This document shows positions 1 through 64,000 of a stretch of DNA of 64,000 nt, one piece after another; the stretch's first letter is position 1; the number at the start of each line of letters is the position of its first letter. Both the position numbers and the translations under genes were made by a program. The notes below the pieces were generated by a model. The model was not told the origin of the DNA and ran no database searches. It worked only from the letters and a program-made list of their open reading frames with translations. Origin of the DNA: Eledone cirrhosa (Eukaryota); NCBI GenBank assembly GCA_964016885.1, contig OZ024764.1, forward strand, positions 27,962,001 through 28,026,000, given 5' to 3'.

Positions 1-3000
1 CCTCACTTGTTTACTATCTCTCAGAATTATTAGCCACAGGGGCAGAGATGACCATAACATTACATGTCAGAATTATTAGCCACAAGGGCAGAGATGTCCA
101 TAACATTACATGACAGAATTATTAGCCACAGGGGCAGAGATGACCATAACATTACATGACAATTATTAGCCACAGGGGCAGATATGTCAATAACATTACA
201 TGACAGAGTTTCATCTCGCGCTCTCTCTCTCTCGTTTCATCTTGCGCTCTCTCTCTCTCTCGTTTCATCTTGCTCTCTCTCTCTCGTTTCATCTCTGTCT
301 TCCTCTCTCTCGTTCCATCTCTCTCTTCCTCTCTCTCGTTCCATCTCTCTCATCCTCTCTCTCGCTTCATCTCTATCTCCCTCCTTTCATCTGTCTCTCT
401 CTCTGTCGTTTCATCTCGCGCTCTCTCTCTCTCGTTTCATCTCGCGCTCTCTCTGTCTCGTTTCATCTCGCTCTCTCTCTCTCTCGTTTCATCTCTGTCT
501 TCCTCTCTCTCGTTCCATCTCTCTCTTCCTCTCTCTCGTTCCATCTCTCTCTTCCTCTCTCTCGTTTCATCTCTATCTCCCTCGTTTCATCTCTCTCTCG
601 CTCTCTCGTTTCATCTCTCTCTCCCGCTCGTTTCTTTTCGCTCTCTCTCTCCTGTTTCATCTCGCTCTCTACTCTCGTTTCCTCTCTCTCATTTCCTCTC
701 TCTCTCGTTTCCTCTCTGTCTCGTTTCATCTCGCTCTCTCTCTTTCTCGTTTGATCTCGCTCTCACTCTCTCGTTTCATCTCGCTTCTCTCACTCTCTTG
801 TTTCATCTCGCTCTCTCTCTCTCTTCCTCTCTCTCTCTTGTTTCAACACTCTAATCCCTCACTTGTTTTATCTCTCTCTAATCCCTCACTTGGTTCATCT
901 CTCTCAGAATTATTAGCCACAGGGGCAGAGATGTCCATAACATTACATGTCAGAATTATTAGCCACAGGGCAGAGATGTCCATAACATTACATGTCAGAA
1001 TTATTAGCCACTGGGGCAGAGATGTCCATAACATTACATGTCAGAATTATTAGCCACAGGGGTAGAGATGTCCATAACATTACATGACAGAATTATTAGC
1101 CACAGGGGCAGTGATGTCCATAACATTACATGACAATTATTAGCCCCAAGGGCAGATATGTCCATAACATTACATGACAGAGTTCCATCTCGCGCTCTCT
1201 CTCTTCCTCTCTCTCGTTTCATCTCGCTCTCTCTCTCTCTCGTTTCATCTCGCTCTCTCGTTTCATCTCGCTCTCTCGTTTCATCTCGCTCTCTCTCGTT
1301 TCATCTCTGTCTTCCTCTCTCTCGTTCCATCTCTCTCTTCCTCTCTCTCGTTCCATCTCTCTCTTCCTCTCTCTCGTTTCATTTCTATCTCCCTCCTTTC
1401 ATCTGTCTCTCTCTCTGTCGTTTCATCTCGCGCTCTCTCTCTCTCGATTCATCTCGCGCTCTCTCTCTCTCGTTTCATCTCGCTCTCTCTCTCTCTCGTT
1501 TCATCTCTGTCTTCCTCTCTCGCGTTCCATCTCTCTCTTCCTCCCTCTCTTCCTCTCTCTCGTTTCATCTCTATCTCCCTCGTTTCATCTCTCTCTCCCT
1601 CTCGTTTCATCTCGCTCTCTCTCTCCTGTTTCATCTCGCTCTCTACTCTCGTTTCCTCTCTCTCGTTTCCTCTCTGTCTCGTTCCATCCCGCTCTCTCTC
1701 TCTCTCATTACATCTCGCTCTCTCTGTCTCGTTTCATCTCGCTCTCTCTCTCTCTCGTTTCATCTCGCTCTCACTCTCTCGTTTCATCTCGCGTTTCATC
1801 TCACTCTCCCTGTCTCATTTCACCTCGCTCTCTCTCTCTCTTCCTCTCTCTCTCTTGTTTCAACACTCTAATCCCTCACTTGTTTTATCTCTCTCTAATC
1901 CCTCACTTGTTTCATCTCTCTCAGAATTATTAGCCACAGGGGCAGAGATGTCCATAACATTACATGTCAGAATTATTAGCCACAGGGCAGAGATGTCCAT
2001 AACATTACATGTCAGAGTTATTAGCCACAGGGGCAGAGATGTCCATAACATTACATGTCAGAATTATTAGCCACGGGGGCGGAGACGTCCATAACATTAC
2101 ATGACAGAATTATTAGCCACAGGGGCAGAGATGACCATAACATTACATGACAATTATTAGCCACAGGGGCAGATATATCAATAACATTACATGATAGAGT
2201 TTCATCTCGCGCTCTCTCTCTCTCGTTTCATCTTGCTCTCTCTCTCTCTCGTTTCATCTCTGTCTTCCTCTCTCTCGTTCCATCTCTCTCTTCCTCTCTC
2301 CCGTTCCATCTCTCTCATCCTCTCTCACGTTTCATCTCTATCTCCCTCCTTTTATCTGTCTCTCTCTGTCGTTTCATCTCGTGCTCTCTCTCTCTCGTTT
2401 CATCTCGCGCTCTCTCTGTCTCGTTTCATCTCGCTCTCTCTCTCTCTCGTTTCATCTCTGTCTTCCTCTCTCACGTTCCATCTCTCTCTTCCTCTCTCTC
2501 GTTCCCTCTCTCTCTTCCTCTCTCTCGTTTCATCTCTATCTCCCTCGTTTCATCTCTCTCTCGCTCTCTCGTTTCATCTCTCTCTCCCTCTCGTTTCATC
2601 TCGCTCTCTACTCTCGTTTCCTCTCTCTCGTTTCCTCTCTGTCTCGTTCCATCCCGCTCTCTCTCTCTCACATTACATCTCGCTCTCTCTGTCTCGTTTC
2701 ATCTCGCTCTCTCTCTCTCTCGTTTCATCTCGCTCTCACTCTCTCGTTTCATCTCGCTTCTCTCACTATTGCGTTTCATCTCGCTCTCCCTGTCTCATTT
2801 CATCTCGCGCTCTCTCTCTCTCGTTTCATCTCGCGCTCTCTCTCTTCCTCTCTCTCGTTTCATCTCGCTCTCTCTCTCTCTCGTTTCACCTCTGTCTTCC
2901 ATCTCTCTCTTCCTCTCTCTCGTTCCATCTCACTCTTCCTCTCTCTCATTTCATCTCTCTCTCTCGTTTCATCTCTATCTCTCTCTCTCGTTTCATCTGT

Positions 3001-6000
3001 CTCTCTCTCTGTCGTTTCATCTCCCTCTATCTCTCTCTCCCTCTCGTTTCATCTCGCTCTCTCTCTCCTGTTTCATCTCGCTCTCTCTCTCTCCTGTTTC
3101 ATCTCGCTCTCTACTCTCGTTTCCTCTCTCTCTCCCTCCTGTTTCATCTCGCTCTCTCTCTCTCGTTTCATCTCGCTCTCACTCTCTCGTTTCATCTCGC
3201 TCTCTCTCTGTCTCGTTTCATCTCGCTCTCTCTCTCTCATTTCATCTCGCTCTCTCTCTCTCATTTCATCTCGCTCTCTCTCTCTCGTTTCATCTCGCTC
3301 TCACTCTCTCGTTTCATCTCGCTCTCACTCTCTCGTTTCATCTCGCTCTCCCTGTCTCGTTTCATCTCGCTCACACTCTCTCATTTCATCTCGCTCTCTC
3401 TCTCTTCTTTCAACACTCTAATCCCTCACTTGTTTCATCTCTCTCAGAATTATTAGCCACAGGGGCAGAGATGACCATAACATTACATGTCAGAATTATT
3501 AGCCACAGGGGCAGAGATGTCCATAACATTACATGTCAGAATCATTAGCCACAGGGGCAGAGATGTCCATAACATTACATGACAGAATTATTAGCCACAG
3601 GGGCAGAGATGACCATAACATTACATGACAATTATTAGCCACAGGGGCAGATATGTCAATAACATTACATGACAGAGTTTCATCTCGCGCTCTCTCTCTC
3701 TCTCGTTTCATCTTGCGCTCTCTCTCTCTCGTTTCCTCTCGCTCTCTCTCTCTCTCGTTTCATCTCTGTCTTCCTCTCTCTCGTTCCATCTCTCTCTTCC
3801 TCTCTCTCGTTCCATCTCTCTCTTCCTCTCTCTCGTTTCATCTGTCTCTCTCTCGGTCGTTTCATCTCGCGCTCTCTCTCTCTCGTTTCATCTCGCGCTC
3901 TCTCTCTCTCATTTCATCTCGCTCTCTCTCTCTCTCGTTTCATCTCTGTCTTCCTCTCTCTCTTCCTCTCTCTCGTTCCATCTCTCTCTTCCTCTCTCTC
4001 GTTTCATCTCTATCTCCCTCGTTTCATCTCTCTCTCGCTCTCTCATTTCATCTCTCTCTCCCTCTCGTTTCATCTCGCTCTCTCTCTTCTGTTTCATCTC
4101 GCTCTCTACTCTCGTCTCCTCTCTGTCGTTTCCTCTCTGTCTCGTTTCATCTCGCTCTCCCTGTCTCATTTCATCTCGCTCTCTCTCTCTCTCTTCCTCT
4201 CTGTCTCTTGTTTCAACACTCTAATCCCTCACTTGTTTTATCTCTCTCTAATCCCTCACTTGTTTCATCTCTCTTAGAATTATTAGCCACAGGGGCAGAG
4301 ATGTCCATAACATTACATGTCAGAATTATTAGCCACAGGGCAGAGATGTCCATAACATTACATGTCAGAATTATTAGCCACAGGGACAGAGATGTCCATA
4401 ACATTACATGACAGAGTTTCATCTCGCTCTCTCTCTCTCTCGTTTCATCAGTGTCTTCCTCTCTCTCGTTCCATCTCTCTCTTGCTCTCTCTCGTTCCAT
4501 CTCTATCTTCATCTCTCTCGTTTCATCTCTATCTCCCTCCTTTCATCTGTCTCTCTCTCTGTCGTTTCATCTCGCGCTCTCTCTCTCTCGTTTCATCTCG
4601 CGCTCTCTCTCTCTTTCTCTCTCTCGTTTCATCTCTATCTCCCTCGTTTCATCTGTCTCTCGCTCTCTCGTTTCATCTCTCTCTCCCTCTCGTTTCATCT
4701 CGCTCTCTACTCTCGTTTCCTCTCTCTCGCGTTCCATCCCGCTCTCTCTCTCTCTCATTACATCTCGCTCTCTCTGTCTCGTTTCATCTCGCTCTCTCTC
4801 TCTCTCGTTTCATCTCGCTCTCACTCTCTCGTTTCATCTCGCTTCTCTCACTCTCGTGTTTCATCTCGCTCTCCCTGTCTCATTTCATCTCGCTCTCTCT
4901 CTCTCTTCCTCTCTCTCTCTTGTTTCAACACTCTAATCCCTCACTTGTTTTATCTCTCTCTAATCCCTCACTTGTTTCATCTCTCTCAGAATTATTAGCC
5001 ACAGGGGCAGAGATGTCCATAACATTACATGTCAGAATTATTAGTCACAGGGCAGAGATGTCCATAACATTACATGTCAGAATTATTAGCCACAGGGGCA
5101 GAGATGTCCATAACATTACATGACAGAATTATTAGCCACAGGGGCAGAGATGTCCATAACATTACATGTCAGAATTATTAGACACAGGGCAGAGATGTCC
5201 ATAACATTACATGTCAGAATTATTAGCCACAGGGGCAGAGATGTCCATAACATTACATGTCAGAATTATTAGCCACAGGGGCCGAGATGTCCATAACATT
5301 ACATGAAAGAATTATTAGCCACAGGGGCAGAGATGTCCATAACATTACATGACAGAATTATTAGCCACAGGGGCAGAGATGTCCATAACATTACATGACA
5401 ATTATTAGCCCCAAGGGCAGATATGTCCATAACATTACATGACAGAGTTTCATCTGGCGCTCTCTCTCTTCCTCTCTCTCGTTTCATCTCTGTCTTCCTC
5501 TCTCTCGTTCCATCTCTCTCTTCCTCTCGCTCGTTCCATCTCTCTCTTCCTCTCTCTCGTTTCATCTCTATCTCCCTCCTTTCATCTGTCTCTCTCTCTG
5601 TCGTTTCATCTCGCGCTCTCTCTCTCTCGTTTCATCTCGCGCTCTCTCTCTCTCGTTTCATCTCTCTCTCTCTCTCGTTTCATCTCTGTCTTCCTCTCTC
5701 TCGTTCCATCTCTCTCTTCCTCTCTCTCGTTTCATCTCTATCTCCCTCGTTTCATCTCTCTCTCCCTCTCGTTTCATCTCGCTCTCTCTCTCCTGTTTCA
5801 TCTCGCTCTCTACTCTCGTTTCCTCACTCTCGTTTCCTCTCTCTCTCGTTTCCTCTCTGTCTCGTTCCATCCCGCTCTCTCTCTCTCTCATTACATCTCG
5901 CTCTCTCTGTCTCGTTTCATCTCGCTCTCTCTCTCGTTTCATCTCGCTCTCACTCTCTCGTTTCATCTCGCTTCTCTCACTCTCGCGTTTCATCTCGCTC

Positions 6001-6351
6001 TCCCTGTCTCATTTCATCTCGCTCTCTCTCTCTCTTCCTCTCTCTTGTTTCAACACTCTAATCCCTCACTTGTTTTATCTCTCTCTAATCCCCCACGTGT
6101 TTCATCTCTCTTAGAATTATTAGCCACAGGGGCAGAGATGTCCATAACATTACATGTCAGAATTATTAGCCACAGGGCAGAGATGTCCATAACATTACAT
6201 GTCAGAATTATTAACCACAGGGGCAGAGATGTCCATAACATAACATGACAGAATTATTAGCCACAGGGGCAGAGATGTCCATAACATTACATGACAGAAT
6301 TATTAGCCACAGGGGCAGATATGTCCATAACATTACATGACAGAGTTTCAT
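1..6351. repeat. Higher-order satellite: CT-rich blocks (GTTTCATCTCGC(TC)n modules) alternating with arrays of a 46-bp monomer
   Basis: The monomer AGAATTATTAGCCACAGGGGCAGAGATGTCCATAACATTACATGTC occurs in blocks at about 24-208, 906-1180, 1923-2197, 3446-3675, 4276-4415, 4988-5445 and 6112-6345. The six complete blocks are preceded by TTTCAACACTCTAATCCCTCACTTG. Confidence 0.95.
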
Positions 6352-6526
6352 CTGGTTGGAGTAATAACAGTCTTGTTTATGTATATACACACATATATAC
6401 ATATATATATATATATATATATGTTTGTTCTTGTATTTCTATAGAAAAGGTAAAGAAAAGAAGAATGCTCTATGTATTGTACAGAGCTATTTAATTACAT
6501 AATAAACAACAGAATATAATTATTCC

Positions 6527-8881
6527 ATGCAAATAGACTTAGAATGGAAAACATTCAGACAGAGAAGAATGGATAATGAGCGTCGTAAGAGAAATTGGCC
6601 AACAATTAATATTAATGGAAATCTAGAAGAATTTCATATTAGTGATATGAATGTTTCGTGTGATCACTGTGAAGCTTTGAAATTTAGAAATGAAAATTGT
6701 AACTGTTGTAATAAAGGAAAGGTTGTGTTGCCTCCATTGCAAATATACCCCGAGAGACTGAGAAATCTCTTTGAAAGAGGCCAGGAAGCAGTTGATTTCA
6801 CAGAAACGTCTGCAATTAAAACTACATTTATTTCACTTCATTTGGTGTTACCACCCAGCAGAGGCCCGTATAGCTTTCATATTCAGGGTCAAACATATCA
6901 CTACACCCCCATCTCTGTAACCTGCAGAAAATACACCACAATATGGCCAGTTATATATTATTGATGGGAACGAAGGTGTGTAGCACAGATTGGAAGTACA
7001 ACCAAATAATTGTTTCTGGCACAAGGCCAGCAATTACTGGTACTTTATTCTATCGACCTCATAAGGATGAAAACAAAGTCAACCTTGGAGGGATTTGAAC
7101 CCAGAACGTAAAGGGCCATAACCCTATGCTGCAAAGCATGGTGTCTGACGCTCTACCGATACTGCCAATCCACCGCCCTAGTACCAACAAATAATGAGTG
7201 CTCACCACAAAAAATGGCTATGATAAGAGAGGTGTTGCGTGATGTAATCCATATGTCGAAGTGTACAATACAATGCATGGCATCAAACAGCAAAGTGCAA
7301 GAAGAGAAAATTGTTGTGTACAGAACTGTAAATTAAGATTTAGAAGAGGATCAGATATGAGCTGCTATAATTTACCAACTAGTAATGATAGCTGTTGTTT
7401 TGTGGGGGATTGAGGGCAGACCACCTGTACAAAGAGATATTATCATCTTTCCTAAAGACCATCCTCCTCAGAATATATCACATAATTCATGCCACTTGGA
7501 CCTCATGACCAACCCATAATGGTGAATTTTGGTGGCATAGTGACATGGAGAGGAATGCAGGACCTGTGTTTGCAATAGACTGACAATGCAGGAGTATTAC
7601 ATATACAGTATAGCATATAGAGGAGGATTTAGTGCGATATATAGGGCAGGTAAATTATTTTAGCAGTATTTAGTGGAAGCCTATATGAAAGTAGGGGGAT
7701 GCAGGCTTCAATATTTGAGGAACAATCAAGCCCAATTGTGAGTGGATGAGTATAATGGTTTAATGAATTATCTAAACAGATGATAACACTGAGCCTTAAG
7801 AAATGAAGACAAGATAAGAAACAGAGATGACATTGACAGAATCGTGTCAGCAGAAATACCTGCATTGGAAGATGATCAAGTACTACATGAGTAGGTTTAA
7901 AAGTTTATGATACACGGGCCATGTGGTTCTGGAAACCCTTTTCCCCCATTTATACAAAATGGATTTTTCCAAAAGAACTATCCAAAAACCTACAGAAGGG
8001 AAACATTATTGAACCTAAATGGATACCCAGAGTACAGGAGGTGCAAGACAGGAACTGCAGTGTAAATTGGATGACATTCAGTAGATAACAGGAATGTTGT
8101 GCCATTTAATGCCTTTTTGCTTAAGAAATATTGTGCATATATTAATGTTGAAGTTTGCACTTCTGTAAAAAGTGTCAAGTACCTCTTTAAATATGTTACA
8201 TGGGGCATGATTGTACATCTATAGAAGTAACGAATAATGCATTACCTAATGAGGCTCAGAACCAACACAACCATGATGAAATAAGAACCTATCTTTGTTG
8301 CAGGTATGTGTCTCAGCCAGAAGCAGTGTCGTGTCTGTCCGAATTTAAGCTTCATGGTACATCACATACATTATACAGCCTAGCCACACACCTGGAGAAC
8401 AAACAGAGTTTACTTTCAAAGAGGCAATGCTCAGGTTGTGGTAGAAATGCAGGGACCCTTGCTGCCTGGTTCAAGCTAAATGAACTTGCTTACACCTTCT
8501 GGGATGCCGCCTCACAAACTCCAATTAAAAGCAGGATCAATAATAATGCTTCTATGGAATATTTCAATCCAGAACAGATTATGTAATGGCACAAGATTAG
8601 AAGTAGTAGAACTGCATAAACATTTTATCAAAGCTTCTCATATCTATGGTCCTTTGATGGGCAGGTGTGTTTTGATCCCAAGACTGAAGTTAGCCCCCAG
8701 TGGTGCCAACATCCTTTTTACTTTGGAAAGACCCCAGTTTCCATTAAGACTGTCATATGCCATGACAATCAACAAGAACCATGGTCAAATACATGATAAA
8801 GTGGGTCTGTTCCTCCCTGAGCAAGTATTTAACCCTGGACAATTGTATGTTGCTTTTTCAAGAGTTCACAGACAGATGTAA
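6527..8881 (+). mobile_element. Helitron Rep/Hel relic, copy 1 (frameshifted, internally deleted, SINE-interrupted)
   Basis: Motifs in order: CDHCEALKF..CCNKGKVVLPP, QQYLVEAYMKV, DDIDRIVSAEIP, HGPCG, NGYPEYRR, INVEVC..VKYLFKYV (Rep motif 3), and the Pif1 C-terminus LCNGTRL..QFPLRLSYAMTINK..GQLYVAFSRV. Multiple stops and frameshifts. Confidence 0.93.
7011..7178 (-). mobile_element. tRNA-derived SINE inserted in the Helitron
   Basis: The minus strand begins GGGCGGTGGATTGGCAGTATCGGTAGAGCG with a GGTTCAAATCC B-box. Flanked by a degenerate ~16-bp direct repeat (AGTACAACCAAATAAT 6995-7010 / AGTACCAACAAATAAT 7180-7195). Same family as 54469-54688. Confidence 0.85.
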
Positions 8882-9454
8882 AAATTAATCCTAGCAAACC
8901 CCCACCACTCCTACAACTGTTAGCTGTTAGCCCACCCCCAGCATCACCCAACCTCCGTTCTAGTCCCACCATTAGAACCAATGCTGCTTACCCTGCCTCT
9001 TTTACTAGTTCACTCCGTCGCTCGAATTTCAAAGCTGGCCCTCTACACTTGGTCTTTGCCAGCTCACCACCTGGTTGTGCTCTCTGTGTCCGCACTAGCC
9101 GGTACCTAAACACAATAAAATGTCACCTGTGCTACCAAAACTACCACAGGAACTCTGTCGGCATCAGCAAGGCTCAAGCCGAAAGGCTTCAATACTAGAC
9201 CTGTAATCAGGGCCACTTTACCTCCGACGACCAGCTTTCTACCGAGTGTGTGTTGATGGAGGGGACATGAGACCAGCAAAGTCCTAGGAGTAGAGACTAG
9301 TAAATAATAAACGGTCCTAGCTATGTTAAGAATATATATAATAAAAATGTTCTATACATTTAAGAAGACAAGAGAAATAAATATTTACCTCTTTCATGTA
9401 GGTAATATAGCGGTGTTATAAAAGTATAATAACTGATGCGGGTAGTTTGTTTCA

Positions 9455-10096
9455 AACTATAACACATATAACTCTATCAGTGAAGCCCTTTAGTATAGGT
9501 CAACTGGGAAACTATAACACATATAACCCTATCAGTGAAGTCCTTTAGTATAGGTCAACTGGGAAACTATAACACATATAACCCTATCAGTGAAGTCCTT
9601 TAGTATAGGTCAACTGGGAAACTATAACACATATAACCCTATCAGTGAAGTCCTTTAGTATAGGTCAACTGGGAAACTATAACACATATAACCCTATCAG
9701 TGAAGTCCTTTAGTATAGGTCAACTGGGAAACTATAACACATATAACCCTATCAGTGAAGCCCTCTGGGAAACTATAACACATATAACTCTATCAGTGAA
9801 GCCCTTTAGTATAGGTCAACTGGGAAACTATAACACATATAACCCTATCAGTGAAGTCCTTTAGTATAGGTCAACTGGGAAACTATAACACATATAACCC
9901 TATCAGTGAAGTCCTTTAGTATAGGTCAACTGGGAAATTATAACACATATAACCCTATCAGTGAAGTCCTTTAGTATAGGTCAACTGGGAAACTATAACA
10001 CATATAACCCTATCAGTGAAGTCCTTTAGTATAGGTCAACTGGGAAACTATAACACATATAACCCTATCAGTGAAGTCCTTTAGTATAGGTCAACT
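9455..10096 (+). repeat. 55-bp minisatellite (12 units, one shortened to 41 bp)
   Basis: AACTATAACACATATAACCCTATCAGTGAAGTCCTTTAGTATAGGTCAACTGGGA in direct tandem with no spacers. Confidence 0.95.
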
Positions 10097-10149
10097 AACA
10101 GAAGTATTACGGGTATGGAAAAAATTCTAAATAAGCCTACAACAGTCAT

Positions 10150-10224
10150 TGCGGGCCACTCTGACTGGTCAGGTGGGCTCGATTGTGGCCCGCGGGCCGC
10201 CTGTTGTACGCCCCTCCTTTAGAC
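10150..10224 (+). mobile_element. hAT (Charlie/SPIN-like) 3' terminus fragment
   Basis: GCGGGCC..GGCCCGCGGGCCGCCTGTTGTACGCCCCT followed by CTTTAGAC. This resembles Charlie-type subterminal motifs and the NTCTAGAN target. Confidence 0.55.
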
Positions 10225-10266
10225 AGAATATCTATCACTGTTAAGTAATAATGTGATCTGTCGGCC

Positions 10267-10458
10267 AACTACATTTTCCAGCCTGTGGCGTTTGGGGGAG
10301 TCGGGATACTGACTGCGAGATTCCTATCTTCACTGGCGGCTAGCCTGACGAAGGTGACTGGTGAAGCTCGTGAGGGCACTTGGTTGTTCCAGCTCCTCAG
10401 CCTCGCCATCGCCCGAGGTAACGCTGCAGACGTGCTGGCTTGCCTAAAAAATCATTAG
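10267..10458 (+). mobile_element. CRE-like non-LTR retrotransposon, C-terminus of the restriction-like endonuclease (RLE); also at 25287-25478 and 40581-40772
   Basis: Translates as NYIFQPVAFG..FLSSLAASLTKVTGEAREGTWLFQLLSLAIARGNAADVLAC*, matching the CRE RLE tail FxPxAxET..TGDxRE..LxQRLSxAIQRGNA. Confidence 0.75.
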
Positions 10459-10542
10459 AGAGGTTTCCCAGTGCTCCTCGCGATACTGTTAACTTTTGAT
10501 CTAGTAGCAGCTCGTTTGTCCACCCCTTTCGCCTGCCTTTGG

Positions 10543-10725
10543 TTGTATGTCGTCCTAGATGTGTGTATTACCTGCTTGTGTGTTGTATGTGGTCCTAGAT
10601 GTGTTATTACCTGCTTATGTGGTCCTAGATGTATGTATTACCTGCTGGTGTGTTGTATGTGGTCCCAGATGTGTGGATTACCTGTTTTTGTGTTGTATGT
10701 GGTCCCAAATGTGTGTGCTACCCGC
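10543..10725 (+). repeat. ~40-bp degenerate minisatellite (~5 units)
   Basis: TGTATGTGGTCCTAGATGTGTGTATTACCTGCTTGTGTGT repeated; also present in units 2 and 3. Confidence 0.85.
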
Positions 10726-11450
10726 TTCTGTGATTTGTTTCTTCTTCCTCTCTTCCGAGAAACAATCGTGTATTTTTTAAATCTATTCCATGCGTTAAGT
10801 AATTAGCAGCAACAACAAACTGATTTTCAGTTGTAAAAAGAATCTTTAAACCTTCACCATTTACATTAACACATACCATACGTTGTCCCAGCCACAAATA
10901 AAGAGTAAAAAAAACTTACTTTGCGGTTAAATTCTTCACAATTAAAAGAAAAATATTTCTAACACGTTTCTAGACAACACCAAGTTTACACCTTCAATAT
11001 CCGGTAAAAGTAAAAACAAATTCTGGAGACATTTAACGAAACGAAACTATGTAAAGAAAAACGAAAATTAAACGAAGACAAGTAGTAAATTTTAATTTTT
11101 ATTAAATAAAATACCAGTAATTCACTGCAGTAGATTTAATCAACTTTACTCACTCTGCACGAAAGAAGAAAAAAATTCCTGACTTAGTGCTTAATATATA
11201 GAGAGGGGGAGAGTTTGGTGTTACTTCATATAGAGAGGGGTATTGGAAGAGAGTGCCGTGTAGTAGATATAGAGAGGGAGAGAGTGTGTGCTAATTGATA
11301 TAAAGAGGGGGATTTGCACCCCCCCCCCGCCGCCTAGAAAAATTCTGAAATGCTTCGACCTCCCTGTACATATATATATATATATAGTATACACACACAG
11401 ACATTTTTATGTATATATTATATATATAGTAAATAAATGTGTGTGTGTAT

Positions 11451-11490
11451 CAGTGGTCGCCAAACTTTTCTGTTCCACACCCCTCCTCTA
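11451..11490 (+). mobile_element. hAT-like 5' TIR fragment
   Basis: CAGTGGTC(G/C)CCAAACTTTT is a typical Charlie-type terminus; no partner end was identified. Confidence 0.5.
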
Positions 11491-11500
11491 AAATATGTTT

Positions 11501-12622
11501 ATGTTCCCCTTTAATATAAAAACAATCCGAGTATTCTGAAAGTATTATTACTGTAATATAAAGTAGAAACCCTTTATTTAAACAAAGCTACGATGCAGCG
11601 ATGATCAAAACAAACTTCTCGTAGGTGCTGCCAAGCGGGGAAAAGTGGATGTATAATGATGATGATATATATATATATGCCCCACCCTTGCAAACAGGGA
11701 AAAGCAGACGTAAAATGAAAATGATGATATATATATAGATAGATAGATATGTATTTATACTTATACGTCATGGTGGCTACAGGTGCCAAGAGGAAGAAGC
11801 CGGTCAAATCCTCTGATATTTGTTTATCTTCCTTTCCTTTGTATATATATATATAGTATGTGTGTATGAAGATGTATGACCCCCTAGCAAGCCAAACTAC
11901 AGTTACTCCCCAACATGGAGAGCAAATTAAAACATTACCTGTTAGAGAGGAACGTGAAATGAATTGTTAGTGAACTACCGGTGTAACAGTAATTATGTTA
12001 CCGGTGTAACTATTTCTGTTTACCTTATTTTTAAATGACACTCCTATATTAGTTTAGTGACCTTTCAATTCAAATAAATTCTTGATGATGATTGAACTCG
12101 CATCGGAGTAGCCCAACGCCTTGGCCTCCGCGTGTGTGAGCCACATAAATGCTCTCAACGACATAGTGAGAAGAAGCCTGGACGCAGCTGAATTTCCATC
12201 TCAACTGGAGCCAGCAGGCCTAGGCCGCGGAGATGGCAAGCACCGCGAGGGAATCACCCTCTTCCCATTCGAAGGAGGTAGATCCACAAACCCCAGCATC
12301 GCTGCCCGTCTCGCAGATGAACATAAAATAAACAAATTCCGGTGTTTGTCCTGGAGCCTCTTCTAAGCACCAGCCGCCGTCGAGACCCCGGGCCAACTTG
12401 GACCCATTACAGCCGAGCTCCTCCGCAACATCGCAGTGTCTGTGGCCCGTCTGAGGATGGAGTCCCACGAGGTTGGATGCCTGTTGCAGCAGGTGTCACT
12501 GTCCTTACATATATATACGTAAATGTTCCCTTGACTGCTATTTCTAGCATATATTAATAGACACTTTAGAAACAGCAGCTAAAAATCAAGAAACAACAGT
12601 GTGTGTCTGTATATATATACAC

Positions 12623-12673
<51 letters not shown>

Positions 12674-12757
12674 AGCCAAAGACACGCACACACGAACATA
12701 CACATACACACAGGTGTATGTCTGCGTGTATGTATATATATGTGTGTGTCTTTTCGT

Positions 12758-12824
<67 letters not shown>

Positions 12825-13441
12825 GTCAGTGATCCCCCTCGCAACCTTTAATTAAACAAACCTGCGATGAGGCGATGATCAAAATAAACACCAAAGTATA
12901 AACAAACAGCCCATAGGTGCTGCCGGATACACGATAACATGTGTAGACGAAGTAAAACTTTTATTACTATAATATAAAGTAGAAACCCTATATTTAAACA
13001 AAGCTGCGATGCAGCGATGATCAAAACAAACTTCAAATAACATGTGTATACGAAGTGTATCTGGAAGCTTGGTCGTATTATATGACTTTCAAATTGACCC
13101 CTATTATATTCAAATTATCCCCTGTGGGGCGTGCACCCCACGTTGAGAATCCCTCATAAATAAAAATATGTGAGTGTGTTGCTATGACTGCTATTTCTAG
13201 CAGGTTTACTGCAGTCCTGTAGACGCACAACAAAAACCGGAAGTGGCAGCCATTAAAAAACTTTGGCTTAAAATCAGCCAAAAGATTTTCAATAATAGTA
13301 AAATTTTATTTTTGACAAGGACGATAACTTTTGTCTTACTTAATCGCAAAAATCGAGGCAAAAATTTTGCGGGTGTGCAGTTTACACGCTAAAATAAACC
13401 TGCTAGAAATAGCAGTTATAGCAACTCACATATATTTATAT

Positions 13442-13477
<36 letters not shown>

Positions 13478-14558
13478 CCAAACACACACCCTTATATATG
13501 TACGTGTGTGTGTGTTGACCGCTATATATATATATAGCAGCCAAACACATACACAGACACACATATATATATATATACATGTGTGTGTATATGTGTGTGT
13601 CCTCCTCTCGTCTATGGCTGTTATTTTTACATTGTCCTTTTTCTTATTTTTCTCGGGATTTGCCCGGATTCGAACATGCGACCACCTATTTACAATATAG
13701 AATCTTTACAGCTTTACTGACTTTTAAGTAATCCAAGTTGTAACCCCGGATTTAGTAGTGTTTAATTTATTTTGAAGTATTTTATTATTGGCCTTAGTTA
13801 GACGATCGTCCAAGACCATGCTGGGGCATATATATATATATGTATATATATGTGTGTGTGTGTGTGTATGCTGGGGCATATATATATAGGTGTGTGTGTG
13901 TATATATATATATGTGTGTGTGTGTCCTTTCTGTTATTCGCTGCTATTTCTAAAGTGTCAATATATATATCATATATATATATATATGATATATAAATAT
14001 ATGTAAGTGAGTTGCTATGACTGCTATTTCTAGCAGGTTTATTTTTAGCGTGTAAACTGCACACCCTCAAAATTTTTGCCTCGACTTTTGCGATTAAGTA
14101 AGACAAAAGTTATCGTCCTTGTCAAAAATAAAATTTTACTATTATTGAAAATCTTTTGGCTGATTTTAAGCCAAAGTTTTTTAATGGCTGCCACTTCCGG
14201 TTTTTGTTGTGCGTCTACAGGACTGCAGTAAACCTGCTAGAAATAGCAGTCATAGCAACACACTCACATATATTTATTTATGAGGGATTCTCAACGTGGG
14301 GTGCACGCCCCACAGCGGATAATTTGAATATAATAGGGGTCAATTTGAAAGTCATATAATACGACCCAACTCCCTGTTACACTTCGTATACACATGTTAT
14401 CGTGTATCTGGCAGCACCTGCGAGAAGTTTGTTTACATTTTGGGGTTTGCTTTGATGATCGCTGCATCGCAGCTTTGTTTAAATAAAGGGTTTCTACTTT
14501 ATATTACAGTAATAACACTTTTACAAGACTCGGATTGTTTTTATATTAAAGGGGACAT
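11501..14558. mobile_element. ~3 kb fold-back (long inverted repeat) element, left arm interrupted; family unassigned
   Basis: 13036-13460 is the reverse complement of ~13970-14400 (near-identical ORFs at 13078- and 14156+). 12850-13035 and 11501-11632 match 14395-14558 in reverse. Outer ends are ATGTTCCCCTTTAA and TTAAAGGGGACAT. Confidence 0.8.
12081..12500 (+). mobile_element. Second CRE-like RLE-domain fragment; also at ~27095-27514 and ~42389-42808
   Basis: RIGVAQRLGLRVCEPH / ALNDIVRRSLDAAEFPSQLEPAGLGRGDGKH(R/P)EGITLFPF / AARLADEHKINKF / AVETPG. This matches the CRE consensus LNDII.RAL..A..PS.LEP.GL.R.DGKRPDG.TL.PW with internal deletions. Confidence 0.8.
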
Positions 14559-15038
14559 GTTTTTTAAACTCTGAACTCAGCACTTTTCTGTTGTTCTCCG
14601 GGATTCTAGCAAAGTATAAAAATATATATATATATATAGCTGGCAGTCAACCTCAGACTCGAAAAAGCCGCCGTTAATCGTGATCGTTGGGGTTATAATT
14701 AGACTAAAAGTGCTTCCACTGGGCACCATTAGCTGATTGTGATCATTGGAGAATTCTTTCTGCGCTGAAAGAGCCTAGGACTAAAAGATATATATATAGA
14801 TGTCGAAACGGCAGTAGCACAGCCGTTGGGGTCCTGAATATTTTCACATCTATATATGTGTGTGTATTCTGCGACATTTATAATTACATAAGCAAGCATA
14901 TTTGAATAACAAAATTTGAGGTTTAAATACTTTATTTTTTACCAATAACATAGAGAAAGGCATGAACAACACCACATGTTAATTACTTTAATATTGAAAG
15001 TAGGGTTATAAAGATTAAAAAAGCAGATTTTTTAATCT

Positions 15039-15110
15039 TTCATGGTGGTCTGGTGGGTAATACCAGAGATGGTGGTAGTCCTGGTTTCGGTTTCAATCCC
15101 GGTCATGGGT
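15039..15110 (+). pseudogene. Degenerate tRNA-Glu-like sequence (pseudo-tRNA or SINE head); also at ~30247 and ~45390
   Basis: CATGGTGGTCTGGTGG (A-box) and GGTTTCAATCCCGGTCATGG (B-box/acceptor) resemble the ends of metazoan tRNA-Glu. The anticodon arm is not canonical. Confidence 0.55.
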
Positions 15111-15185
15111 TACATATAAGGTCTCATTTTTTTTTTTCTTTCTTTCAGTTTTCTTCTTATCTCTAGATATAAATATATATACATA

Positions 15186-15292
15186 AGGTAATTTGGTAGA
15201 ATTGTTAGAACATCAGATAGAATTCTTTGCAGTATTTTTCCAGTTCTTTACTCTGAGTTCAACTTTACCTTTCTTCCATTCGGTGTCGATAA
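15186..15292 (+). mobile_element. Old, truncated copy of the tRNA-derived SINE family
   Basis: TTGGTAGAATTGTTAGAACATCAGATAGAA..GAGTTCAACTTTACCTTTC..GTCGATAA aligns by eye to the SINE at 54469. Confidence 0.55.
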
Positions 15293-15410
15293 GTCTTGAA
15301 TATGTCTAACGTAGCAATAATTGGAGCTACTTAACCAAGTTTTCCCAACCTAGTCGATGTCACCTACTGGTTGGCGATTTAAACTGTTGGCTGGGACAAT
15401 GACCAACTAA

Positions 15411-15658
15411 TCAGTCAGATTCGAACTCACTATGTCTGGCATATATTTTATATTTTATATTTGAATGACGTTCTGTAAGTAACCTGGTGGCTTAGATGGC
15501 AATACTGCTCGAATAGATGGCTTCTATTATGAAGTTATAAGTTCATTCCCTATCCAGGATTGTAGAATTAATTTTATTTAGTTATTATTTAATCAATTGT
15601 TTTAACAAACAAATTATATCTATAAAACGCCAAATATAGTGAGTTCAAATCTGACTGA
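15411..15658. mobile_element. MITE-like element with ~30-bp TIRs
   Basis: TCAGTCAGATTCGAACTCACTATGTCTGGC (15411-15440) vs GCCAAATATAGTGAGTTCAAATCTGACTGA (15629-15658), 3 mismatches. Repeated in each copy of this segment. Confidence 0.65.
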
Positions 15659-15982
15659 CATGCATGGTATATATTTATGTTTCATTATACAACGACACAA
15701 TACACAGGAACTTATAAAGATATGTATATATTGTCCAGGAGTTTCGAGTTTAGTGGGAATTGGTACAACTCTCAATTGGAGCTAGTTCCTGCAAGATCAG
15801 CATAAATAATGTTATACCTTTTCATGAAATCTTGCACACCCGATGTTTTATACATGATTATTTAAAGGTGAACAAAAACCAAAGAACATTGTGCAGCATT
15901 TCTCAACCTTTCTACCCATGTCGATCTCTTGAAATAGTTTTTATGTCTCAGGGATGCCCTGCATAAAATATACTTTTTCTAT

Positions 15983-16020
15983 CTCTAGAGCAGTGGTTCC
16001 CAAATCGTGTGCTGCGAGAT
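15983..16020 (+). mobile_element. hAT/Charlie-like 5' end with typical target site
   Basis: CTCTAGAG followed by CAGTGGTTCCCAAA. Confidence 0.55.
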
Positions 16021-16578
16021 GAAACAAGATGAGCTGCAAAAGACTAAGATTAAGTTTTAAGATGTGAAAAATATAAAACTGAAATTTCATATAAAAGTTC
16101 AAATATAGCTACAGCCACAAACCTAGGCTCCACACCCCGCAATGCAAAGGATAGTAAGATAGTACCAAGGCCTGACTCACCTCTTCCACTCCATTGAGAC
16201 CTCTGCCATACTTGGTCCCTGTACTGCTGATTTCCTCCATAAAGTCGGGAGGAAAGACGACAGGAGCCTCATGAGGAGGGGCGACTATTGTAGCAGGTGT
16301 CTCTGGCCTTGCTCCGAGGTAACGCTTTTACGTTTCTTCCACAGGTTGCGGCTGAGGGACCACTTAGACTGGGGTGAAGTGTCTGTCCCTCCCCCGACTT
16401 CTTACTTCTTTTTTTTTCGCATTTTCATTTTCTTTTCTCTTCTTGCTTATCTCTGCTATACCACGGCATCAAAAACATATATGATATGTGTATGTATGGT
16501 ATAGGTGTATTTATATTTAGGATAGTTATCAAAGGTAAATAGACTGGTTGAAGCAATAACAGTCTTGTTTATGTATAT

Positions 16579-16610
<32 letters not shown>

Positions 16611-16716
16611 CTGTTTGTTCTTGTATTTCCATAGAAAAGGTAAAGAAAAGAAGAATGCTCTATGTATTGTACAGAGCTATTTAATTACATAATAAACAAC
16701 AGAATATAATTATTCC

Positions 16717-16969
16717 ATGCAAATAGACTTAGACTGGAAAACATTCAGACAGAGAAGAATGGATAATGAGCGTCGTAAGAGAAATTGGCCAACAATTAAT
16801 ATTAATGGAAATGTAGAAGGATTTCATATTAGTGATATGAATGTTTCGTGTGATCACTGTGGAGCTTTGAAATTTAGAAATGAAAATTGTAACTGTTGTA
16901 ATAAAGGAAAGGTTGTGTTGCCACCATTGCAAATATACCCTGAGAGACTGAGAAATCTCTTTGAAAGAG
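16717..16969 (+). mobile_element. Truncated Helitron N-terminal fragment ending in a snap-back hairpin; also at 31929-32181
   Basis: Same CDHCGALKF..CCNKGKV motif as 6527. Similarity stops after GAAAGAG at 16969. Confidence 0.9.
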
Positions 16970-17701
16970 ATTTCTCAGTCTCTCAGGGTATATATTCCCG
17001 CCGTTGAAATAAAAATTTTAATAGAAAAACGGCGGGAATATATGTTACAACCCAATCTATATATATTTAGGTTGTAACATATATTCCCGCCGTTGAAATA
17101 AAAATTTTAATAGAAAAACGGCGGGAATATATGTTACAGCCCAATCTATATATATTTGGGTTTTAACATATATTCCCGCCGTTGAAATAAACATTTTAAT
17201 AGAAAAACGGCGGGAATATATGTTACAACCCAATCTACATATATTTGGGTTGTAACATATATTCCCGCCGTTGAAATAAAAATTTTAATAGAAAAACGGC
17301 GGGAATATATGTTACAACCCAATCTACATATATTTGGGTTGTAACATATATTCCCGCCGTTGAAATAAAAATTTTAACATAAAAACGGCGGGAATATATA
17401 TTACAACCCAAACATATATAGGTTGGGTTGTAACATATATTCCCGCCGTTTTTCTATTAAAATTTTTATTTCAACGGCGGGAATATATGTTACAACCCCA
17501 AAATATGTAGCTTGGATTGTAACATATATTCCCGCCGTTTTTCTATTAAAATTTTTATTTCAACGGCGGGAATATATGTTACAACTCAAATATATATAGA
17601 TTGGGTTGTAACATATATTCCCGCCGTTTTTCTATTAAAATTTTTATTTCACCGGCAGGAATATGTTACAACCCAAATATATATATATTGAGTTGTAACA
17701 T
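16933..17701. repeat. Perfect 30-bp snap-back hairpin plus 89-bp double-hairpin tandem array with an internal orientation flip (5 forward + 3 reverse units)
   Basis: The unit is ATATTCCCGCCGTT..AACGGCGGGAATAT plus ATGTTACAACCCAA..TTGGGTTGTAACAT. Forward units start at ~16992, 17081, 17170, 17259, 17348; reverse units at ~17437, 17526, 17615. Confidence 0.93.
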
Positions 17702-19160
17702 GGGTTACATATAAGGTCTCATTTTTTTTCTTTTCTTTCTTTCAGTTTTCTTCTTATCTCTAGATATAAATATATATACATAAGGTAACTTGGTAGAATT
17801 GTTAGAACATCAGATAGAATTCTTTGCAGTATTTTTCCAGTTCTTTACTCTGAGTTCAACTTTACCTTTCTTCCATTCAGTGTCGATAAATCTTGAATAT
17901 GTCTAACGTAGCAATAACTGGAGCTACTTAACCAAGTTTTCCCAACCTAGTCGATGTCACCTACTGGTTGGCGATTTAAACTGTTGGCTGCGACAATGAC
18001 CAACTAATCAGTCAGATTCGAACTCACTATGTCTGGCATATATTTTATATTTTATATTTGAATGAAGTTCTGTAAGTAACCTGGTGGCTTAGATGGCAAT
18101 ACTGCTCGAATAGATGGCTTCTAGTTCATTCCCTATCCAGGATTGTAGAATTAATTTTATTTAGTTATTATTTAATCAATTGTTTTAACAAACAAATTAT
18201 ATCTATAAAACGCCAAATATAGTGAGTTCAAATCTGACTGACATGCATGGTATATATTTATGTTTCATTATACAGCGACACAATACACAGGAACTTATAA
18301 AGATATGTATATATTGTCCAGGAGTTTCGAGTTTAGTGGGAATTGGTACAACTCTCAGTTGGAGCTAGTTCCTGCAAGATCAGCATAAATAATGTTATAC
18401 CTTTTCATGAAATCTTGCACACCCGATATTTTATACATGATTATTTAAAGGTGAACAAAAACCAAAGAACATTGTGCAGCATTCTCAACCTTTCTACCCA
18501 TGTCGATCTCTTGAAATAGTTTTTATGTCTCAGGGAAGCCCTGCATAAAATATACTTTTTCTATCTCTAGAGCAGTGGTTCCCAAATCGTGTGCTGAGAG
18601 ATGAAACAAGATGAGCTGCAAAAGACTAAGATTAAGTTTTATGATGTGAAAAATATAAAACTGAAATTTCATATAAAAGTTCAAATATAGCTACAGCCAC
18701 AAACCTAGGCTCCACACCCCGCAATGCAGAGGATAGTAAGATAGTACCAAGGCCTGACTCACCTCTTCCACTCCATTGAGACCTCTGCCATACTTGGTCC
18801 CTGTACTGCTGATTTCCTCCATAAAGTCGGGAGGAAAGACGACAGGAGCTTCATGAGGAGGGGCGACTATTGTAGCAGGTGTCTCTGGCCTTGCTCTGAG
18901 GTAACGCTTTTACGTTTCTTCCACAGGTTGCGGCTGAGGGACCACTTAGACTGGGGTGAAGTGTCTGTCCCTCCCCCGACTTCTTACTTCTTTTTTTTTC
19001 TCATTTTCATTTTCTTTTCTCTTCTTGCTTATCTCTGCTATACCACGGCATCAAAAACATATATGATATATGTATGTATGGTATAGGTGTATTTATATTT
19101 AGGATAGTTATCAAAGGTAAATAGACTGGTTGGAGCAATAACAGTCTTGTTTATGTATGT

Positions 19161-19217
<57 letters not shown>

Positions 19218-19570
19218 TGTTCTTGTATTTCCATAGAAAAGGTAAAGAAAAGAAGAATGCTCTATGTATTGTACAGAGCTATTTAATTACATAATAAACA
19301 ACAGAATATAATTATTCCATGCAAATAGACTTAGAATGGAAAACATTCAGACAGAGAAGAATGGATAATGAGCGTCGTAAGAGAAATTGGCCAACAATTA
19401 ATATTAATGGAAATGTAGAAGAATTTCATATTAGTGATATGAATGTTTCGTGTGATCACTGTGGAGCTTTGAAATTTAGAAATGAAAATTGTAACTGTTG
19501 TAATAAAGGAAAGGTAGTGTTGCCACCATTGCAAATATACCCTGAGAGACTGAGAAATCTCTTTGAAAGA
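17699..19570 (+). repeat. Direct duplicate of 15104-16969 inside the macro-unit (also ~32821-34692 vs ~30311-32181)
   Basis: The sequence restarts at CATGGGTTACATATAAGGTCTC. ORFs 16271/18853 and 16717/19319 are near-identical. Confidence 0.93.
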
Positions 19571-22500
19571 GGCCAGGAAGCAGTTGATTTCACAGAAACA
19601 TCTGCAATTAAAACTACATTTATTTCACTTCATTTGGTGTTACCACCCGGCAGAGGCCCGTATAGATTTCATATTCAGGGTCAAACATATCAATACACAC
19701 CCATCTCTGTAACCTGCAGAAAATACACCACAATATGGCCAGTTATATATTATTGATGGGAACGAAGGTGTGTAGCACAGATTGGAAGTACAACCAAATA
19801 ATTGTTTCTGGCACAAGGCCAGCAATTACTGGTACTTTATTCTATCGACCTCATAAGGATGAAAACAAAGTCAACCTTGGAGGGATTTGAACCCAGAACG
19901 TAAAGGGCCATAACCCTATGCTGCAAAGCATGGTGTCTGACGCTCTACCGATACTGCCAATCCACTGCCCTAGTCCCAACAAATAATGACTGCTCACCAC
20001 AAAAAATGGCTATGATAAGAGAGGTGTTGCATGAATATAATCCATATGTCGAAGTGTACAATACAATGCATGGCATCACAAATGAATATATATATATATA
20101 CTACTAAAGTGTATGTAAAATTTTAAAATAAATACTTAAATTCAATTTGTATAATTACACATACAATATGTTTTGTTGTAAAACCCTAAATAATGATTTA
20201 AGAAATGATGTCAATCTCTTTGTACAGAGAAAAACAATTTATATATATGCATCGTGTGCGCGTGTATACTCCATTTAAGACAGCGAAAAACCTAGTACCT
20301 CCTTCAAAGAATGCCAAATAGTTTATGCCTAAGGTGTAACACTAATTAAGTTACTGGTATAGATATTTCAGTTGAACCCTGCTTCAAACATGCATATTAT
20401 TATTATATATTTTCAAACACACTTACATACATTATATTTATACACATAGAAATGTTAAAACTAAAGTATAATGATATAACAACAGTATATAATAGTTTTC
20501 TTCACTTTATTGAGATGCAATTGTTTTAAAGAAAAAACATGACAGTATAAGAAATATTTAATATGATAACATAATATTTCAGGTAGGATGGTGGTTTCTC
20601 TTTGAACTAATAATTGTTTCTACTTTAGGCACAAGGCCAGCAATTAACCAGTACATTACTGGTACTTTATTTTATCGACCCCGTAAGGATGAAAGGCAAA
20701 GTTAACCTCGGATCGTAAAGGGACGTAACTATACTGGAAAGCATGGCGTCAGACCCTCTACCGATACTGCCAATTCACCATACAGTATAATTATACAAAT
20801 ATGCATATAGATAGCAATATATATACACTAATATGTATGTACATATTTATACATATATACATATATATAGGGAGAGAGAGAGACACATGTATGTATATAT
20901 ATATACACATGCGTGTATGTATGTGTTTATGTACATTCTTCGGTATATATATATGAGTCACGGTTTATTACACATTGGAGACACAGAGAGAAAGAGTTGA
21001 AACGAGAGGTGAGAGAGTTGAAACAAGAGAGGAGAGAGTTGAAACGAGAAAAGAGAGAGAGAGTTGAAACGAGAGGAGAGAGAGAGAGAGTTGTAACGAG
21101 AGGAGAGAGAGAGAGAGAGTTGAAACGAGAGGAGAGAGAGTTGAAACGAGGAGAGAGTTGAAACAAGAGGGTGAGGGGAGAGAGGGGAGAGAGTGATGAA
21201 ACGAGTCGGAGATAGAGTGTGAAAGAGAGAGAGAGAGGAAGAGAGAGAGAGAGAGGAAGAGAGAGAGAGAGGAAGAGAGAGAGAGAAAGAGAGAGAGAGA
21301 GGAAGAGAGAGAGAGGAAGAGGGAGAGGGGGGATGAAACAAGAGGGTGAGGGATGAAACAAGAGAGAGAGGGGAGAGAAAGAGAGAGGGGAGAGAAAGAG
21401 AGAGGGGAGAGAAAGAGAGAGAGAGAGAGAGAACGAATTGAAACAAGAGAGAGATGAAACAAGTGAGGGATTAGATTGTTGAAACAAGAGAGAGAGGAAG
21501 AGAGAGAGAGAGCAAGATGGAACGAGAGAGAGAGAGCGAGATGAAATGAGAGCGAGATGAAACGAGAGAGAGAGAGAGTGAGATGAAATGAGAGAGAGAG
21601 AGAGCGAGAGAGAGAGCGAGATGAAACGAGAGAGAGAGAGAGAGAGAGAGAGCGAGATGAAATGAGACAGAGAGAGCGAGATGAAACGAGAGAGAGAGAG
21701 AGCGAGATGAAATGAGAGAGTGAGTGCGAGATGAAATGAGAGAGAGTGAGAGCGACATGAAATGAGAGAGAGAGAGCGAGATGAAACGAGAGAGAGAGAG
21801 AGCGAGATGAAATGAGAGAGAGTCAGAGCGAGATGAAATGAGAGAGTGAGAGCGAGATGAAATGAGAAAGAGAGAGCGAGATGAAATGAGAGAGAGTGAG
21901 AGCGAGATGAAATGAGAGAGAGAGAGCGAGATGAAATGAGAGAGAGAGGAAACGAGACTAGAGAGCGAGATGAAACAGGAGAGAGAGAACGAGATGAAAC
22001 AGGAGAGAGAGAGCGAGATGAAACAGGAGAGAGAGAGCGAGATGAAACGCGAGGGAGAGAGAGATGAAATGAGAGAGCGAGAGAGAGATAGAGGGAGATG
22101 AAACGACAGAGAGAGAGACAGATGAAACGAGAGAGAGAAATAGAGATGAAACGAGAGAGAGTGATGAAACGAGAGAGAGGAAGAGAGAGATGGAACGAGA
22201 GAGAGGAAGAGAGAGATGGAACGAGAGAGAGGAAGACAGAGATGAAATGAGAGAGAGGAAGACAGAGATGAAACGAGAGAGAGAGAGAGCGAGATGAAAC
22301 GAGAGAGAGAGAGCGCGAGATGAATCTCTGTCATGTAATGTTATGGACATATCTGCCCCTGGGGCTAATAATTGTCATGTAATGTTATGGTCATCTCTGC
22401 CCCTGTGGTTAATAATTCTGTCATGTAATGTTATGGTCATGTCTGCACCTGTGGCTAATAAATCTGTCATGTAATGTTATGGTCATCTCTGCCCCTGTGG

Positions 22501-24286
22501 CTAATAATTCTGTCATGTAATGTTATGGACATCTCTGCCCCTGTGGCTAATAATTCTGACATGTAATGTTATGGACATCTCTGCCCCGGTGGCTAATAAT
22601 TCTGACATGTAATGTTATGGACATCTCTGCCCCTGTGGCTAATAATTCTGACATGTAATGTTATGGACATTGCTATCTTGTTTCATCTCAAACAGCAAAG
22701 TGCAAGAAGAGAAAATTGTCGTGTACAGAACTGTGAATTAAGATTTAGAAGAGGATCAGATATGAGCTGCTCTAATTTACCAACTAGTAATGATAGCTGT
22801 TGTTTTGTGGGGGATTGAGGGCACACCACCTGTACAAAGAGATATTATCATCTTTCCTAAAGACCATCCTCCTCAGAAAATACCACATAATGCATGCCAC
22901 TTGGACCTCATGACCGACCGATAATGGTGAATTTTGGTGGCATAGTGCCTTGGAGAGGAATGTAGGACCTGTGTTTGCAATAGACTGACAATGCAGGAGT
23001 ATTACATATACTGTATAGCATATAGAGGAGGATTTAGTGCGATATATAGGGCAGGTAAATTATTTTAGCAGTATTTAGTGGATGCCTATATGAAAGTAGA
23101 GGGATGCAGGCTTCAATATTTGAGGAACAATCAAGCCCAAATGTGAGTGGATGAGTATAATGGTTTAATGAATTATCTAAACAGATGATAACACTGAGCC
23201 TTAAAAAATGAAGACAAGATAAGAAACAGAGAAGACATTGACAGAATCGTGTCAGCAGAAATACCTGCATTGGAAGATGATCCAGTACTACATGAGCAGG
23301 TTTAAAAGTTTATGATCCACAGGCCATGTGGTTCTGGAAACCCTTTTCCCCCATTTATACAAAATGGATTTTTCAAAAAGAACTATCCAAAAACCTACAG
23401 AAGGGAAACATTATTGAACCTAAATGGATACCCAGAGTACAGGAGGTGCAAGACAGGAACTGCAGTGTAAATTGGATGACATTCAGTAGATAACAGGAAT
23501 GTTGTGCCATTTAATGCCTTTTTGCTTAAGAAATATTGTGCACATATTAATGTTGAAGTTTGCGCTTCTGTAAAAAGTGTCAAGTACCTCTTTAAATATG
23601 TTACATGGGGCATGATTGTACATCTATAGAAGTAACGAATAATGCATTACCTAATGAGGCTCAGAACCAACACAACCATGATGAAATAAGAACCTATCTT
23701 TGTTGCAGGTATGTGTCTCAGCCAGAAGCAGTGTCGTGTCTCTCGGAATTTAAGCTTCATGGTACATCACATACAGTATACAGCCTAGCCACACACCTGG
23801 AGAACAAACAGAGTTTACTTTCAAAGAGGCAATGCTCAGGTTGTGATAGAAATGCAGGGACCCTTGCTGCCTGGTTCAAGCTAAATGAACTTGCTTACAC
23901 CTTCTGGGATGCCGCCTCACTAACTCCAATTATAAGCAGGATCAATAATAATGCTTCTATGCAATATTTCAATCCAGAACAGATTATGTAATGGCACAAG
24001 ATTAGAAGTAGTAGAACTGCATAAACATTTTATCAAAGCTTCTCATATCTATGGTCCTTTGATGGGCAGGTGTGTTTTGATCCCAAGACTGAAGTTATCC
24101 CCCAGTGGTGCCAACATCCCTTTTACTTTGGAAAGACCCCAGTTTCCATTAAGACTGTCATATGCCATGACAATCAACAAGAACCATGGTCAAATACATG
24201 ATAAAGTGGGTCTGTTCCTCCCTGAGCAAGTATTTAACCCTGGACAATTGTATGTTGCTTTTTCAAGAGTTCACAGACAGATGTAA
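19319..24286 (+). mobile_element. Helitron relic, copy 2, split by a 2.6-kb insertion
   Basis: Same motifs as copy 1. The sequence breaks after GGCATCA (20078) and resumes at AACAGCAAAG (22691). Confidence 0.92.
20079..22690 (-). repeat. Insertion carrying unique flank, a SINE (~20610-20780) and an inverted segment of the 1-6351 satellite (~20985-22670)
   Basis: GA-rich reverse complement of the CT blocks plus a reverse-complement 46-bp array (CATGTAATGTTATGGACATCTCTGCCCCTGTGGCTAATAATTCT). Absent from copy 1 (7285/7286). TCA is present at both junctions. Confidence 0.92.
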
Positions 24287-24859
24287 AAATTAATCCTAGC
24301 AAACCCCCACCACTCCTACAACTGTTAGCTGTTAGCCCACCCCCAGCACCACCCAACCTCCGTTCTAGTCCCACCGTTAGAACCAATGCTGCTTACCCTG
24401 CCTCTTTTACTAGTTCACTCCGTCGCTCGAATTTCAAAGCTGGCCCTCTACACTTGGTCGTTGCCAGCTCACCACCTGGTTGTGCTCTCTGTGTCCGCAC
24501 TAGCCGGTACCTAAACACAATAAAATGTCACCTGTGCTACCAAAACTACCACAGGAACTCTGTCGGCATCAGCAAGGCTCAAGCCGAAAGGCTTCAATAC
24601 TAGACCTGTAATCAGGGCCACTTTACCTCCGACGACCAGCTTTCTACCGAGTGTGTGTTGATGGAGGGGACATGAGACCAGCAAAGTCCTAGGAGTAGAG
24701 ACTAGTAAATAATAAACGGTCCTAGCTATGTTAAGAATATATATAAGAAAAATGTTCTATACATTTAAGAAGACAAGAGAAATAAATATTTACCTCTTTC
24801 ATGTAGGTAATATAGCGGTGTTATAAAAGTATAATAACTGATGCAGGTAGTTTGTTTCA

Positions 24860-25116
24860 AACTATAACACATATAACTCTATCAGTGAAGCCCTTTAGTA
24901 TAGGTCAACTGGGAAACTATAACACATATAACCCTATCAGTGAAGCCCTCTGGGAAACTATAACACATATAACTCTATCAGTGAAGCCCTTTAGTATAGG
25001 TCAACTGGGAAACTATAACACATATAACCCTATCAGTGAAGTCCTTTAGTATAGGTCAACTGGGAAATTATAACACATATAACCCTATCAGTGAAGTCCT
25101 TTAGTATAGGTCAACT
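24860..25116 (+). repeat. 55-bp minisatellite, 5 units
   Basis: Same monomer as 9455. Confidence 0.93.
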
Positions 25117-26511
25117 AACAGAAGTATTACGGGTATGGAAAAAATTCTAAATAAGCCTACAACAGTCATTGCGGGCCACTCTGACTGGTCAGGTGGGCTC
25201 GATTGTGGCCCGCGGGCCGCCTGTTGCACGCCCCTCCTTTAGACAGAATATCTATCACTGTTAAGTAATACTGTGATCTGTCGGCTAACTACATTTTCCA
25301 GCCTGTGGCGTTTGGGGGAGTCGGGATACTGACTGCGAGATTCCTATCTTCACTGGCGGCTAGCCTGACGAAGGTGACTGGTGAAGCTCGTGAGGGCACT
25401 TGGTTGTTCCAGCTCCTCAGCCTCGCCATCGCCCGAGGTAACGCTGCAGACGTGCTGGCTTGCCTAAAAAATCATTAGAGAGGTTTCCCAGTGCTCCTCG
25501 CGATACTGTTATCTTTTGCTCTAGTAGCAGCTCGTTTGTCCACCCCTTTCGCCTGCCTTTGGTTGTATGTCGTCCTAGATGTGTGTATTACCTGCTTGTG
25601 TGTTGTATGTGGTCCTAGATGTGTGTATTACCTGCTTATGTGGTCCTAGATGTATGTATTACCTGCTGGTGTGTTGTATGTGGTCCCAGATGTGTGGATT
25701 ACCTGTTTTTGTGTTGTATGTGGTCCCAAATGTGTGTGCTACCCGCTTCTGTGATTTGTTGTTTCTTCTTTCTCTCTTCCGAGAAACAATCCTGTATTTT
25801 TTTAATCTATTCCATGCGTTAAGTAATTAGCAGCAACAACAAACTGATTTTCAGTTGTAAAAAGAATCTTTAAACCTTCACCATTTACATTAACACATAC
25901 CATACGTTGTCCCAGCCACAAATAAACAGTAAAAAAAACTTACTTTGCGGTTAAATTCTTCACAATTAAAAGAAAAATATTTCTAACACGTTTCTAGACA
26001 ACACCAAGTTTACACCTTCAATATCCGGTAAAAGTAAAAACAAATTCTGGAGACATTTAACGAAACGAAACTATGTAAAGAAAAACGAAAATTAAACGAA
26101 GACAAGTAGTAAATTTTAATTTTTATTAAATAAAATACCAGTAATTCACTGCAGTAGATTTAATCAACTTTACTCTCTCTGCACGAAAGAAGAAAAAAAT
26201 TCCTGACTTAGTGCTTAATATATAGAGAGGGGGAGAGTTTGGTGTTACTTCATATAGAGAGGGGTATTGGAAGAGAGTGCCGTGTAGTAGATATAGAGAG
26301 GGAGAGAGTGTGTGCTAATTGATATAAAGAGGGGGATTTGCACCCCCCCCCCCCCCGCCGCCTAGAAAAATTCTGAAATGCTTCGACCTCCCTGTACATA
26401 TATATATATATATAGTATACACACACAGACATATATATAGTAAATAAATGTGTGTGTGTATCAGTGGTCCCCAAACTTTTCTGTTCCACACCCCTCCTCT
26501 AAAATATGTTT

Positions 26512-27636
26512 ATGTTCCCCTTTAATATAAAAACAATCCGAGTATTCTGAAAGTATTATTACTGTAATATAAAGTAGAAACCCTTTATTTAAACAAAGCT
26601 ACGATGCAGCGATGATCAAAACAAACTTCTCGTAGGTGCTGCCAAGCGGGGAAAAGTGGATGTATAATGATGATGATATATATATATATGCCCCACCCTT
26701 GCAAACAGGGAAAAGCAGACGTAAAATGAAAATGATGATATATATATAGATATGTATATATATATATTTATACTTATACGTCATGGTGGCTACAGGTGCC
26801 AAGAGGAAGAAGCCGGTCAAATCCTCTGATATTTGTTTATCTTCCTTTCCTTTGTATATATATATATAGTATGTGTGTGTATGAAGATGTATGACCCCTA
26901 GCAAGCCAAACTACAGTTACTCCCCAACATGGAGAGCAAATTAAAACATTACCTGTTAGAGACGAACGTGAAATGATTTGTTAGTGAACTACCGGTGTCA
27001 CAGTAATTATGTTACCGGTGTAACTATTTCTGTTTACCTTATTTTTAAATGACACTCCTATATTAGTTTAGTGACCTTTCAATTCAAATAAATTCTTGAT
27101 GATGATTGAACTCGCATCGGAGTAGCCCAACGCCTTGGCCTCCGCGTGTGTGAGCCACATAAATGCTCTCAACGACATAGTGAGAAGAAGCCTGGACGCA
27201 GCTGAATTTCCATCTCAACTGGAGTCAGCAGGCTTAGGCCGCGGAGATGGCAAGCACCCCGAGGGAATCACCCTCTTCCCATTCGAAGGAGGTAGATCCA
27301 CAAACCCCAGCATCGCTGCCCGTCTCGCAGATGAACATAAAATAAACAAATTCCGGTGTTTGTCCTGGAGCCTCTTCTAAGCACCAGCCGCCGTCGAGAC
27401 CCCGGGCCAACTTGGACCCATTACAGCCGAGCTCCTCCGCAACATCGCAGTGTCTGTGGCCCGTCTGAGGATGGAGTCCCACGAGGTTGGATGCCTGTTG
27501 CAGCAGGTGTTACTGTCCTTACATATATATACGTAAATGTTCCCTTGACTGCTATTTCTAGCATATATTAATAGACACTTTAGAAACAGCAGCTAAAAAT
27601 CAAGAAACAACAGTGTGTGTCTGTATATATATACAC

Positions 27637-27703
<67 letters not shown>

Positions 27704-27787
27704 AGCCAAAGACACGCACACACGAACATACACATACACACAGGTGTATGTCTGCGTGTATGTATATATATGTGTGTGTCTTTTCGT

Positions 27788-27828
<41 letters not shown>

Positions 27829-29765
27829 CAGTGATCCCCCTCGCAACCTTTAATTAAACAAACCTGCGATGAGGCGATGATCAAAATAAACACCAAAGTG
27901 TAAACAAACAGCCCATAGGTGCTGCCGGATACACGATAACATGTGTAGACGAAGTAAAACTTTTATTACTGTAATATAAAGTAGAAACCCTTTATTTAAA
28001 CAAAGCTGCGTGGCAGCGATGATCAAAACAAACTTCAAAGTGTAAACAAACAGCCCATAGGTGCTGCCGGATACACGATAACATGTGTAGACGAAGTAAA
28101 ACTTTTATTACTGTAATATAAAGTAGAAACCCTATATTTAAACAAAGCTGCGATGCAGCGATGATCAAAACAAACTTCAAATAACATGTGTATACGAAGT
28201 GTATCTGGAAGCTTGGTCGTATTATATGACTTTCAAATTGACCCCTATTATATTCAAATTATCCCCTGTGGGGCGTGCACCCCACGTTGAGAATCCCTCA
28301 TAAATAAAAATATGTGAGTGCGTTGCTATGACTGCTATTTCTAGCAGGTTTACTGCAGTCCTGTAGACGCACAACAAAAACCGGAAGTGGCAGCCATTAA
28401 AAAACTTTGGCTTAAAATCAGCCAAAAGATTTTCAATAATAGTAAAATTTTATTTTTGACAAGGACGATAACTTTTGTCTTACTTAATCGCAAAAATCGA
28501 GGCAAAAATGTTGCGGGTGTGCAGTTTACACGCTAAAATAAACCTGCTAGAAATAGCAGTCATAGCAACTCACATATATTTATATATCATATATATATAT
28601 ATATATCAGCCAAACACACACACTTATATATGTACGTGTGTGTGTGTTGACCTCTATATATATATATATAGCAGCCAAACACATACACAGACACACATAT
28701 ATATATATATACATGTGTGTGTATATGTGTGTGTTTGTGTGTGTGTCCTCCTCTCGTCTATGGCTGTTATTTTTACATTGTCCTTCTTTTTGTTATTTTT
28801 CTCGGGATTTGCCCGGATTCGAACATGCGACCACCTATTTACAATATAGAATCTTTACAGCTTTACTGACTTTTAAGTAATCCAAGTTGTAACCCCGGAT
28901 TTAGTAGTGTTTAATTTATTTTGAAGTATTTTATTATTGGCCTTAGTTAGACGATCGTCCAAGACCATGCTGGGGCATATATATATATATGTATATATAT
29001 GTGTGTGTGTGTGTGTATGCTGGGGCATATATATATATGTGTGTGTGTGTGTATATATATATATATGTGTGTGTGTGCTGGGGCATATATATATATGTGT
29101 GTGTGTGTATATATATATATATGTGTGTGTGTCCTTTCTGTTATTCGCTGCTATTTCTAAAGTGTCAATATATATATCATATATATATATATATGATATA
29201 TAAATATATGTAAGTGAGTTGCTATGACTGCTATTTCTAGCAGGTTTATTTTTAGCGTGTAAACTGCACACCCTCAAAATTTTTGCCTCGATTTTTGCGA
29301 TTAAGTAAGACAAAAGTTATCGTCCTTGTCAAAAATAAAATTTTACTATTATTGAAAATCTTTTGGCTGATTTTAAGCCAAAGTTTTTTAATGGCTGCCA
29401 CTTCCGGTTTTTGTTGTGCGTCTACAGGACTGCAGTAAACCTGCTAGAAATAGCAGTCATAGCAACACACTCACATATATTTATTTATGAGGGATTCTCA
29501 ACGTGGGGTGCACGCCCCACAGGGGATAATTTGAATATAATAGGGGTCAATTTGAAAGTCATATAATACGACCCAACTCCCTGTTACACTTCGTATACAC
29601 ATGTTATCGTGTATCTGGCAGCACCTGCGAGAAGTGTGTTTACATTTTGGGGTTTGCTTTGATGATCGCTGCATCGCAGCTTTGTTTAAATAAAGGGTTT
29701 CTACTTTATATTACAGTAATAACACTTTTACAAGACTCGGATTGTTTTTATATTAAAGGGGACAT
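26512..29765. mobile_element. Fold-back element, copy 2 (extra 142-bp module in the left arm)
   Basis: Identical ORFs at 28222- and 29363+. ORFs 27850 and 27992 are offset by 142 bp. Confidence 0.8.
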
Positions 29766-31788
29766 GTTTTTTAAACTCTGAACTCAGCATCTTTCTGTTG
29801 TTCTCCGGGATTCTAGCAAAGTATAAAAATATATATATATATATAGCTGGCAGTCAACCTCAGACTCGAAAAAGCCGCCGCTAATCGTGATCGTTGGGGT
29901 TATAATTAGACTAAAAGTGCTTCCACTGGGCACCATTAGCTGATTGTGATCATTGGAGAATTCTTTCTGCGCTGAAAGAGCCTAGGACTAAAAGATATAT
30001 ATATAGATGTCGAAACGGCAGTAGCACAGCCGTTGGGGTCCTGAATATTTTCACATCTATATATGTGTGTGTATTCTGCGACATTTATAATTACATAAGC
30101 AAGCATATTTGAATAACAAAATTTGAGGTTTAAATACTTTATTTTTTACCAATAACATAGAGAAAGGCATGAACAACACCACATGTTAATTACTTTAATA
30201 TTGAAAGTAGGCTTATAAATATTAAAAAAGCAGATTTTTGTATCTTTCATGGTGGTCTGGTGGGTGATACCAGAGATGGTGGTAGTCCTGGTTTCGGTTT
30301 CAATCCCGGTCATGGGTTACATATAAGGTCTCATTTTTTTTTTTTTTCTTTCTTTCAGTTTTCTTCTTATCTCTAGATATAAATATATATACATAAGGTA
30401 ATTTGGTAGAATTGTTAGAACATCAGATAGAATTCTTTGCAGTATTTTTCCAGTTCTTTACTCTGAGTTCAACTTTACCTTTCTTCCATTCGGTGTCGAT
30501 AAGTCTTGAATATGTCTAACGTAGCAATAATTGGAGCTACTTAACCAAGTTTTCCCAACCTAGTCGATGTCACCTACTGGTTGGCGATTTAAACTGTTGG
30601 CTGGGACAATGACCAACTAATCAGTCAGATTCGAACTCACTATGTCTGGCATATATTTTATATTTTATATTTGAATGAAGTTCTGTAAGTAACCTGGTGG
30701 CTTAGATGGCAATACTGCTCGAATAGATGGCTTCTATTATGAAGTTATAAGTTCATTCCCTATCCAGGATTGTAGAATTAATTTTATTTAGTTATTATTT
30801 AATCAATTGTTTTAACAAACAAATTATATCTATAAAACGCCAAATATAGTGAGTTCAAATCTGACTGACATGCATGGTATATATTTATGTTTCATTATAC
30901 AACGACACAATACACAGGAACTTATAAAGATATGTATATATTGTCCAGGAGTTTCGAGTTTAGTGGGAATTGGTACAACTCTCAATTGGAGCTAGTTCCT
31001 GCAAGATCAGCATAAATAATGTTATACCTTTTCATGAAATCTTGCACACCCGATGTTTTATACATGATTATTTAAAGGTGAACAAAAACCAAAGAACATT
31101 GTGCAGCATTTCTCAACCTTTCTACCCATGTCGATCTCTTGAAATAGTTTTTATGTCTCAGGGAAGCCCTGCATAAAATATACTTTTTCTATCTCTAGAG
31201 CAGTGGTTCCCAAATCGTGTGCTGCGAGATGAAACAAGATGAGCTGCAAAAGACTAAGATTAAGTTTTAAGATGTGAAAAATATAAAACTGAAATTTCAT
31301 ATAAAAGTTCAAATATAGCTACAGCCACAAACCTAGGCTCCACACCCCGCAATGCAAAGGATAGTAAGATAGTACCAAGGCCTGACTCACCTCTTCCACT
31401 CCATTGAGACCTCTGCCATACTTGGTCCCTGTACTGCTGATTTCCTCCATAAAGTCGGGAGGAAAGACGACAGGAGCCTCATGAGGAGGGGCGACTATTG
31501 TAGCAGGTGTCTCTGGCCTTGCTCCGAGGTAACGCTTTTACGTTTCTTCCACAGGTTGCGGCTGAGGGACCACTTAGACTGGGGTGAAGTGTCTGTCCCT
31601 CCCCCGACTTCTTACTTCTTTTTTTTTCTCCTTTTCATTTTCTTTTCTCTTCTTGCTTATCTCTGCTATACCACGGCATCAAAAACATATATGATATGTG
31701 TATGTATGGTATAGGTGTATTTATATTTAGGATAGTTATCAAAGGTAAATAGACTGGTTGAAGCAATAACAGTCTTGTTTATGTATAT

Positions 31789-31822
<34 letters not shown>

Positions 31823-32144
31823 CTGTTTGTTCTTGTATTTCCATAGAAAAGGTAAAGAAAAGAAGAATGCTCTATGTATTGTACAGAGCTATTTAATTAC
31901 ATAATAAACAACTGAATATAATTATTCCATGCAAATAGACTTAGACTGGAAAACATTCAGACAGAGAAGAATGGATAATGAGCGTCGTAAGAGAAATTGG
32001 CCAACAATTAATATTAATGGAAATGTAGAAGGATTTCATATTAGTGATATGAATGTTTTGTGTGATCACTGTGGAGCTTTGAAATTTAGAAATGAAAATT
32101 GTAACTGTTGTAATAAAGGAAAGGTTGTGTTGCCACCATTGCAA

Positions 32145-32823
32145 ATATACCCTGAGAGACTGAGAAATCTCTTTGAAAGAGATTTCTCAGTCTCTCAGGG
32201 TATATATTCCCGCCGTTGAAATAAAAATTTTAATAGAAAAACGGCGGGAATATATGTTACAACCCAATCTATATATATTTGGGTTGTAACATATATTCCC
32301 GCCGTTGAAATAAAAATTTTAATAGGAAAACGGCGGGAACATATGTTACAACCCAATCTATATATATTTGGGTTGTAACATATATTCCCGCCGTTGAAAT
32401 AAAAATTTTAACATAAAAACGGCGGGAATATATATTACAACCCAAACATATATAGGTTGGGTTGTAACATATATTCCCGCTGTTTTTCTATTAAAATTTT
32501 TATTTCAACGGCGGGAATATATGTTACAACCCAAAATATATAGATTGCGTTGTAACATATATTCCCGCCGTTTTTCTATTAAAATTTTTATTTCAACGGC
32601 GGGAATATATGTTACAACCCAAAAATATGTAGCTTGGATTGTAACATATATTCCCGCCGTTTTTCTATTAAAATTTTTATTTCAACGGCGGGAATATATG
32701 TTACAACTCAAATATATATAGATTGGGTTGTAACATATATTCCCGCCGTTTTTCTATTAAAATTTTTATTTCACCGGCAGGAATATGTTACAACCCAAAT
32801 ATATATATATTGAGTTGTAACAT
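32145..32823. repeat. Snap-back hairpin plus 89-bp double-hairpin array, copy 2 (3 forward + 4 reverse units)
   Basis: Forward units at ~32204, 32293, 32382; reverse units at ~32471, 32560, 32649, 32738. Confidence 0.93.
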
Positions 32824-34282
32824 GGGTTACATATAAGGTCTCATTTTTTTTCTTTTCTTTCTTTCAGTTTTCTTCTTATCTCTAGATATAAATATATATA
32901 CATAAGGTAACTTGGTAGAATTGTTAGAACATCAGATAGAATTCTTTGCAGTATTTTTCCAGTTCTTTACTCTGAGTTCAACTTTACCTTTCTTCCATTC
33001 AGTGTCGATAAGTCTTGAATATGTCTAACGTAGCAATAACTGGAGCTACTTAACCAAGTTTTCCCAACCTAGTCGATGTCACCTACTGGTTGGCGATTTA
33101 AACTGTTGGCTGGGACAATGACCAACTAATCAGTCAGATTCGAACTCACTATGTCTGGCATATATTTTATATTTTATATTTGAATGAAGTTCTGTAAGTA
33201 ACCTGGTGGCTTAGATGGCAATACTGCTCGAATAGATGGCTTCTAGCTCATTCCCTATCCAGGATTGTAGAATTAATTTTATTTAGTTATTATTTAATCA
33301 ATTGTTTTAACAAACAAATTATATCTATAAAACGCCAAATATAGTGAGTTCAAATCTGACTGACATGCATGGTATATATTTATGTTTCATTATACAGCGA
33401 CACAATACACAGGAACTTATAAAGATATGTATATATTGTCCAGGAGTTTCGAGTTTAGTGGGAATTGGTACAACTCTCAGTTGGAGCTAGTCCCTGCAAG
33501 ATCAGCATAAATAATGTTATACCTTTTCATGAAATCTTGCACACCCGATATTTTATACATGATTATTTAAAGGTGAACAAAAACCAAAGAACATTGTGCA
33601 GCATTCTCAACCTTTCTACCCATGTCGATCTCTTGAAATAGTTTTTATGTCTCAGGGAAGCCCTGCATAAAATATACTTTTTCTATCTCTAGAGCAGTGG
33701 TTCCCAAATCGTGTGCTGAGAGATGAAACAAGATGAGCTGCAAAAGACTAAGATTAAGTTTTATGATGTGAAAAATATAAAACTGAAATTTCATATAAAA
33801 GTTCAAATATAGCTACAGCCACAAACCTAGGCTCCACACCCCGCAATGCAGAGGATAGTAAGATAGTACCAAGGCCTGACTCACCTCTTCCACTCCATTG
33901 AGACCTCTGCCATACTTGGTCCCTGTACTGCTGATTTCCTCCATAAAGTCGGGAGGAAAGACGACAGGAGCCTCATGAGGAGGGGCGACTATTGTAGCAG
34001 GTGTCTCTGGCCTTGCTCTGAGGTAACGCTTTTACGTTTCTTCCACAGGTTGCGGCTGAGGGACCACTTAGACTGGGGTGAAGTGTCTGTCCCTCCCCCG
34101 ACTTCTTACTTCTTTTTTTTTCTCATTTTCATTTTCTTTTCTCTTCTTGCTTATCTCTGCGATACCACGGCATCAAAAACATATATGATATATGTATGTA
34201 TGGTATAGGTGTATTTATATTTAGGATAGTTATCAAAGGTAAATAGACTGGTTGGAGCAATAACAGTCTTGTTTATGTATGT

Positions 34283-34339
<57 letters not shown>

Positions 34340-34440
34340 TGTTCTTGTATTTCCATAGAAAAGGTAAAGAAAAGAAGAATGCTCTATGTATTGTACAGAG
34401 CTATTTAATTACATAATAAACAACAGAATATAATTATTCC

Positions 34441-37400
34441 ATGCAAATAGACTTAGAATGGAAAACATTCAGACAGAGAAGAATGGATAATGAGCGTCGT
34501 AAGAGAAATTGGCCAACAATTAATATTAATGGAAATGTAGAAGAATTTCATATTAGTGATATGAATGTTTCGTGTGATCACTGTGGAGCTTTGAAATTTA
34601 GAAATGAAAATTGTAACTGTTGTAATAAAGGAAAGGTTGTGTTGCCTCCATTGCAAATATACCCTGAGAGACTGAGAAATCTCTTTGAAAGAGGCCAGGA
34701 AGCAGTTGATTTCACAGAAACATCTGCAATTAAAACTACATTTATTTCACTTCATTTGGTGTTACCACCCGGCAGAGGCCCGTATAGATTTCATATTCAG
34801 GGTCAAACATATCAATACACACCCATCTCTGTAACCTGCAGAAAATACACCACAATATGGCCAGTTATATATTATTGATGGGAACGAAGGTGTGTAGCAC
34901 AGATTGGAAGTACAACCAAATAATTGTTTCTGGCACAAGGCCAGCAATTACTGGTACTTTATTCTATCGACCTCATAAGGATGAAAACAAAGTCAACCTT
35001 AGAGGGATTTGAACCCAGAACGTAAAGGGCCATAACCCTATGCTGCAAAGCATGGTGTCTGATGCTCTACCGATACTGCCAATCCACTGCCCTAGTCCCA
35101 ACAAATAATGACTGCTCACCACAAAAAATGGCTATGATAAGAGAGGTGTTGCATGAATATAATCCATATGTCGAAGTGTACAATACAATGCATGGCATCA
35201 CAAATGAATATATATATATATATATATACTACTAAAGTGTATGTAAAATTTTAAAATAAATACTTAAATTCAATTTGTATAATTACACATACAATATGTT
35301 TTGTTGTAAAACCCTAAATAATGATTTAAGAAATGATGTCAATCTCTTTGTACAGAGAAAAACAATTTATATATATGCATCGTGTGCGCGTGTATACTCC
35401 ATTTAAGACAGCGAAAAACCTAGTACCTCCTTCAAAGAATGCCAAATAGTTTATGCCTAAGGTGTAACACTAATTAAGTTACTGGTATAGATATTTCAGT
35501 TGAACCTTGCTTCAAACATGCATATTATTATTATATATTTTCAAACACACTTACATACATTATATTTATACACATAGAAATGTTAAAACTAAAGTATAAT
35601 GATATAACAACAGTATATAATAGTTTTCTTCACTTTATTGAGATGCAATCGTTTTAAAGAAAAAACATGACAGTATAAGAAATATTTAATATGATAACAT
35701 AATATTTCAGGTAGGATGGTGGTTTCTCTTTGAACTAATAATTGTTTCTACTTTAGGCACAAGGCCAGCAATTAACCAGTACATTACTGGTACTTTATTT
35801 TATCGACCCCGTAAGGATGAAAGGCAAAGTTAACCTCGGATCGTAAAGGGACGTAACTATGCTGGAAAGCATGGCGTCAGACCCTCTACCGATACTGCCA
35901 ATTCACCATACAGTATAATTATACAAATATGCATATAGATAGCAATATATATACACTAATATGTATGTACATATTTATACATATATACATATATATAGGG
36001 AGAGAGAGAGACACATGTATGTATATATATATACACATGCGTGTATGTATGTGTTTATGTACATTCTTCGGTATATATATATAAGTCACGGTTTATTACA
36101 CATTGGAGACACAGAGAGAAAGAGTTGAAACGAGAGGTGAGAGAGTTGAAACAAGAGAGGAGAGAGTTGAAACGAGAAAAGAGAGAGAGAGTTGAAACGA
36201 GAGGAGAGAGAGAGAGAGTTGTAATGAGAGGAGAGAGAGAGAGAGAGTTGAAACGAGAGGAGAGAGAGTTGAAACGAGGAGAGAGTTGAAACAAGAGGGT
36301 GAGGGGAGAGAGGGGAGAGAGTGATGAAACGAGTCGGAGATAGAGTGTGAAAGAGAGAGAGAGAGGAAGAGAGATAGAGAGAGGAAGAGAGAGAGAGAGG
36401 AAGAGAGAGAGAGAGAAAGAGAGAGAGATAGGAAGAGAGAGAGAGGAAGAGAGAGAGAGGAAGAGGGAGAGGGGGGATGAAACAAGAGGGTGAGGGATGA
36501 AACAAGAGAGAGAGGGGAGAGAAAGAGAGAGGGGAGAGAAAGAGAGAGAGAGAGAGAGAACGAATTGAAACAAGAGAGAGATGAAACAAGTGAGGGATTA
36601 GAGAGAGATGAAACAAGTGAGGGATTAGAGTGTTGAAACAAGAGAGAGAGGAAGAGAGAGAGAGAGCAAGATGGAACGAGAGAGAGAGAGTGAGAGCGAG
36701 ATGAAACTAGAGAGAGAGAGAGTGAGATGAAATGAGAGAGAGAGAGCGAGATGAAACGAGAGAGAGAGAGAGAGAGAGCGAGATGAAATGAGACAGAGAG
36801 AGCGAGATGAAACGAGAGAGAGAGAGAGCGAGATGAAATGAGAGAGTGAGTGCGAGATGAAATGAGAGAGAGTGAGAGCGAGATGAAATGAGAGAGAGAG
36901 AGCGAGATGAAACGAGAGAGAGAGAGAGCGAGATGAAATGAGAGAGAGTCAGAGCGAGATGAAATGAGAGAGTGAGAGCGAGATGAAATGAGAGAGAGAG
37001 AGCGAGATGAAATGAGAGAGAGTGAGAGCGAGATGAAATGAGAGAGAGAGAGCGAGATGAAATGAGAGAGAGAGGAAACGAGACTAGAGAGCGAGATGAA
37101 ACAGGAGAGAGAGAGCGAGATGAAACAGGAGAGAGAGAGCGAGATGAAACAGGAGAGAGAGAGCGAGATGAAACGAGAGGGAGAGAGAGATGAAATGAGA
37201 GAGCGAGAGAGAGATAGAGGGAGATGAAACGACAGAGAGAGAGACAGATGAAACGAGAGAGAGAAATAGAGATGAAACGAGAGAGAGGAAGAGAGAGATG
37301 GAACGAGAGAGAGGAAGAGAGAGATGGAATGAGAGAGAGGAAGACAGAGATGAAATGAGAGAGAGGAAGACAGAGATGAAACGAGAGAGAGAGAGAGCGA

Positions 37401-39414
37401 GATGAAACTCTGTCATGTAATGTTATGGACATATCTGCCCCTGGGGCTAATAATTGTCATGTAATGTTATGGTCATCTCTGCCCCTGTGGTTAATAATTC
37501 TGTCATGTAATGTTATGGTCATCTCTGCACCTGTGGCTAATAAATCTGTCATGTAATGTTATGGTCATCTCTGCCCTTGTGGCTAATAATTATGTCATGT
37601 AATGTTATGGTCATCTCTGCCCCTGTGGCTAATAATTCTGTCATGTAATGTTATGGACATCTCTGCCCCTGTGGCTAATAATTCTGACATGTAATGTTAT
37701 GGACATCTCTGCCCCGGTGGCTAATAATTCTGACATGTAATGTTATGGACATCTCTGCCCCTGTGGCTAATAATTCTGACATGTAATGTTATGGACATTG
37801 CTATCTTGTTTCATCTCAAACAGCAAAGTGCAAGAAGAGAAAATTGTCGTGTACAGAACTGTGAATTAAGATTTAGAAGAGGATCAGATATGAGCTGCTC
37901 TAATTTACCAACTAGTAATGATAGCTGTTGTTTTGTGGGGGATTGAGGGCACACCACCTGTACAAAGAGATATTATCATCTTTCCTAAAGACCATCCTCC
38001 TCAGAAAATACCACATAATTCATGCCACTTGGACCTCATGACCGACCGATAATGGTGAATTTTGGTGGCATAGTGCCATGGAGAGGAATGTAGGACCTGT
38101 GTTTGCAATAGACTGACAATGCAGGAGTATTACATATACTGTATAGCATATAGAGGAGGATTTAGTGCGATATATAGGGCAGGTAAATTATTTTAGCAGT
38201 ATTTAGTGGATGCCTATATGAAAGTAGAGGGATGCAGGCTTCAATATTTGAGGAACAATCAAGCCCAATTGTGAGTGGATGAGTATAATGGTTTAATGAA
38301 TTATCTAAACAGATGATAACACTGAGCCTTAAAAAATGAAGACAAGATAAGAAACAGAGAAGACATTGACAGAATCGTGTCAGCAGAAATACCTGCATTG
38401 GAAGATGATCCAGTACTACATGAGCAGGTTTAAAAGTTTATGATCCACAGACCATGTGGTTCTGGAAACCCTTTTCCCCCATTTATACAAAATGGATTTT
38501 TCAAAAAGAACTATCCAAAAACCTACAGAAGGGAAACATTATTGAACCTAAATAGATACCCAGAGTACAGGAGGTGCAAGACAGGAACTGCAGTGTAAAT
38601 TGGATGACATTCAGTAGATAACAGGAATGTTGTGCCATTTAATGCCTTTTTGCTTAAGAAATATTGTGCACATATTAATGTTGAAGTTTGCGCTTCTGTA
38701 AAAAGTGTCAAGTACCTCTTTAAATATGTTACATGGGGCATGATTGTACATCTATAGAAGTAACAAATAATGCATTACCTAATGAGGCTCAGAACCAACA
38801 CAACCATGATGAAATAAGAACCTATCTTTGTTGCAGGTATGTGTCTCAGCCAGAAGCAGTGTCGTGTCTCTCGGAATTTAAGCTTCATGGTACATCACAT
38901 ACAGTATACAGCCTAGCCACACACCTGGAGAACAAACAGAGTTTACTTTCAAAGAGGCAATGCTCAGGTTGTGGTAGAAATGCAGGGACCCTTGCTGCCT
39001 GGTTCAAGCTAAATGAACTTGCTTACACCTTCTGGGATGCCGCCTCACAAACTCCAATTATAAGCAGGATCAATAATAATGCTTCTATGGAATATTTCAA
39101 TCCAGAACAGATTATGTAATGGCACAAGATTAGAAGTAGTAGAACTGCATAAACATTTTATCAAAGCTTCTCATATCTATGGTCCTTTGATGGGCAGGTG
39201 TGTTTTGATCCCAAGACTGAAGTTATCCCCCAGTGGTGCCAACATCCCTTTTACTTTGGAAAGACCCCAGTTTCCATTAAGACTGTCATATGCCATGACA
39301 ATCAACAAGAACCATGGTCAAATACATGATAAAGTGGGTCTGTTCCTCCCTGAGCAAGTATTTAACCCTGGACAATTGTATGTTGCTTTTTCAAGAGTTC
39401 ACAGACAGATGTAA
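34441..39414 (+). mobile_element. Helitron relic, copy 3, split by the same insertion
   Basis: ORFs at 34441, 38733 and 39079 match copy 2. Break at 35200/37819. Confidence 0.92.
35201..37818 (-). repeat. Second copy of the inverted-satellite insertion
   Basis: Same junctions and content as 20079-22690. Confidence 0.92.
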
Positions 39415-39987
39415 AAATTAATCCTAGCAAACCCCCACCACTCCTACAACTGTTAGCTGTTAGCCCACCCCCAGCACCACCCAACCTCCGTTCTAGTCCC
39501 ACCGTTAGAACCAATGCTGCTTACCCTGCCTCTTTTACTAGTTCACTCCGTCGCTCGAATTTCAAAGCTGGCCCTCTACACTTGGTCGTTGCCAGCTCAC
39601 CACCTGGTTGTGCTCTCTGTGTCCGCACTAGCCGGTACCTAAACACAATAAAATGTCACCTGTGCTACCAAAACTACCACAGGAACTCTGTCGGCATCAG
39701 AAAGGCTCAAGCCGAAAGGCTTCAATACTAGACCTGTAATCAGGGCCACTGTACCTCCGACGACCAGCTTTCTACCGAGTGTGTGTTGATGGAGGGGACA
39801 TGAGACCAGCAAAGTCCTAGGAGTAGAGACTAGTAAATAATAAACGGTCCTAGCTATGTTAAGAATATATATAAGAAAAATGTTCTATACATTTAAGAAG
39901 ACAAGAGAAATAAATATTTACCTCTTTCATGTAGGTAATATAGCGGTGTTATAAAAGTATAATAACTGATGCAGGTAGTTTGTTTCA

Positions 39988-40409
39988 AACTATAACACAT
40001 ATAACTCTATCAGTGAAGCCCTTTAGTATAGGTCAACTGGGAAACTATAACACATATAACCCTATCAGTGAAGTCCTTTAGCATAGGTCAACTGGGAAAC
40101 GATAACACACATAACCCTATCAGTGAAGTCCTTTAGTATAGGTCAACTGGGAAACTATAACACATATAACCCTATCAGTGAAGTCCTTTAGTATAGGTCA
40201 ACTGGGAAACTATAACACATATAACCCTATCAGTGAAGCCCTCTGGGAAACTATAACACATATAACTCTATCAGTGAAGCCCTTTAGTATAGGTCAACTG
40301 GGAAACTATAACACATATAACCCTATCAGTGAAGTCCTTTAGTATAGGTCAACTGGGAAATTATAACACATATAACCCTATCAGTGAAGTCCTTTAGTAT
40401 AGGTCAACT
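39988..40409 (+). repeat. 55-bp minisatellite, 8 units
   Basis: Same monomer as 9455. Confidence 0.93.
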
Positions 40410-41798
40410 AACAGAAGTATTACGGGTATGGAAAAAATTCTAAATAAGCCTACAACAGTCATTGCGGGCCACTCTGACTGGTCAGGTGGGCTCGATTGTG
40501 GCCCCGCGGGCCGCCTGTTGCACGCCCCTCCTTTAGACAGAATATCTATCACTGTTAAGTAATACTGTGATCTGTCGGCCAACTACATTTTCCAGCCTGT
40601 GGCGTTTGGGGGAGTCGGGATACTGACTGCGAGATTCCTATCTTCACTGGCGGCTAGCCTGACGAAGGTGACTGGTGAAGCTCGTGAGGGCACTTGGTTG
40701 TTCCAGCTCCTCAGCCTCGCCATCGCCCGAGGTAACGCTGCAGACGTGCTGGCTTGCCTAAAAAATCATTAGAGAGGTTTCCCAGTGCTCCTCGCGATAC
40801 TGTTATCTTTTGCTCTAGTAGCAGCTCGTTTGTCCACCCCTTTCGCCTGCCTTTGGTTGTATGTCGTCCTAGATGTGTGTATTACCTGCTTGTGTGTTGT
40901 ATGTGGTCCTAGATGTGTGTATTACCTGCTTATGTGGTCCTAGATGTATGTATTACCTGCTGGTGTGTTGTATGTGGTCCCAGATGTGTGCATTACCTGT
41001 TTTTGTGTTGTATGTGGTCCCAAATGTGTGTGCTACCCGCTTCTGTGATTTGTTTTGTTTCTTCTTTCTCTCTTCCGAGAAACAATCCTGTATTTTTTAA
41101 TCTATTCCATGCGTTAAGTAATTAGCAGCAACAACAAACTGATTTTCAGTTGTAAAAAGAATCTTTAAACCTTCACCATTTACATTAACACATACCATAC
41201 GTTGTCCCAGCCACAAATAAACAGTAAAAAAAACTTACTTTGCGGTTAAATTCTTCACAATTAAAAGAAAAATATTTCTAACACGTTTCTAGACAACACC
41301 AAGTTTACACCTTCAATATCCGGTAAAAGTAAAAACAAATTCTGGAGACATTTAACGAAACGAAACTATGTAAAGAAAAACGAAAATTAAACGAAGACAA
41401 ATAGTAAATTTTAATTTTTATTAAATAAAATACCAGTAATTCACTGCAGTAGATTTAATCAACTTTACTCTCTCTGCACGAAAGAAGAAAAAAATTCCTG
41501 ACTTAGTGCTTAATATATAGAGAGGGGGAGAGTTTGGTGTTACTTCATATAGAGAGGGGTATTGGAAGAGATTGCCGTGTAGTAGATATAGAGAGGGAGA
41601 GAGTGTGTGCTAATTGATATAAAGAGGGGGATTTGCACCCCCCCCCGCCTAGAAAAATTCTGAAATGCTTCGACCTCCCTGTACATATATATATATATAT
41701 AGTATACACACACAGACATATATATAGTAAATAAATGTGTGTGTGTATCAGTGGTCCCCAAACTTTTCTGTTCCACACCCCTCCTCTAAAATATGTTT

Positions 41799-42930
41799 AT
41801 GTTCCCCTTTAATATAAAAACAATCCGAGTATTCTGAAAGTATTATTACTGTAATATAAAGTAGAAACCCTTTATTTAAACAAAGCTACGATGCAGCGAT
41901 GATCAAAACAAACTTCTCGTAGGTGCTGCCAAGCGGGGAAAAGTGGATGTATAATGATGATGATATATATATATATGCCCCACCCTTGCAAACAGGGAAA
42001 AGCAGACGTAAAATGAAAATGATGATATATATATAGATAGATAGATATGTATTTATACTTATACGTCATGGTGGCTACAGGTGCCAAGAGGAAGAAGCCG
42101 GTCAAATCCTCTGATATTTGTTTATCTTCCTTTCCTTTGTATATATATATATAGTATGTGTGTGTGTGTGTGTATGAAGATGTATGACCCCCTAGCAAGC
42201 CAAACTACAGTTACTCCCCAACATGGAGAGCAAATTAAAACATTACCTGTTAGAGAGGAACGTGAAATGAATTGTTAGTGAACTACCGGTGTAACAGTAA
42301 TTATGTTACCGGTGTAACTATTTCTGTTTACCTTATTTTTAAATGACACTCCTATATTAGTTTAGTGACCTTTCAATTCAAATAAATTCTTGATGATGAT
42401 TGAACTCGCATCGGAGTAGCCCAACGCCTTGGCCTCCGCGTGTGTGAGCCACATAAATGTTCTCAACGACATAGTGAGAAGAAGCCTGGACGCAGCTGAA
42501 TTTCCATCTCAACTGGAGTCAGCAGGCCTAGGCCGCGGAGATGGCAAGCACCCCGAGGGAATCACCCTCTTCCCATTCGAAGGAGGTAGATCCACAAACC
42601 CCAGCATCGCTGCCCGTTTCGCAGATGAACATAAAATAAACAAATTCCGGTGTTTGTCCTGGAGCCTCTTCTAAGCACCAGCCGCCGTCGAGACCCCGGG
42701 CCAACTTGGACCCATTACAGCCGAGCTCCTCCGCAACATCGCAGTGTCTGTGGCCCGTCTGAGGATGGAGTCCCACGAGGTTGGATGCCTGTTGCAGCAG
42801 GTGTCACTGTCCTTACATATATATACGTAAATGTTCCCTTGACTGCTATTTCTAGCATATATTAATAGACACTTTAGAAACAGCAGCTAAAAATCAAGAA
42901 ACAACAGTGTGTGTCTGTATATATATACAC

Positions 42931-43018
<88 letters not shown>

Positions 43019-44894
43019 CAGCCAAAGACACGCACACACGCACATACACATACACACAGGTGTATGTCTGCGTGTATGTATATATATATGTGTGTCTTTT
43101 CGTTCTCTCTCTCTCTCTCTCTATATATATATTTATATATATATATATCAGTGATCCCCCTCGCAACCTTTAATTAAACAAACCTGCGATGAGGCGATGA
43201 TCAAAATAAACACCAAAGTATAAACAAACAGCCCATAGGTGCTGCCGGATACACGATAACATGTGTAGACGAAGTAAAACTTTTATTACTGTAATATAAA
43301 GTAGAAACCCTATATTTAAACAAAGCTGCGATGCAGCGATGATCAAAACAAACTTCAAATAACATGTGTATACGAAGTGTATCTGGAAGCTTGGTCGTAT
43401 TATATGACTTTCAAATTGACCCCTATTATATTCAAATTATCCCCTGTGGGGCGTGCACCCCACGTTGAGAATCCCTCATAAATAAAAATATGTGAGTGTG
43501 TTGCTATGACTGCTATTTCTAGCAGGTTTACTGCAGTCCTGTAGACGCACAACAAAAACCGGAAGTGGCAGCCATTAAAAAACTTTGGCTTAAAATCAGC
43601 CAAAAGATTTTCAATAATAGTAAAATTTTATTTTTGACAAGGACGATAACTTTTGTCTTACTTAATCGCAAAAATCGAGGCAAAAATTTTGCGGGTGTGC
43701 AGTTTACACGCTAAAATAAACCTGCTAGAAATAGCAGTCATAGCAACTCACATATATTTATATATCATATATATATATATATATATATCAGCCAAACACA
43801 CACACTTATATATGTACGTGTGTGTGTGTTGACCGCTATATATATATATAGCAGCCAAACACATACACAGACACACATATATATATATATACATGTGTGT
43901 GTATATGTGTGTGTTTGTGTGTGTGTCCTCCTCTCGTCTATGGCTGTTATTTTTACATTGTCCTTCTTTTTGTTATTTTTCTCGGGATTTGCCCGGATTC
44001 GAACATGCGACCACCTATTTACAATATAGAATCTTTACAGCTTTACTGACTTTTAAGTAATCCAAGTTGTAACCCCGGATTTAGTAGTGTTTAATTTATT
44101 TTGAAGTATTTTATTATTGGCCTTAGTTAGACGATCGTCCAAGACCATGCTGGGGCATATATATATATGTGTGTGTGTGTGTATATATATATATATGTGT
44201 GTGTGTGCTGGGGCATATATATATATGTGTGTGTGTGTATATATATATATATGTGTGTGTCCTTTCTGTTATTCGCTGCTATTTCTAAAGTGTCAATATA
44301 TATATCATATATATATATATATGATATATAAATATATGTAAGTGAGTTGCTATGACTGCTATTTCTAGCAGGTTTATTTTTAGCGTGTAAACTGCACACC
44401 CTCAAAATTTTTGCCTCGATTTTTGCGATTAAGTAAGACAAAAGTTATCGTCCTTGTCAAAAATAAAATTTTACTATTATTGAAAATCTTTTGGCTGATT
44501 TTAAGCCAAAGTTTTTTAATGGCTGCCACTTCCGGTTTTTGTTGTGCGTCTACAGGACTGCAGTAAACCTGCTAGAAATAGCAGTCATAGCAACACACTC
44601 ACATATATTTATTTATGAGGGATTCTCAACGTGGGGTGCACGCCCCACAGGGGATAATTTGAATATAATAGGGGTCAATTTGAAAGTCATATAATACGAC
44701 CCAACTCCCTGTTACACTTCGTATACACATGTTATCGTGTATCTGGCAGCACCTGCGAGAAGTTTGTTTACATTTTGGGGTTTGCTTTGATGATCGCTGC
44801 ATCGCAGCTTTGTTTAAATAAAGGGTTTCTACTTTATATTACAGTAATAACACTTTTACAAGACTCGGATTGTTTTTATATTAAAGGGGGACAT
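41799..44894. mobile_element. Fold-back element, copy 3
   Basis: Identical ORFs at 43400- and 44491+; same outer ends. Confidence 0.8.
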
Positions 44895-47288
44895 GTTTTT
44901 TAAACTCTGAACTCAGCATCTTTCTGTTGTTCTCCGGGATTCTAGCAAAGTATAAAAATATATATATATATATATAGATATATATATATATCTGGCAGTC
45001 AACCTCAGACTCGAAAAAGCCGCCGCTAATCATGATCGTTGGGGTTATAATTAGACTAAAGTGCTTCCACTGGGCACCATTAGCTGGTTGTGATCATTGG
45101 AGAATTCTTTCTGCGCTGAAAGAGCCTAGGACTAAAAGATATATATATAGATGTCGAAACGGCAGTAGCACAGCCGTTGGGGTCCTGAATATTTTCACAT
45201 CTATATATGTGTGTGTATTCTGCGACATTTATAATTACATAAGCAAGCATATTTGAATAACAAAATTTGAGGTTTAAATACTTTATTTTTTACCAATAAC
45301 ATAGAGAAAGGCATGAACAACACGACATGTTAATTACTTTAATATTGAAAGTAGGCTTATAAATATTAAAAAAGCAGATTTTTGTATCTTTCATGGTGGT
45401 CTGGTGGGTGATACCAGAGATGGTGGTAGTCCTGGTTTCGGTTTCAATCCTGGTCATGGGTTACATATAAGGTCTCATTTTTTTTTTTTCTTTCTTTCAG
45501 TTTTCTTCTTATCTCTAGATATAAATATATATACATAAGGTAATTTGATAGAATTGTTAGAACATCAGATAGAATTCTTTGCAGTATTTTTCCAGTTCTT
45601 TACTCTGAGTTCAACTTTACCTTTCTTCCATTCGGTGTCGATAAGTCTTGAATATGTCTAACGTAGCAATAACTGGAGCTACTTAACCAAGTTTTCCCAA
45701 CCTAGTCGATGTCACCTACTGGTTGGCGATTTAAACTGTTGGCTGGGACAATGACCAACTAATCAGTCAGATTCGAACTCACTATGTCTGGCATATATTT
45801 TATATTTATATTTGAATGAAGTTCTGTAAGTAACCTGGTGGCTTAGATGGCAATACTGCTCGAATAGATGGCTTCTATTATGAAGTTATAAGTTCATTCC
45901 CTATCCAGGATTGTAGAATTAATTTTATTTAGTTATTATTTAATCAATTGTTTTAACAAACAAATTATATCTATTAAACACCAAAAATAGTGAGTTCAAA
46001 TCTGACTGACATGCATGGTATATATTTATGTTTCATTATACAGCGACACAATACACAGGAACTTATAAAGATATGTATATATTGTCCAGGAGTTTCGAGT
46101 TTAGTGGGAATTGGTACAACTCTCAATTGGAGCTAGTCCCTGCAAGATCAGCATAAATAATGTTATACCTTTTCATGAAATCTTGCACACCCGATATTTT
46201 ATACATGATTATTTAAAGGTGAACAAAAACCAAAGAACATTGAGCAGCATTTCTCAACCTTTCTACCCATGTCGATCTCTTGAAATAGTTTTTATGTCTC
46301 AGGGAAGCCCTGCATAAAATATACTTTTTCTATCTCTAGAGCAGTGGTTCCCAAATCGTGTGCTGCGAGATGAAACAAGATGAGCTGCAAAAGACTAAGA
46401 TTAAGTTTTATGATGTGAAAAATATAAAACTGAAATTTCATATAAAAGTTCAAATATAGCTACAGCCACAAACCTAGGCTCCACACCCCGCAATGCAGAG
46501 GATAGTAAGATAGTACCAAGGCCTGACTCACCTCTTCCACTCCATTGAGACCTCTGCCATACTTGGTCCCTGTACTGCTGATTTCCTCCATAAAGTCGGG
46601 AGGAAAGACGACAGGAGCCTCGTGAGGAGGGGCGACTATTGTAGCAGGTGTCTCTGGCCTTGCTCCGAGGTAACGCTTTTACGTTTCTTCCACGGGTTGC
46701 GGCTGAGGGACCACTTAGACTGGGGTGAAGTGTCTGTCCCTCCCACGACTTCATATTTCTTTCTTTTTCTCATTTTCATTTTCTTTTCTCCTCTTGCTTA
46801 TCTCTGCTATACCACGGCATCAAAAACATATATGGTATATGTATGGTATAGGTGTATTTATATTTAGGATAGTTATCGAAGGTAAATAGACTGGTTGGAG
46901 CAATAACAGTCATGTTTACGTATATATATGTGTGTGTGTGTGTAGAACAGAACAAAGGAGAGACACAAAATAAATCAGTCACTGAGGAGGTCACAGAATG
47001 TGACAAAAGAGCTTTGACAATAAACAACTATCCAGTTATTAAACCAACCAACTGGAAATTTGTAATAAATTGAAGTAAAAACCCCGGGTGTTTTTATTGG
47101 CAGCATGACCCTCCAAAGAATAACACTATATATAGTGGCATTAGCTTGGTAGAGATATCCAAGTTATAGCGCAACTCAAGTTTGTAGGACAATTTCAATA
47201 GAATTAATAAGGCCAGTTGCTACAACGGTGCCATAGCAGGAACTTATGTTTAGTTGGCTTGGTGGTAACTTATTCAATCTGCGCTGGA

Positions 47289-49302
47289 ATAAGAACCTAT
47301 CTTTGTTGCAGGTATGTGTCTCCACCAGAAACAGTGTGGCATCTCTCGGAATTTAAGCTTCATGGTACATCACATACAGTATACAGGCTAGCCACACACC
47401 GGGAGAACAAACAGAGAGTTTACTTTCAAAGAGGCAATGCTCAGGTTGCGGTAGAAATGCATGGACACCGAGACACGACTCTTGCTGCCTGGCTCAAGCT
47501 AAATGAAGATAAAGATGCAAGCAAATACTTATATCCAGAAATTCCAGAATATTATGTGTTCAATGAAACTAACAGAAAATGGATGCCAAGAAGAAGGAAC
47601 AATAATATCATTAGTAGAATGTACACAGTTAGCTCCAGAGTTGAAAAATTTTATTTAAGAGTATTGCCAGGTGTTAAGAGTTTTGAAGAACTACAAACAA
47701 TGGAGGGAGAAACATTTCCAACCTTCAAAGAGGCCTGCTTGCAACTTGGTTTTATTGAAAATTATGACTATTTATGCCAAGCTTTGCAGGAAGCTGCTCC
47801 CCACCCCATTCGAACACAACTTTGTATGATGTTCGTTGCTCTGTGCCAGCCAATGCACTGTAATTATGGAACTCTCATAAGGAGTCAATGATTGAAGACT
47901 ATTTACATCAAGGAATGGATAGTCAGCAAGCTGAAAATATGTCTCTTGGTTACATTAACGTAATATTGATTGAAAATAGTACCTCTGCCCATTGAGATGC
48001 TTCAACCTGATCCTCAAGTTGACGTCAACCACCCTGATATTGATAGTCTTACTGAAGAGCAATAAATAATTACTGATGCTGTAATTAATGCCATTCAACA
48101 GAAGAGAAAAGGTGAAAGGCTTACACATTCCTGCTTCTATGCAGGTGCACCTGGAGGGTGGGACAAAACCTACCTGTTCAATACACTGATTTTTCACCTC
48201 CAGATGAATAACTATCAGGTATGTTGTGATGCTTGGACAAGCATAACATCTTCACTGCTGCTGGGAGGTAGAAATGTGCACAATTTATTCAAACTACCTG
48301 TTCCACTAACAAAGACCAGTGTATGTAATGTGTCTGGCTCATCTGACCATGCCAATTACTTACAGAACCTGGATCTCATAATACTGGATGAGGCTTCTAT
48401 GAGTCCTTCCTATGTAATTCATGACATTCACAAGTTCCTTCAAGACGTCATTGGTGTTAATCAAGTGTTTGCCATCCGTGACACTTCTTTCAATATTTTA
48501 GATTAAGCAACAATATCAGAGTAAGAGAAGATCAGAGAGAGTTTGTGAAGTGGCTGTTACGTCTTTGTAATGGAACATCTCCAATTGTAAGACTGAATAT
48601 TAATGAAGATGATGTTGAAGTGCCTTCATTATCATGCGTAAATGACTCTTTAGTGAAACACATTTTCAGTAATACAACGCCACAGGAATGCTGATTGCCT
48701 ATTAATCATTGAAGAGGTTTTCAGACAACTTCCTGGGAACAGCTATACTTATTACAGTACATATAGAGTGCTAACTGATGAGCCTACAGAGGTGGACAGA
48801 TATTCTACTGAACTTCTGAACTCACACCTTCTGGGATGCCGGCTCACAAACTCCAGTTAAAAGCAGGATCAATAATAATGCTTCTATGGAATGTTTCAAT
48901 CCAGAACAGATTATGTAATGGCACAAGATTAGAAGTAGTGGAACTGCATAAACATTTTATCGAAGCTTCTCATATCTATGGTCCTTTGATGGGCAGGTGT
49001 GTTTTGATCCCAAGACTGAAGTTAGCCCCCAGTGGTGCCAACATCCCTTTTACTTTGGAAAGACCCCAGTTTCCATTAAGACTGTCATATGCCATGACAA
49101 TCAACAAGAGCCATGGTCAAATACATGATAAAGTGGGTCTGTTCCTCCCTGAGCAAGTATTTAACCCTGGACAATTGTATGTTGCTTTTTCAAGAGTTCA
49201 CAGACAGGTGTAAAAATTATAGTATTGAACACTGATAAGCAAGGAAGGTGAGGTAATAAAACTGTGACAAAGAACATTGTATGCAAACAGCTATTAAGAT
49301 AA
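47289..49302 (+). mobile_element. Less-deleted Helitron relic (Rep-helicase linker plus Pif1 helicase), pseudogenised
   Basis: RYVSPPETVW, YLYPEIPEYYVFN, ISRMYTVS..EKFYLR, SFEELQTMEGETFPTFKEAC, degenerate Walker A GAPGGWDKTYLF (~48144), HNLFKLP, Walker B IILDEASM, GMPAHKLQLK, AMTINKSHGQ, terminal TKNIVCKQLLR*. Confidence 0.93.
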
Positions 49303-49415
49303 TTCTGAGCCAATTGCAAGTAGCAATAGAATTGAAACTAATCATGAAAATAAAAAGATTGAGTATATTTTCTATAAAGTTTTCTATTTGTATATAGTGT
49401 AAAGTAATTATAGCT

Positions 49416-50002
49416 GTAACATGCGACAGCGGCCACACCCCGGTAAACCACCTTGGCTAGCGGGTCGAACCAGGTTGAGGGTAGCCGGACGGGTCTGAAA
49501 CGTCCCTGTGAGTTAGATAGGGGATGCCTGCCCCTGCATGCGAAGACTGGACTCCGCAGAGTGAGTGGAGGAGGACAACATCGTCCCAACGGTGATGAAG
49601 GCGGCGACAGCAAGCGGTGTGGAGCGCTGGGGCACGGCAAGGCACTACAGACGTCGTGGCCATCTACTGCAGCCAAGCAAGTCCCTGGTCGTGACGGTCC
49701 TCCGTACCACCAGATTCTGGCTTCTGCGGTCGAGTGAGTGGGACCATTGCTGTGCACTGGCCCTCCCCCCACTATAAACCTTTCCCGCACAGGTTTCTTC
49801 TTCAGCGTGCACTCCCAAAGCCCTGCGGCGATAGGTAACAGGTGGAGGTAACTTCTGGGAGTTACCAGTCTGACTCCGGTCTCTTCCCCTGCCCCCACTG
49901 TCCCCGGACCTGCAAGTCAATGATCGGCCTCCACAGCCACCTTCGTGCCCACGGCAGACGGGAACAACAATAAAGAAGATGTCATCATCGTTTGCGATGG
50001 AC
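49416..50002 (+). mobile_element. GC-rich LTR-like segment
   Basis: Abrupt GC-rich island starting TGTAAC, with CTATAAA (~49772), AATAAA (~49969) and a possible CA end. No TSD found. Confidence 0.35.
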
Positions 50003-50259
50003 AACCAAGAAAGTAATTATAAAATATTGCATAATGAGGAATATGCACTTATATATTAATCTTGCAGCTTCAAAAGAATTAAATACTAACGAATGATACG
50101 AGTATTAAGTATTGTATATTTAAGTATCATTTATTCTACAAGCAACAATATAAATGCAATAGAAATGCAAATCGTCCTTTTTTCTAAAATAGCTCCTCTT
50201 AATTTTTTAGTCCATGGAATTTCCACAGGTCCTGCTAGTACTTAGAGAGGTATGCATCG

Positions 50260-50920
50260 AACTAACCAAGAGACCTGCTTGGTGGAACGACTATGTGACA
50301 ACAGGTCAGCCTTCGACCTCTCATTCTCCACCAACTTCGGCACACACCAAAGGGGTTAACTTGTCTCCAACTATCCACCCCAGGTTCCTAACGGAATTAA
50401 CCCCACCACTCCTACAACTGTTAGCCCACCCCCAGCACCACCCAACCTCCGTTCTAGTCCCACCATTAGAACCAATGCTGCTTACCCTGCCTCTTTTACT
50501 AGTTCACTCCCTCGCTCGAATTTCAAAGCTGGCCCTCTACACTTGGTCGTTGCCAGCTCACCACCTGATTCTGCTCTCTGTGTTCGCACTAGCCGGTACC
50601 TAAACACAATAAAATGTCACCTGTGCTACCAAAACTACCACAGGAACTCTGTCGGCATCAGCAAGGCTCAAGCCGAAAGGCTTCAATACTAGACCTGTAA
50701 TCAGGGCCACTTTACCTCCGACGACCAGCTTTCTACCGAGAGTGTGTTGATGGAGGGGACATGAGACCAGCAAAGTCCTAGGAGTAGAGACTAGTAAATA
50801 ATATACGGTCCTAGCTATGTTAAGAATATATATAAGAAACATGTTCTATACATTTAAGAAGACAAGAGAAATAAATATTTACCTCTTTCATGTAGGTAAT
50901 ATAGCGGTGTTATAAAAGTA
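50260..50920 (+). mobile_element. Possible LTR-retrotransposon 3' remnant; 50400-50920 is shared with each macro-unit (e.g. 8900-9426)
   Basis: KRPAWWNDYV resembles the RxPxWxxDYV post-integrase motif. A purine tract GGAGGGGA precedes TGAGACC..AATAAA..TTTCA. Direct identity to 8900-9426 is clear. Confidence 0.4.
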
Positions 50921-51147
50921 ATTATACGACCGGTGTAACAGTCGGTATAAATGAAAGATGTAGAAATAAAAGTTGCAACATTGACATAAATAAAGATTAA
51001 TATGACCAAGAATAAATATTTAATTGAATTAAAATAAGTAACACAGCGAAATATTTAGGTAAAATAAAAAATTAAAAACAAAATGGAGTCACATAAAATT
51101 TGGTTTGTGTTTATAAAGCTTATTTTAAGCACAATTTTCCTTTTAAT

Positions 51148-51460
51148 TCCGTAGCTCAGTTAGTAGCAGCTCCGCTTACTAACCTTAGGGCTGTAACGTT
51201 ACATGGTTCGAATCTTACACTCTTCTCTATAGTGCCACACGAGTTATCTCCTAGTCTTTTTATATAGTTTCACTGTTTAGTGAAAGAGGGCGCTACGAAC
51301 AGTTACTTATGTAGACGGGTGGTTAGCGATTCGGCTTACAAACATTAGCATCATGACGTTACATGGGTTCGAACCCTGCCGGCGCCTCAATTTTTCAAAT
51401 AGAGTTATCACCCATGGTTCTTTAGAGTTTCATTGCTTACTCGAAAGATGGCGCGGGGAT
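51148..51460 (+). other. Two tandem diverged tRNA-like modules
   Basis: GTAGCTCAGTTAGTAG..ACGTTACATGGTTCGAATC..GAGTTATC..GAAAGAGGGCGC and GTAGACGGGTGGTTAG..ACGTTACATGGGTTCGAACC..GAGTTATC..GAAAGATGGCGC. Confidence 0.55.
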
Positions 51461-52309
51461 CATCTTTTACGAAGAGTAGTAAGAGACAATAATACATGGA
51501 AGGAGGAGAAATAGAGAGAGATAGAAAGACTAATGTGTGTCACACACTCAATTCTCTCACCCTCTCTTTATGTCTATTCGTCTACCTCTTATTTCTCAAT
51601 TGTGATTTCGTTCTCTATCTTACGTAAACTTTCCAATGTTTTACTGTCAATTAATTCCAGCATTTTATATGATGTGTGTAATTAATGGGTGTTTGTGACT
51701 ACTGCCTCCAGCAGGAGGCAGACCTTGCATCTGGGCAGCTGGAAAGGTTTATCTACTGGCTAGTATGTCGAACGGTAGTACTGACTGAATTGTTGAACGT
51801 TCCGTGAACTGGATCCCTAGCTGCTGGTAAATGGTTTTCCAAGGGAAGTAAACCTTTCAAGTTACATTTTAAGGGTTTTTTCCCTCCTAGACAAATTTTA
51901 AATATCTTTTTTTCTAATGTCTATCATTTATTTTTTAATAAGTTTCTTAAATATTTTTAGTTGAAATTTTGTAGAGATGCATATTGAAACAAGAAAACAA
52001 CTTGGCGAAAATGGAGGAGAAAGAAGGCAATACCAGATAGCTAGAATGGAGACCAAGTATATCTAGTGAGGGGAGAGGCAGAAAATAAGTTTGCACATGA
52101 TCTGGTTCGAGGTCTTGACAGTGACTGTTGCAAAGAGGAAGTGGACAGACAAGCAGTGGTATTTGCTAACTTTCCTGTCCTCTGCATTGCTTGTGGCCTA
52201 ATTTGGACTCAGAGAATGTGTCACATGTCGTGTTTTAAACTTAACACGACTGAGCTGAGCTTTAAACAATAAACACTAGTAATTTGTTTTTACAATTACA
52301 CAGCGTTAC

Positions 52310-52620
52310 GGAGTAGGTAGACCCAGAAAAACCTGGGATGATTTGTTAAATTCCGAACTTACACACTTGCACCTCTCTAAGACCCTGGAATCAGCTTCCA
52401 GAAGAAGTAATCAACGCGCCAACCACGCAACAATTCAAGGCAAAATTGGACAAGTCTTTCCGACTGTGTAAATGTTGCCCCTCTCCCTTGTTACAAGGCA
52501 TCTGAAGCATCTATGTTTTATTTTCTGCCAAATATATTGAATTGAATTGAAAGACAATGTCACTGGACCGAGATCTTTGGCGCCACGCAGAAATACAGAA
52601 GACCCGCCTTGCCTATGTGT
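52310..52620 (+). mobile_element. RTE-like LINE 3' fragment with a nested 5'-truncated CR1-like fragment (~52384-52554)
   Basis: RTE: GRPRKTWDDLL..HLSK|TMSLDRDLWRH. CR1: WNQLPEEVINAPTTQQFKAKLDK with an (ATTGA)n tail, flanked by AAGAC on both sides. Confidence 0.7.
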
Positions 52621-52729
52621 AAAGCAAAACCTAGTCAGTAGGCACCTCTTAACCAAATATACACCCCAACCAACTACCCCTACTCCATCCTCCCACTCCC
52701 ACCACCCTTTCTCTGTAAAGTTATGTTGG

Positions 52730-52958
52730 TACCACAACACCCAGTCCACACTGTAATGTGGTCGTGTAGGTAACACGGTCAAAAGCTCCCAGTCCACACT
52801 AAATGTGGTTGGTGTTAGGAAGGGCATATAGCTGTAGAAAACCTGCCAAATAGTCTTTTACGAGCGAGACACGGTCACCCGACCAATCTTGTTTGAAGTG
52901 GGACAATTTCTCTCTACACCCATGCGAGCATGGAAGATTAAACGACGTGGATGATGAT
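52730..52958 (+). mobile_element. SINE with RTE-type (GAT)n tail
   Basis: GTGGTTGGTGTTAGGAAGGGCAT..GCTGTAGAAA..CCCATGCGAGCATGGAA..GATGATGAT; an inverted relative lies at 62430-62715. Confidence 0.65.
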
Positions 52959-53191
52959 AGCGCCTGAGGCATTGTAACCAGAGCAAATAGCACCTATGGC
53001 AAGCAGGGAAATTGCACCCCTGTCCATCTATCAGATAACCTGTTTTCTCCAGGTATCCTTTATGCCTAAGTATACCTGAAGTATTTGCAAAAGAGAGTGA
53101 TCTGTGTAATACTGATCTTTGACAAATATTAAACAACATTAAATTATTTGATAAGTCATACTGACATATGCCTAACCTGGTCAGACATAAA

Positions 53192-53379
53192 TGTTTCTAC
53201 CTTTGGCACAAGGCCAGCAATTACCCAGTGTATTGCTGGTACTTCATTTTATCGACCCCGCAAGGATGAAAGGCAAAGTTAACCTCGGCGGGATTTGAAC
53301 TCAGAATGGCAAGGGCCGTAACTCTATGCGTCAAAGCATGGCGTCCAGCCCTCTACCGATACTGCCAATCCACCGCCCC
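53192..53379 (-). mobile_element. tRNA-derived SINE
   Basis: Same family as 54469; AGACATAA is repeated on both flanks. Confidence 0.85.
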
Positions 53380-53489
53380 AGAGAGACATAATGATTTATA
53401 TAAATGGTTTAATGATCCAGCCACCAAAGTGTTTCTTCTCAGCCATGATAATCAAAGACACATCACACACCTGAAGAACACTACCTTAT

Positions 53490-54440
53490 TCCCAGGTCTT
53501 CCTTCCACTGGGAACTGCTGACACTTCTTCACCCAACAGTCACCATCCATACTAGAGCAGTCTCCTCTCTGCCCAGGTCTTCCTCTACTGCAACTTCCTT
53601 CCACTGGGAACTGCTGACACTTCTTCACCCAACAATCACATGTCCATACCAGAGCAGTCTCCTCTCTGCCCAGGTCTTCCTCTACTGGGAACTGCTGACA
53701 CTTCTTCACCCAACAGTCACTATCCATACACATCACATGTCTCCTCTCTGCCCAGGTCTTCCTCTACTGCAGCTTCCTTCCACTGGGAACTGCTGACACG
53801 TCTTCACCCAACAATCACATGTCCATACCAGAGCAGTCTCCTCTCTGCCCAGGTCTTCCTCTACTGCAGCTTCCTTCCACTGGGAACTGCTGACACTTCT
53901 TCACCCAACAATCACGTCCATACCAGAGCAGTCTCCTCTACTGCAGCTTCCTTCCACTGGAAACTGCTGACATTTCTTCATCAAACAATCACCATCCATA
54001 CCTGTGCAGTCTCCTAGCTCATCACATCACCTCTGCTCATGTCTTTCTCTGTCCACCTCTACTGTGGCTTCCTTCCACTTCTTCACCCAGGTGTCATCAT
54101 CCATGCACATCACATGTCTGTACCAACGCAGTTCTCTCTTACACCCCACCTAAGATTCCTCTTAAACTAAGTTTCTCCCACAGTTCATCCAAGCTCTGCC
54201 TCTCTCACACACACTTCCATCAAAGCATAGTAGCTTCGTTTCTCTCCAATCGACGGACGTCTTCTGCAGTCACTGCCTATATTTCACTACCGTACAAGCA
54301 CTGAACTTTGCCCACAGCCATCCTTCTGTATGTAGGGAGAAACCTTTTCCATCCTATCCTTATTCTAACTATTATGCTCTCAGAGCACCCTCCTCCATTG
54401 ATGATAAGTCACCTTGATAGCAGAAGCTATCAACCACATC
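53490..54440 (-). mobile_element. RTE-clade LINE 3' fragment whose coding end is expanded into a minisatellite (53490-54015)
   Basis: Minus strand: DVVDSFCYQGD..GGGCSESIIVRIRIGWKRF..LYGSEI*AVTAEDVRRLERNEA, then repeated (H)VxxMDxDCWVKKCQQFPVEG..RGRP modules. Confidence 0.8.
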
Positions 54441-54468
54441 TGTAACCTTTTCATTATTAAACTGGAGT

Positions 54469-54688
54469 AAGGCGGTGGATTGGCAGTATCAGTAGAGGGT
54501 CGGACGCCATGCTTTGCAGCATAGAATTACGGCTCTTTATGATCTGAGCTCAAATCCCGCCGAGGTTAACTTTGCCTTTCATCCTTACGGGGTCGATAAA
54601 ATAAAGTACCAGTCACGCACTGGGGTCGATTTAATCGACTTTCCCCTCCCCCAAATTACTGGCCTTGTGCCTATATAAGAAACCATTG
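54469..54688 (+). mobile_element. Apparently full-length tRNA-derived SINE with TSD
   Basis: GGCGGTGGATTGGCAGTATCAGTAGAG..TCAAATCCCGCCGAGG..GGGGTCGATAAAATAAAGTACCAGT..GGCCTTGTGCC; TTAAACTGGAGT on both flanks. Confidence 0.88.
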
Positions 54689-54697
54689 TTAAACTGG

Positions 54698-54970
54698 AGT
54701 TTGGAACATAACTTAAAGGTACTTACTTAAAATTGTGATAGAAGATTTGTAGATAAATATAAACACTTTAAACCTTTCATTACCATATTTCTAATGAAAG
54801 ACAGTGTTTGGAACATAACTTAAAAGGTTCTTACATTAAATTACGATGGGAGGCTTTTAGATAAACACTTTGTTACCATATTTCTAATGAAACACTGTTG
54901 GTGTTTGGAACATAACTTAACAAATGTTCTTATATGAAATTATGATAGAAGGTTTTGAAATAAATATAAA
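54698..54970 (+). repeat. ~100-bp AT-rich degenerate tandem repeat, ~3 units
   Basis: GTTTGGAACATAACTTAA recurs at ~54699, ~54806 and ~54903. Confidence 0.75.
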
Positions 54971-55147
54971 TTTTAAGGAAGTTATTTTTATTGTAGAATT
55001 AAGTACTCAAAATAGCTATTGTTAGGATTCGGGAGTGATGCAATCATGTAATTTTCTCAATCTGGTGTTTGTTACAAAACTTAACTCAACGTCCTGTACC
55101 ACATGAAACCACATTAGTAAGACATTCTTGAAAAGTATAAAACAGCT

Positions 55148-55293
55148 CCAGCATAGTTACGTCCCTTTACAATCTGAGTTCAAATCCCGCCGAGGTTGAC
55201 TTTGCCTTTCATCCTTACGGGGGTCGATAAAATAAAGTACCAGTAATGCACTGGGTAATTGCTGGCCTTGTGCCTAAAGTAGAAACAATTATG
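55148..55293 (+). mobile_element. 5'-truncated tRNA-derived SINE
   Basis: GAGTTCAAATCCCGCCGAGGTTGACTTTGCCTTTCATCC..GGCCTTGTGCCTAAAGTAGAAAC. Confidence 0.8.
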
Positions 55294-55361
55294 ATTGTGT
55301 CAGGTTAAATATTTAAGTCTTTACTCTAATACAGCCAAATTTTGCAACCATCTGTCCAGTA

Positions 55362-55636
55362 GTCTCAAGTGTGTCTCGAGTCCAGAGGTGCATCGGGCCG
55401 GTACTTACCCCAGTTTCTGTGGCGTGAAGCGACTGAGAGTACAAGACTCCTTCCTGGACGGGACGCCAGTCCAACACAGGGTTAAACCCCCAGCTATTGC
55501 TGATACTCATTTTCAGCTGAGTATACTGGAGCAATGTGAAATGAAGTGTTTTGCTCCAGAACACAACACACCCAGGTGGAGGGACTGAACCCATGACATT
55601 ATGACCCTAAGTTCAACACCTTTACCACTTGGCCAT
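55362..55636 (-). mobile_element. Different tRNA-derived SINE with a conserved-core-like body
   Basis: Minus strand: TGGCCAAGTGGTAAAG A-box, GGTTCAGTCCC B-box, CACTTCATTTCACATTGCTCCAGTATACTCAGCTGAAAATGAGTA, GGACTGGCGTCCCGTCCAGG. Confidence 0.7.
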
Positions 55637-55705
55637 TTGCCTTCACAAAATGCAAATAGCTTAATGACTTTAAAATGTTGATTGATGAAAAGTGGTGCCC
55701 TGTAC

Positions 55706-57786
55706 AAAGAGATAGACAGACAGACAACCAAACACAGAGAGACAGACAGACACATAAACAGCCAGACAACCAAACACAGAGAGACAGACAGACAACCAAA
55801 CAGAGAGACAGTCAGACATACAGACACAAACAGTCAGACAACCAAACACAGAGAGACAGTCAGACATACAGACACAAACAGTCAGACAACCAAACACAGA
55901 GAGACAGTCAGACATACAGACACAAACGTCAGACAACCAAACACAGAGAGACAGCCAGACATACAGACACAAACAGCCAGACAACCAAACACAAACAGCC
56001 AGACAACCAAACACAGAGAGACAGTCAGACATACAGACACAAACGTCAGACAACCAAACACAGAGAGACAGCCAGACATACAGACACAAACAGCCAGACA
56101 ACCAAACACAGAGAGACAGTCAGACATACAGACACAAACAGCCAGACAACCAAACAACCAAACACAGAGAGACAGTCAGACATACAGACACAGTCAGACA
56201 ACCAAACAGAGAGACAGTCAGACATACAGACACAAACAGTCAGACAACCAAACACAGAGAGACAGTCAGACATACAGACACAAACAGTCAGACAACCAAA
56301 CACAGAGAGACAGTCAGACATACAGACACAAACGTCAGACAACCAAACACAGAGACAGCCAGACATACAGACACAAACAGCCAGACAACCAAACAGAGAG
56401 ACAGTCAGACATACAGACACAAACAGCCAGACAACCAAACACAGAGAGACAGCCAGACATACAGACACAAACAGTCAGACAACCAAACACAGAGAGACAG
56501 TCAGACATACAGACACAAACGTCAGACAACCAAACACAGAGAGACAGCCAGACAACCAAACAGAGAGACAGCCAGACAACCAAACAGAGAGACAGCCAGA
56601 CAACCAAACACAGAGAGACAGTCAAACATACAGACACAAACAGTCAGACAACCAAACACAGAGAGACAGTCAAACAACCAAACACAGACAAACAGTCAGA
56701 CAGCCAGACACAAACAGTCAGACAACCAAACACAGAGACAGTCAGGCATACAGACACAAACAGTCAGACAACCAAACACAGAGACAGTCAGACATACAGA
56801 CAAACAGTCAGACAACCAAACACAGACACAAACAGTCAGACAACCAAACACAGAGACAGTCAGACAACCAAACACAGAGACAGTCAGACAACCAAACACA
56901 GAGACAGTCAGACAACCAAACACAGAGAGACAGTCAGACATACAGACACAAACAGTCAGACAACCAAACACAGAGAGACAGTCAGACATACAGACACAAA
57001 CAGTCAGACATACAGACAAAAACAGTCAGACAACCAAACACAGAGAGACAGCCAGACATACAGACACAAACACAGTCAGACAACCAAACACAGAGAGACA
57101 GCCAGACATACAGACACAAACACAGAGAGACAGTCAGACAACCAAACACAGAGAGACAGCCAGACATAGACACAAACACAGAGAGACAGTCAGACATACA
57201 GACACAAACAGTCAGACAACCAGACACAGAGAGACAGTCAGACAACCAAACAGAGAGACAGTCAGACAGCCAGACACAAACAGTCAGACAACCAAACACA
57301 GAGAGACAGCCAGACAGACAGACAGAGCCAGTCAGAGAGACAGCCAGCCAGCCAGACAGACAGAGAGACACAGCCAGCCAGCCAGACAGAGAGACACAGC
57401 CAGCCAGCCAGCCAGAGAGACACAGCCAGCCAACCAGACAGAGAGACACAGCCAGCCAGCCAGCCAGACAGACAGAGAGACACAGCCAGCCAGACAGCCA
57501 GAGAGACACAGCCAGCCAGACAGACACAGCCAGCCAGAGAGACACAGCCAGCCAGAGAGACACAGCCAGCCAGACAGACACAGCCAGCCAGAGAGACACA
57601 GCCAGCCAGAGAGACACAGCCAGCCAGACAGACACAGCCAGCCAGAGACAGACAGAGAGACACAGCCAGCCAGAGAGACAGACAGAGAGACACAGCCAGC
57701 CAGAGAGACAGACAGAGAGACACAGCCAGCCAGAGAGACAGACAGAGAGACACAGACAGCCAGCCAGCCATCAGACACAGCCAGCC
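55706..57786. repeat. Complex AC/AG-rich simple-sequence satellite
   Basis: CAGACAACCAAACACAGAGAGACAGT modules grading into CAGCCAGCCAGAGAGACA. Very few T on the plus strand. Confidence 0.92.
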
Positions 57787-57974
57787 TAACATGAAATATT
57801 ACACCATGACAGTTTGAAACAACCAGAGTTTGGGGAATATTTTTTTTCTTCCATTTTATTACCATTATTATTATTATTATTATTATTAATAATATTTTTA
57901 TTATCAATTTTTTATTGTTTTTTTTCTTCTTAATTTTTTGCCAGTTTTTTGTGCTTGTTAATTTTTTTAATTGT

Positions 57975-57997
57975 TTATATATGTGTGTATGTATGCG

Positions 57998-58030
<33 letters not shown>

Positions 58031-58677
58031 CTATATACACACATCAGAGATATATATATATATATATATAAAAACATACAAATACATGTGTGTGTATATA
58101 TATATATATATACATTCACTAAAATACACTTGTATACATATATACACACATATATATATATACACATGAGCACATTTTTGTGTGTATAGCTGTTACTAAT
58201 GTAATGTATATATGTACATATATACACAACTATATCGATATATATACACACACACATGTATGTGTGTATATATATATATAATATACATATATATAATATA
58301 TGTATACACATATATATAATATATATATATACACTTTATATATATATATATATATATACACTTTATATATATATATATATAAAAAATATACATATATATA
58401 ATATATGTATACACATATATATAATATATATATATATATATATACACTTTATATATTATATATATATATATATAAAATATACATATATATAATATATGTA
58501 TACACATATATATAATATATATATATATATATACACTTTATATATTATATATATATATATATACACTTTATATATATATATATATAAAATATACATATAT
58601 ATAATATATGTATACACATATATAATATATATAATATATGTATACACATATATAATATATATAATATATGTATACAC

Positions 58678-58711
<34 letters not shown>

Positions 58712-58845
58712 GATATACACTTTATATATATATAAAATATACATATATATAATATATGTATACACATATATATAATATATATATATATATATATAAAATA
58801 TACATATATATAATATATGTATACACATATATATAATATATATAC

Positions 58846-58900
<55 letters not shown>

Positions 58901-59339
58901 ATATATATAGCCAACCAAACAAAAGCTTGTTGTATTGTATATGCAGCTAGTTGCTCTCTACATCAGTAATGCAGGGTCAAAGTTCACTTGATATTGTTGT
59001 TCACATATTTATATAAAGCTGGCTCTTTTAGTTTTGTATTTGCCGCCATTGCTGATGTTGTTGTTGTTGTTGTAGTGTGTGTGTATGTATGTTCTATATA
59101 TGTATTTATGTGTGTGCATGTTCTTTATATATATGTATATATATATATGTGTGTGTTGTCTATGTTATATATACACATATATATATACACATATGTATGT
59201 GTGTGTCTGTGTTATATATCTATATCTATATATGTGTGTGTGTGTGTGTTTATGTTATATATACACATATATATATATATACATATATGTCTGTGTTATA
59301 TATATATCTATATATATGTGTGTGTGTGTTTATGTTATA

Positions 59340-59370
<31 letters not shown>

Positions 59371-59429
59371 TTGCATGTTCTTTATATATATATATATGTG
59401 TGTGTGTGTGAGTGTTTGTGTGCCCATGT

Positions 59430-59461
<32 letters not shown>

Positions 59462-59804
59462 TATACATTATATATCTATCTATATATCCATATGTAATTG
59501 ACAGTTGAGAGAACAGAGTACTCAATACTGAAGTAGGGTTTCCACATCCATATATTCAAGGTTAAATTAGTCTCGTTAGTTGTCTGAAGAACCTGAACTA
59601 AGTCTAACTCCAGACTAACAACACTATTTAGCCATAATAAAATGAATATATATATATATATATGTGTGTGTTTGTGTTCTATGTGTATATAAATATATAT
59701 ATGTGTGTGTGTTCTATGTGTATATAAATATATATATATATATGTGTGTGTGAGTGTGTGTGTGTGTGTGTTTAGACATGGCTTGGGTCAATACTGGCTG
59801 AAAC

Positions 59805-59870
<66 letters not shown>

Positions 59871-59944
59871 TGTGTGTGTGCAGTTATGTGTATATATATA
59901 CAATCTATGTATGTGTATGTATATATATGTGTGTGAGTGTGTAT

Positions 59945-59978
<34 letters not shown>

Positions 59979-60200
59979 TCTATGTATGTATGTGTGTATA
60001 TATATATATATGTGTGTGTGTATGTGTGTATATATATATTCTATATATGTGTGTATGTGTGTATATATATATATATATTCTATTATGTGTATGTATATGT
60101 ATATATATATATGTGTGTGTGAGTGTGTATATATATATATATATATTCTATGTATATGTATGTGTATGTGTATATACATATGTGTGTGTGTGTTGTGTGT
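57975..60200. repeat. (TA)n/(TG)n microsatellite field
   Basis: Long interrupted TA, CA and TG runs with short unique islands. Confidence 0.9.
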
Positions 60201-60593
60201 TTTAGTTGTTTTTAACACACATTTTATTTAATTTTATTTGTTTCCACATTCAAACTCCAAACTTTTTTTTTTTATGTATTTTCTTTTTATATTCTTGCTC
60301 CCCACCCCTGAAGCTAACAAACGCTACCCACAAAAACACACATCCACACACATGTACATACACTCATACAGACGGCTTTCTTGTTTCTCATTTTATTTTA
60401 TTAATTTTTTTTTTCATTGCTTTAGTTTGTTTATTTTTTTTTAAATTTCTATGTGTTTTTTTTTTTTCTGGTTTTTTCTCCTAATGTTTTTCACTCCATG
60501 GGTGTTGTTGGTGGTGGTGGTGGTGGTTAGGGGGCAAGGGTGGGGCCAGGGACCAGGGGGTTGGGTCGGGGTAGGGGGTTAATTGGTAATTTC

Positions 60594-60709
60594 CTAGGCA
60601 GTTGCTGGTTCCTGTACATGTGGAGTGGTAGAGTCTTGTGGTTTCATAACATCAGGCAACTCGGGAGGACTCGACAGAGAGGTCAGCTCCAGAGCTTCAA
60701 ATTCACCAT
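60594..60709 (-). CDS. ELOB: Elongin B, terminal coding exon
   Basis: Polypyrimidine tract and CTAACCAG acceptor, then (D)GEFEALELTSLSSPPELPDVMKPQDSTTPHVQEPATA*. SSPPELPDVMKPQDS is the recognisable Elongin B C-terminal motif. Phase matches the upstream exon (G|AT). Confidence 0.93.
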
Positions 60710-60875
60710 CTGGTTAGGATTAGAGAGAGAAAGAGAGAAAAAAAAACAGAAAAGAGAGAAGAATGGAGATACAAACAGACAGAGATGGAGAGAGGAAGAG
60801 GGTCAGATAGAAAAAGAGAGATATGGATAGCAAAGGAAACATGTATATACATCTCTATCTCTCTCTATATATATA

Positions 60876-61757
60876 CAGGGCGTGGACGATATTTGTTCGC
60901 AATTTTCAACTGCTAATTTTATGCAAATTTTTTCTACTTCCGTTGTCACTCCTGTCTTCATAAAAACAGTGACTATATTTCCATTATTTATTTTCAGAAT
61001 AATTGATTATGAATAATTTTTAACCTCCAAATTTGTGGAAGAGACACAGAGTTCTTCTTGGAATCCGCGCTGGGAGGACAAATAAGGACCAGAAGATCAA
61101 CTCCCAGAACAACAGGTGGCTTGCTGTCTCATCCAAAGACGTGCCCAGAGTCATGCAGACAAAGTTTCCAGTGACAACATTGGTCTTAGGTGTCGTCAGC
61201 AGTCAAGGTGACATCATGCCACCTCATTTCTTCCCTGAGGGCCTTAAGCTGAACACTGATGGCTACATCCGCGTTCTGAGCGAGGTAGTAAAGCCCTAGA
61301 TCAACCAGGTAGCTGCAGGTAAGCCGTACGTGTGGCAGCAAGACTCAGTGCCCTGCCATACCAGCCGAAAGACCCAAGCCTGGCTTTCAGAGAACTTCGT
61401 CGACCACACTTCACCTGACATCTGGCCTCCCAGCTCGCCTGACTACAACCCCCTCGACTTCTTTGTGTGTGGCACAGTGGAACGAGACACCAACAGATCT
61501 AGCTGCAATACAAAAAACGATCTGAAGGCCAGGATCACAAGTGGCTTTAGGGGCCTAAGTCGGGGGACAGTGACGAAGGCCTGTAGCCGGTTCCGAGGTA
61601 GTCACCAAAGCCAATGGCAGGGTTATTGAGTGAGATCGAAAGAACAAGTCATGAAGACAAACTAACCCAAGTTTGATAAATAAATCTTAAAAAATAAAAC
61701 TACTGTCTTATTTTTTCATAGACAGTAATCTTGCGAACAAATATTGTCCGCACCCTG
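60876..61757 (+). mobile_element. Tc1/mariner DD37D (maT-type) transposon, internally deleted
   Basis: ~27-bp TIRs CAGGGCGTGGACGATATTTGTTCGCAA / TTGCGAACAAATATTGTCCGCACCCTG with TA flanks. QQDSVPCH..WPPSSPDYNPLD has 37 residues between the 2nd and 3rd Asp. In-frame TAG at 61297; first catalytic Asp and most of the N-terminus absent. Confidence 0.88.
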
Positions 61758-61765
61758 TATATATA

Positions 61766-62421
61766 CAGTGCATCTTCGTTTATCCGGATATTGCTTTTCC
61801 GAAATTTGATTTACCGGACGGCTATTTCTATACTACATCCGAATGAGGAGGACTTGATTTCGGCAGACGGACAGATTCGGGCAGCATTTCTTCCGGCGAA
61901 TGTTACGTCACTTATTCAGCGAATGGACCAGGGAGTTTTGGAGACACTAAAGTGGATTTACAGAAAACAATTGCTGCGGGATTTGATTGGAAAAGGGGAC
62001 ACGGGAATGATTCTATTTTTATGTGCGATAAACATGAGGGAGGTGGTTGACCGTTCAGCTGTTGCGTGGAAATGGTAGCGGAACGACGAGCTTCGGCGCA
62101 AAAACAATCTTCTATTTATTCATTTTTTAAAAAGTACTAACTTTTTATGGTTTGACTTAATTCAGTTTTACCAAGTTTTTAGTTATTCTTATGTTTGTTT
62201 AATTAATTTTCTTATAAATTCTAGCTGTTCTTTTGTTATTCTAATAAACTTTCTTTACTTAGCATTTGTCTTTTATTTTGACTAAAAGAAGCCAAAACAT
62301 TAGAAACCACGAGCATTATGTAACAATGGGATTTTAGAATTCACTTATCCGGATATTTCCCTTAACCGGATCTTTTTCTAACTGTTTGGTTTTGACCGCC
62401 CGGAGAAGCGAAGATTCACTG
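61766..62421 (+). mobile_element. pogo/Tigger-like transposon relic
   Basis: TIRs CAGTGCATCTTCGTTTATCCGG / CCGGAGAAGCGAAGATTCACTG with TA flanks. FLPANVTSLIQRMDQGVL matches the pogo FLPPNTTSxxQPMDQGVI motif. Confidence 0.85.
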
Positions 62422-62429
62422 TATATATA

Positions 62430-62715
62430 TCATCATCACCGTTTTACGTCCGTTCTTCCACGCTAGCATGGGTTAGACAGGTTGTCCTGCTGTGGGCAGT
62501 GTCCGGTCGGCTGACCTTGTCTAGCTCATACAGGAATTGATTCTAGCTTGATTTCTACAGCTGGATGCCCTTCCTAACACCAACCTCATTTACAGTGAGT
62601 GTTGGGTGTTTTTTTTTTCTGTGACACCTACGCATCCACTTTACAGTGTGGGCTGGGAGCCTTTTTACTGTCTCTCCTACACGGCCACCTTACAGTGTGG
62701 ACTGGGAGCCTTTTT
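62430..62715 (-). mobile_element. SINE with RTE-type tail
   Basis: CATCATCACCGTTTTACGTCCGTTCTTCCACGCTAGCATGGG..TTTCTACAGCTGGATGCCCTTCCTAACACCAACC. Confidence 0.7.
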
Positions 62716-62801
62716 ACTGTCTCCTACATGACCACCTTACAGTGTGGACTTGTGTCATCGACACAGTGACAGTGAATGGAACGGTGTATATATATATATA
62801 T

Positions 62802-62931
62802 ACCGTATTTTCCGTCCTCGAGGAAGCACCCTAATTTTGACAACCAAAAATTTGAAAAATAATAATACGACAACCTTCGGCCTCCAGGACGCATGGTAGA
62901 TTTTTGAGTCTTCGACACTGGGAAATTCAGT
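62802..62931. mobile_element. Short Tc2/pogo-type MITE relic
   Basis: TA|CCGTATTTTCCG start; degenerate GGAAATTCAG end. Confidence 0.4.
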
Positions 62932-62934
62932 GTG

Positions 62935-63000
<66 letters not shown>

Positions 63001-63005
<5 letters not shown>

Positions 63006-63153
63006 GAGTTTGCTTGACAACATTAGCACCACAATCTTAACTTCCGAATGCAGTATAGGCACGCTGAGAATTAAGGAAGCCCTCTTAATCAAGCAATTAA
63101 AACCTAGGATCAATAATGACATGGAAAGAAGTGCACCAGAATGGCTAATTTAA
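63001..63153 (+). mobile_element. Penelope-like GIY-YIG endonuclease C-terminal fragment
   Basis: ILTSECSIGTLRIKEALLIKQLKPRINN matches the LxIKEALxI..PxLN motif. Confidence 0.65.
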
Positions 63154-63318
63154 AAGGCTGTATTCCAACATCCCAGCGGCCATTTCATTCTTTCTTTCAA
63201 ATTAAATCTATGTCCTCACTAGGCAAACACACTTACATATATCGCACACATTTTCCACATTTTATTATATACATATTCGCACACACCTTTCACTACATAA
63301 ACTTACATAGTTCCTTAC

Positions 63319-63418
63319 CTGCAGCTTTGAAAGCAAGGCCAATCGTGGCTGGCGCTTGAGCTCGGGCAGAACTACTGGTGTAGCCACAGTCGCTAAGGGT
63401 CTTGTTATCATCCAGTGC
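63319..63418 (-). CDS. ELOB: Elongin B, penultimate coding exon (upstream exons not seen in the window)
   Basis: TTATTCAG acceptor and GTAAG donor. 100 bp encode [33 protein letters not shown](D), matching Elongin B [32 protein letters not shown]. Confidence 0.95.
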
Positions 63419-63754
63419 CTGAATAAACAAACAGATTGTAATAAATGGGTGAAAAGTATTTCAGAAAGCTGGCACAATGTGCTAAAAATATATAAAGAGC
63501 AAAGGATGAAAAATAAAACGAAACAAAGTAATTCTTTTTTACTCAATATATTTCAACATAATGTTACTCTTTTCAATTTGACTTTAATCTATGTAGTTAA
63601 TATAAAACATTGTGAGATGTAATAAATGGCTAAGTATTTCAGAAAGCTGATACAATATGGTAGAAATGTATAAAGGGCAAAGGATGACAAATAAAACAAA
63701 TAAGTATTATCTAACCCAGTGATTTCAACGTAATATTTCAGGGTTATAATAATA

Positions 63755-63916
63755 TAATTGTTTCTACTTTTGGCACAAGGCCAGCAATTACCCAGTCCAT
63801 TACTGGTACTTTATTTTATCGACCCCGTAAGGATGAAAGGCAAAGTTAACCTCGGCTGGATTTGAACTCAGATCATAGAGTGACGTAACTCTTTGCGTCA
63901 AAGCATGGCGTCCGAC
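63755..63916 (-). mobile_element. tRNA-derived SINE (head partly missing)
   Basis: GGCACAAGGCCAGCAATT..TTATCGACCCCGTAAGGATGAAAGGCAAAGTTAACCTCGG. Confidence 0.85.
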
Positions 63917-64000
63917 CAGTGCTCAGGTGCACTACAACTTATCAAAGGTGCATGTATAGTACATAGAATAATGTACAAATGTCAGGAGAGTGAATAGTGT

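What the first reader, a model, noticed from the sequence alone, without database searches (positions are those of the whole stretch)
6352..46922. 15-kb Helitron-cored macrosatellite with a circularly permuted architecture
Seen: define A = Helitron 5' part, B = 7286-15103, C = 15104-16543, H = hairpin array and I = inverted-satellite insert. The order is then A B C A' H C A I B C A' H C A I B C. A ~10.2-kb ABC module runs head-to-tail and was elaborated into a ~15.1-kb unit. Known: Helitrons replicate by rolling circle, capture flanking DNA and can leave tandem arrays. Inference: this may be a giant non-autonomous rolling-circle cargo element, or an eccDNA-derived amplicon seeding a new macrosatellite. 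I could not find definite Helitron termini.
Basis: partly seen in the sequence, partly recalled or inferred. Interest (0 to 1): 0.7.

Follow-up and report, generated by a model that had tools for sequence, protein, structure and literature searches.

The report
Multi-chromosome macrosatellite built from dead transposons
The 15-kb repeat is real, but it is only the tail end of a megabase-scale repeat family stitched from dead transposon pieces and found on several chromosomes; it lacks both ends of its Helitron, so it most likely spread by recombination and DNA-repair copying rather than by rolling-circle jumping.

Summary
The order A B C A' H C A I B C A' H C A I B C is confirmed. It is not a new local array. 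It is the downstream edge of a ~1.5-Mb block on contig C25: 95% of the 200 kb upstream is made of the same modules. An inverted ~0.46-Mb arm and sister arrays or fragments lie on C1, C18, C20, C23, C24, C26 and C27. The copies compared descend from one dead Helitron plus LINE, SINE, inverted-repeat and satellite scraps. The family's true ends were defined from dispersed relatives: 5' A|TC in 11 of 12 copies, 3' hairpin plus CTAG. Both are absent from the amplified units. Loci start at different points, without target duplications. Junctions show microhomology, templated fillers and fold-backs, and copies group by array and position class, not by adjacency. Best reading: a composite 'transposon-graveyard' macrosatellite, likely amplified by unequal exchange and template-switch repair. 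A rolling-circle cargo element is unlikely; a circle step is not excluded. Not an assembly artefact.

The parts
1..6351 (.). CT-strand half of a ~21-kb palindromic satellite block (46-bp repeat alternating with 24-26-bp GA/CT repeat); part of the same array; fold-back centre lies ~1.5 kb upstream of the window
6352..7285 (+). A: tail of a small dispersed element and (TA)n, then (from 6554) the N-terminal part of the Helitron Rep region with a SINE-like insert at ~7004-7180; Helitron 5' end absent
7286..8887 (+). B, Helitron part: broken Rep fragment (7286-8488) fused by deletion to a Pif1 2B fragment (8489-8887)
8888..15103 (+). B, cargo: former 3' flank of the Helitron (8888-9426), 55-bp satellite (9454-10096), retroelement scraps, 434-bp inverted repeat (13037-13470 / 13961-14400)
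15104..16543 (+). C: non-coding mosaic module, copy after B
16544..16994 (+). A': truncated A ending in a perfect ~30-bp fold-back centred on a native short palindrome at ~16963
16990..17701 (.). H: 89-bp double-hairpin repeat, itself arranged as an inverted array; first 100 of 381 genome hits lie only in the C18 and C20 arrays
17699..20078 (+). C (copy after H) and A
20079..22690 (+). I: 0.9-kb module, GA satellite and 46-bp repeat inserted in the Rep region at the A|B point; no target duplication; ends in a ~19-nt inverted satellite filler; short form of the 17-24-kb palindromic blocks
22691..31753 (+). B and C, second copy
31754..46926 (+). Last 15-kb unit A' H C A I B C; its terminal C is the most diverged C of the five in the window (1.6-1.9%); array ends at a (TA)n(TG)n microsatellite
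47285..50238 (+). Single-copy, less-deleted sister of the amplified Helitron core (PIF1, Pif1 2B), with an insert at ~49412-50010 and the only Helitron 3' end in 264 kb (hairpin + CTAG at 50235-50238, followed by T)
50401..51598 (+). Original 3' flank of the Helitron, carried (whole or in part) by amplified copies; shared sequence stops at a CT minisatellite monomer that is expanded in the amplified copies

Best explanation
This is the downstream edge of a composite macrosatellite family built from one dead, terminus-less Helitron and neighbouring transposon scraps, most likely amplified by unequal exchange between copies and spread and reshuffled by template-switching repair. SHOWN: one ancestral Helitron copy underlies the amplified units compared; internal deletions removed its 3' terminator and its 5' end is gone; the module set is repeated over ~1.5 Mb plus an inverted ~0.46-Mb arm on C25 and in arrays or fragments on seven other contigs; junctions carry 1-4-bp microhomology, templated fillers or fold-backs; copies group by array and position class and recombine module by module. 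INFERRED: (1) a ~10-14-kb stretch was first duplicated in tandem, probably by ectopic recombination or a repair switch in its LINE/minisatellite segment (the first junction was not located); (2) unequal crossover and conversion expanded it into irregular ~100-kb higher-order blocks; (3) break repair copied arbitrary segments to other loci, where each array homogenised on its own; (4) hairpin-forming parts are likely break and snap-back sites that made I, A'-H-C and the large palindromes. It likely has no coding function.
For: Extent: 41 near-full copies of C-A'-H among 40 candidate stretches scored of 3,532; 245 exact C|A 30-mers, control 0; 44 exact I|B junctions on C18, C20 and C25; 94.8% of the upstream 200 kb covered by window modules. 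Single origin: Pif1-2B block differs 0.8-2.8% among 7 amplified copies and the 47-50-kb relic versus 9.3-17.6% from 7 dispersed Helitrons. No termini: 5' motif found at 12 dispersed places, 11 of 12 preceded by A and 1 by CTAG, none in an array; 0 hits in 1.19 Mb of array-region loci; 3' 235 bp found once in 264 kb and in 0 of 19 other regions. Ends: first recognised module differs at 10 of 10 dispersed loci inspected; no target duplication at the boundaries printed. Recombination signature: the 12 C23 and 3 C24 copies each form a clade; C-after-B and C-after-H within a unit differ 1.2% while position-equivalent copies 1.5 Mb apart differ 0.1%; adjacent window units differ 0.65%, more than units 95 kb apart (0.16%); edge copy most diverged. 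Junction anatomy.
Against: Amplified units lack the 3' terminator yet carry the Helitron's downstream flank, and one intact 3' end follows the array in the same orientation. This resembles read-through capture (PMC4778049, passages) and the 'many 5', one 3'' arrays of Xiong et al. 2016 (known only through PMC12628747). C18:14.96 Mb holds one 10.27-kb unit plus a ~690-bp terminal repeat, which a circle could give. Two loci (window 46926 and C18:14.86 Mb) end at the same microsatellite. My generic hairpin+CTRR scan recovered only 1 of 5 known ends, so surrogate ends are not excluded. The first tandem junction was not found. About 1.4 Mb of loci from one assembly was read, not whole arrays. 'First recognised module' uses window modules only; some flanks are other shared mosaic blocks.
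Confidence: 0.74

Rival explanations
1. Circles excised from the arrays by recombination (eccDNA) re-inserted elsewhere, with or without rolling-circle replication, and seeded the sister arrays; unequal exchange did the rest.
For: Loci open the module circle at different points. C18:14.96 Mb is one unit plus a ~690-bp direct repeat. Each locus has its own period: 8.6 kb on C23, ~15.5 kb on C24, 13 kb on C25:14.7 Mb.
Against: Several dispersed loci hold less than one unit (C25:16.98, C26, C24:5.58, C18:14.86). Flanks outside the unit are shared too: 13 kb between C25:26.45 and 29.10 Mb. Copying of arbitrary segments from an array gives the same permutation without circles. C23 units form blocks, not a star.
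Confidence: 0.15
2. A giant non-autonomous Helitron lost its terminator, read through into flanking DNA, and was amplified and moved by a RepHel transposase in trans.
For: Terminator deleted, downstream flank carried along, single 3' end after the array. Helitrons tolerate loss of the 3' end and then transduce flanks (PMC4778049, passages).
Against: The 5' end, whose deletion abolished Helraiser transposition, is absent from the units. No CTAG|TC closure was seen, loci start at different points, and junctions look like repair products.
Confidence: 0.08
3. Assembly artefact: an expanded or mis-joined repeat.
For: Exact unit order in such arrays is hard to assemble; no long reads could be laid.
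Against: Copies differ by consistent SNP haplotypes. In run X1, single contigs on C have word depth ~1,250-1,340 and the core deletion joint ~750, against 8-16 on the single-copy relic (rough, and X1 may be the assembled sample). Raw reads of two other samples (X8, X9) lie on C, A and I, and X8 shows the amplified-type 7-bp insertion in 57 of 81 reads.
Confidence: 0.03

Closest known systems
Composite satellite DNA from 'TE graveyards' (PMC12628747; passages and section 4 part 1 read)
   Same: Monomer is a patchwork of degraded pieces of several transposon classes; shuffled Helitron/satellite loci; hairpins and palindromes; expansion by unequal exchange.
   Different: Monomers here are about 2.6-15.5 kb, not a few hundred bp (typical size recalled); the ancestral locus can be traced; irregular ~100-kb higher-order blocks; multi-chromosome arrays with distinct periods.
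Rolling-circle Helitron tandem arrays (Xiong, Dooner and Du 2016; paper not held; seen only as summarised in PMC12628747)
   Same: Tandem truncated Helitrons without terminator, one 3' end downstream.
   Different: Those arrays have many 5' ends; these units have none, and most of each unit is non-Helitron DNA.
Primate core duplicons, LCR16a/NPIP (PMC7419210; abstract and outline only)
   Same: One core shared by interspersed mosaic duplication blocks with locus-specific flanks and lineage-specific expansion.
   Different: The core here has only broken transposon frames, no host gene was found, and it forms long tandem arrays.
Helentron-borne satellite arrays of the oyster Crassostrea gigas (PMC7492417, PMC8268682; search listing only)
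   Same: Mollusc Helitron-related DNA associated with satellites.
   Different: By title, those satellites ride inside non-autonomous elements; here the Helitron is passive, terminus-less cargo of a larger tandem unit.
Human macrosatellites such as D4Z4 (PMC5687341; search listing only; other details recalled)
   Same: Multi-kb tandem units on one or several chromosomes.
   Different: AT-rich, no intact gene, heterogeneous unit types.

Membership tests
Non-autonomous Helitron (rolling-circle cargo element) | 5' TC terminus of the family, inserted after A | tested here: not met
   Terminus defined at 12 dispersed places, 11 of 12 after A; 0 hits in the window plus 125 array-region loci, 1.19 Mb
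Non-autonomous Helitron (rolling-circle cargo element) | 3' hairpin + CTRR followed by T in each element | tested here: not met
   End defined from 5 of 7 relatives; present only at 50235-50238, outside the array; removed by the 49220-50400 deletion in amplified copies
Non-autonomous Helitron (rolling-circle cargo element) | Surrogate 3' terminator further downstream | tested here: inconclusive
   Generic scan gave 4 weak candidates in one unit and found only 1 of 5 real ends
Non-autonomous Helitron (rolling-circle cargo element) | Fixed start shared by independent insertions | tested here: not met
   First module differs at 10 of 10 dispersed loci inspected
Non-autonomous Helitron (rolling-circle cargo element) | Derivation from a RepHel element | tested here: met
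   Helitron_like_N (below cut-off), PIF1, Pif1_2B; 75-91% DNA identity to dispersed relatives
Macrosatellite / composite satellite DNA | Head-to-tail multi-kb units in long arrays | tested here: met
Macrosatellite / composite satellite DNA | Monomer made of fragments of several transposon types | tested here: met
   Helitron domains; RVT_1 in the older unit type; SINE-like and inverted-repeat pieces. The labels RTE and CRE are recalled resemblances, not call results
Macrosatellite / composite satellite DNA | Concerted evolution and higher-order structure | tested here: met
   Array-specific clades, position classes, diverged edge copy; irregular ~100-kb spacing of a marker variant
Macrosatellite / composite satellite DNA | Heterochromatic state; copy-number polymorphism | not testable with these tools
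   No chromatin data; RAD reads cannot give copy number
eccDNA-derived amplicon | Unit-length insertions with one circle junction; physical circles | tested here: inconclusive
   One locus fits, several are sub-unit; circles not testable
Core duplicon | Shared core in mosaic interspersed duplications | tested here: met
Core duplicon | Core carries an expressed, selected gene | tested here: inconclusive
   Only broken transposon frames found; expression could not be tested
Centromeric / pericentromeric repeat | Flanks a satellite core at each locus; CENP-A binding | tested here: inconclusive
   True on C25 (80-bp satellite between the arms); no block like it in 18 samples of 10 kb at C18, C20, C23, C24 (sparse sampling); CENP-A not testable

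The most novel reading that the evidence does not exclude
A gene-free 'core duplicon': a non-coding module whose nested fold-back structures (30-bp snap-back, 89-bp double hairpins, 1.4-kb inverted repeat, ~20-kb palindromic satellites, megabase inverted arms) cause breaks that are repaired by copying the module itself. It would then propagate across chromosomes with no transposase and no selected gene, and on C25 it would build the inverted pericentromere around a chromosome-specific 80-bp satellite.
Probability: 0.2. Interest if true: 0.68.

Novelty: new member of a known kind. Interest (0 to 1): 0.4.

Why it matters
It is an unusually traceable case of a macrosatellite born from a transposon graveyard. 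The less-deleted sister of the core survives next to the array, older and younger unit types coexist, and related organisms carry the same core junction, apparently at much lower depth. That makes the proposed graveyard-to-satellite route testable step by step. It also warns against reading every Helitron-containing tandem array as a rolling-circle product. As biology it is probably inert repeat DNA, and tandem amplification appears common in this genome (earlier AI notes, unchecked). I found no description of this family in the library: searches; an Octopus vulgaris repeat paper had 0 occurrences of 'satellite' and 'centromer' in its main text (supplement not read).

Tried and rejected
Rfam at gathering threshold: 0 hits. 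No intact long reading frame in the unit; Pfam hits are transposon fragments only. Suspected CRE-like retroelement fragments at ~10300 and ~12100 gave 0 Pfam hits in 6 frames, so that label stays a recalled resemblance. The shared stop at 51598 looked like a terminus but is the onset of a minisatellite expansion. A ~7-8-kb inverted-repeat block upstream of three arrays looked like a possible mover; it has no transposase-sized frame, only microsatellite frames. H as a dispersed MITE: first 100 of 381 hits are all inside arrays, none on C1-C17; the other 281 were not listed. The 46-bp repeat: 4,116 hits; first 100 lie in family loci except 2 at one small C7 site without other modules. Shared centromeric satellite: the 80-bp repeat has 2,804 forward and 1 reverse hit, none on C1-C24, and no similar block was seen at other arrays. 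No RNA holder listed. Earlier-findings look-ups near this place and by sequence: nothing. Xiong et al. 2016 not held.
Full report
Observation. The two long units differ at 62 of 9,585 non-satellite sites. Rfam finds nothing. The only Pfam hits in the unit are broken Helitron pieces: Pif1_2B in B and Helitron_like_N just under its cut-off, plus a sub-threshold PHD match.

Scale. The window is C25:27,962,001-28,026,000 of a 3.0-Gb assembly, probably an octopus-like mollusc (recalled SINE resemblance and earlier AI notes; not established). C-A'-H has 41 near-full copies among the 40 candidate stretches scored of 3,532: C25 26.47-27.99 Mb (+), C25 28.64-29.07 Mb (-), C18 and C20. The 200 kb upstream is 94.8% covered by window modules, in an irregular pattern that includes 17-24-kb palindromic satellite blocks. 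A 30-mer at the C|A point has 245 exact hits, control 0; the 100 listed lie on C1, C11, C18, C20, C23, C24 and C25, and the C11 hit is the motif alone. Core fragments also lie on C26 and C27. Periods differ by locus: 8.6 kb on C23, ~15.5 kb on C24, 13 kb on C25:14.7 Mb. So 6352 is not a start, and the 'permutation' is where the window cuts an array.

Origin. Right after the array, 47285-50238 holds a less-deleted Helitron relic whose 49220-50400 part has no near-identical copy among 40 candidates scored of 2,012. Its Pif1 2B block differs 1.5-2.8% from 7 amplified copies and 9.8-16.7% from 7 dispersed Helitrons. The head of the relic is more distant from the amplified copies (5.8-7.8%), though still closer than the relatives (9.1-20%). 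The amplified cores compared therefore descend from one insertion. An older unit type closes through the Helitron's 3' flank, a CT minisatellite and a LINE fragment (RVT_1, E=3.7e-20). The window type replaced this link by a 55-bp satellite and other DNA.

Helitron test. Five of 7 relatives end at the same point, in a GC-rich hairpin followed by a CTAG-like motif (exact CTAGT in 2 of the 5 relatives and in the window); in the window this is 50235-50238. That end occurs once in 264 kb and in 0 of 19 other regions. The 5' end occurs at 12 dispersed places, 11 preceded by A and one by CTAG, none in an array, and has 0 hits in 1.19 Mb of array-region loci. In Helraiser, deleting the left end abolished transposition while the right end was dispensable (PMC4778049, passages). 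The first recognised module differs at 10 of 10 dispersed loci: C1, C18:14.86, C18:14.96, C23:15.18, C24:3.81, C24:5.58, C25:14.73, C25:16.98, C26, C27. No target duplication was seen at the boundaries printed. Against my reading: the units lost the terminator and carry downstream flank, one 3' end follows the array, two loci end at the same microsatellite, and my scan for surrogate ends was weak (1 of 5 real ends).

Junctions. A'|H is a perfect ~30-bp fold-back primed at a native short palindrome. The satellite palindrome has a hairpin centre. H|C, satellite|A and satellite|C share 1-3 bp of microhomology. I|B carries an inverted filler copied from the satellite, and the deletion that removed the terminator carries a 12-nt filler. 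By established knowledge these are marks of microhomology-mediated template switching and end joining, not of a transposase.

Evolution of copies. In a tree of 52 C copies, the 12 from C23 and the 3 from C24 each form a clade, and C23 neighbours form blocks rather than a star. On C25, C-after-B and C-after-H differ 1.2% within a unit, but position-equivalent copies 1.5 Mb apart differ 0.1%. The two window units (0.65%) are less alike than units 95 kb apart (0.16%); nearest relatives change from module to module; the terminal C is the most diverged in the window. A marker variant recurs at 24-184-kb intervals on the left arm. This fits block duplication by unequal exchange with conversion, not one rolling-circle burst.

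Reality and age. In run X1, single contigs on C have word depth ~1,250-1,340 and the core deletion joint 751, against 8-16 on the relic. The tool warns that this is no copy number, and X1 may be the assembled sample. Raw RAD reads of two other samples lie on the modules. Runs of two other organisms carry the same deletion joint (depth 5.0 and 4.2), and one has a 1,165-bp contig of C with 9 differences. The composite is thus older than this assembly. Lower copy number in those organisms is suggested by long unbranched contigs, but normalisation by a dispersed SINE was too noisy to prove it.

Context. Between the two C25 arms, which point inward, lies a homogeneous 80-bp satellite starting at 28.14 Mb (3 of 3 samples at 28.2-28.4 Mb; 2,804 forward and 1 reverse hit, none on C1-C24). 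No such block was seen in 18 sparse samples at the other arrays, so a centromeric role is only a lead.

Comparison and verdict. It works like, and meets the testable features of, a composite 'TE-graveyard' satellite (PMC12628747, passages and section 4 part 1) at macrosatellite scale. It resembles a primate core duplicon in its mosaic spread (PMC7419210, abstract) but no gene was found. It fails the Helitron membership test. Odds: recombination and repair copying 0.74, eccDNA-assisted dispersal 0.15, Helitron rolling circle 0.08, artefact 0.03. New member of a known kind; interest 0.4.

Noticed in passing
G000:C25:28.14 to beyond 28.41 Mb (L133-L135): Homogeneous 80-bp satellite block of roughly 300 kb, 46% GC, almost all in one orientation and apparently specific to this contig, lying between the two inverted arms of the macrosatellite; candidate centromeric repeat.
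   Followed up: partly
window 47356-47391: Contigs of run X1 show a 36-bp 'goes back' joint at word depth ~9,600 (113 in X5): a separate, abundant tandem repeat derived from this Helitron's coding region.
   Followed up: no
window ~49412-50010: High-copy insert in the Helitron 3' region, flanked by a ~12-bp direct repeat; a third copy of that short word lies at ~50915.
   Followed up: no
L052-L053 (C25:16.974-16.982 Mb), L063-L064 (C23:15.17-15.18 Mb), L091, L098: A 7-12-kb block with ~1.1-kb inverted arms around a (TACA)n-like microsatellite sits just upstream of four arrays; no transposase frame.
   Followed up: partly
L129:6760-6930 (C7:42.17 Mb): About three isolated copies of the 46-bp repeat inside a SINE-like sequence, without other modules; possible source or stray insertion.
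   Followed up: partly
L111:6900 (C2:393.77 Mb): A precise CTAG|TC head-to-tail junction of two Helitron ends at a dispersed copy, the kind of junction expected from rolling-circle activity and not seen in the arrays.
   Followed up: no
window 50921-51400: Segment with tRNA-like motifs (by eye) in the Helitron's 3' flank; Rfam gave no hit at gathering threshold.
   Followed up: no
window 53491-54015, 55704-57790, 57970-60200: Further unrelated tandem arrays downstream: 97/179-bp repeat, (AGAC)n-derived array, TA-rich microsatellite blocks.
   Followed up: no
window 61300-62078: Two DDE endonuclease fragments (DDE_3 weak, DDE_1 E=9.8e-10), remnants of Tc1/pogo-type transposons.
   Followed up: no

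What the first reader, a model, noticed from the sequence alone, without database searches (positions are those of the whole stretch)
16933..17701. Snap-back hairpin leading into a self-palindromic 89-bp array that flips orientation
Seen: the Helitron sequence CTCTTTGAAAGAG, a natural short palindrome, is extended into a perfect 30-bp stem with a 1-nt centre by copying itself backwards. It runs via TATAT into an array whose monomer is two stem-loops (ATATTCCCGCCGTT/AACGGCGGGAATAT and ATGTTACAACCCAA/TTGGGTTGTAACAT), and the array is itself an inverted repeat centred near 17420. Symmetry therefore exists at three nested scales. Inference: a product of iterative fold-back priming (rolling-hairpin-like synthesis) that builds satellite DNA at a break, or a Foldback-type element with modular arms. 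This is the most unusual structure in the window.
Basis: partly seen in the sequence, partly recalled or inferred. Interest (0 to 1): 0.75.

Follow-up and report, generated by a model that had tools for sequence, protein, structure and literature searches.

The report
Mini-transposon chain caught in repair scar
The mirror-image repeat is a chain of tiny copies of a common jumping gene, likely pasted once into a DNA-repair scar and later copied 88 times with its surroundings, so its nested symmetry comes from the jumping gene's own inverted ends and shows no sign of a function.

Summary
The structure is real: a perfect 30-bp stem (16933-16993), then eight 89-bp units, five forward and three reversed. 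It is a 78-bp mariner-derived MITE with one 28-bp terminal inverted repeat (TIR), plus an 11-bp TA-rich spacer; the 'two stem-loops' are the inner and outer halves of that TIR. Single copies lie on many chromosomes, TA-flanked in 21 of 26. A broken 1.48-kb DD34D mariner has the same ends. A one-directional sister array with whole ends lies 13 Mb away. The array sits at the junction of a 1.87-kb tandem duplication, joined by a 24-nt snap-back extension plus 4-nt microhomology on the left and 3-nt microhomology on the right; array-free sites exist. All 88 copies share both junctions and one orientation switch, so this is likely one event, later amplified with its flanks. The hairpin arms mutate like the flank. 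Fold-back explains the hairpin and perhaps the flip, not the monomer. Whole-MITE arrays, Bari1-type arrays and snap-back scars are all known.

The parts
15104..16969 (+). First copy of the 1.87-kb duplicated segment; its right end is a Helitron RepHel N-terminal fragment broken off after the 13-bp palindrome
   Evidence: 96.8% identical to 17699-19571; tblastn P0001 on 16747-16965, E 3e-20
16933..16993 (.). Perfect 30-bp-stem hairpin: native arm 16933-16962, centre 16963, second arm 16964-16993
   Evidence: stem 30/30 in 75 of 88 copies, 29 in 12, 28 in 1
16957..16969 (.). Native 13-bp palindrome, the inferred primer for snap-back synthesis
   Evidence: also at the uninterrupted site 19557-19569; 248 uninterrupted matches in the genome
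16970..16993 (+). 24 nt of new sequence, the reverse complement of 16933-16956; the last 4 nt (16990-16993) are also MITE TIR positions 13-16 (microhomology)
16990..17055 (+). First forward MITE, lacking the outer 12 nt of its left TIR
   Evidence: same 12 starting bases in 88 of 88 arrays
17067..17411 (+). Four whole forward MITEs of 78 bp (17067, 17156, 17245, 17334), 28-bp TIRs, separated by 11-bp TA-rich spacers
   Evidence: 78-90% identical to 26 dispersed single copies, median 92% to the sister array
17412..17422 (.). Spacer at the orientation switch
17423..17676 (-). Three whole reversed MITEs (17423-17500, 17512-17589, 17601-17676)
   Evidence: 97% to a forward unit
17677..17701 (+). 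Last spacer and outer 14 nt of a TIR; the final 3 nt (17699-17701) are also the start of the duplicated segment (microhomology)
   Evidence: same junction in 88 of 88 arrays
17699..19571 (+). Second copy of the 1.87-kb segment, running on into the uninterrupted Helitron fragment
32145..32823 (+). Second copy of hairpin plus array (3 forward, 4 reversed units) in the next ~15-kb repeat unit; hairpin start inferred from the 15,212-bp offset between the two junction matches

Best explanation
The array is a chain of whole 78-bp mariner-derived MITEs joined by TA-rich spacers, which was likely copied from an existing tandem MITE array into the junction of a 1.87-kb tandem duplication during one error-prone repair event and then likely multiplied passively with its surroundings. 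Steps: (1) A mariner gave rise to a ~79-bp MITE that sits in TA sites (shown by sequence). (2) One sub-lineage became tandem, probably by slippage or unequal exchange between its flanking TA tracts (sister array shown, mechanism inferred). (3) A 3' end broken after the 13-bp palindrome folded back, copied 24 nt of itself, switched through 4-nt microhomology into a MITE array, and rejoined 1.87 kb upstream through 3-nt microhomology (junction anatomy shown; order and enzyme inferred). (4) The reversed block is a copy of the forward block, made either by a second fold-back on a MITE's own TIRs during capture or by later exchange between TIRs (about 55 to 45, not resolved). (5) The junction was amplified 88 times inside 2.6-kb and ~15-kb repeats on three contigs; unit numbers drifted and an internal block flipped or was converted between the arms (shown by variants). 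No function is indicated.
For: MITE identity: dispersed singles of 75-81 bp, TA on both sides in 21 of 26; 1,483-bp element with the same TIR and WVPHEL, TGDE, HDNA, YSPDL motifs, Pfam Transposase_1 E 3e-5; the array core aligns to that element's 3' end. Sister array at C25:14.587 Mb: 12 units (11 full-length, 1 cut short), one orientation, whole ends, single copy. T at TIR position 16 on both ends in 10 of 10 sister units scored and 24 of 24 junction-array units sampled, against 0 of 32 dispersed; median identity 92% against 82%; one 19-nt spacer shared exactly with 10 of 88 arrays. Junction: 248 uninterrupted sites; 4 of 10 fetched carry the whole segment once with native flanks, 0 of 10 have a TIR. 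One origin: 88 of 88 arrays share both junctions and one forward-to-reverse switch, 4-15 units. Later exchange: a diagnostic block reads forward in 40, reversed in 23, absent in 25 of 88. Neutral: 11 variant sites in 60 arm bases against 15 in 90 flank bases, none compensated, 78 arrays scored.
Against: The sister array is a relative, not a proven donor: it differs by about 8%, and the monomer tree does not resolve the order (64/0 support for the junction group). Both array ends fall at TIR positions 12-16, which also fits a concatemer opened at one point. Read by eye, the variant order in the reversed arm does not mirror the forward arm, so a fold-back origin of the flip is not shown. Published snap-back products that I saw are short insertions (passages of PMC2943611, PMC5728401); capture of several hundred bases needs more than simple end joining. 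Genome listings stop at 100 rows, so other sister arrays on later contigs may be missed.
Confidence: 0.7

Rival explanations
1. Iterative fold-back (rolling-hairpin-like) synthesis on one MITE and its TA tract built the first tandem units and the inversion at the break itself; the sister array arose the same way from a related copy.
For: The hairpin is itself a fold-back product. Two dispersed MITEs are joined across a (TA)n tract to a partial TIR that is the perfect reverse complement of the adjacent TIR, private variants included (L044, L045). Both TIRs in the arrays carry a variant found on only one TIR in dispersed copies. The commonest pattern, 5 forward and 3 reversed (18 of 88), is what one fold-back at the last forward unit would give.
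Against: The spacer between forward units is not palindromic, as a fold-back in the spacer would make it. The sister array has 12 units in one orientation with whole ends. All 88 arrays have one switch, whereas repeated fold-backs should mix orientations. TA-centred fold-backs also occur with no MITE (L116, L118, L119), so they are background.
Confidence: 0.17
2. An excised MITE-plus-spacer circle was copied by rolling circle, or from both ends of the break, and inserted as a concatemer with an unusually long target duplication, as proposed for the smaller Bari1 array.
For: 8.0 units with partial first and last elements cut at TIR positions 13 and 14; a long flanking duplication like the ~500-nt one of Bari1 (PMC5932611 section 18); two arms pointing inward from the junctions.
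Against: Units carry old variants, one spacer shared with the sister array, so they do not look like copies of one circle. No ribozyme or other RNA family reaches threshold, which argues against the RNA-circle version. An 89-bp circle is very small (own knowledge). It happened once in the genome as far as listed.
Confidence: 0.09
3. A Foldback-type transposon with modular arms that moves as a unit.
For: Long, internally repeated inverted arms; 88 copies on three contigs.
Against: 88 of 88 copies have the same flanks and truncated ends; there is no short target duplication; both outer ends lack an intact TIR tip.
Confidence: 0.03
4. Sequencing or assembly artefact (fold-back chimera).
For: Perfect hairpins can be made in library preparation (own knowledge). 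No listed contig bridges the arm-to-MITE junction with 31 bases on both sides.
Against: 88 copies break at the same base, and 13 carry mismatches in one arm only. 14 raw Illumina reads of another sample and study, and a contig of depth 488 in a further run, cross the hairpin centre.
Confidence: 0.01

Closest known systems
MADE1, the 80-bp MITE of Hsmar1 (PMC9062482, one passage seen)
   Same: About 80-bp element made almost only of two mariner TIRs, with a longer mariner sharing the ends
   Different: Other mariner lineage and host; here whole units also form tandem and inverted arrays. No sequence comparison with MADE1 was made.
Tandem arrays of full-sized CMITEs in Acropora corals (PMC2872659, passages seen)
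   Same: Whole MITEs in tandem with near-identical units and spacers, ascribed to replication slippage and not to independent transposition
   Different: CMITEs are piggyBac/TTAA; no inversion, capture at a duplication junction or snap-back hairpin in the passages seen
Bari1 arrays of Drosophila melanogaster (PMC5932611, section 18 and passages; Marsano 2003 not seen)
   Same: Tandem DNA transposon with a partial terminal element, the smaller array flanked by a ~500-nt duplication that ordinary transposition does not explain
   Different: Bari1 units are full-length and lack TIR sequence at each junction; here units are 78-bp MITEs with whole TIRs and TA spacers, the duplication is 1.87 kb, and the array inverts
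Snap-back synthesis-dependent MMEJ (PMC2943611, PMC5728401, passages seen)
   Same: Short inverted primer repeat on one side of a break, extension, then joining through newly made microhomology, leaving an inverted repeat across the junction
   Different: The extension is 24 nt and the partner end is foreign MITE DNA several hundred bases long; the polymerase is unknown here
Angel MITE fold-back model of Izsvak et al. 1999 (seen only through PMC12628747 section 6 and PMC5172404 passages)
   Same: A nascent strand folds on the MITE's palindrome and copies it again, giving an inverted dimer inserted elsewhere by local homology
   Different: That model gives a dimer; here a tandem array appears to precede the inversion, and the fold-back step is not proven
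Foldback-type elements such as Tetris (PMC4079207, abstract seen)
   Same: Inverted arms built of internal tandem repeats
   Different: Here the unit has no intact ends, no short target duplication and no independent insertion sites

Membership tests
mariner-derived MITE (the monomer) | Short non-coding element bounded by TIRs of 20-40 bp (range from PMC8664452) | tested here: met
   78 bp with a perfect 28-bp TIR; dispersed copies 75-81 bp
mariner-derived MITE (the monomer) | TA target-site duplication | tested here: met
   TA on both sides in 21 of 26 dispersed copies, left 24, right 22. Many sit in TA tracts, which inflates the count; empty sites for single copies were not checked. Inside the junction array the flanks are degenerate (TC and AT).
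mariner-derived MITE (the monomer) | Dispersed copies in unrelated flanks | tested here: met
   TIR matches on C1-C12 in the first 100 of 1,903 rows, reversed-pattern control 0; flanks differ
mariner-derived MITE (the monomer) | Ends shared with a transposase-coding element | tested here: met
   L042, 1,483 bp, TIR 28 bp with 1 mismatch; core aligns to its 3' end
mariner DD34D (the parent element) | [quoted passage not shown] | tested here: met
   All motifs present; 104 nt between the second and third D codons across a frame break, consistent with D34D less one base; Pfam Transposase_1 24.1 bits, cut-off 24
mariner DD34D (the parent element) | Intact, active transposase | tested here: not met
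   The one copy read has stops and frame breaks; other copies were not surveyed
Snap-back SD-MMEJ junction (left end) | Short inverted primer repeat on one side of the break | tested here: met
   6-bp inverted repeat 16957-16969, present at uninterrupted sites
Snap-back SD-MMEJ junction (left end) | Templated insertion forming an inverted repeat across the junction, ending in microhomology with the other end | tested here: met
   24-nt reverse-complement extension; 4-nt microhomology with the MITE TIR
Snap-back SD-MMEJ junction (left end) | Dependence on polymerase theta | not testable with these tools
   A past event; needs break-repair assays
Foldback-type transposon | Intact long TIRs ending at element tips, with a short target duplication | tested here: not met
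   Both ends are cut inside a MITE TIR; the flanking duplication is 1.87 kb
Foldback-type transposon | Copies at independent insertion sites | tested here: not met
   88 of 88 copies share both flanks
Rolling-circle concatemer (Bari1-like) | Whole number of units with partial, permuted ends | tested here: inconclusive
   8.0 units, ends at TIR positions 13 and 14, but the right end lies in the reversed block and both ends need AT-rich microhomology
Two-armed ribozyme (retrozyme) array | Self-cleaving ribozyme in the monomer | tested here: not met
   No Rfam match reaches a gathering score in 14500-20500 and no ribozyme family is among the 47 weak matches
Helitron (the flank) | RepHel-derived sequence | tested here: met
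   68% identity to P0001, which has Helitron_like_N and PIF1
Helitron (the flank) | 5' TC and 3' hairpin-CTRR ends bounding the ~15-kb unit | tested here: inconclusive
   Two shared-homology boundaries were printed and no clear ends were recognised by eye

The most novel reading that the evidence does not exclude
A mariner MITE flanked by (TA)n acts as a self-priming, double-hairpin template: host repair synthesis folds back alternately on the TA tract and on the TIRs, making MITE concatemers and carrying them into breaks without transposase. The genome would then hold each stage: partial fold-back dimers (L044, L045), a one-directional array (L115) and an inverted array captured at a snap-back junction.
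Probability: 0.17. Interest if true: 0.6.

Novelty: new variant of a known kind. Interest (0 to 1): 0.3.

Why it matters
It is not a new replication system or a new element class. Its value is as an unusually complete record of how a MITE becomes tandem DNA and moves without transposase: parent mariner, dispersed MITEs, a one-directional array, the empty site, both junction scars and 88 dated copies with two inversion forms are all in one assembly. That allows rates of unit gain, loss and arm-to-arm exchange in a short inverted array to be estimated. It also warns that nested symmetry in a satellite can simply be TIRs read in the wrong phase.

Tried and rejected
Rfam scan of 14500-20500: 47 matches, all below gathering score, mostly miRNA-hairpin families; taken as generic stem-loops. 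Pfam on the two window ORFs: nothing; the Helitron call rests. Search for a single dispersed donor with the array-type right end and a TA flank: 1 hit, inside a junction array. Two candidate long elements on C1 and C2 were pairs of separate MITEs (L041, L043). Tree of right flanks (87 of 88 arrays) to count inversion events: distorted by one outlier and poorly resolved; reversed-block arrays mostly group together, so one event is not ruled out. Monomer tree: unresolved. Mirror order of variants between arms: read by eye only, inconclusive. Selection on the hairpin: rejected. Helitron ends for the 15-kb unit: not recognised. Sequencing runs: no RNA holder listed. Runs X4 and X5 showed no hairpin joint at low depth, which is no proof of absence, and no listed piece bridges the arm-to-MITE junction by 31 bases a side. 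Ten paper searches listed no paper on this element; subscription papers are not in the library and no supplements were read.

Full report
OBSERVATION. The hairpin is a perfect 30-bp stem with a 1-nt centre at 16933-16993. It folds as 29 bp with a 3-nt loop, -31.1 kcal/mol, z -12.5. The array is 16990-17701, period 89, 8.0 copies, five units forward and three reversed. The switch is in the spacer 17412-17422; inverted registers centred at 17417 and 17372.5 give 93.4% and 92.7%. The description is right.

CONTEXT. Hairpin and array lie between two direct copies of a 1.87-kb segment, 15104-16969 and 17699-19571, 96.8% identical, inside a ~15-kb unit that recurs in the window. The end of the segment is a Helitron RepHel N-terminal fragment. 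A 60-aa piece found one relative, P0001, at 68% identity; P0001 has Helitron_like_N and PIF1. Similarity runs past the palindrome in the second copy (19349-20086) and stops at it in the first (16747-16965). The uninterrupted form matches 248 places, on at least eight contigs in the 100 rows listed. Of 10 such sites fetched, 4 carry the whole segment once with native flanks, 6 share only part of it, and none has a TIR match. The junction form is therefore derived.

THE MONOMER IS A MITE. A 23-nt piece of the monomer also matched single places on C1, C3, C5, C13 and C18. Each was a lone ~80-bp element in unrelated flanks. A TIR pattern gave 1,903 matches with up to 2 mismatches and 0 for the reversed control; many belong to the arrays, but the first 100 rows spread over C1-C12. 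In 26 loci chosen from these listings, which favours intact copies, I found 26 whole elements of 75-81 bp, TA-flanked on both sides in 21. One locus, L042, is a 1,483-bp element with the same TIR. It codes broken transposase pieces with WVPHEL, TGDE, HDNA and YSPDL motifs and about 34 residues between the last two D; Pfam Transposase_1 scores at its cut-off and HTH_Tnp_Tc3_2 just under. These are the defining mariner features in PMC8664452 (passages). In the right phase the array unit is a 78-bp MITE with a perfect 28-bp TIR plus an 11-bp TA-rich spacer. The second is the outer halves of two neighbours around the spacer. The closest named element is MADE1 (one passage of PMC9062482).

A SISTER ARRAY. 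A spacer search turned up a second array at C25:14.587 Mb (L115): 12 units (11 full-length, 1 cut short), all one way, whole TIRs at both ends, no hairpin, and no flank match to this window. Its core pattern occurs only there (7 of 7 matches). It shares with the junction arrays a T at TIR position 16 on both ends (10 of 10 sister units scored, 24 of 24 junction units sampled, 0 of 32 dispersed). Median identity is 92% against 82% to dispersed copies, and one 19-nt spacer is shared exactly with 10 of 88 arrays. Most of its units keep a core base seen in the parent element and plain (TA)5 spacers, so it looks closer to the ancestor (by eye). The tree does not resolve the order. Tandem formation in this lineage thus needs neither the Helitron break nor an inversion.

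ONE EVENT, 88 COPIES. The hairpin-to-array junction matched 89 places; one is the palindrome read twice, leaving 88: C25 56, C18 18, C20 14. I fetched and parsed all 88. Every one starts at TIR position 13, ends in the same right junction, and has one forward-to-reverse switch, with 4-15 units (forward 2-12, reversed 2-5). The left junction is a 24-nt reverse-complement extension from a 6-bp inverted repeat, ending in 4 nt shared with the TIR. The right junction is 3 nt shared between the TIR and the start of the duplicated segment. The left side matches the snap-back product of SD-MMEJ (passages of PMC2943611 and PMC5728401). The native end does not fold stably there (z -0.35), in line with the transient primers those papers describe.

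THE FLIP. A forward and a reversed unit are 97% alike, against a median of 85% between dispersed copies, and many variants occur in both orientations. The reversed block is therefore a copy, not a second insertion. A diagnostic block reads forward in 40 arrays, reversed in 23 and is absent in 25, so the arms have exchanged or inverted since. Whether the first inversion was a fold-back on the TIRs during capture, as in the Angel model (through PMC12628747 section 6 part 1 and PMC5172404 passages; primary paper not seen), or a later exchange between TIRs, is open. For fold-back: two dispersed MITEs have a perfect partial inverted copy across their TA tract (L044, L045). Against reading too much into it: equal TA-centred palindromes occur with no MITE (L116, L118, L119), the forward spacers are not palindromic, and variant order is not mirrored (by eye).

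NOT AN ARTEFACT, NO SIGN OF FUNCTION. 13 of 88 stems carry mismatches. In the 78 arrays with full flank, arms hold 11 variant sites in 60 bases and the flank 15 in 90, none compensated. Raw Illumina reads of another sample and study cross the hairpin centre 14 times, and a contig of depth 488 does so in a further run that may be the assembly's own sample. Such reads could in principle be library fold-backs (own knowledge), and no listed piece bridges the arm-to-MITE junction, so the copy-specific mismatches are the stronger argument.

COMPARISON. Tandem arrays of whole MITEs are known from corals and ascribed to slippage (passages of PMC2872659). A transposon array with a partial end element and a long flanking duplication is known from Bari1 (PMC5932611 section 18 and passages). 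Other papers seen: PMC9659126 (passages), PMC5907723 and PMC4079207 (abstract and outline). Ten searches listed no account of this element or of an inverted whole-MITE array at a snap-back junction; the library lacks most subscription papers and no supplements were read. The scan's look-up by sequence gave nothing. By place it listed two-armed ribozyme arrays in this genome, which prompted the circle-copying rival; no ribozyme is present here.

VERDICT. Real, explained by known parts, in an uncommon combination. The identity of the monomer is near certain. The single junction event is well supported. Capture from a pre-existing tandem array is likely. The origin of the flip is unresolved. Interest 0.3.

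Noticed in passing
L115:1166-2175 (G000:C25, about 14,586,656-14,587,665): Single-copy, one-directional array of 12 units of the same MITE sub-lineage with whole ends; likely sister or donor of the junction arrays.
   Followed up: yes
L044:2940-3030 and L045:2985-3050: Dispersed MITEs joined across a (TA)n tract to a perfect partial inverted copy of the adjacent TIR, private variants included.
   Followed up: partly
L118, L119, L116 (around position 300 of each): Perfect palindromes centred on (TA)n in non-MITE DNA, arms about 76, 31 and 18 bp; TA-centred fold-back duplication looks common in this genome. Not checked in reads.
   Followed up: partly
window 19349-24280, repeated at 6557-8875 and 34471-39408: The ~15-kb unit holds a broken, internally deleted Helitron RepHel in order, interrupted by satellite DNA; relatives form clusters on at least eight contigs. 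Whether the unit was amplified as a Helitron or by segmental duplication is open.
   Followed up: partly
window 47289-49296: A further broken Helitron RepHel fragment (helicase half), 59-66% identical to P0001.
   Followed up: no
window 12952-13470 and 13961-14524: Inverted repeat of about 560 bp, 89% alike, upstream of the duplication and present in each ~15-kb unit.
   Followed up: no
L042:2237-2425: About 190 bp inside the mariner copy that by eye resemble the reverse complement of a dispersed repeat at window 20610-20780; probably a later insertion. Not aligned.
   Followed up: no
L114:1149-1627 and L120:276-452: Clusters of three and two whole MITEs with long or mixed spacers; two units in L114 are near-identical.
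   Followed up: no
window 1-6350 and 20985-22670: Alternating 46-bp and CT-rich 24-26-bp satellites, the block at the window start inverted relative to those inside the ~15-kb units.
   Followed up: no
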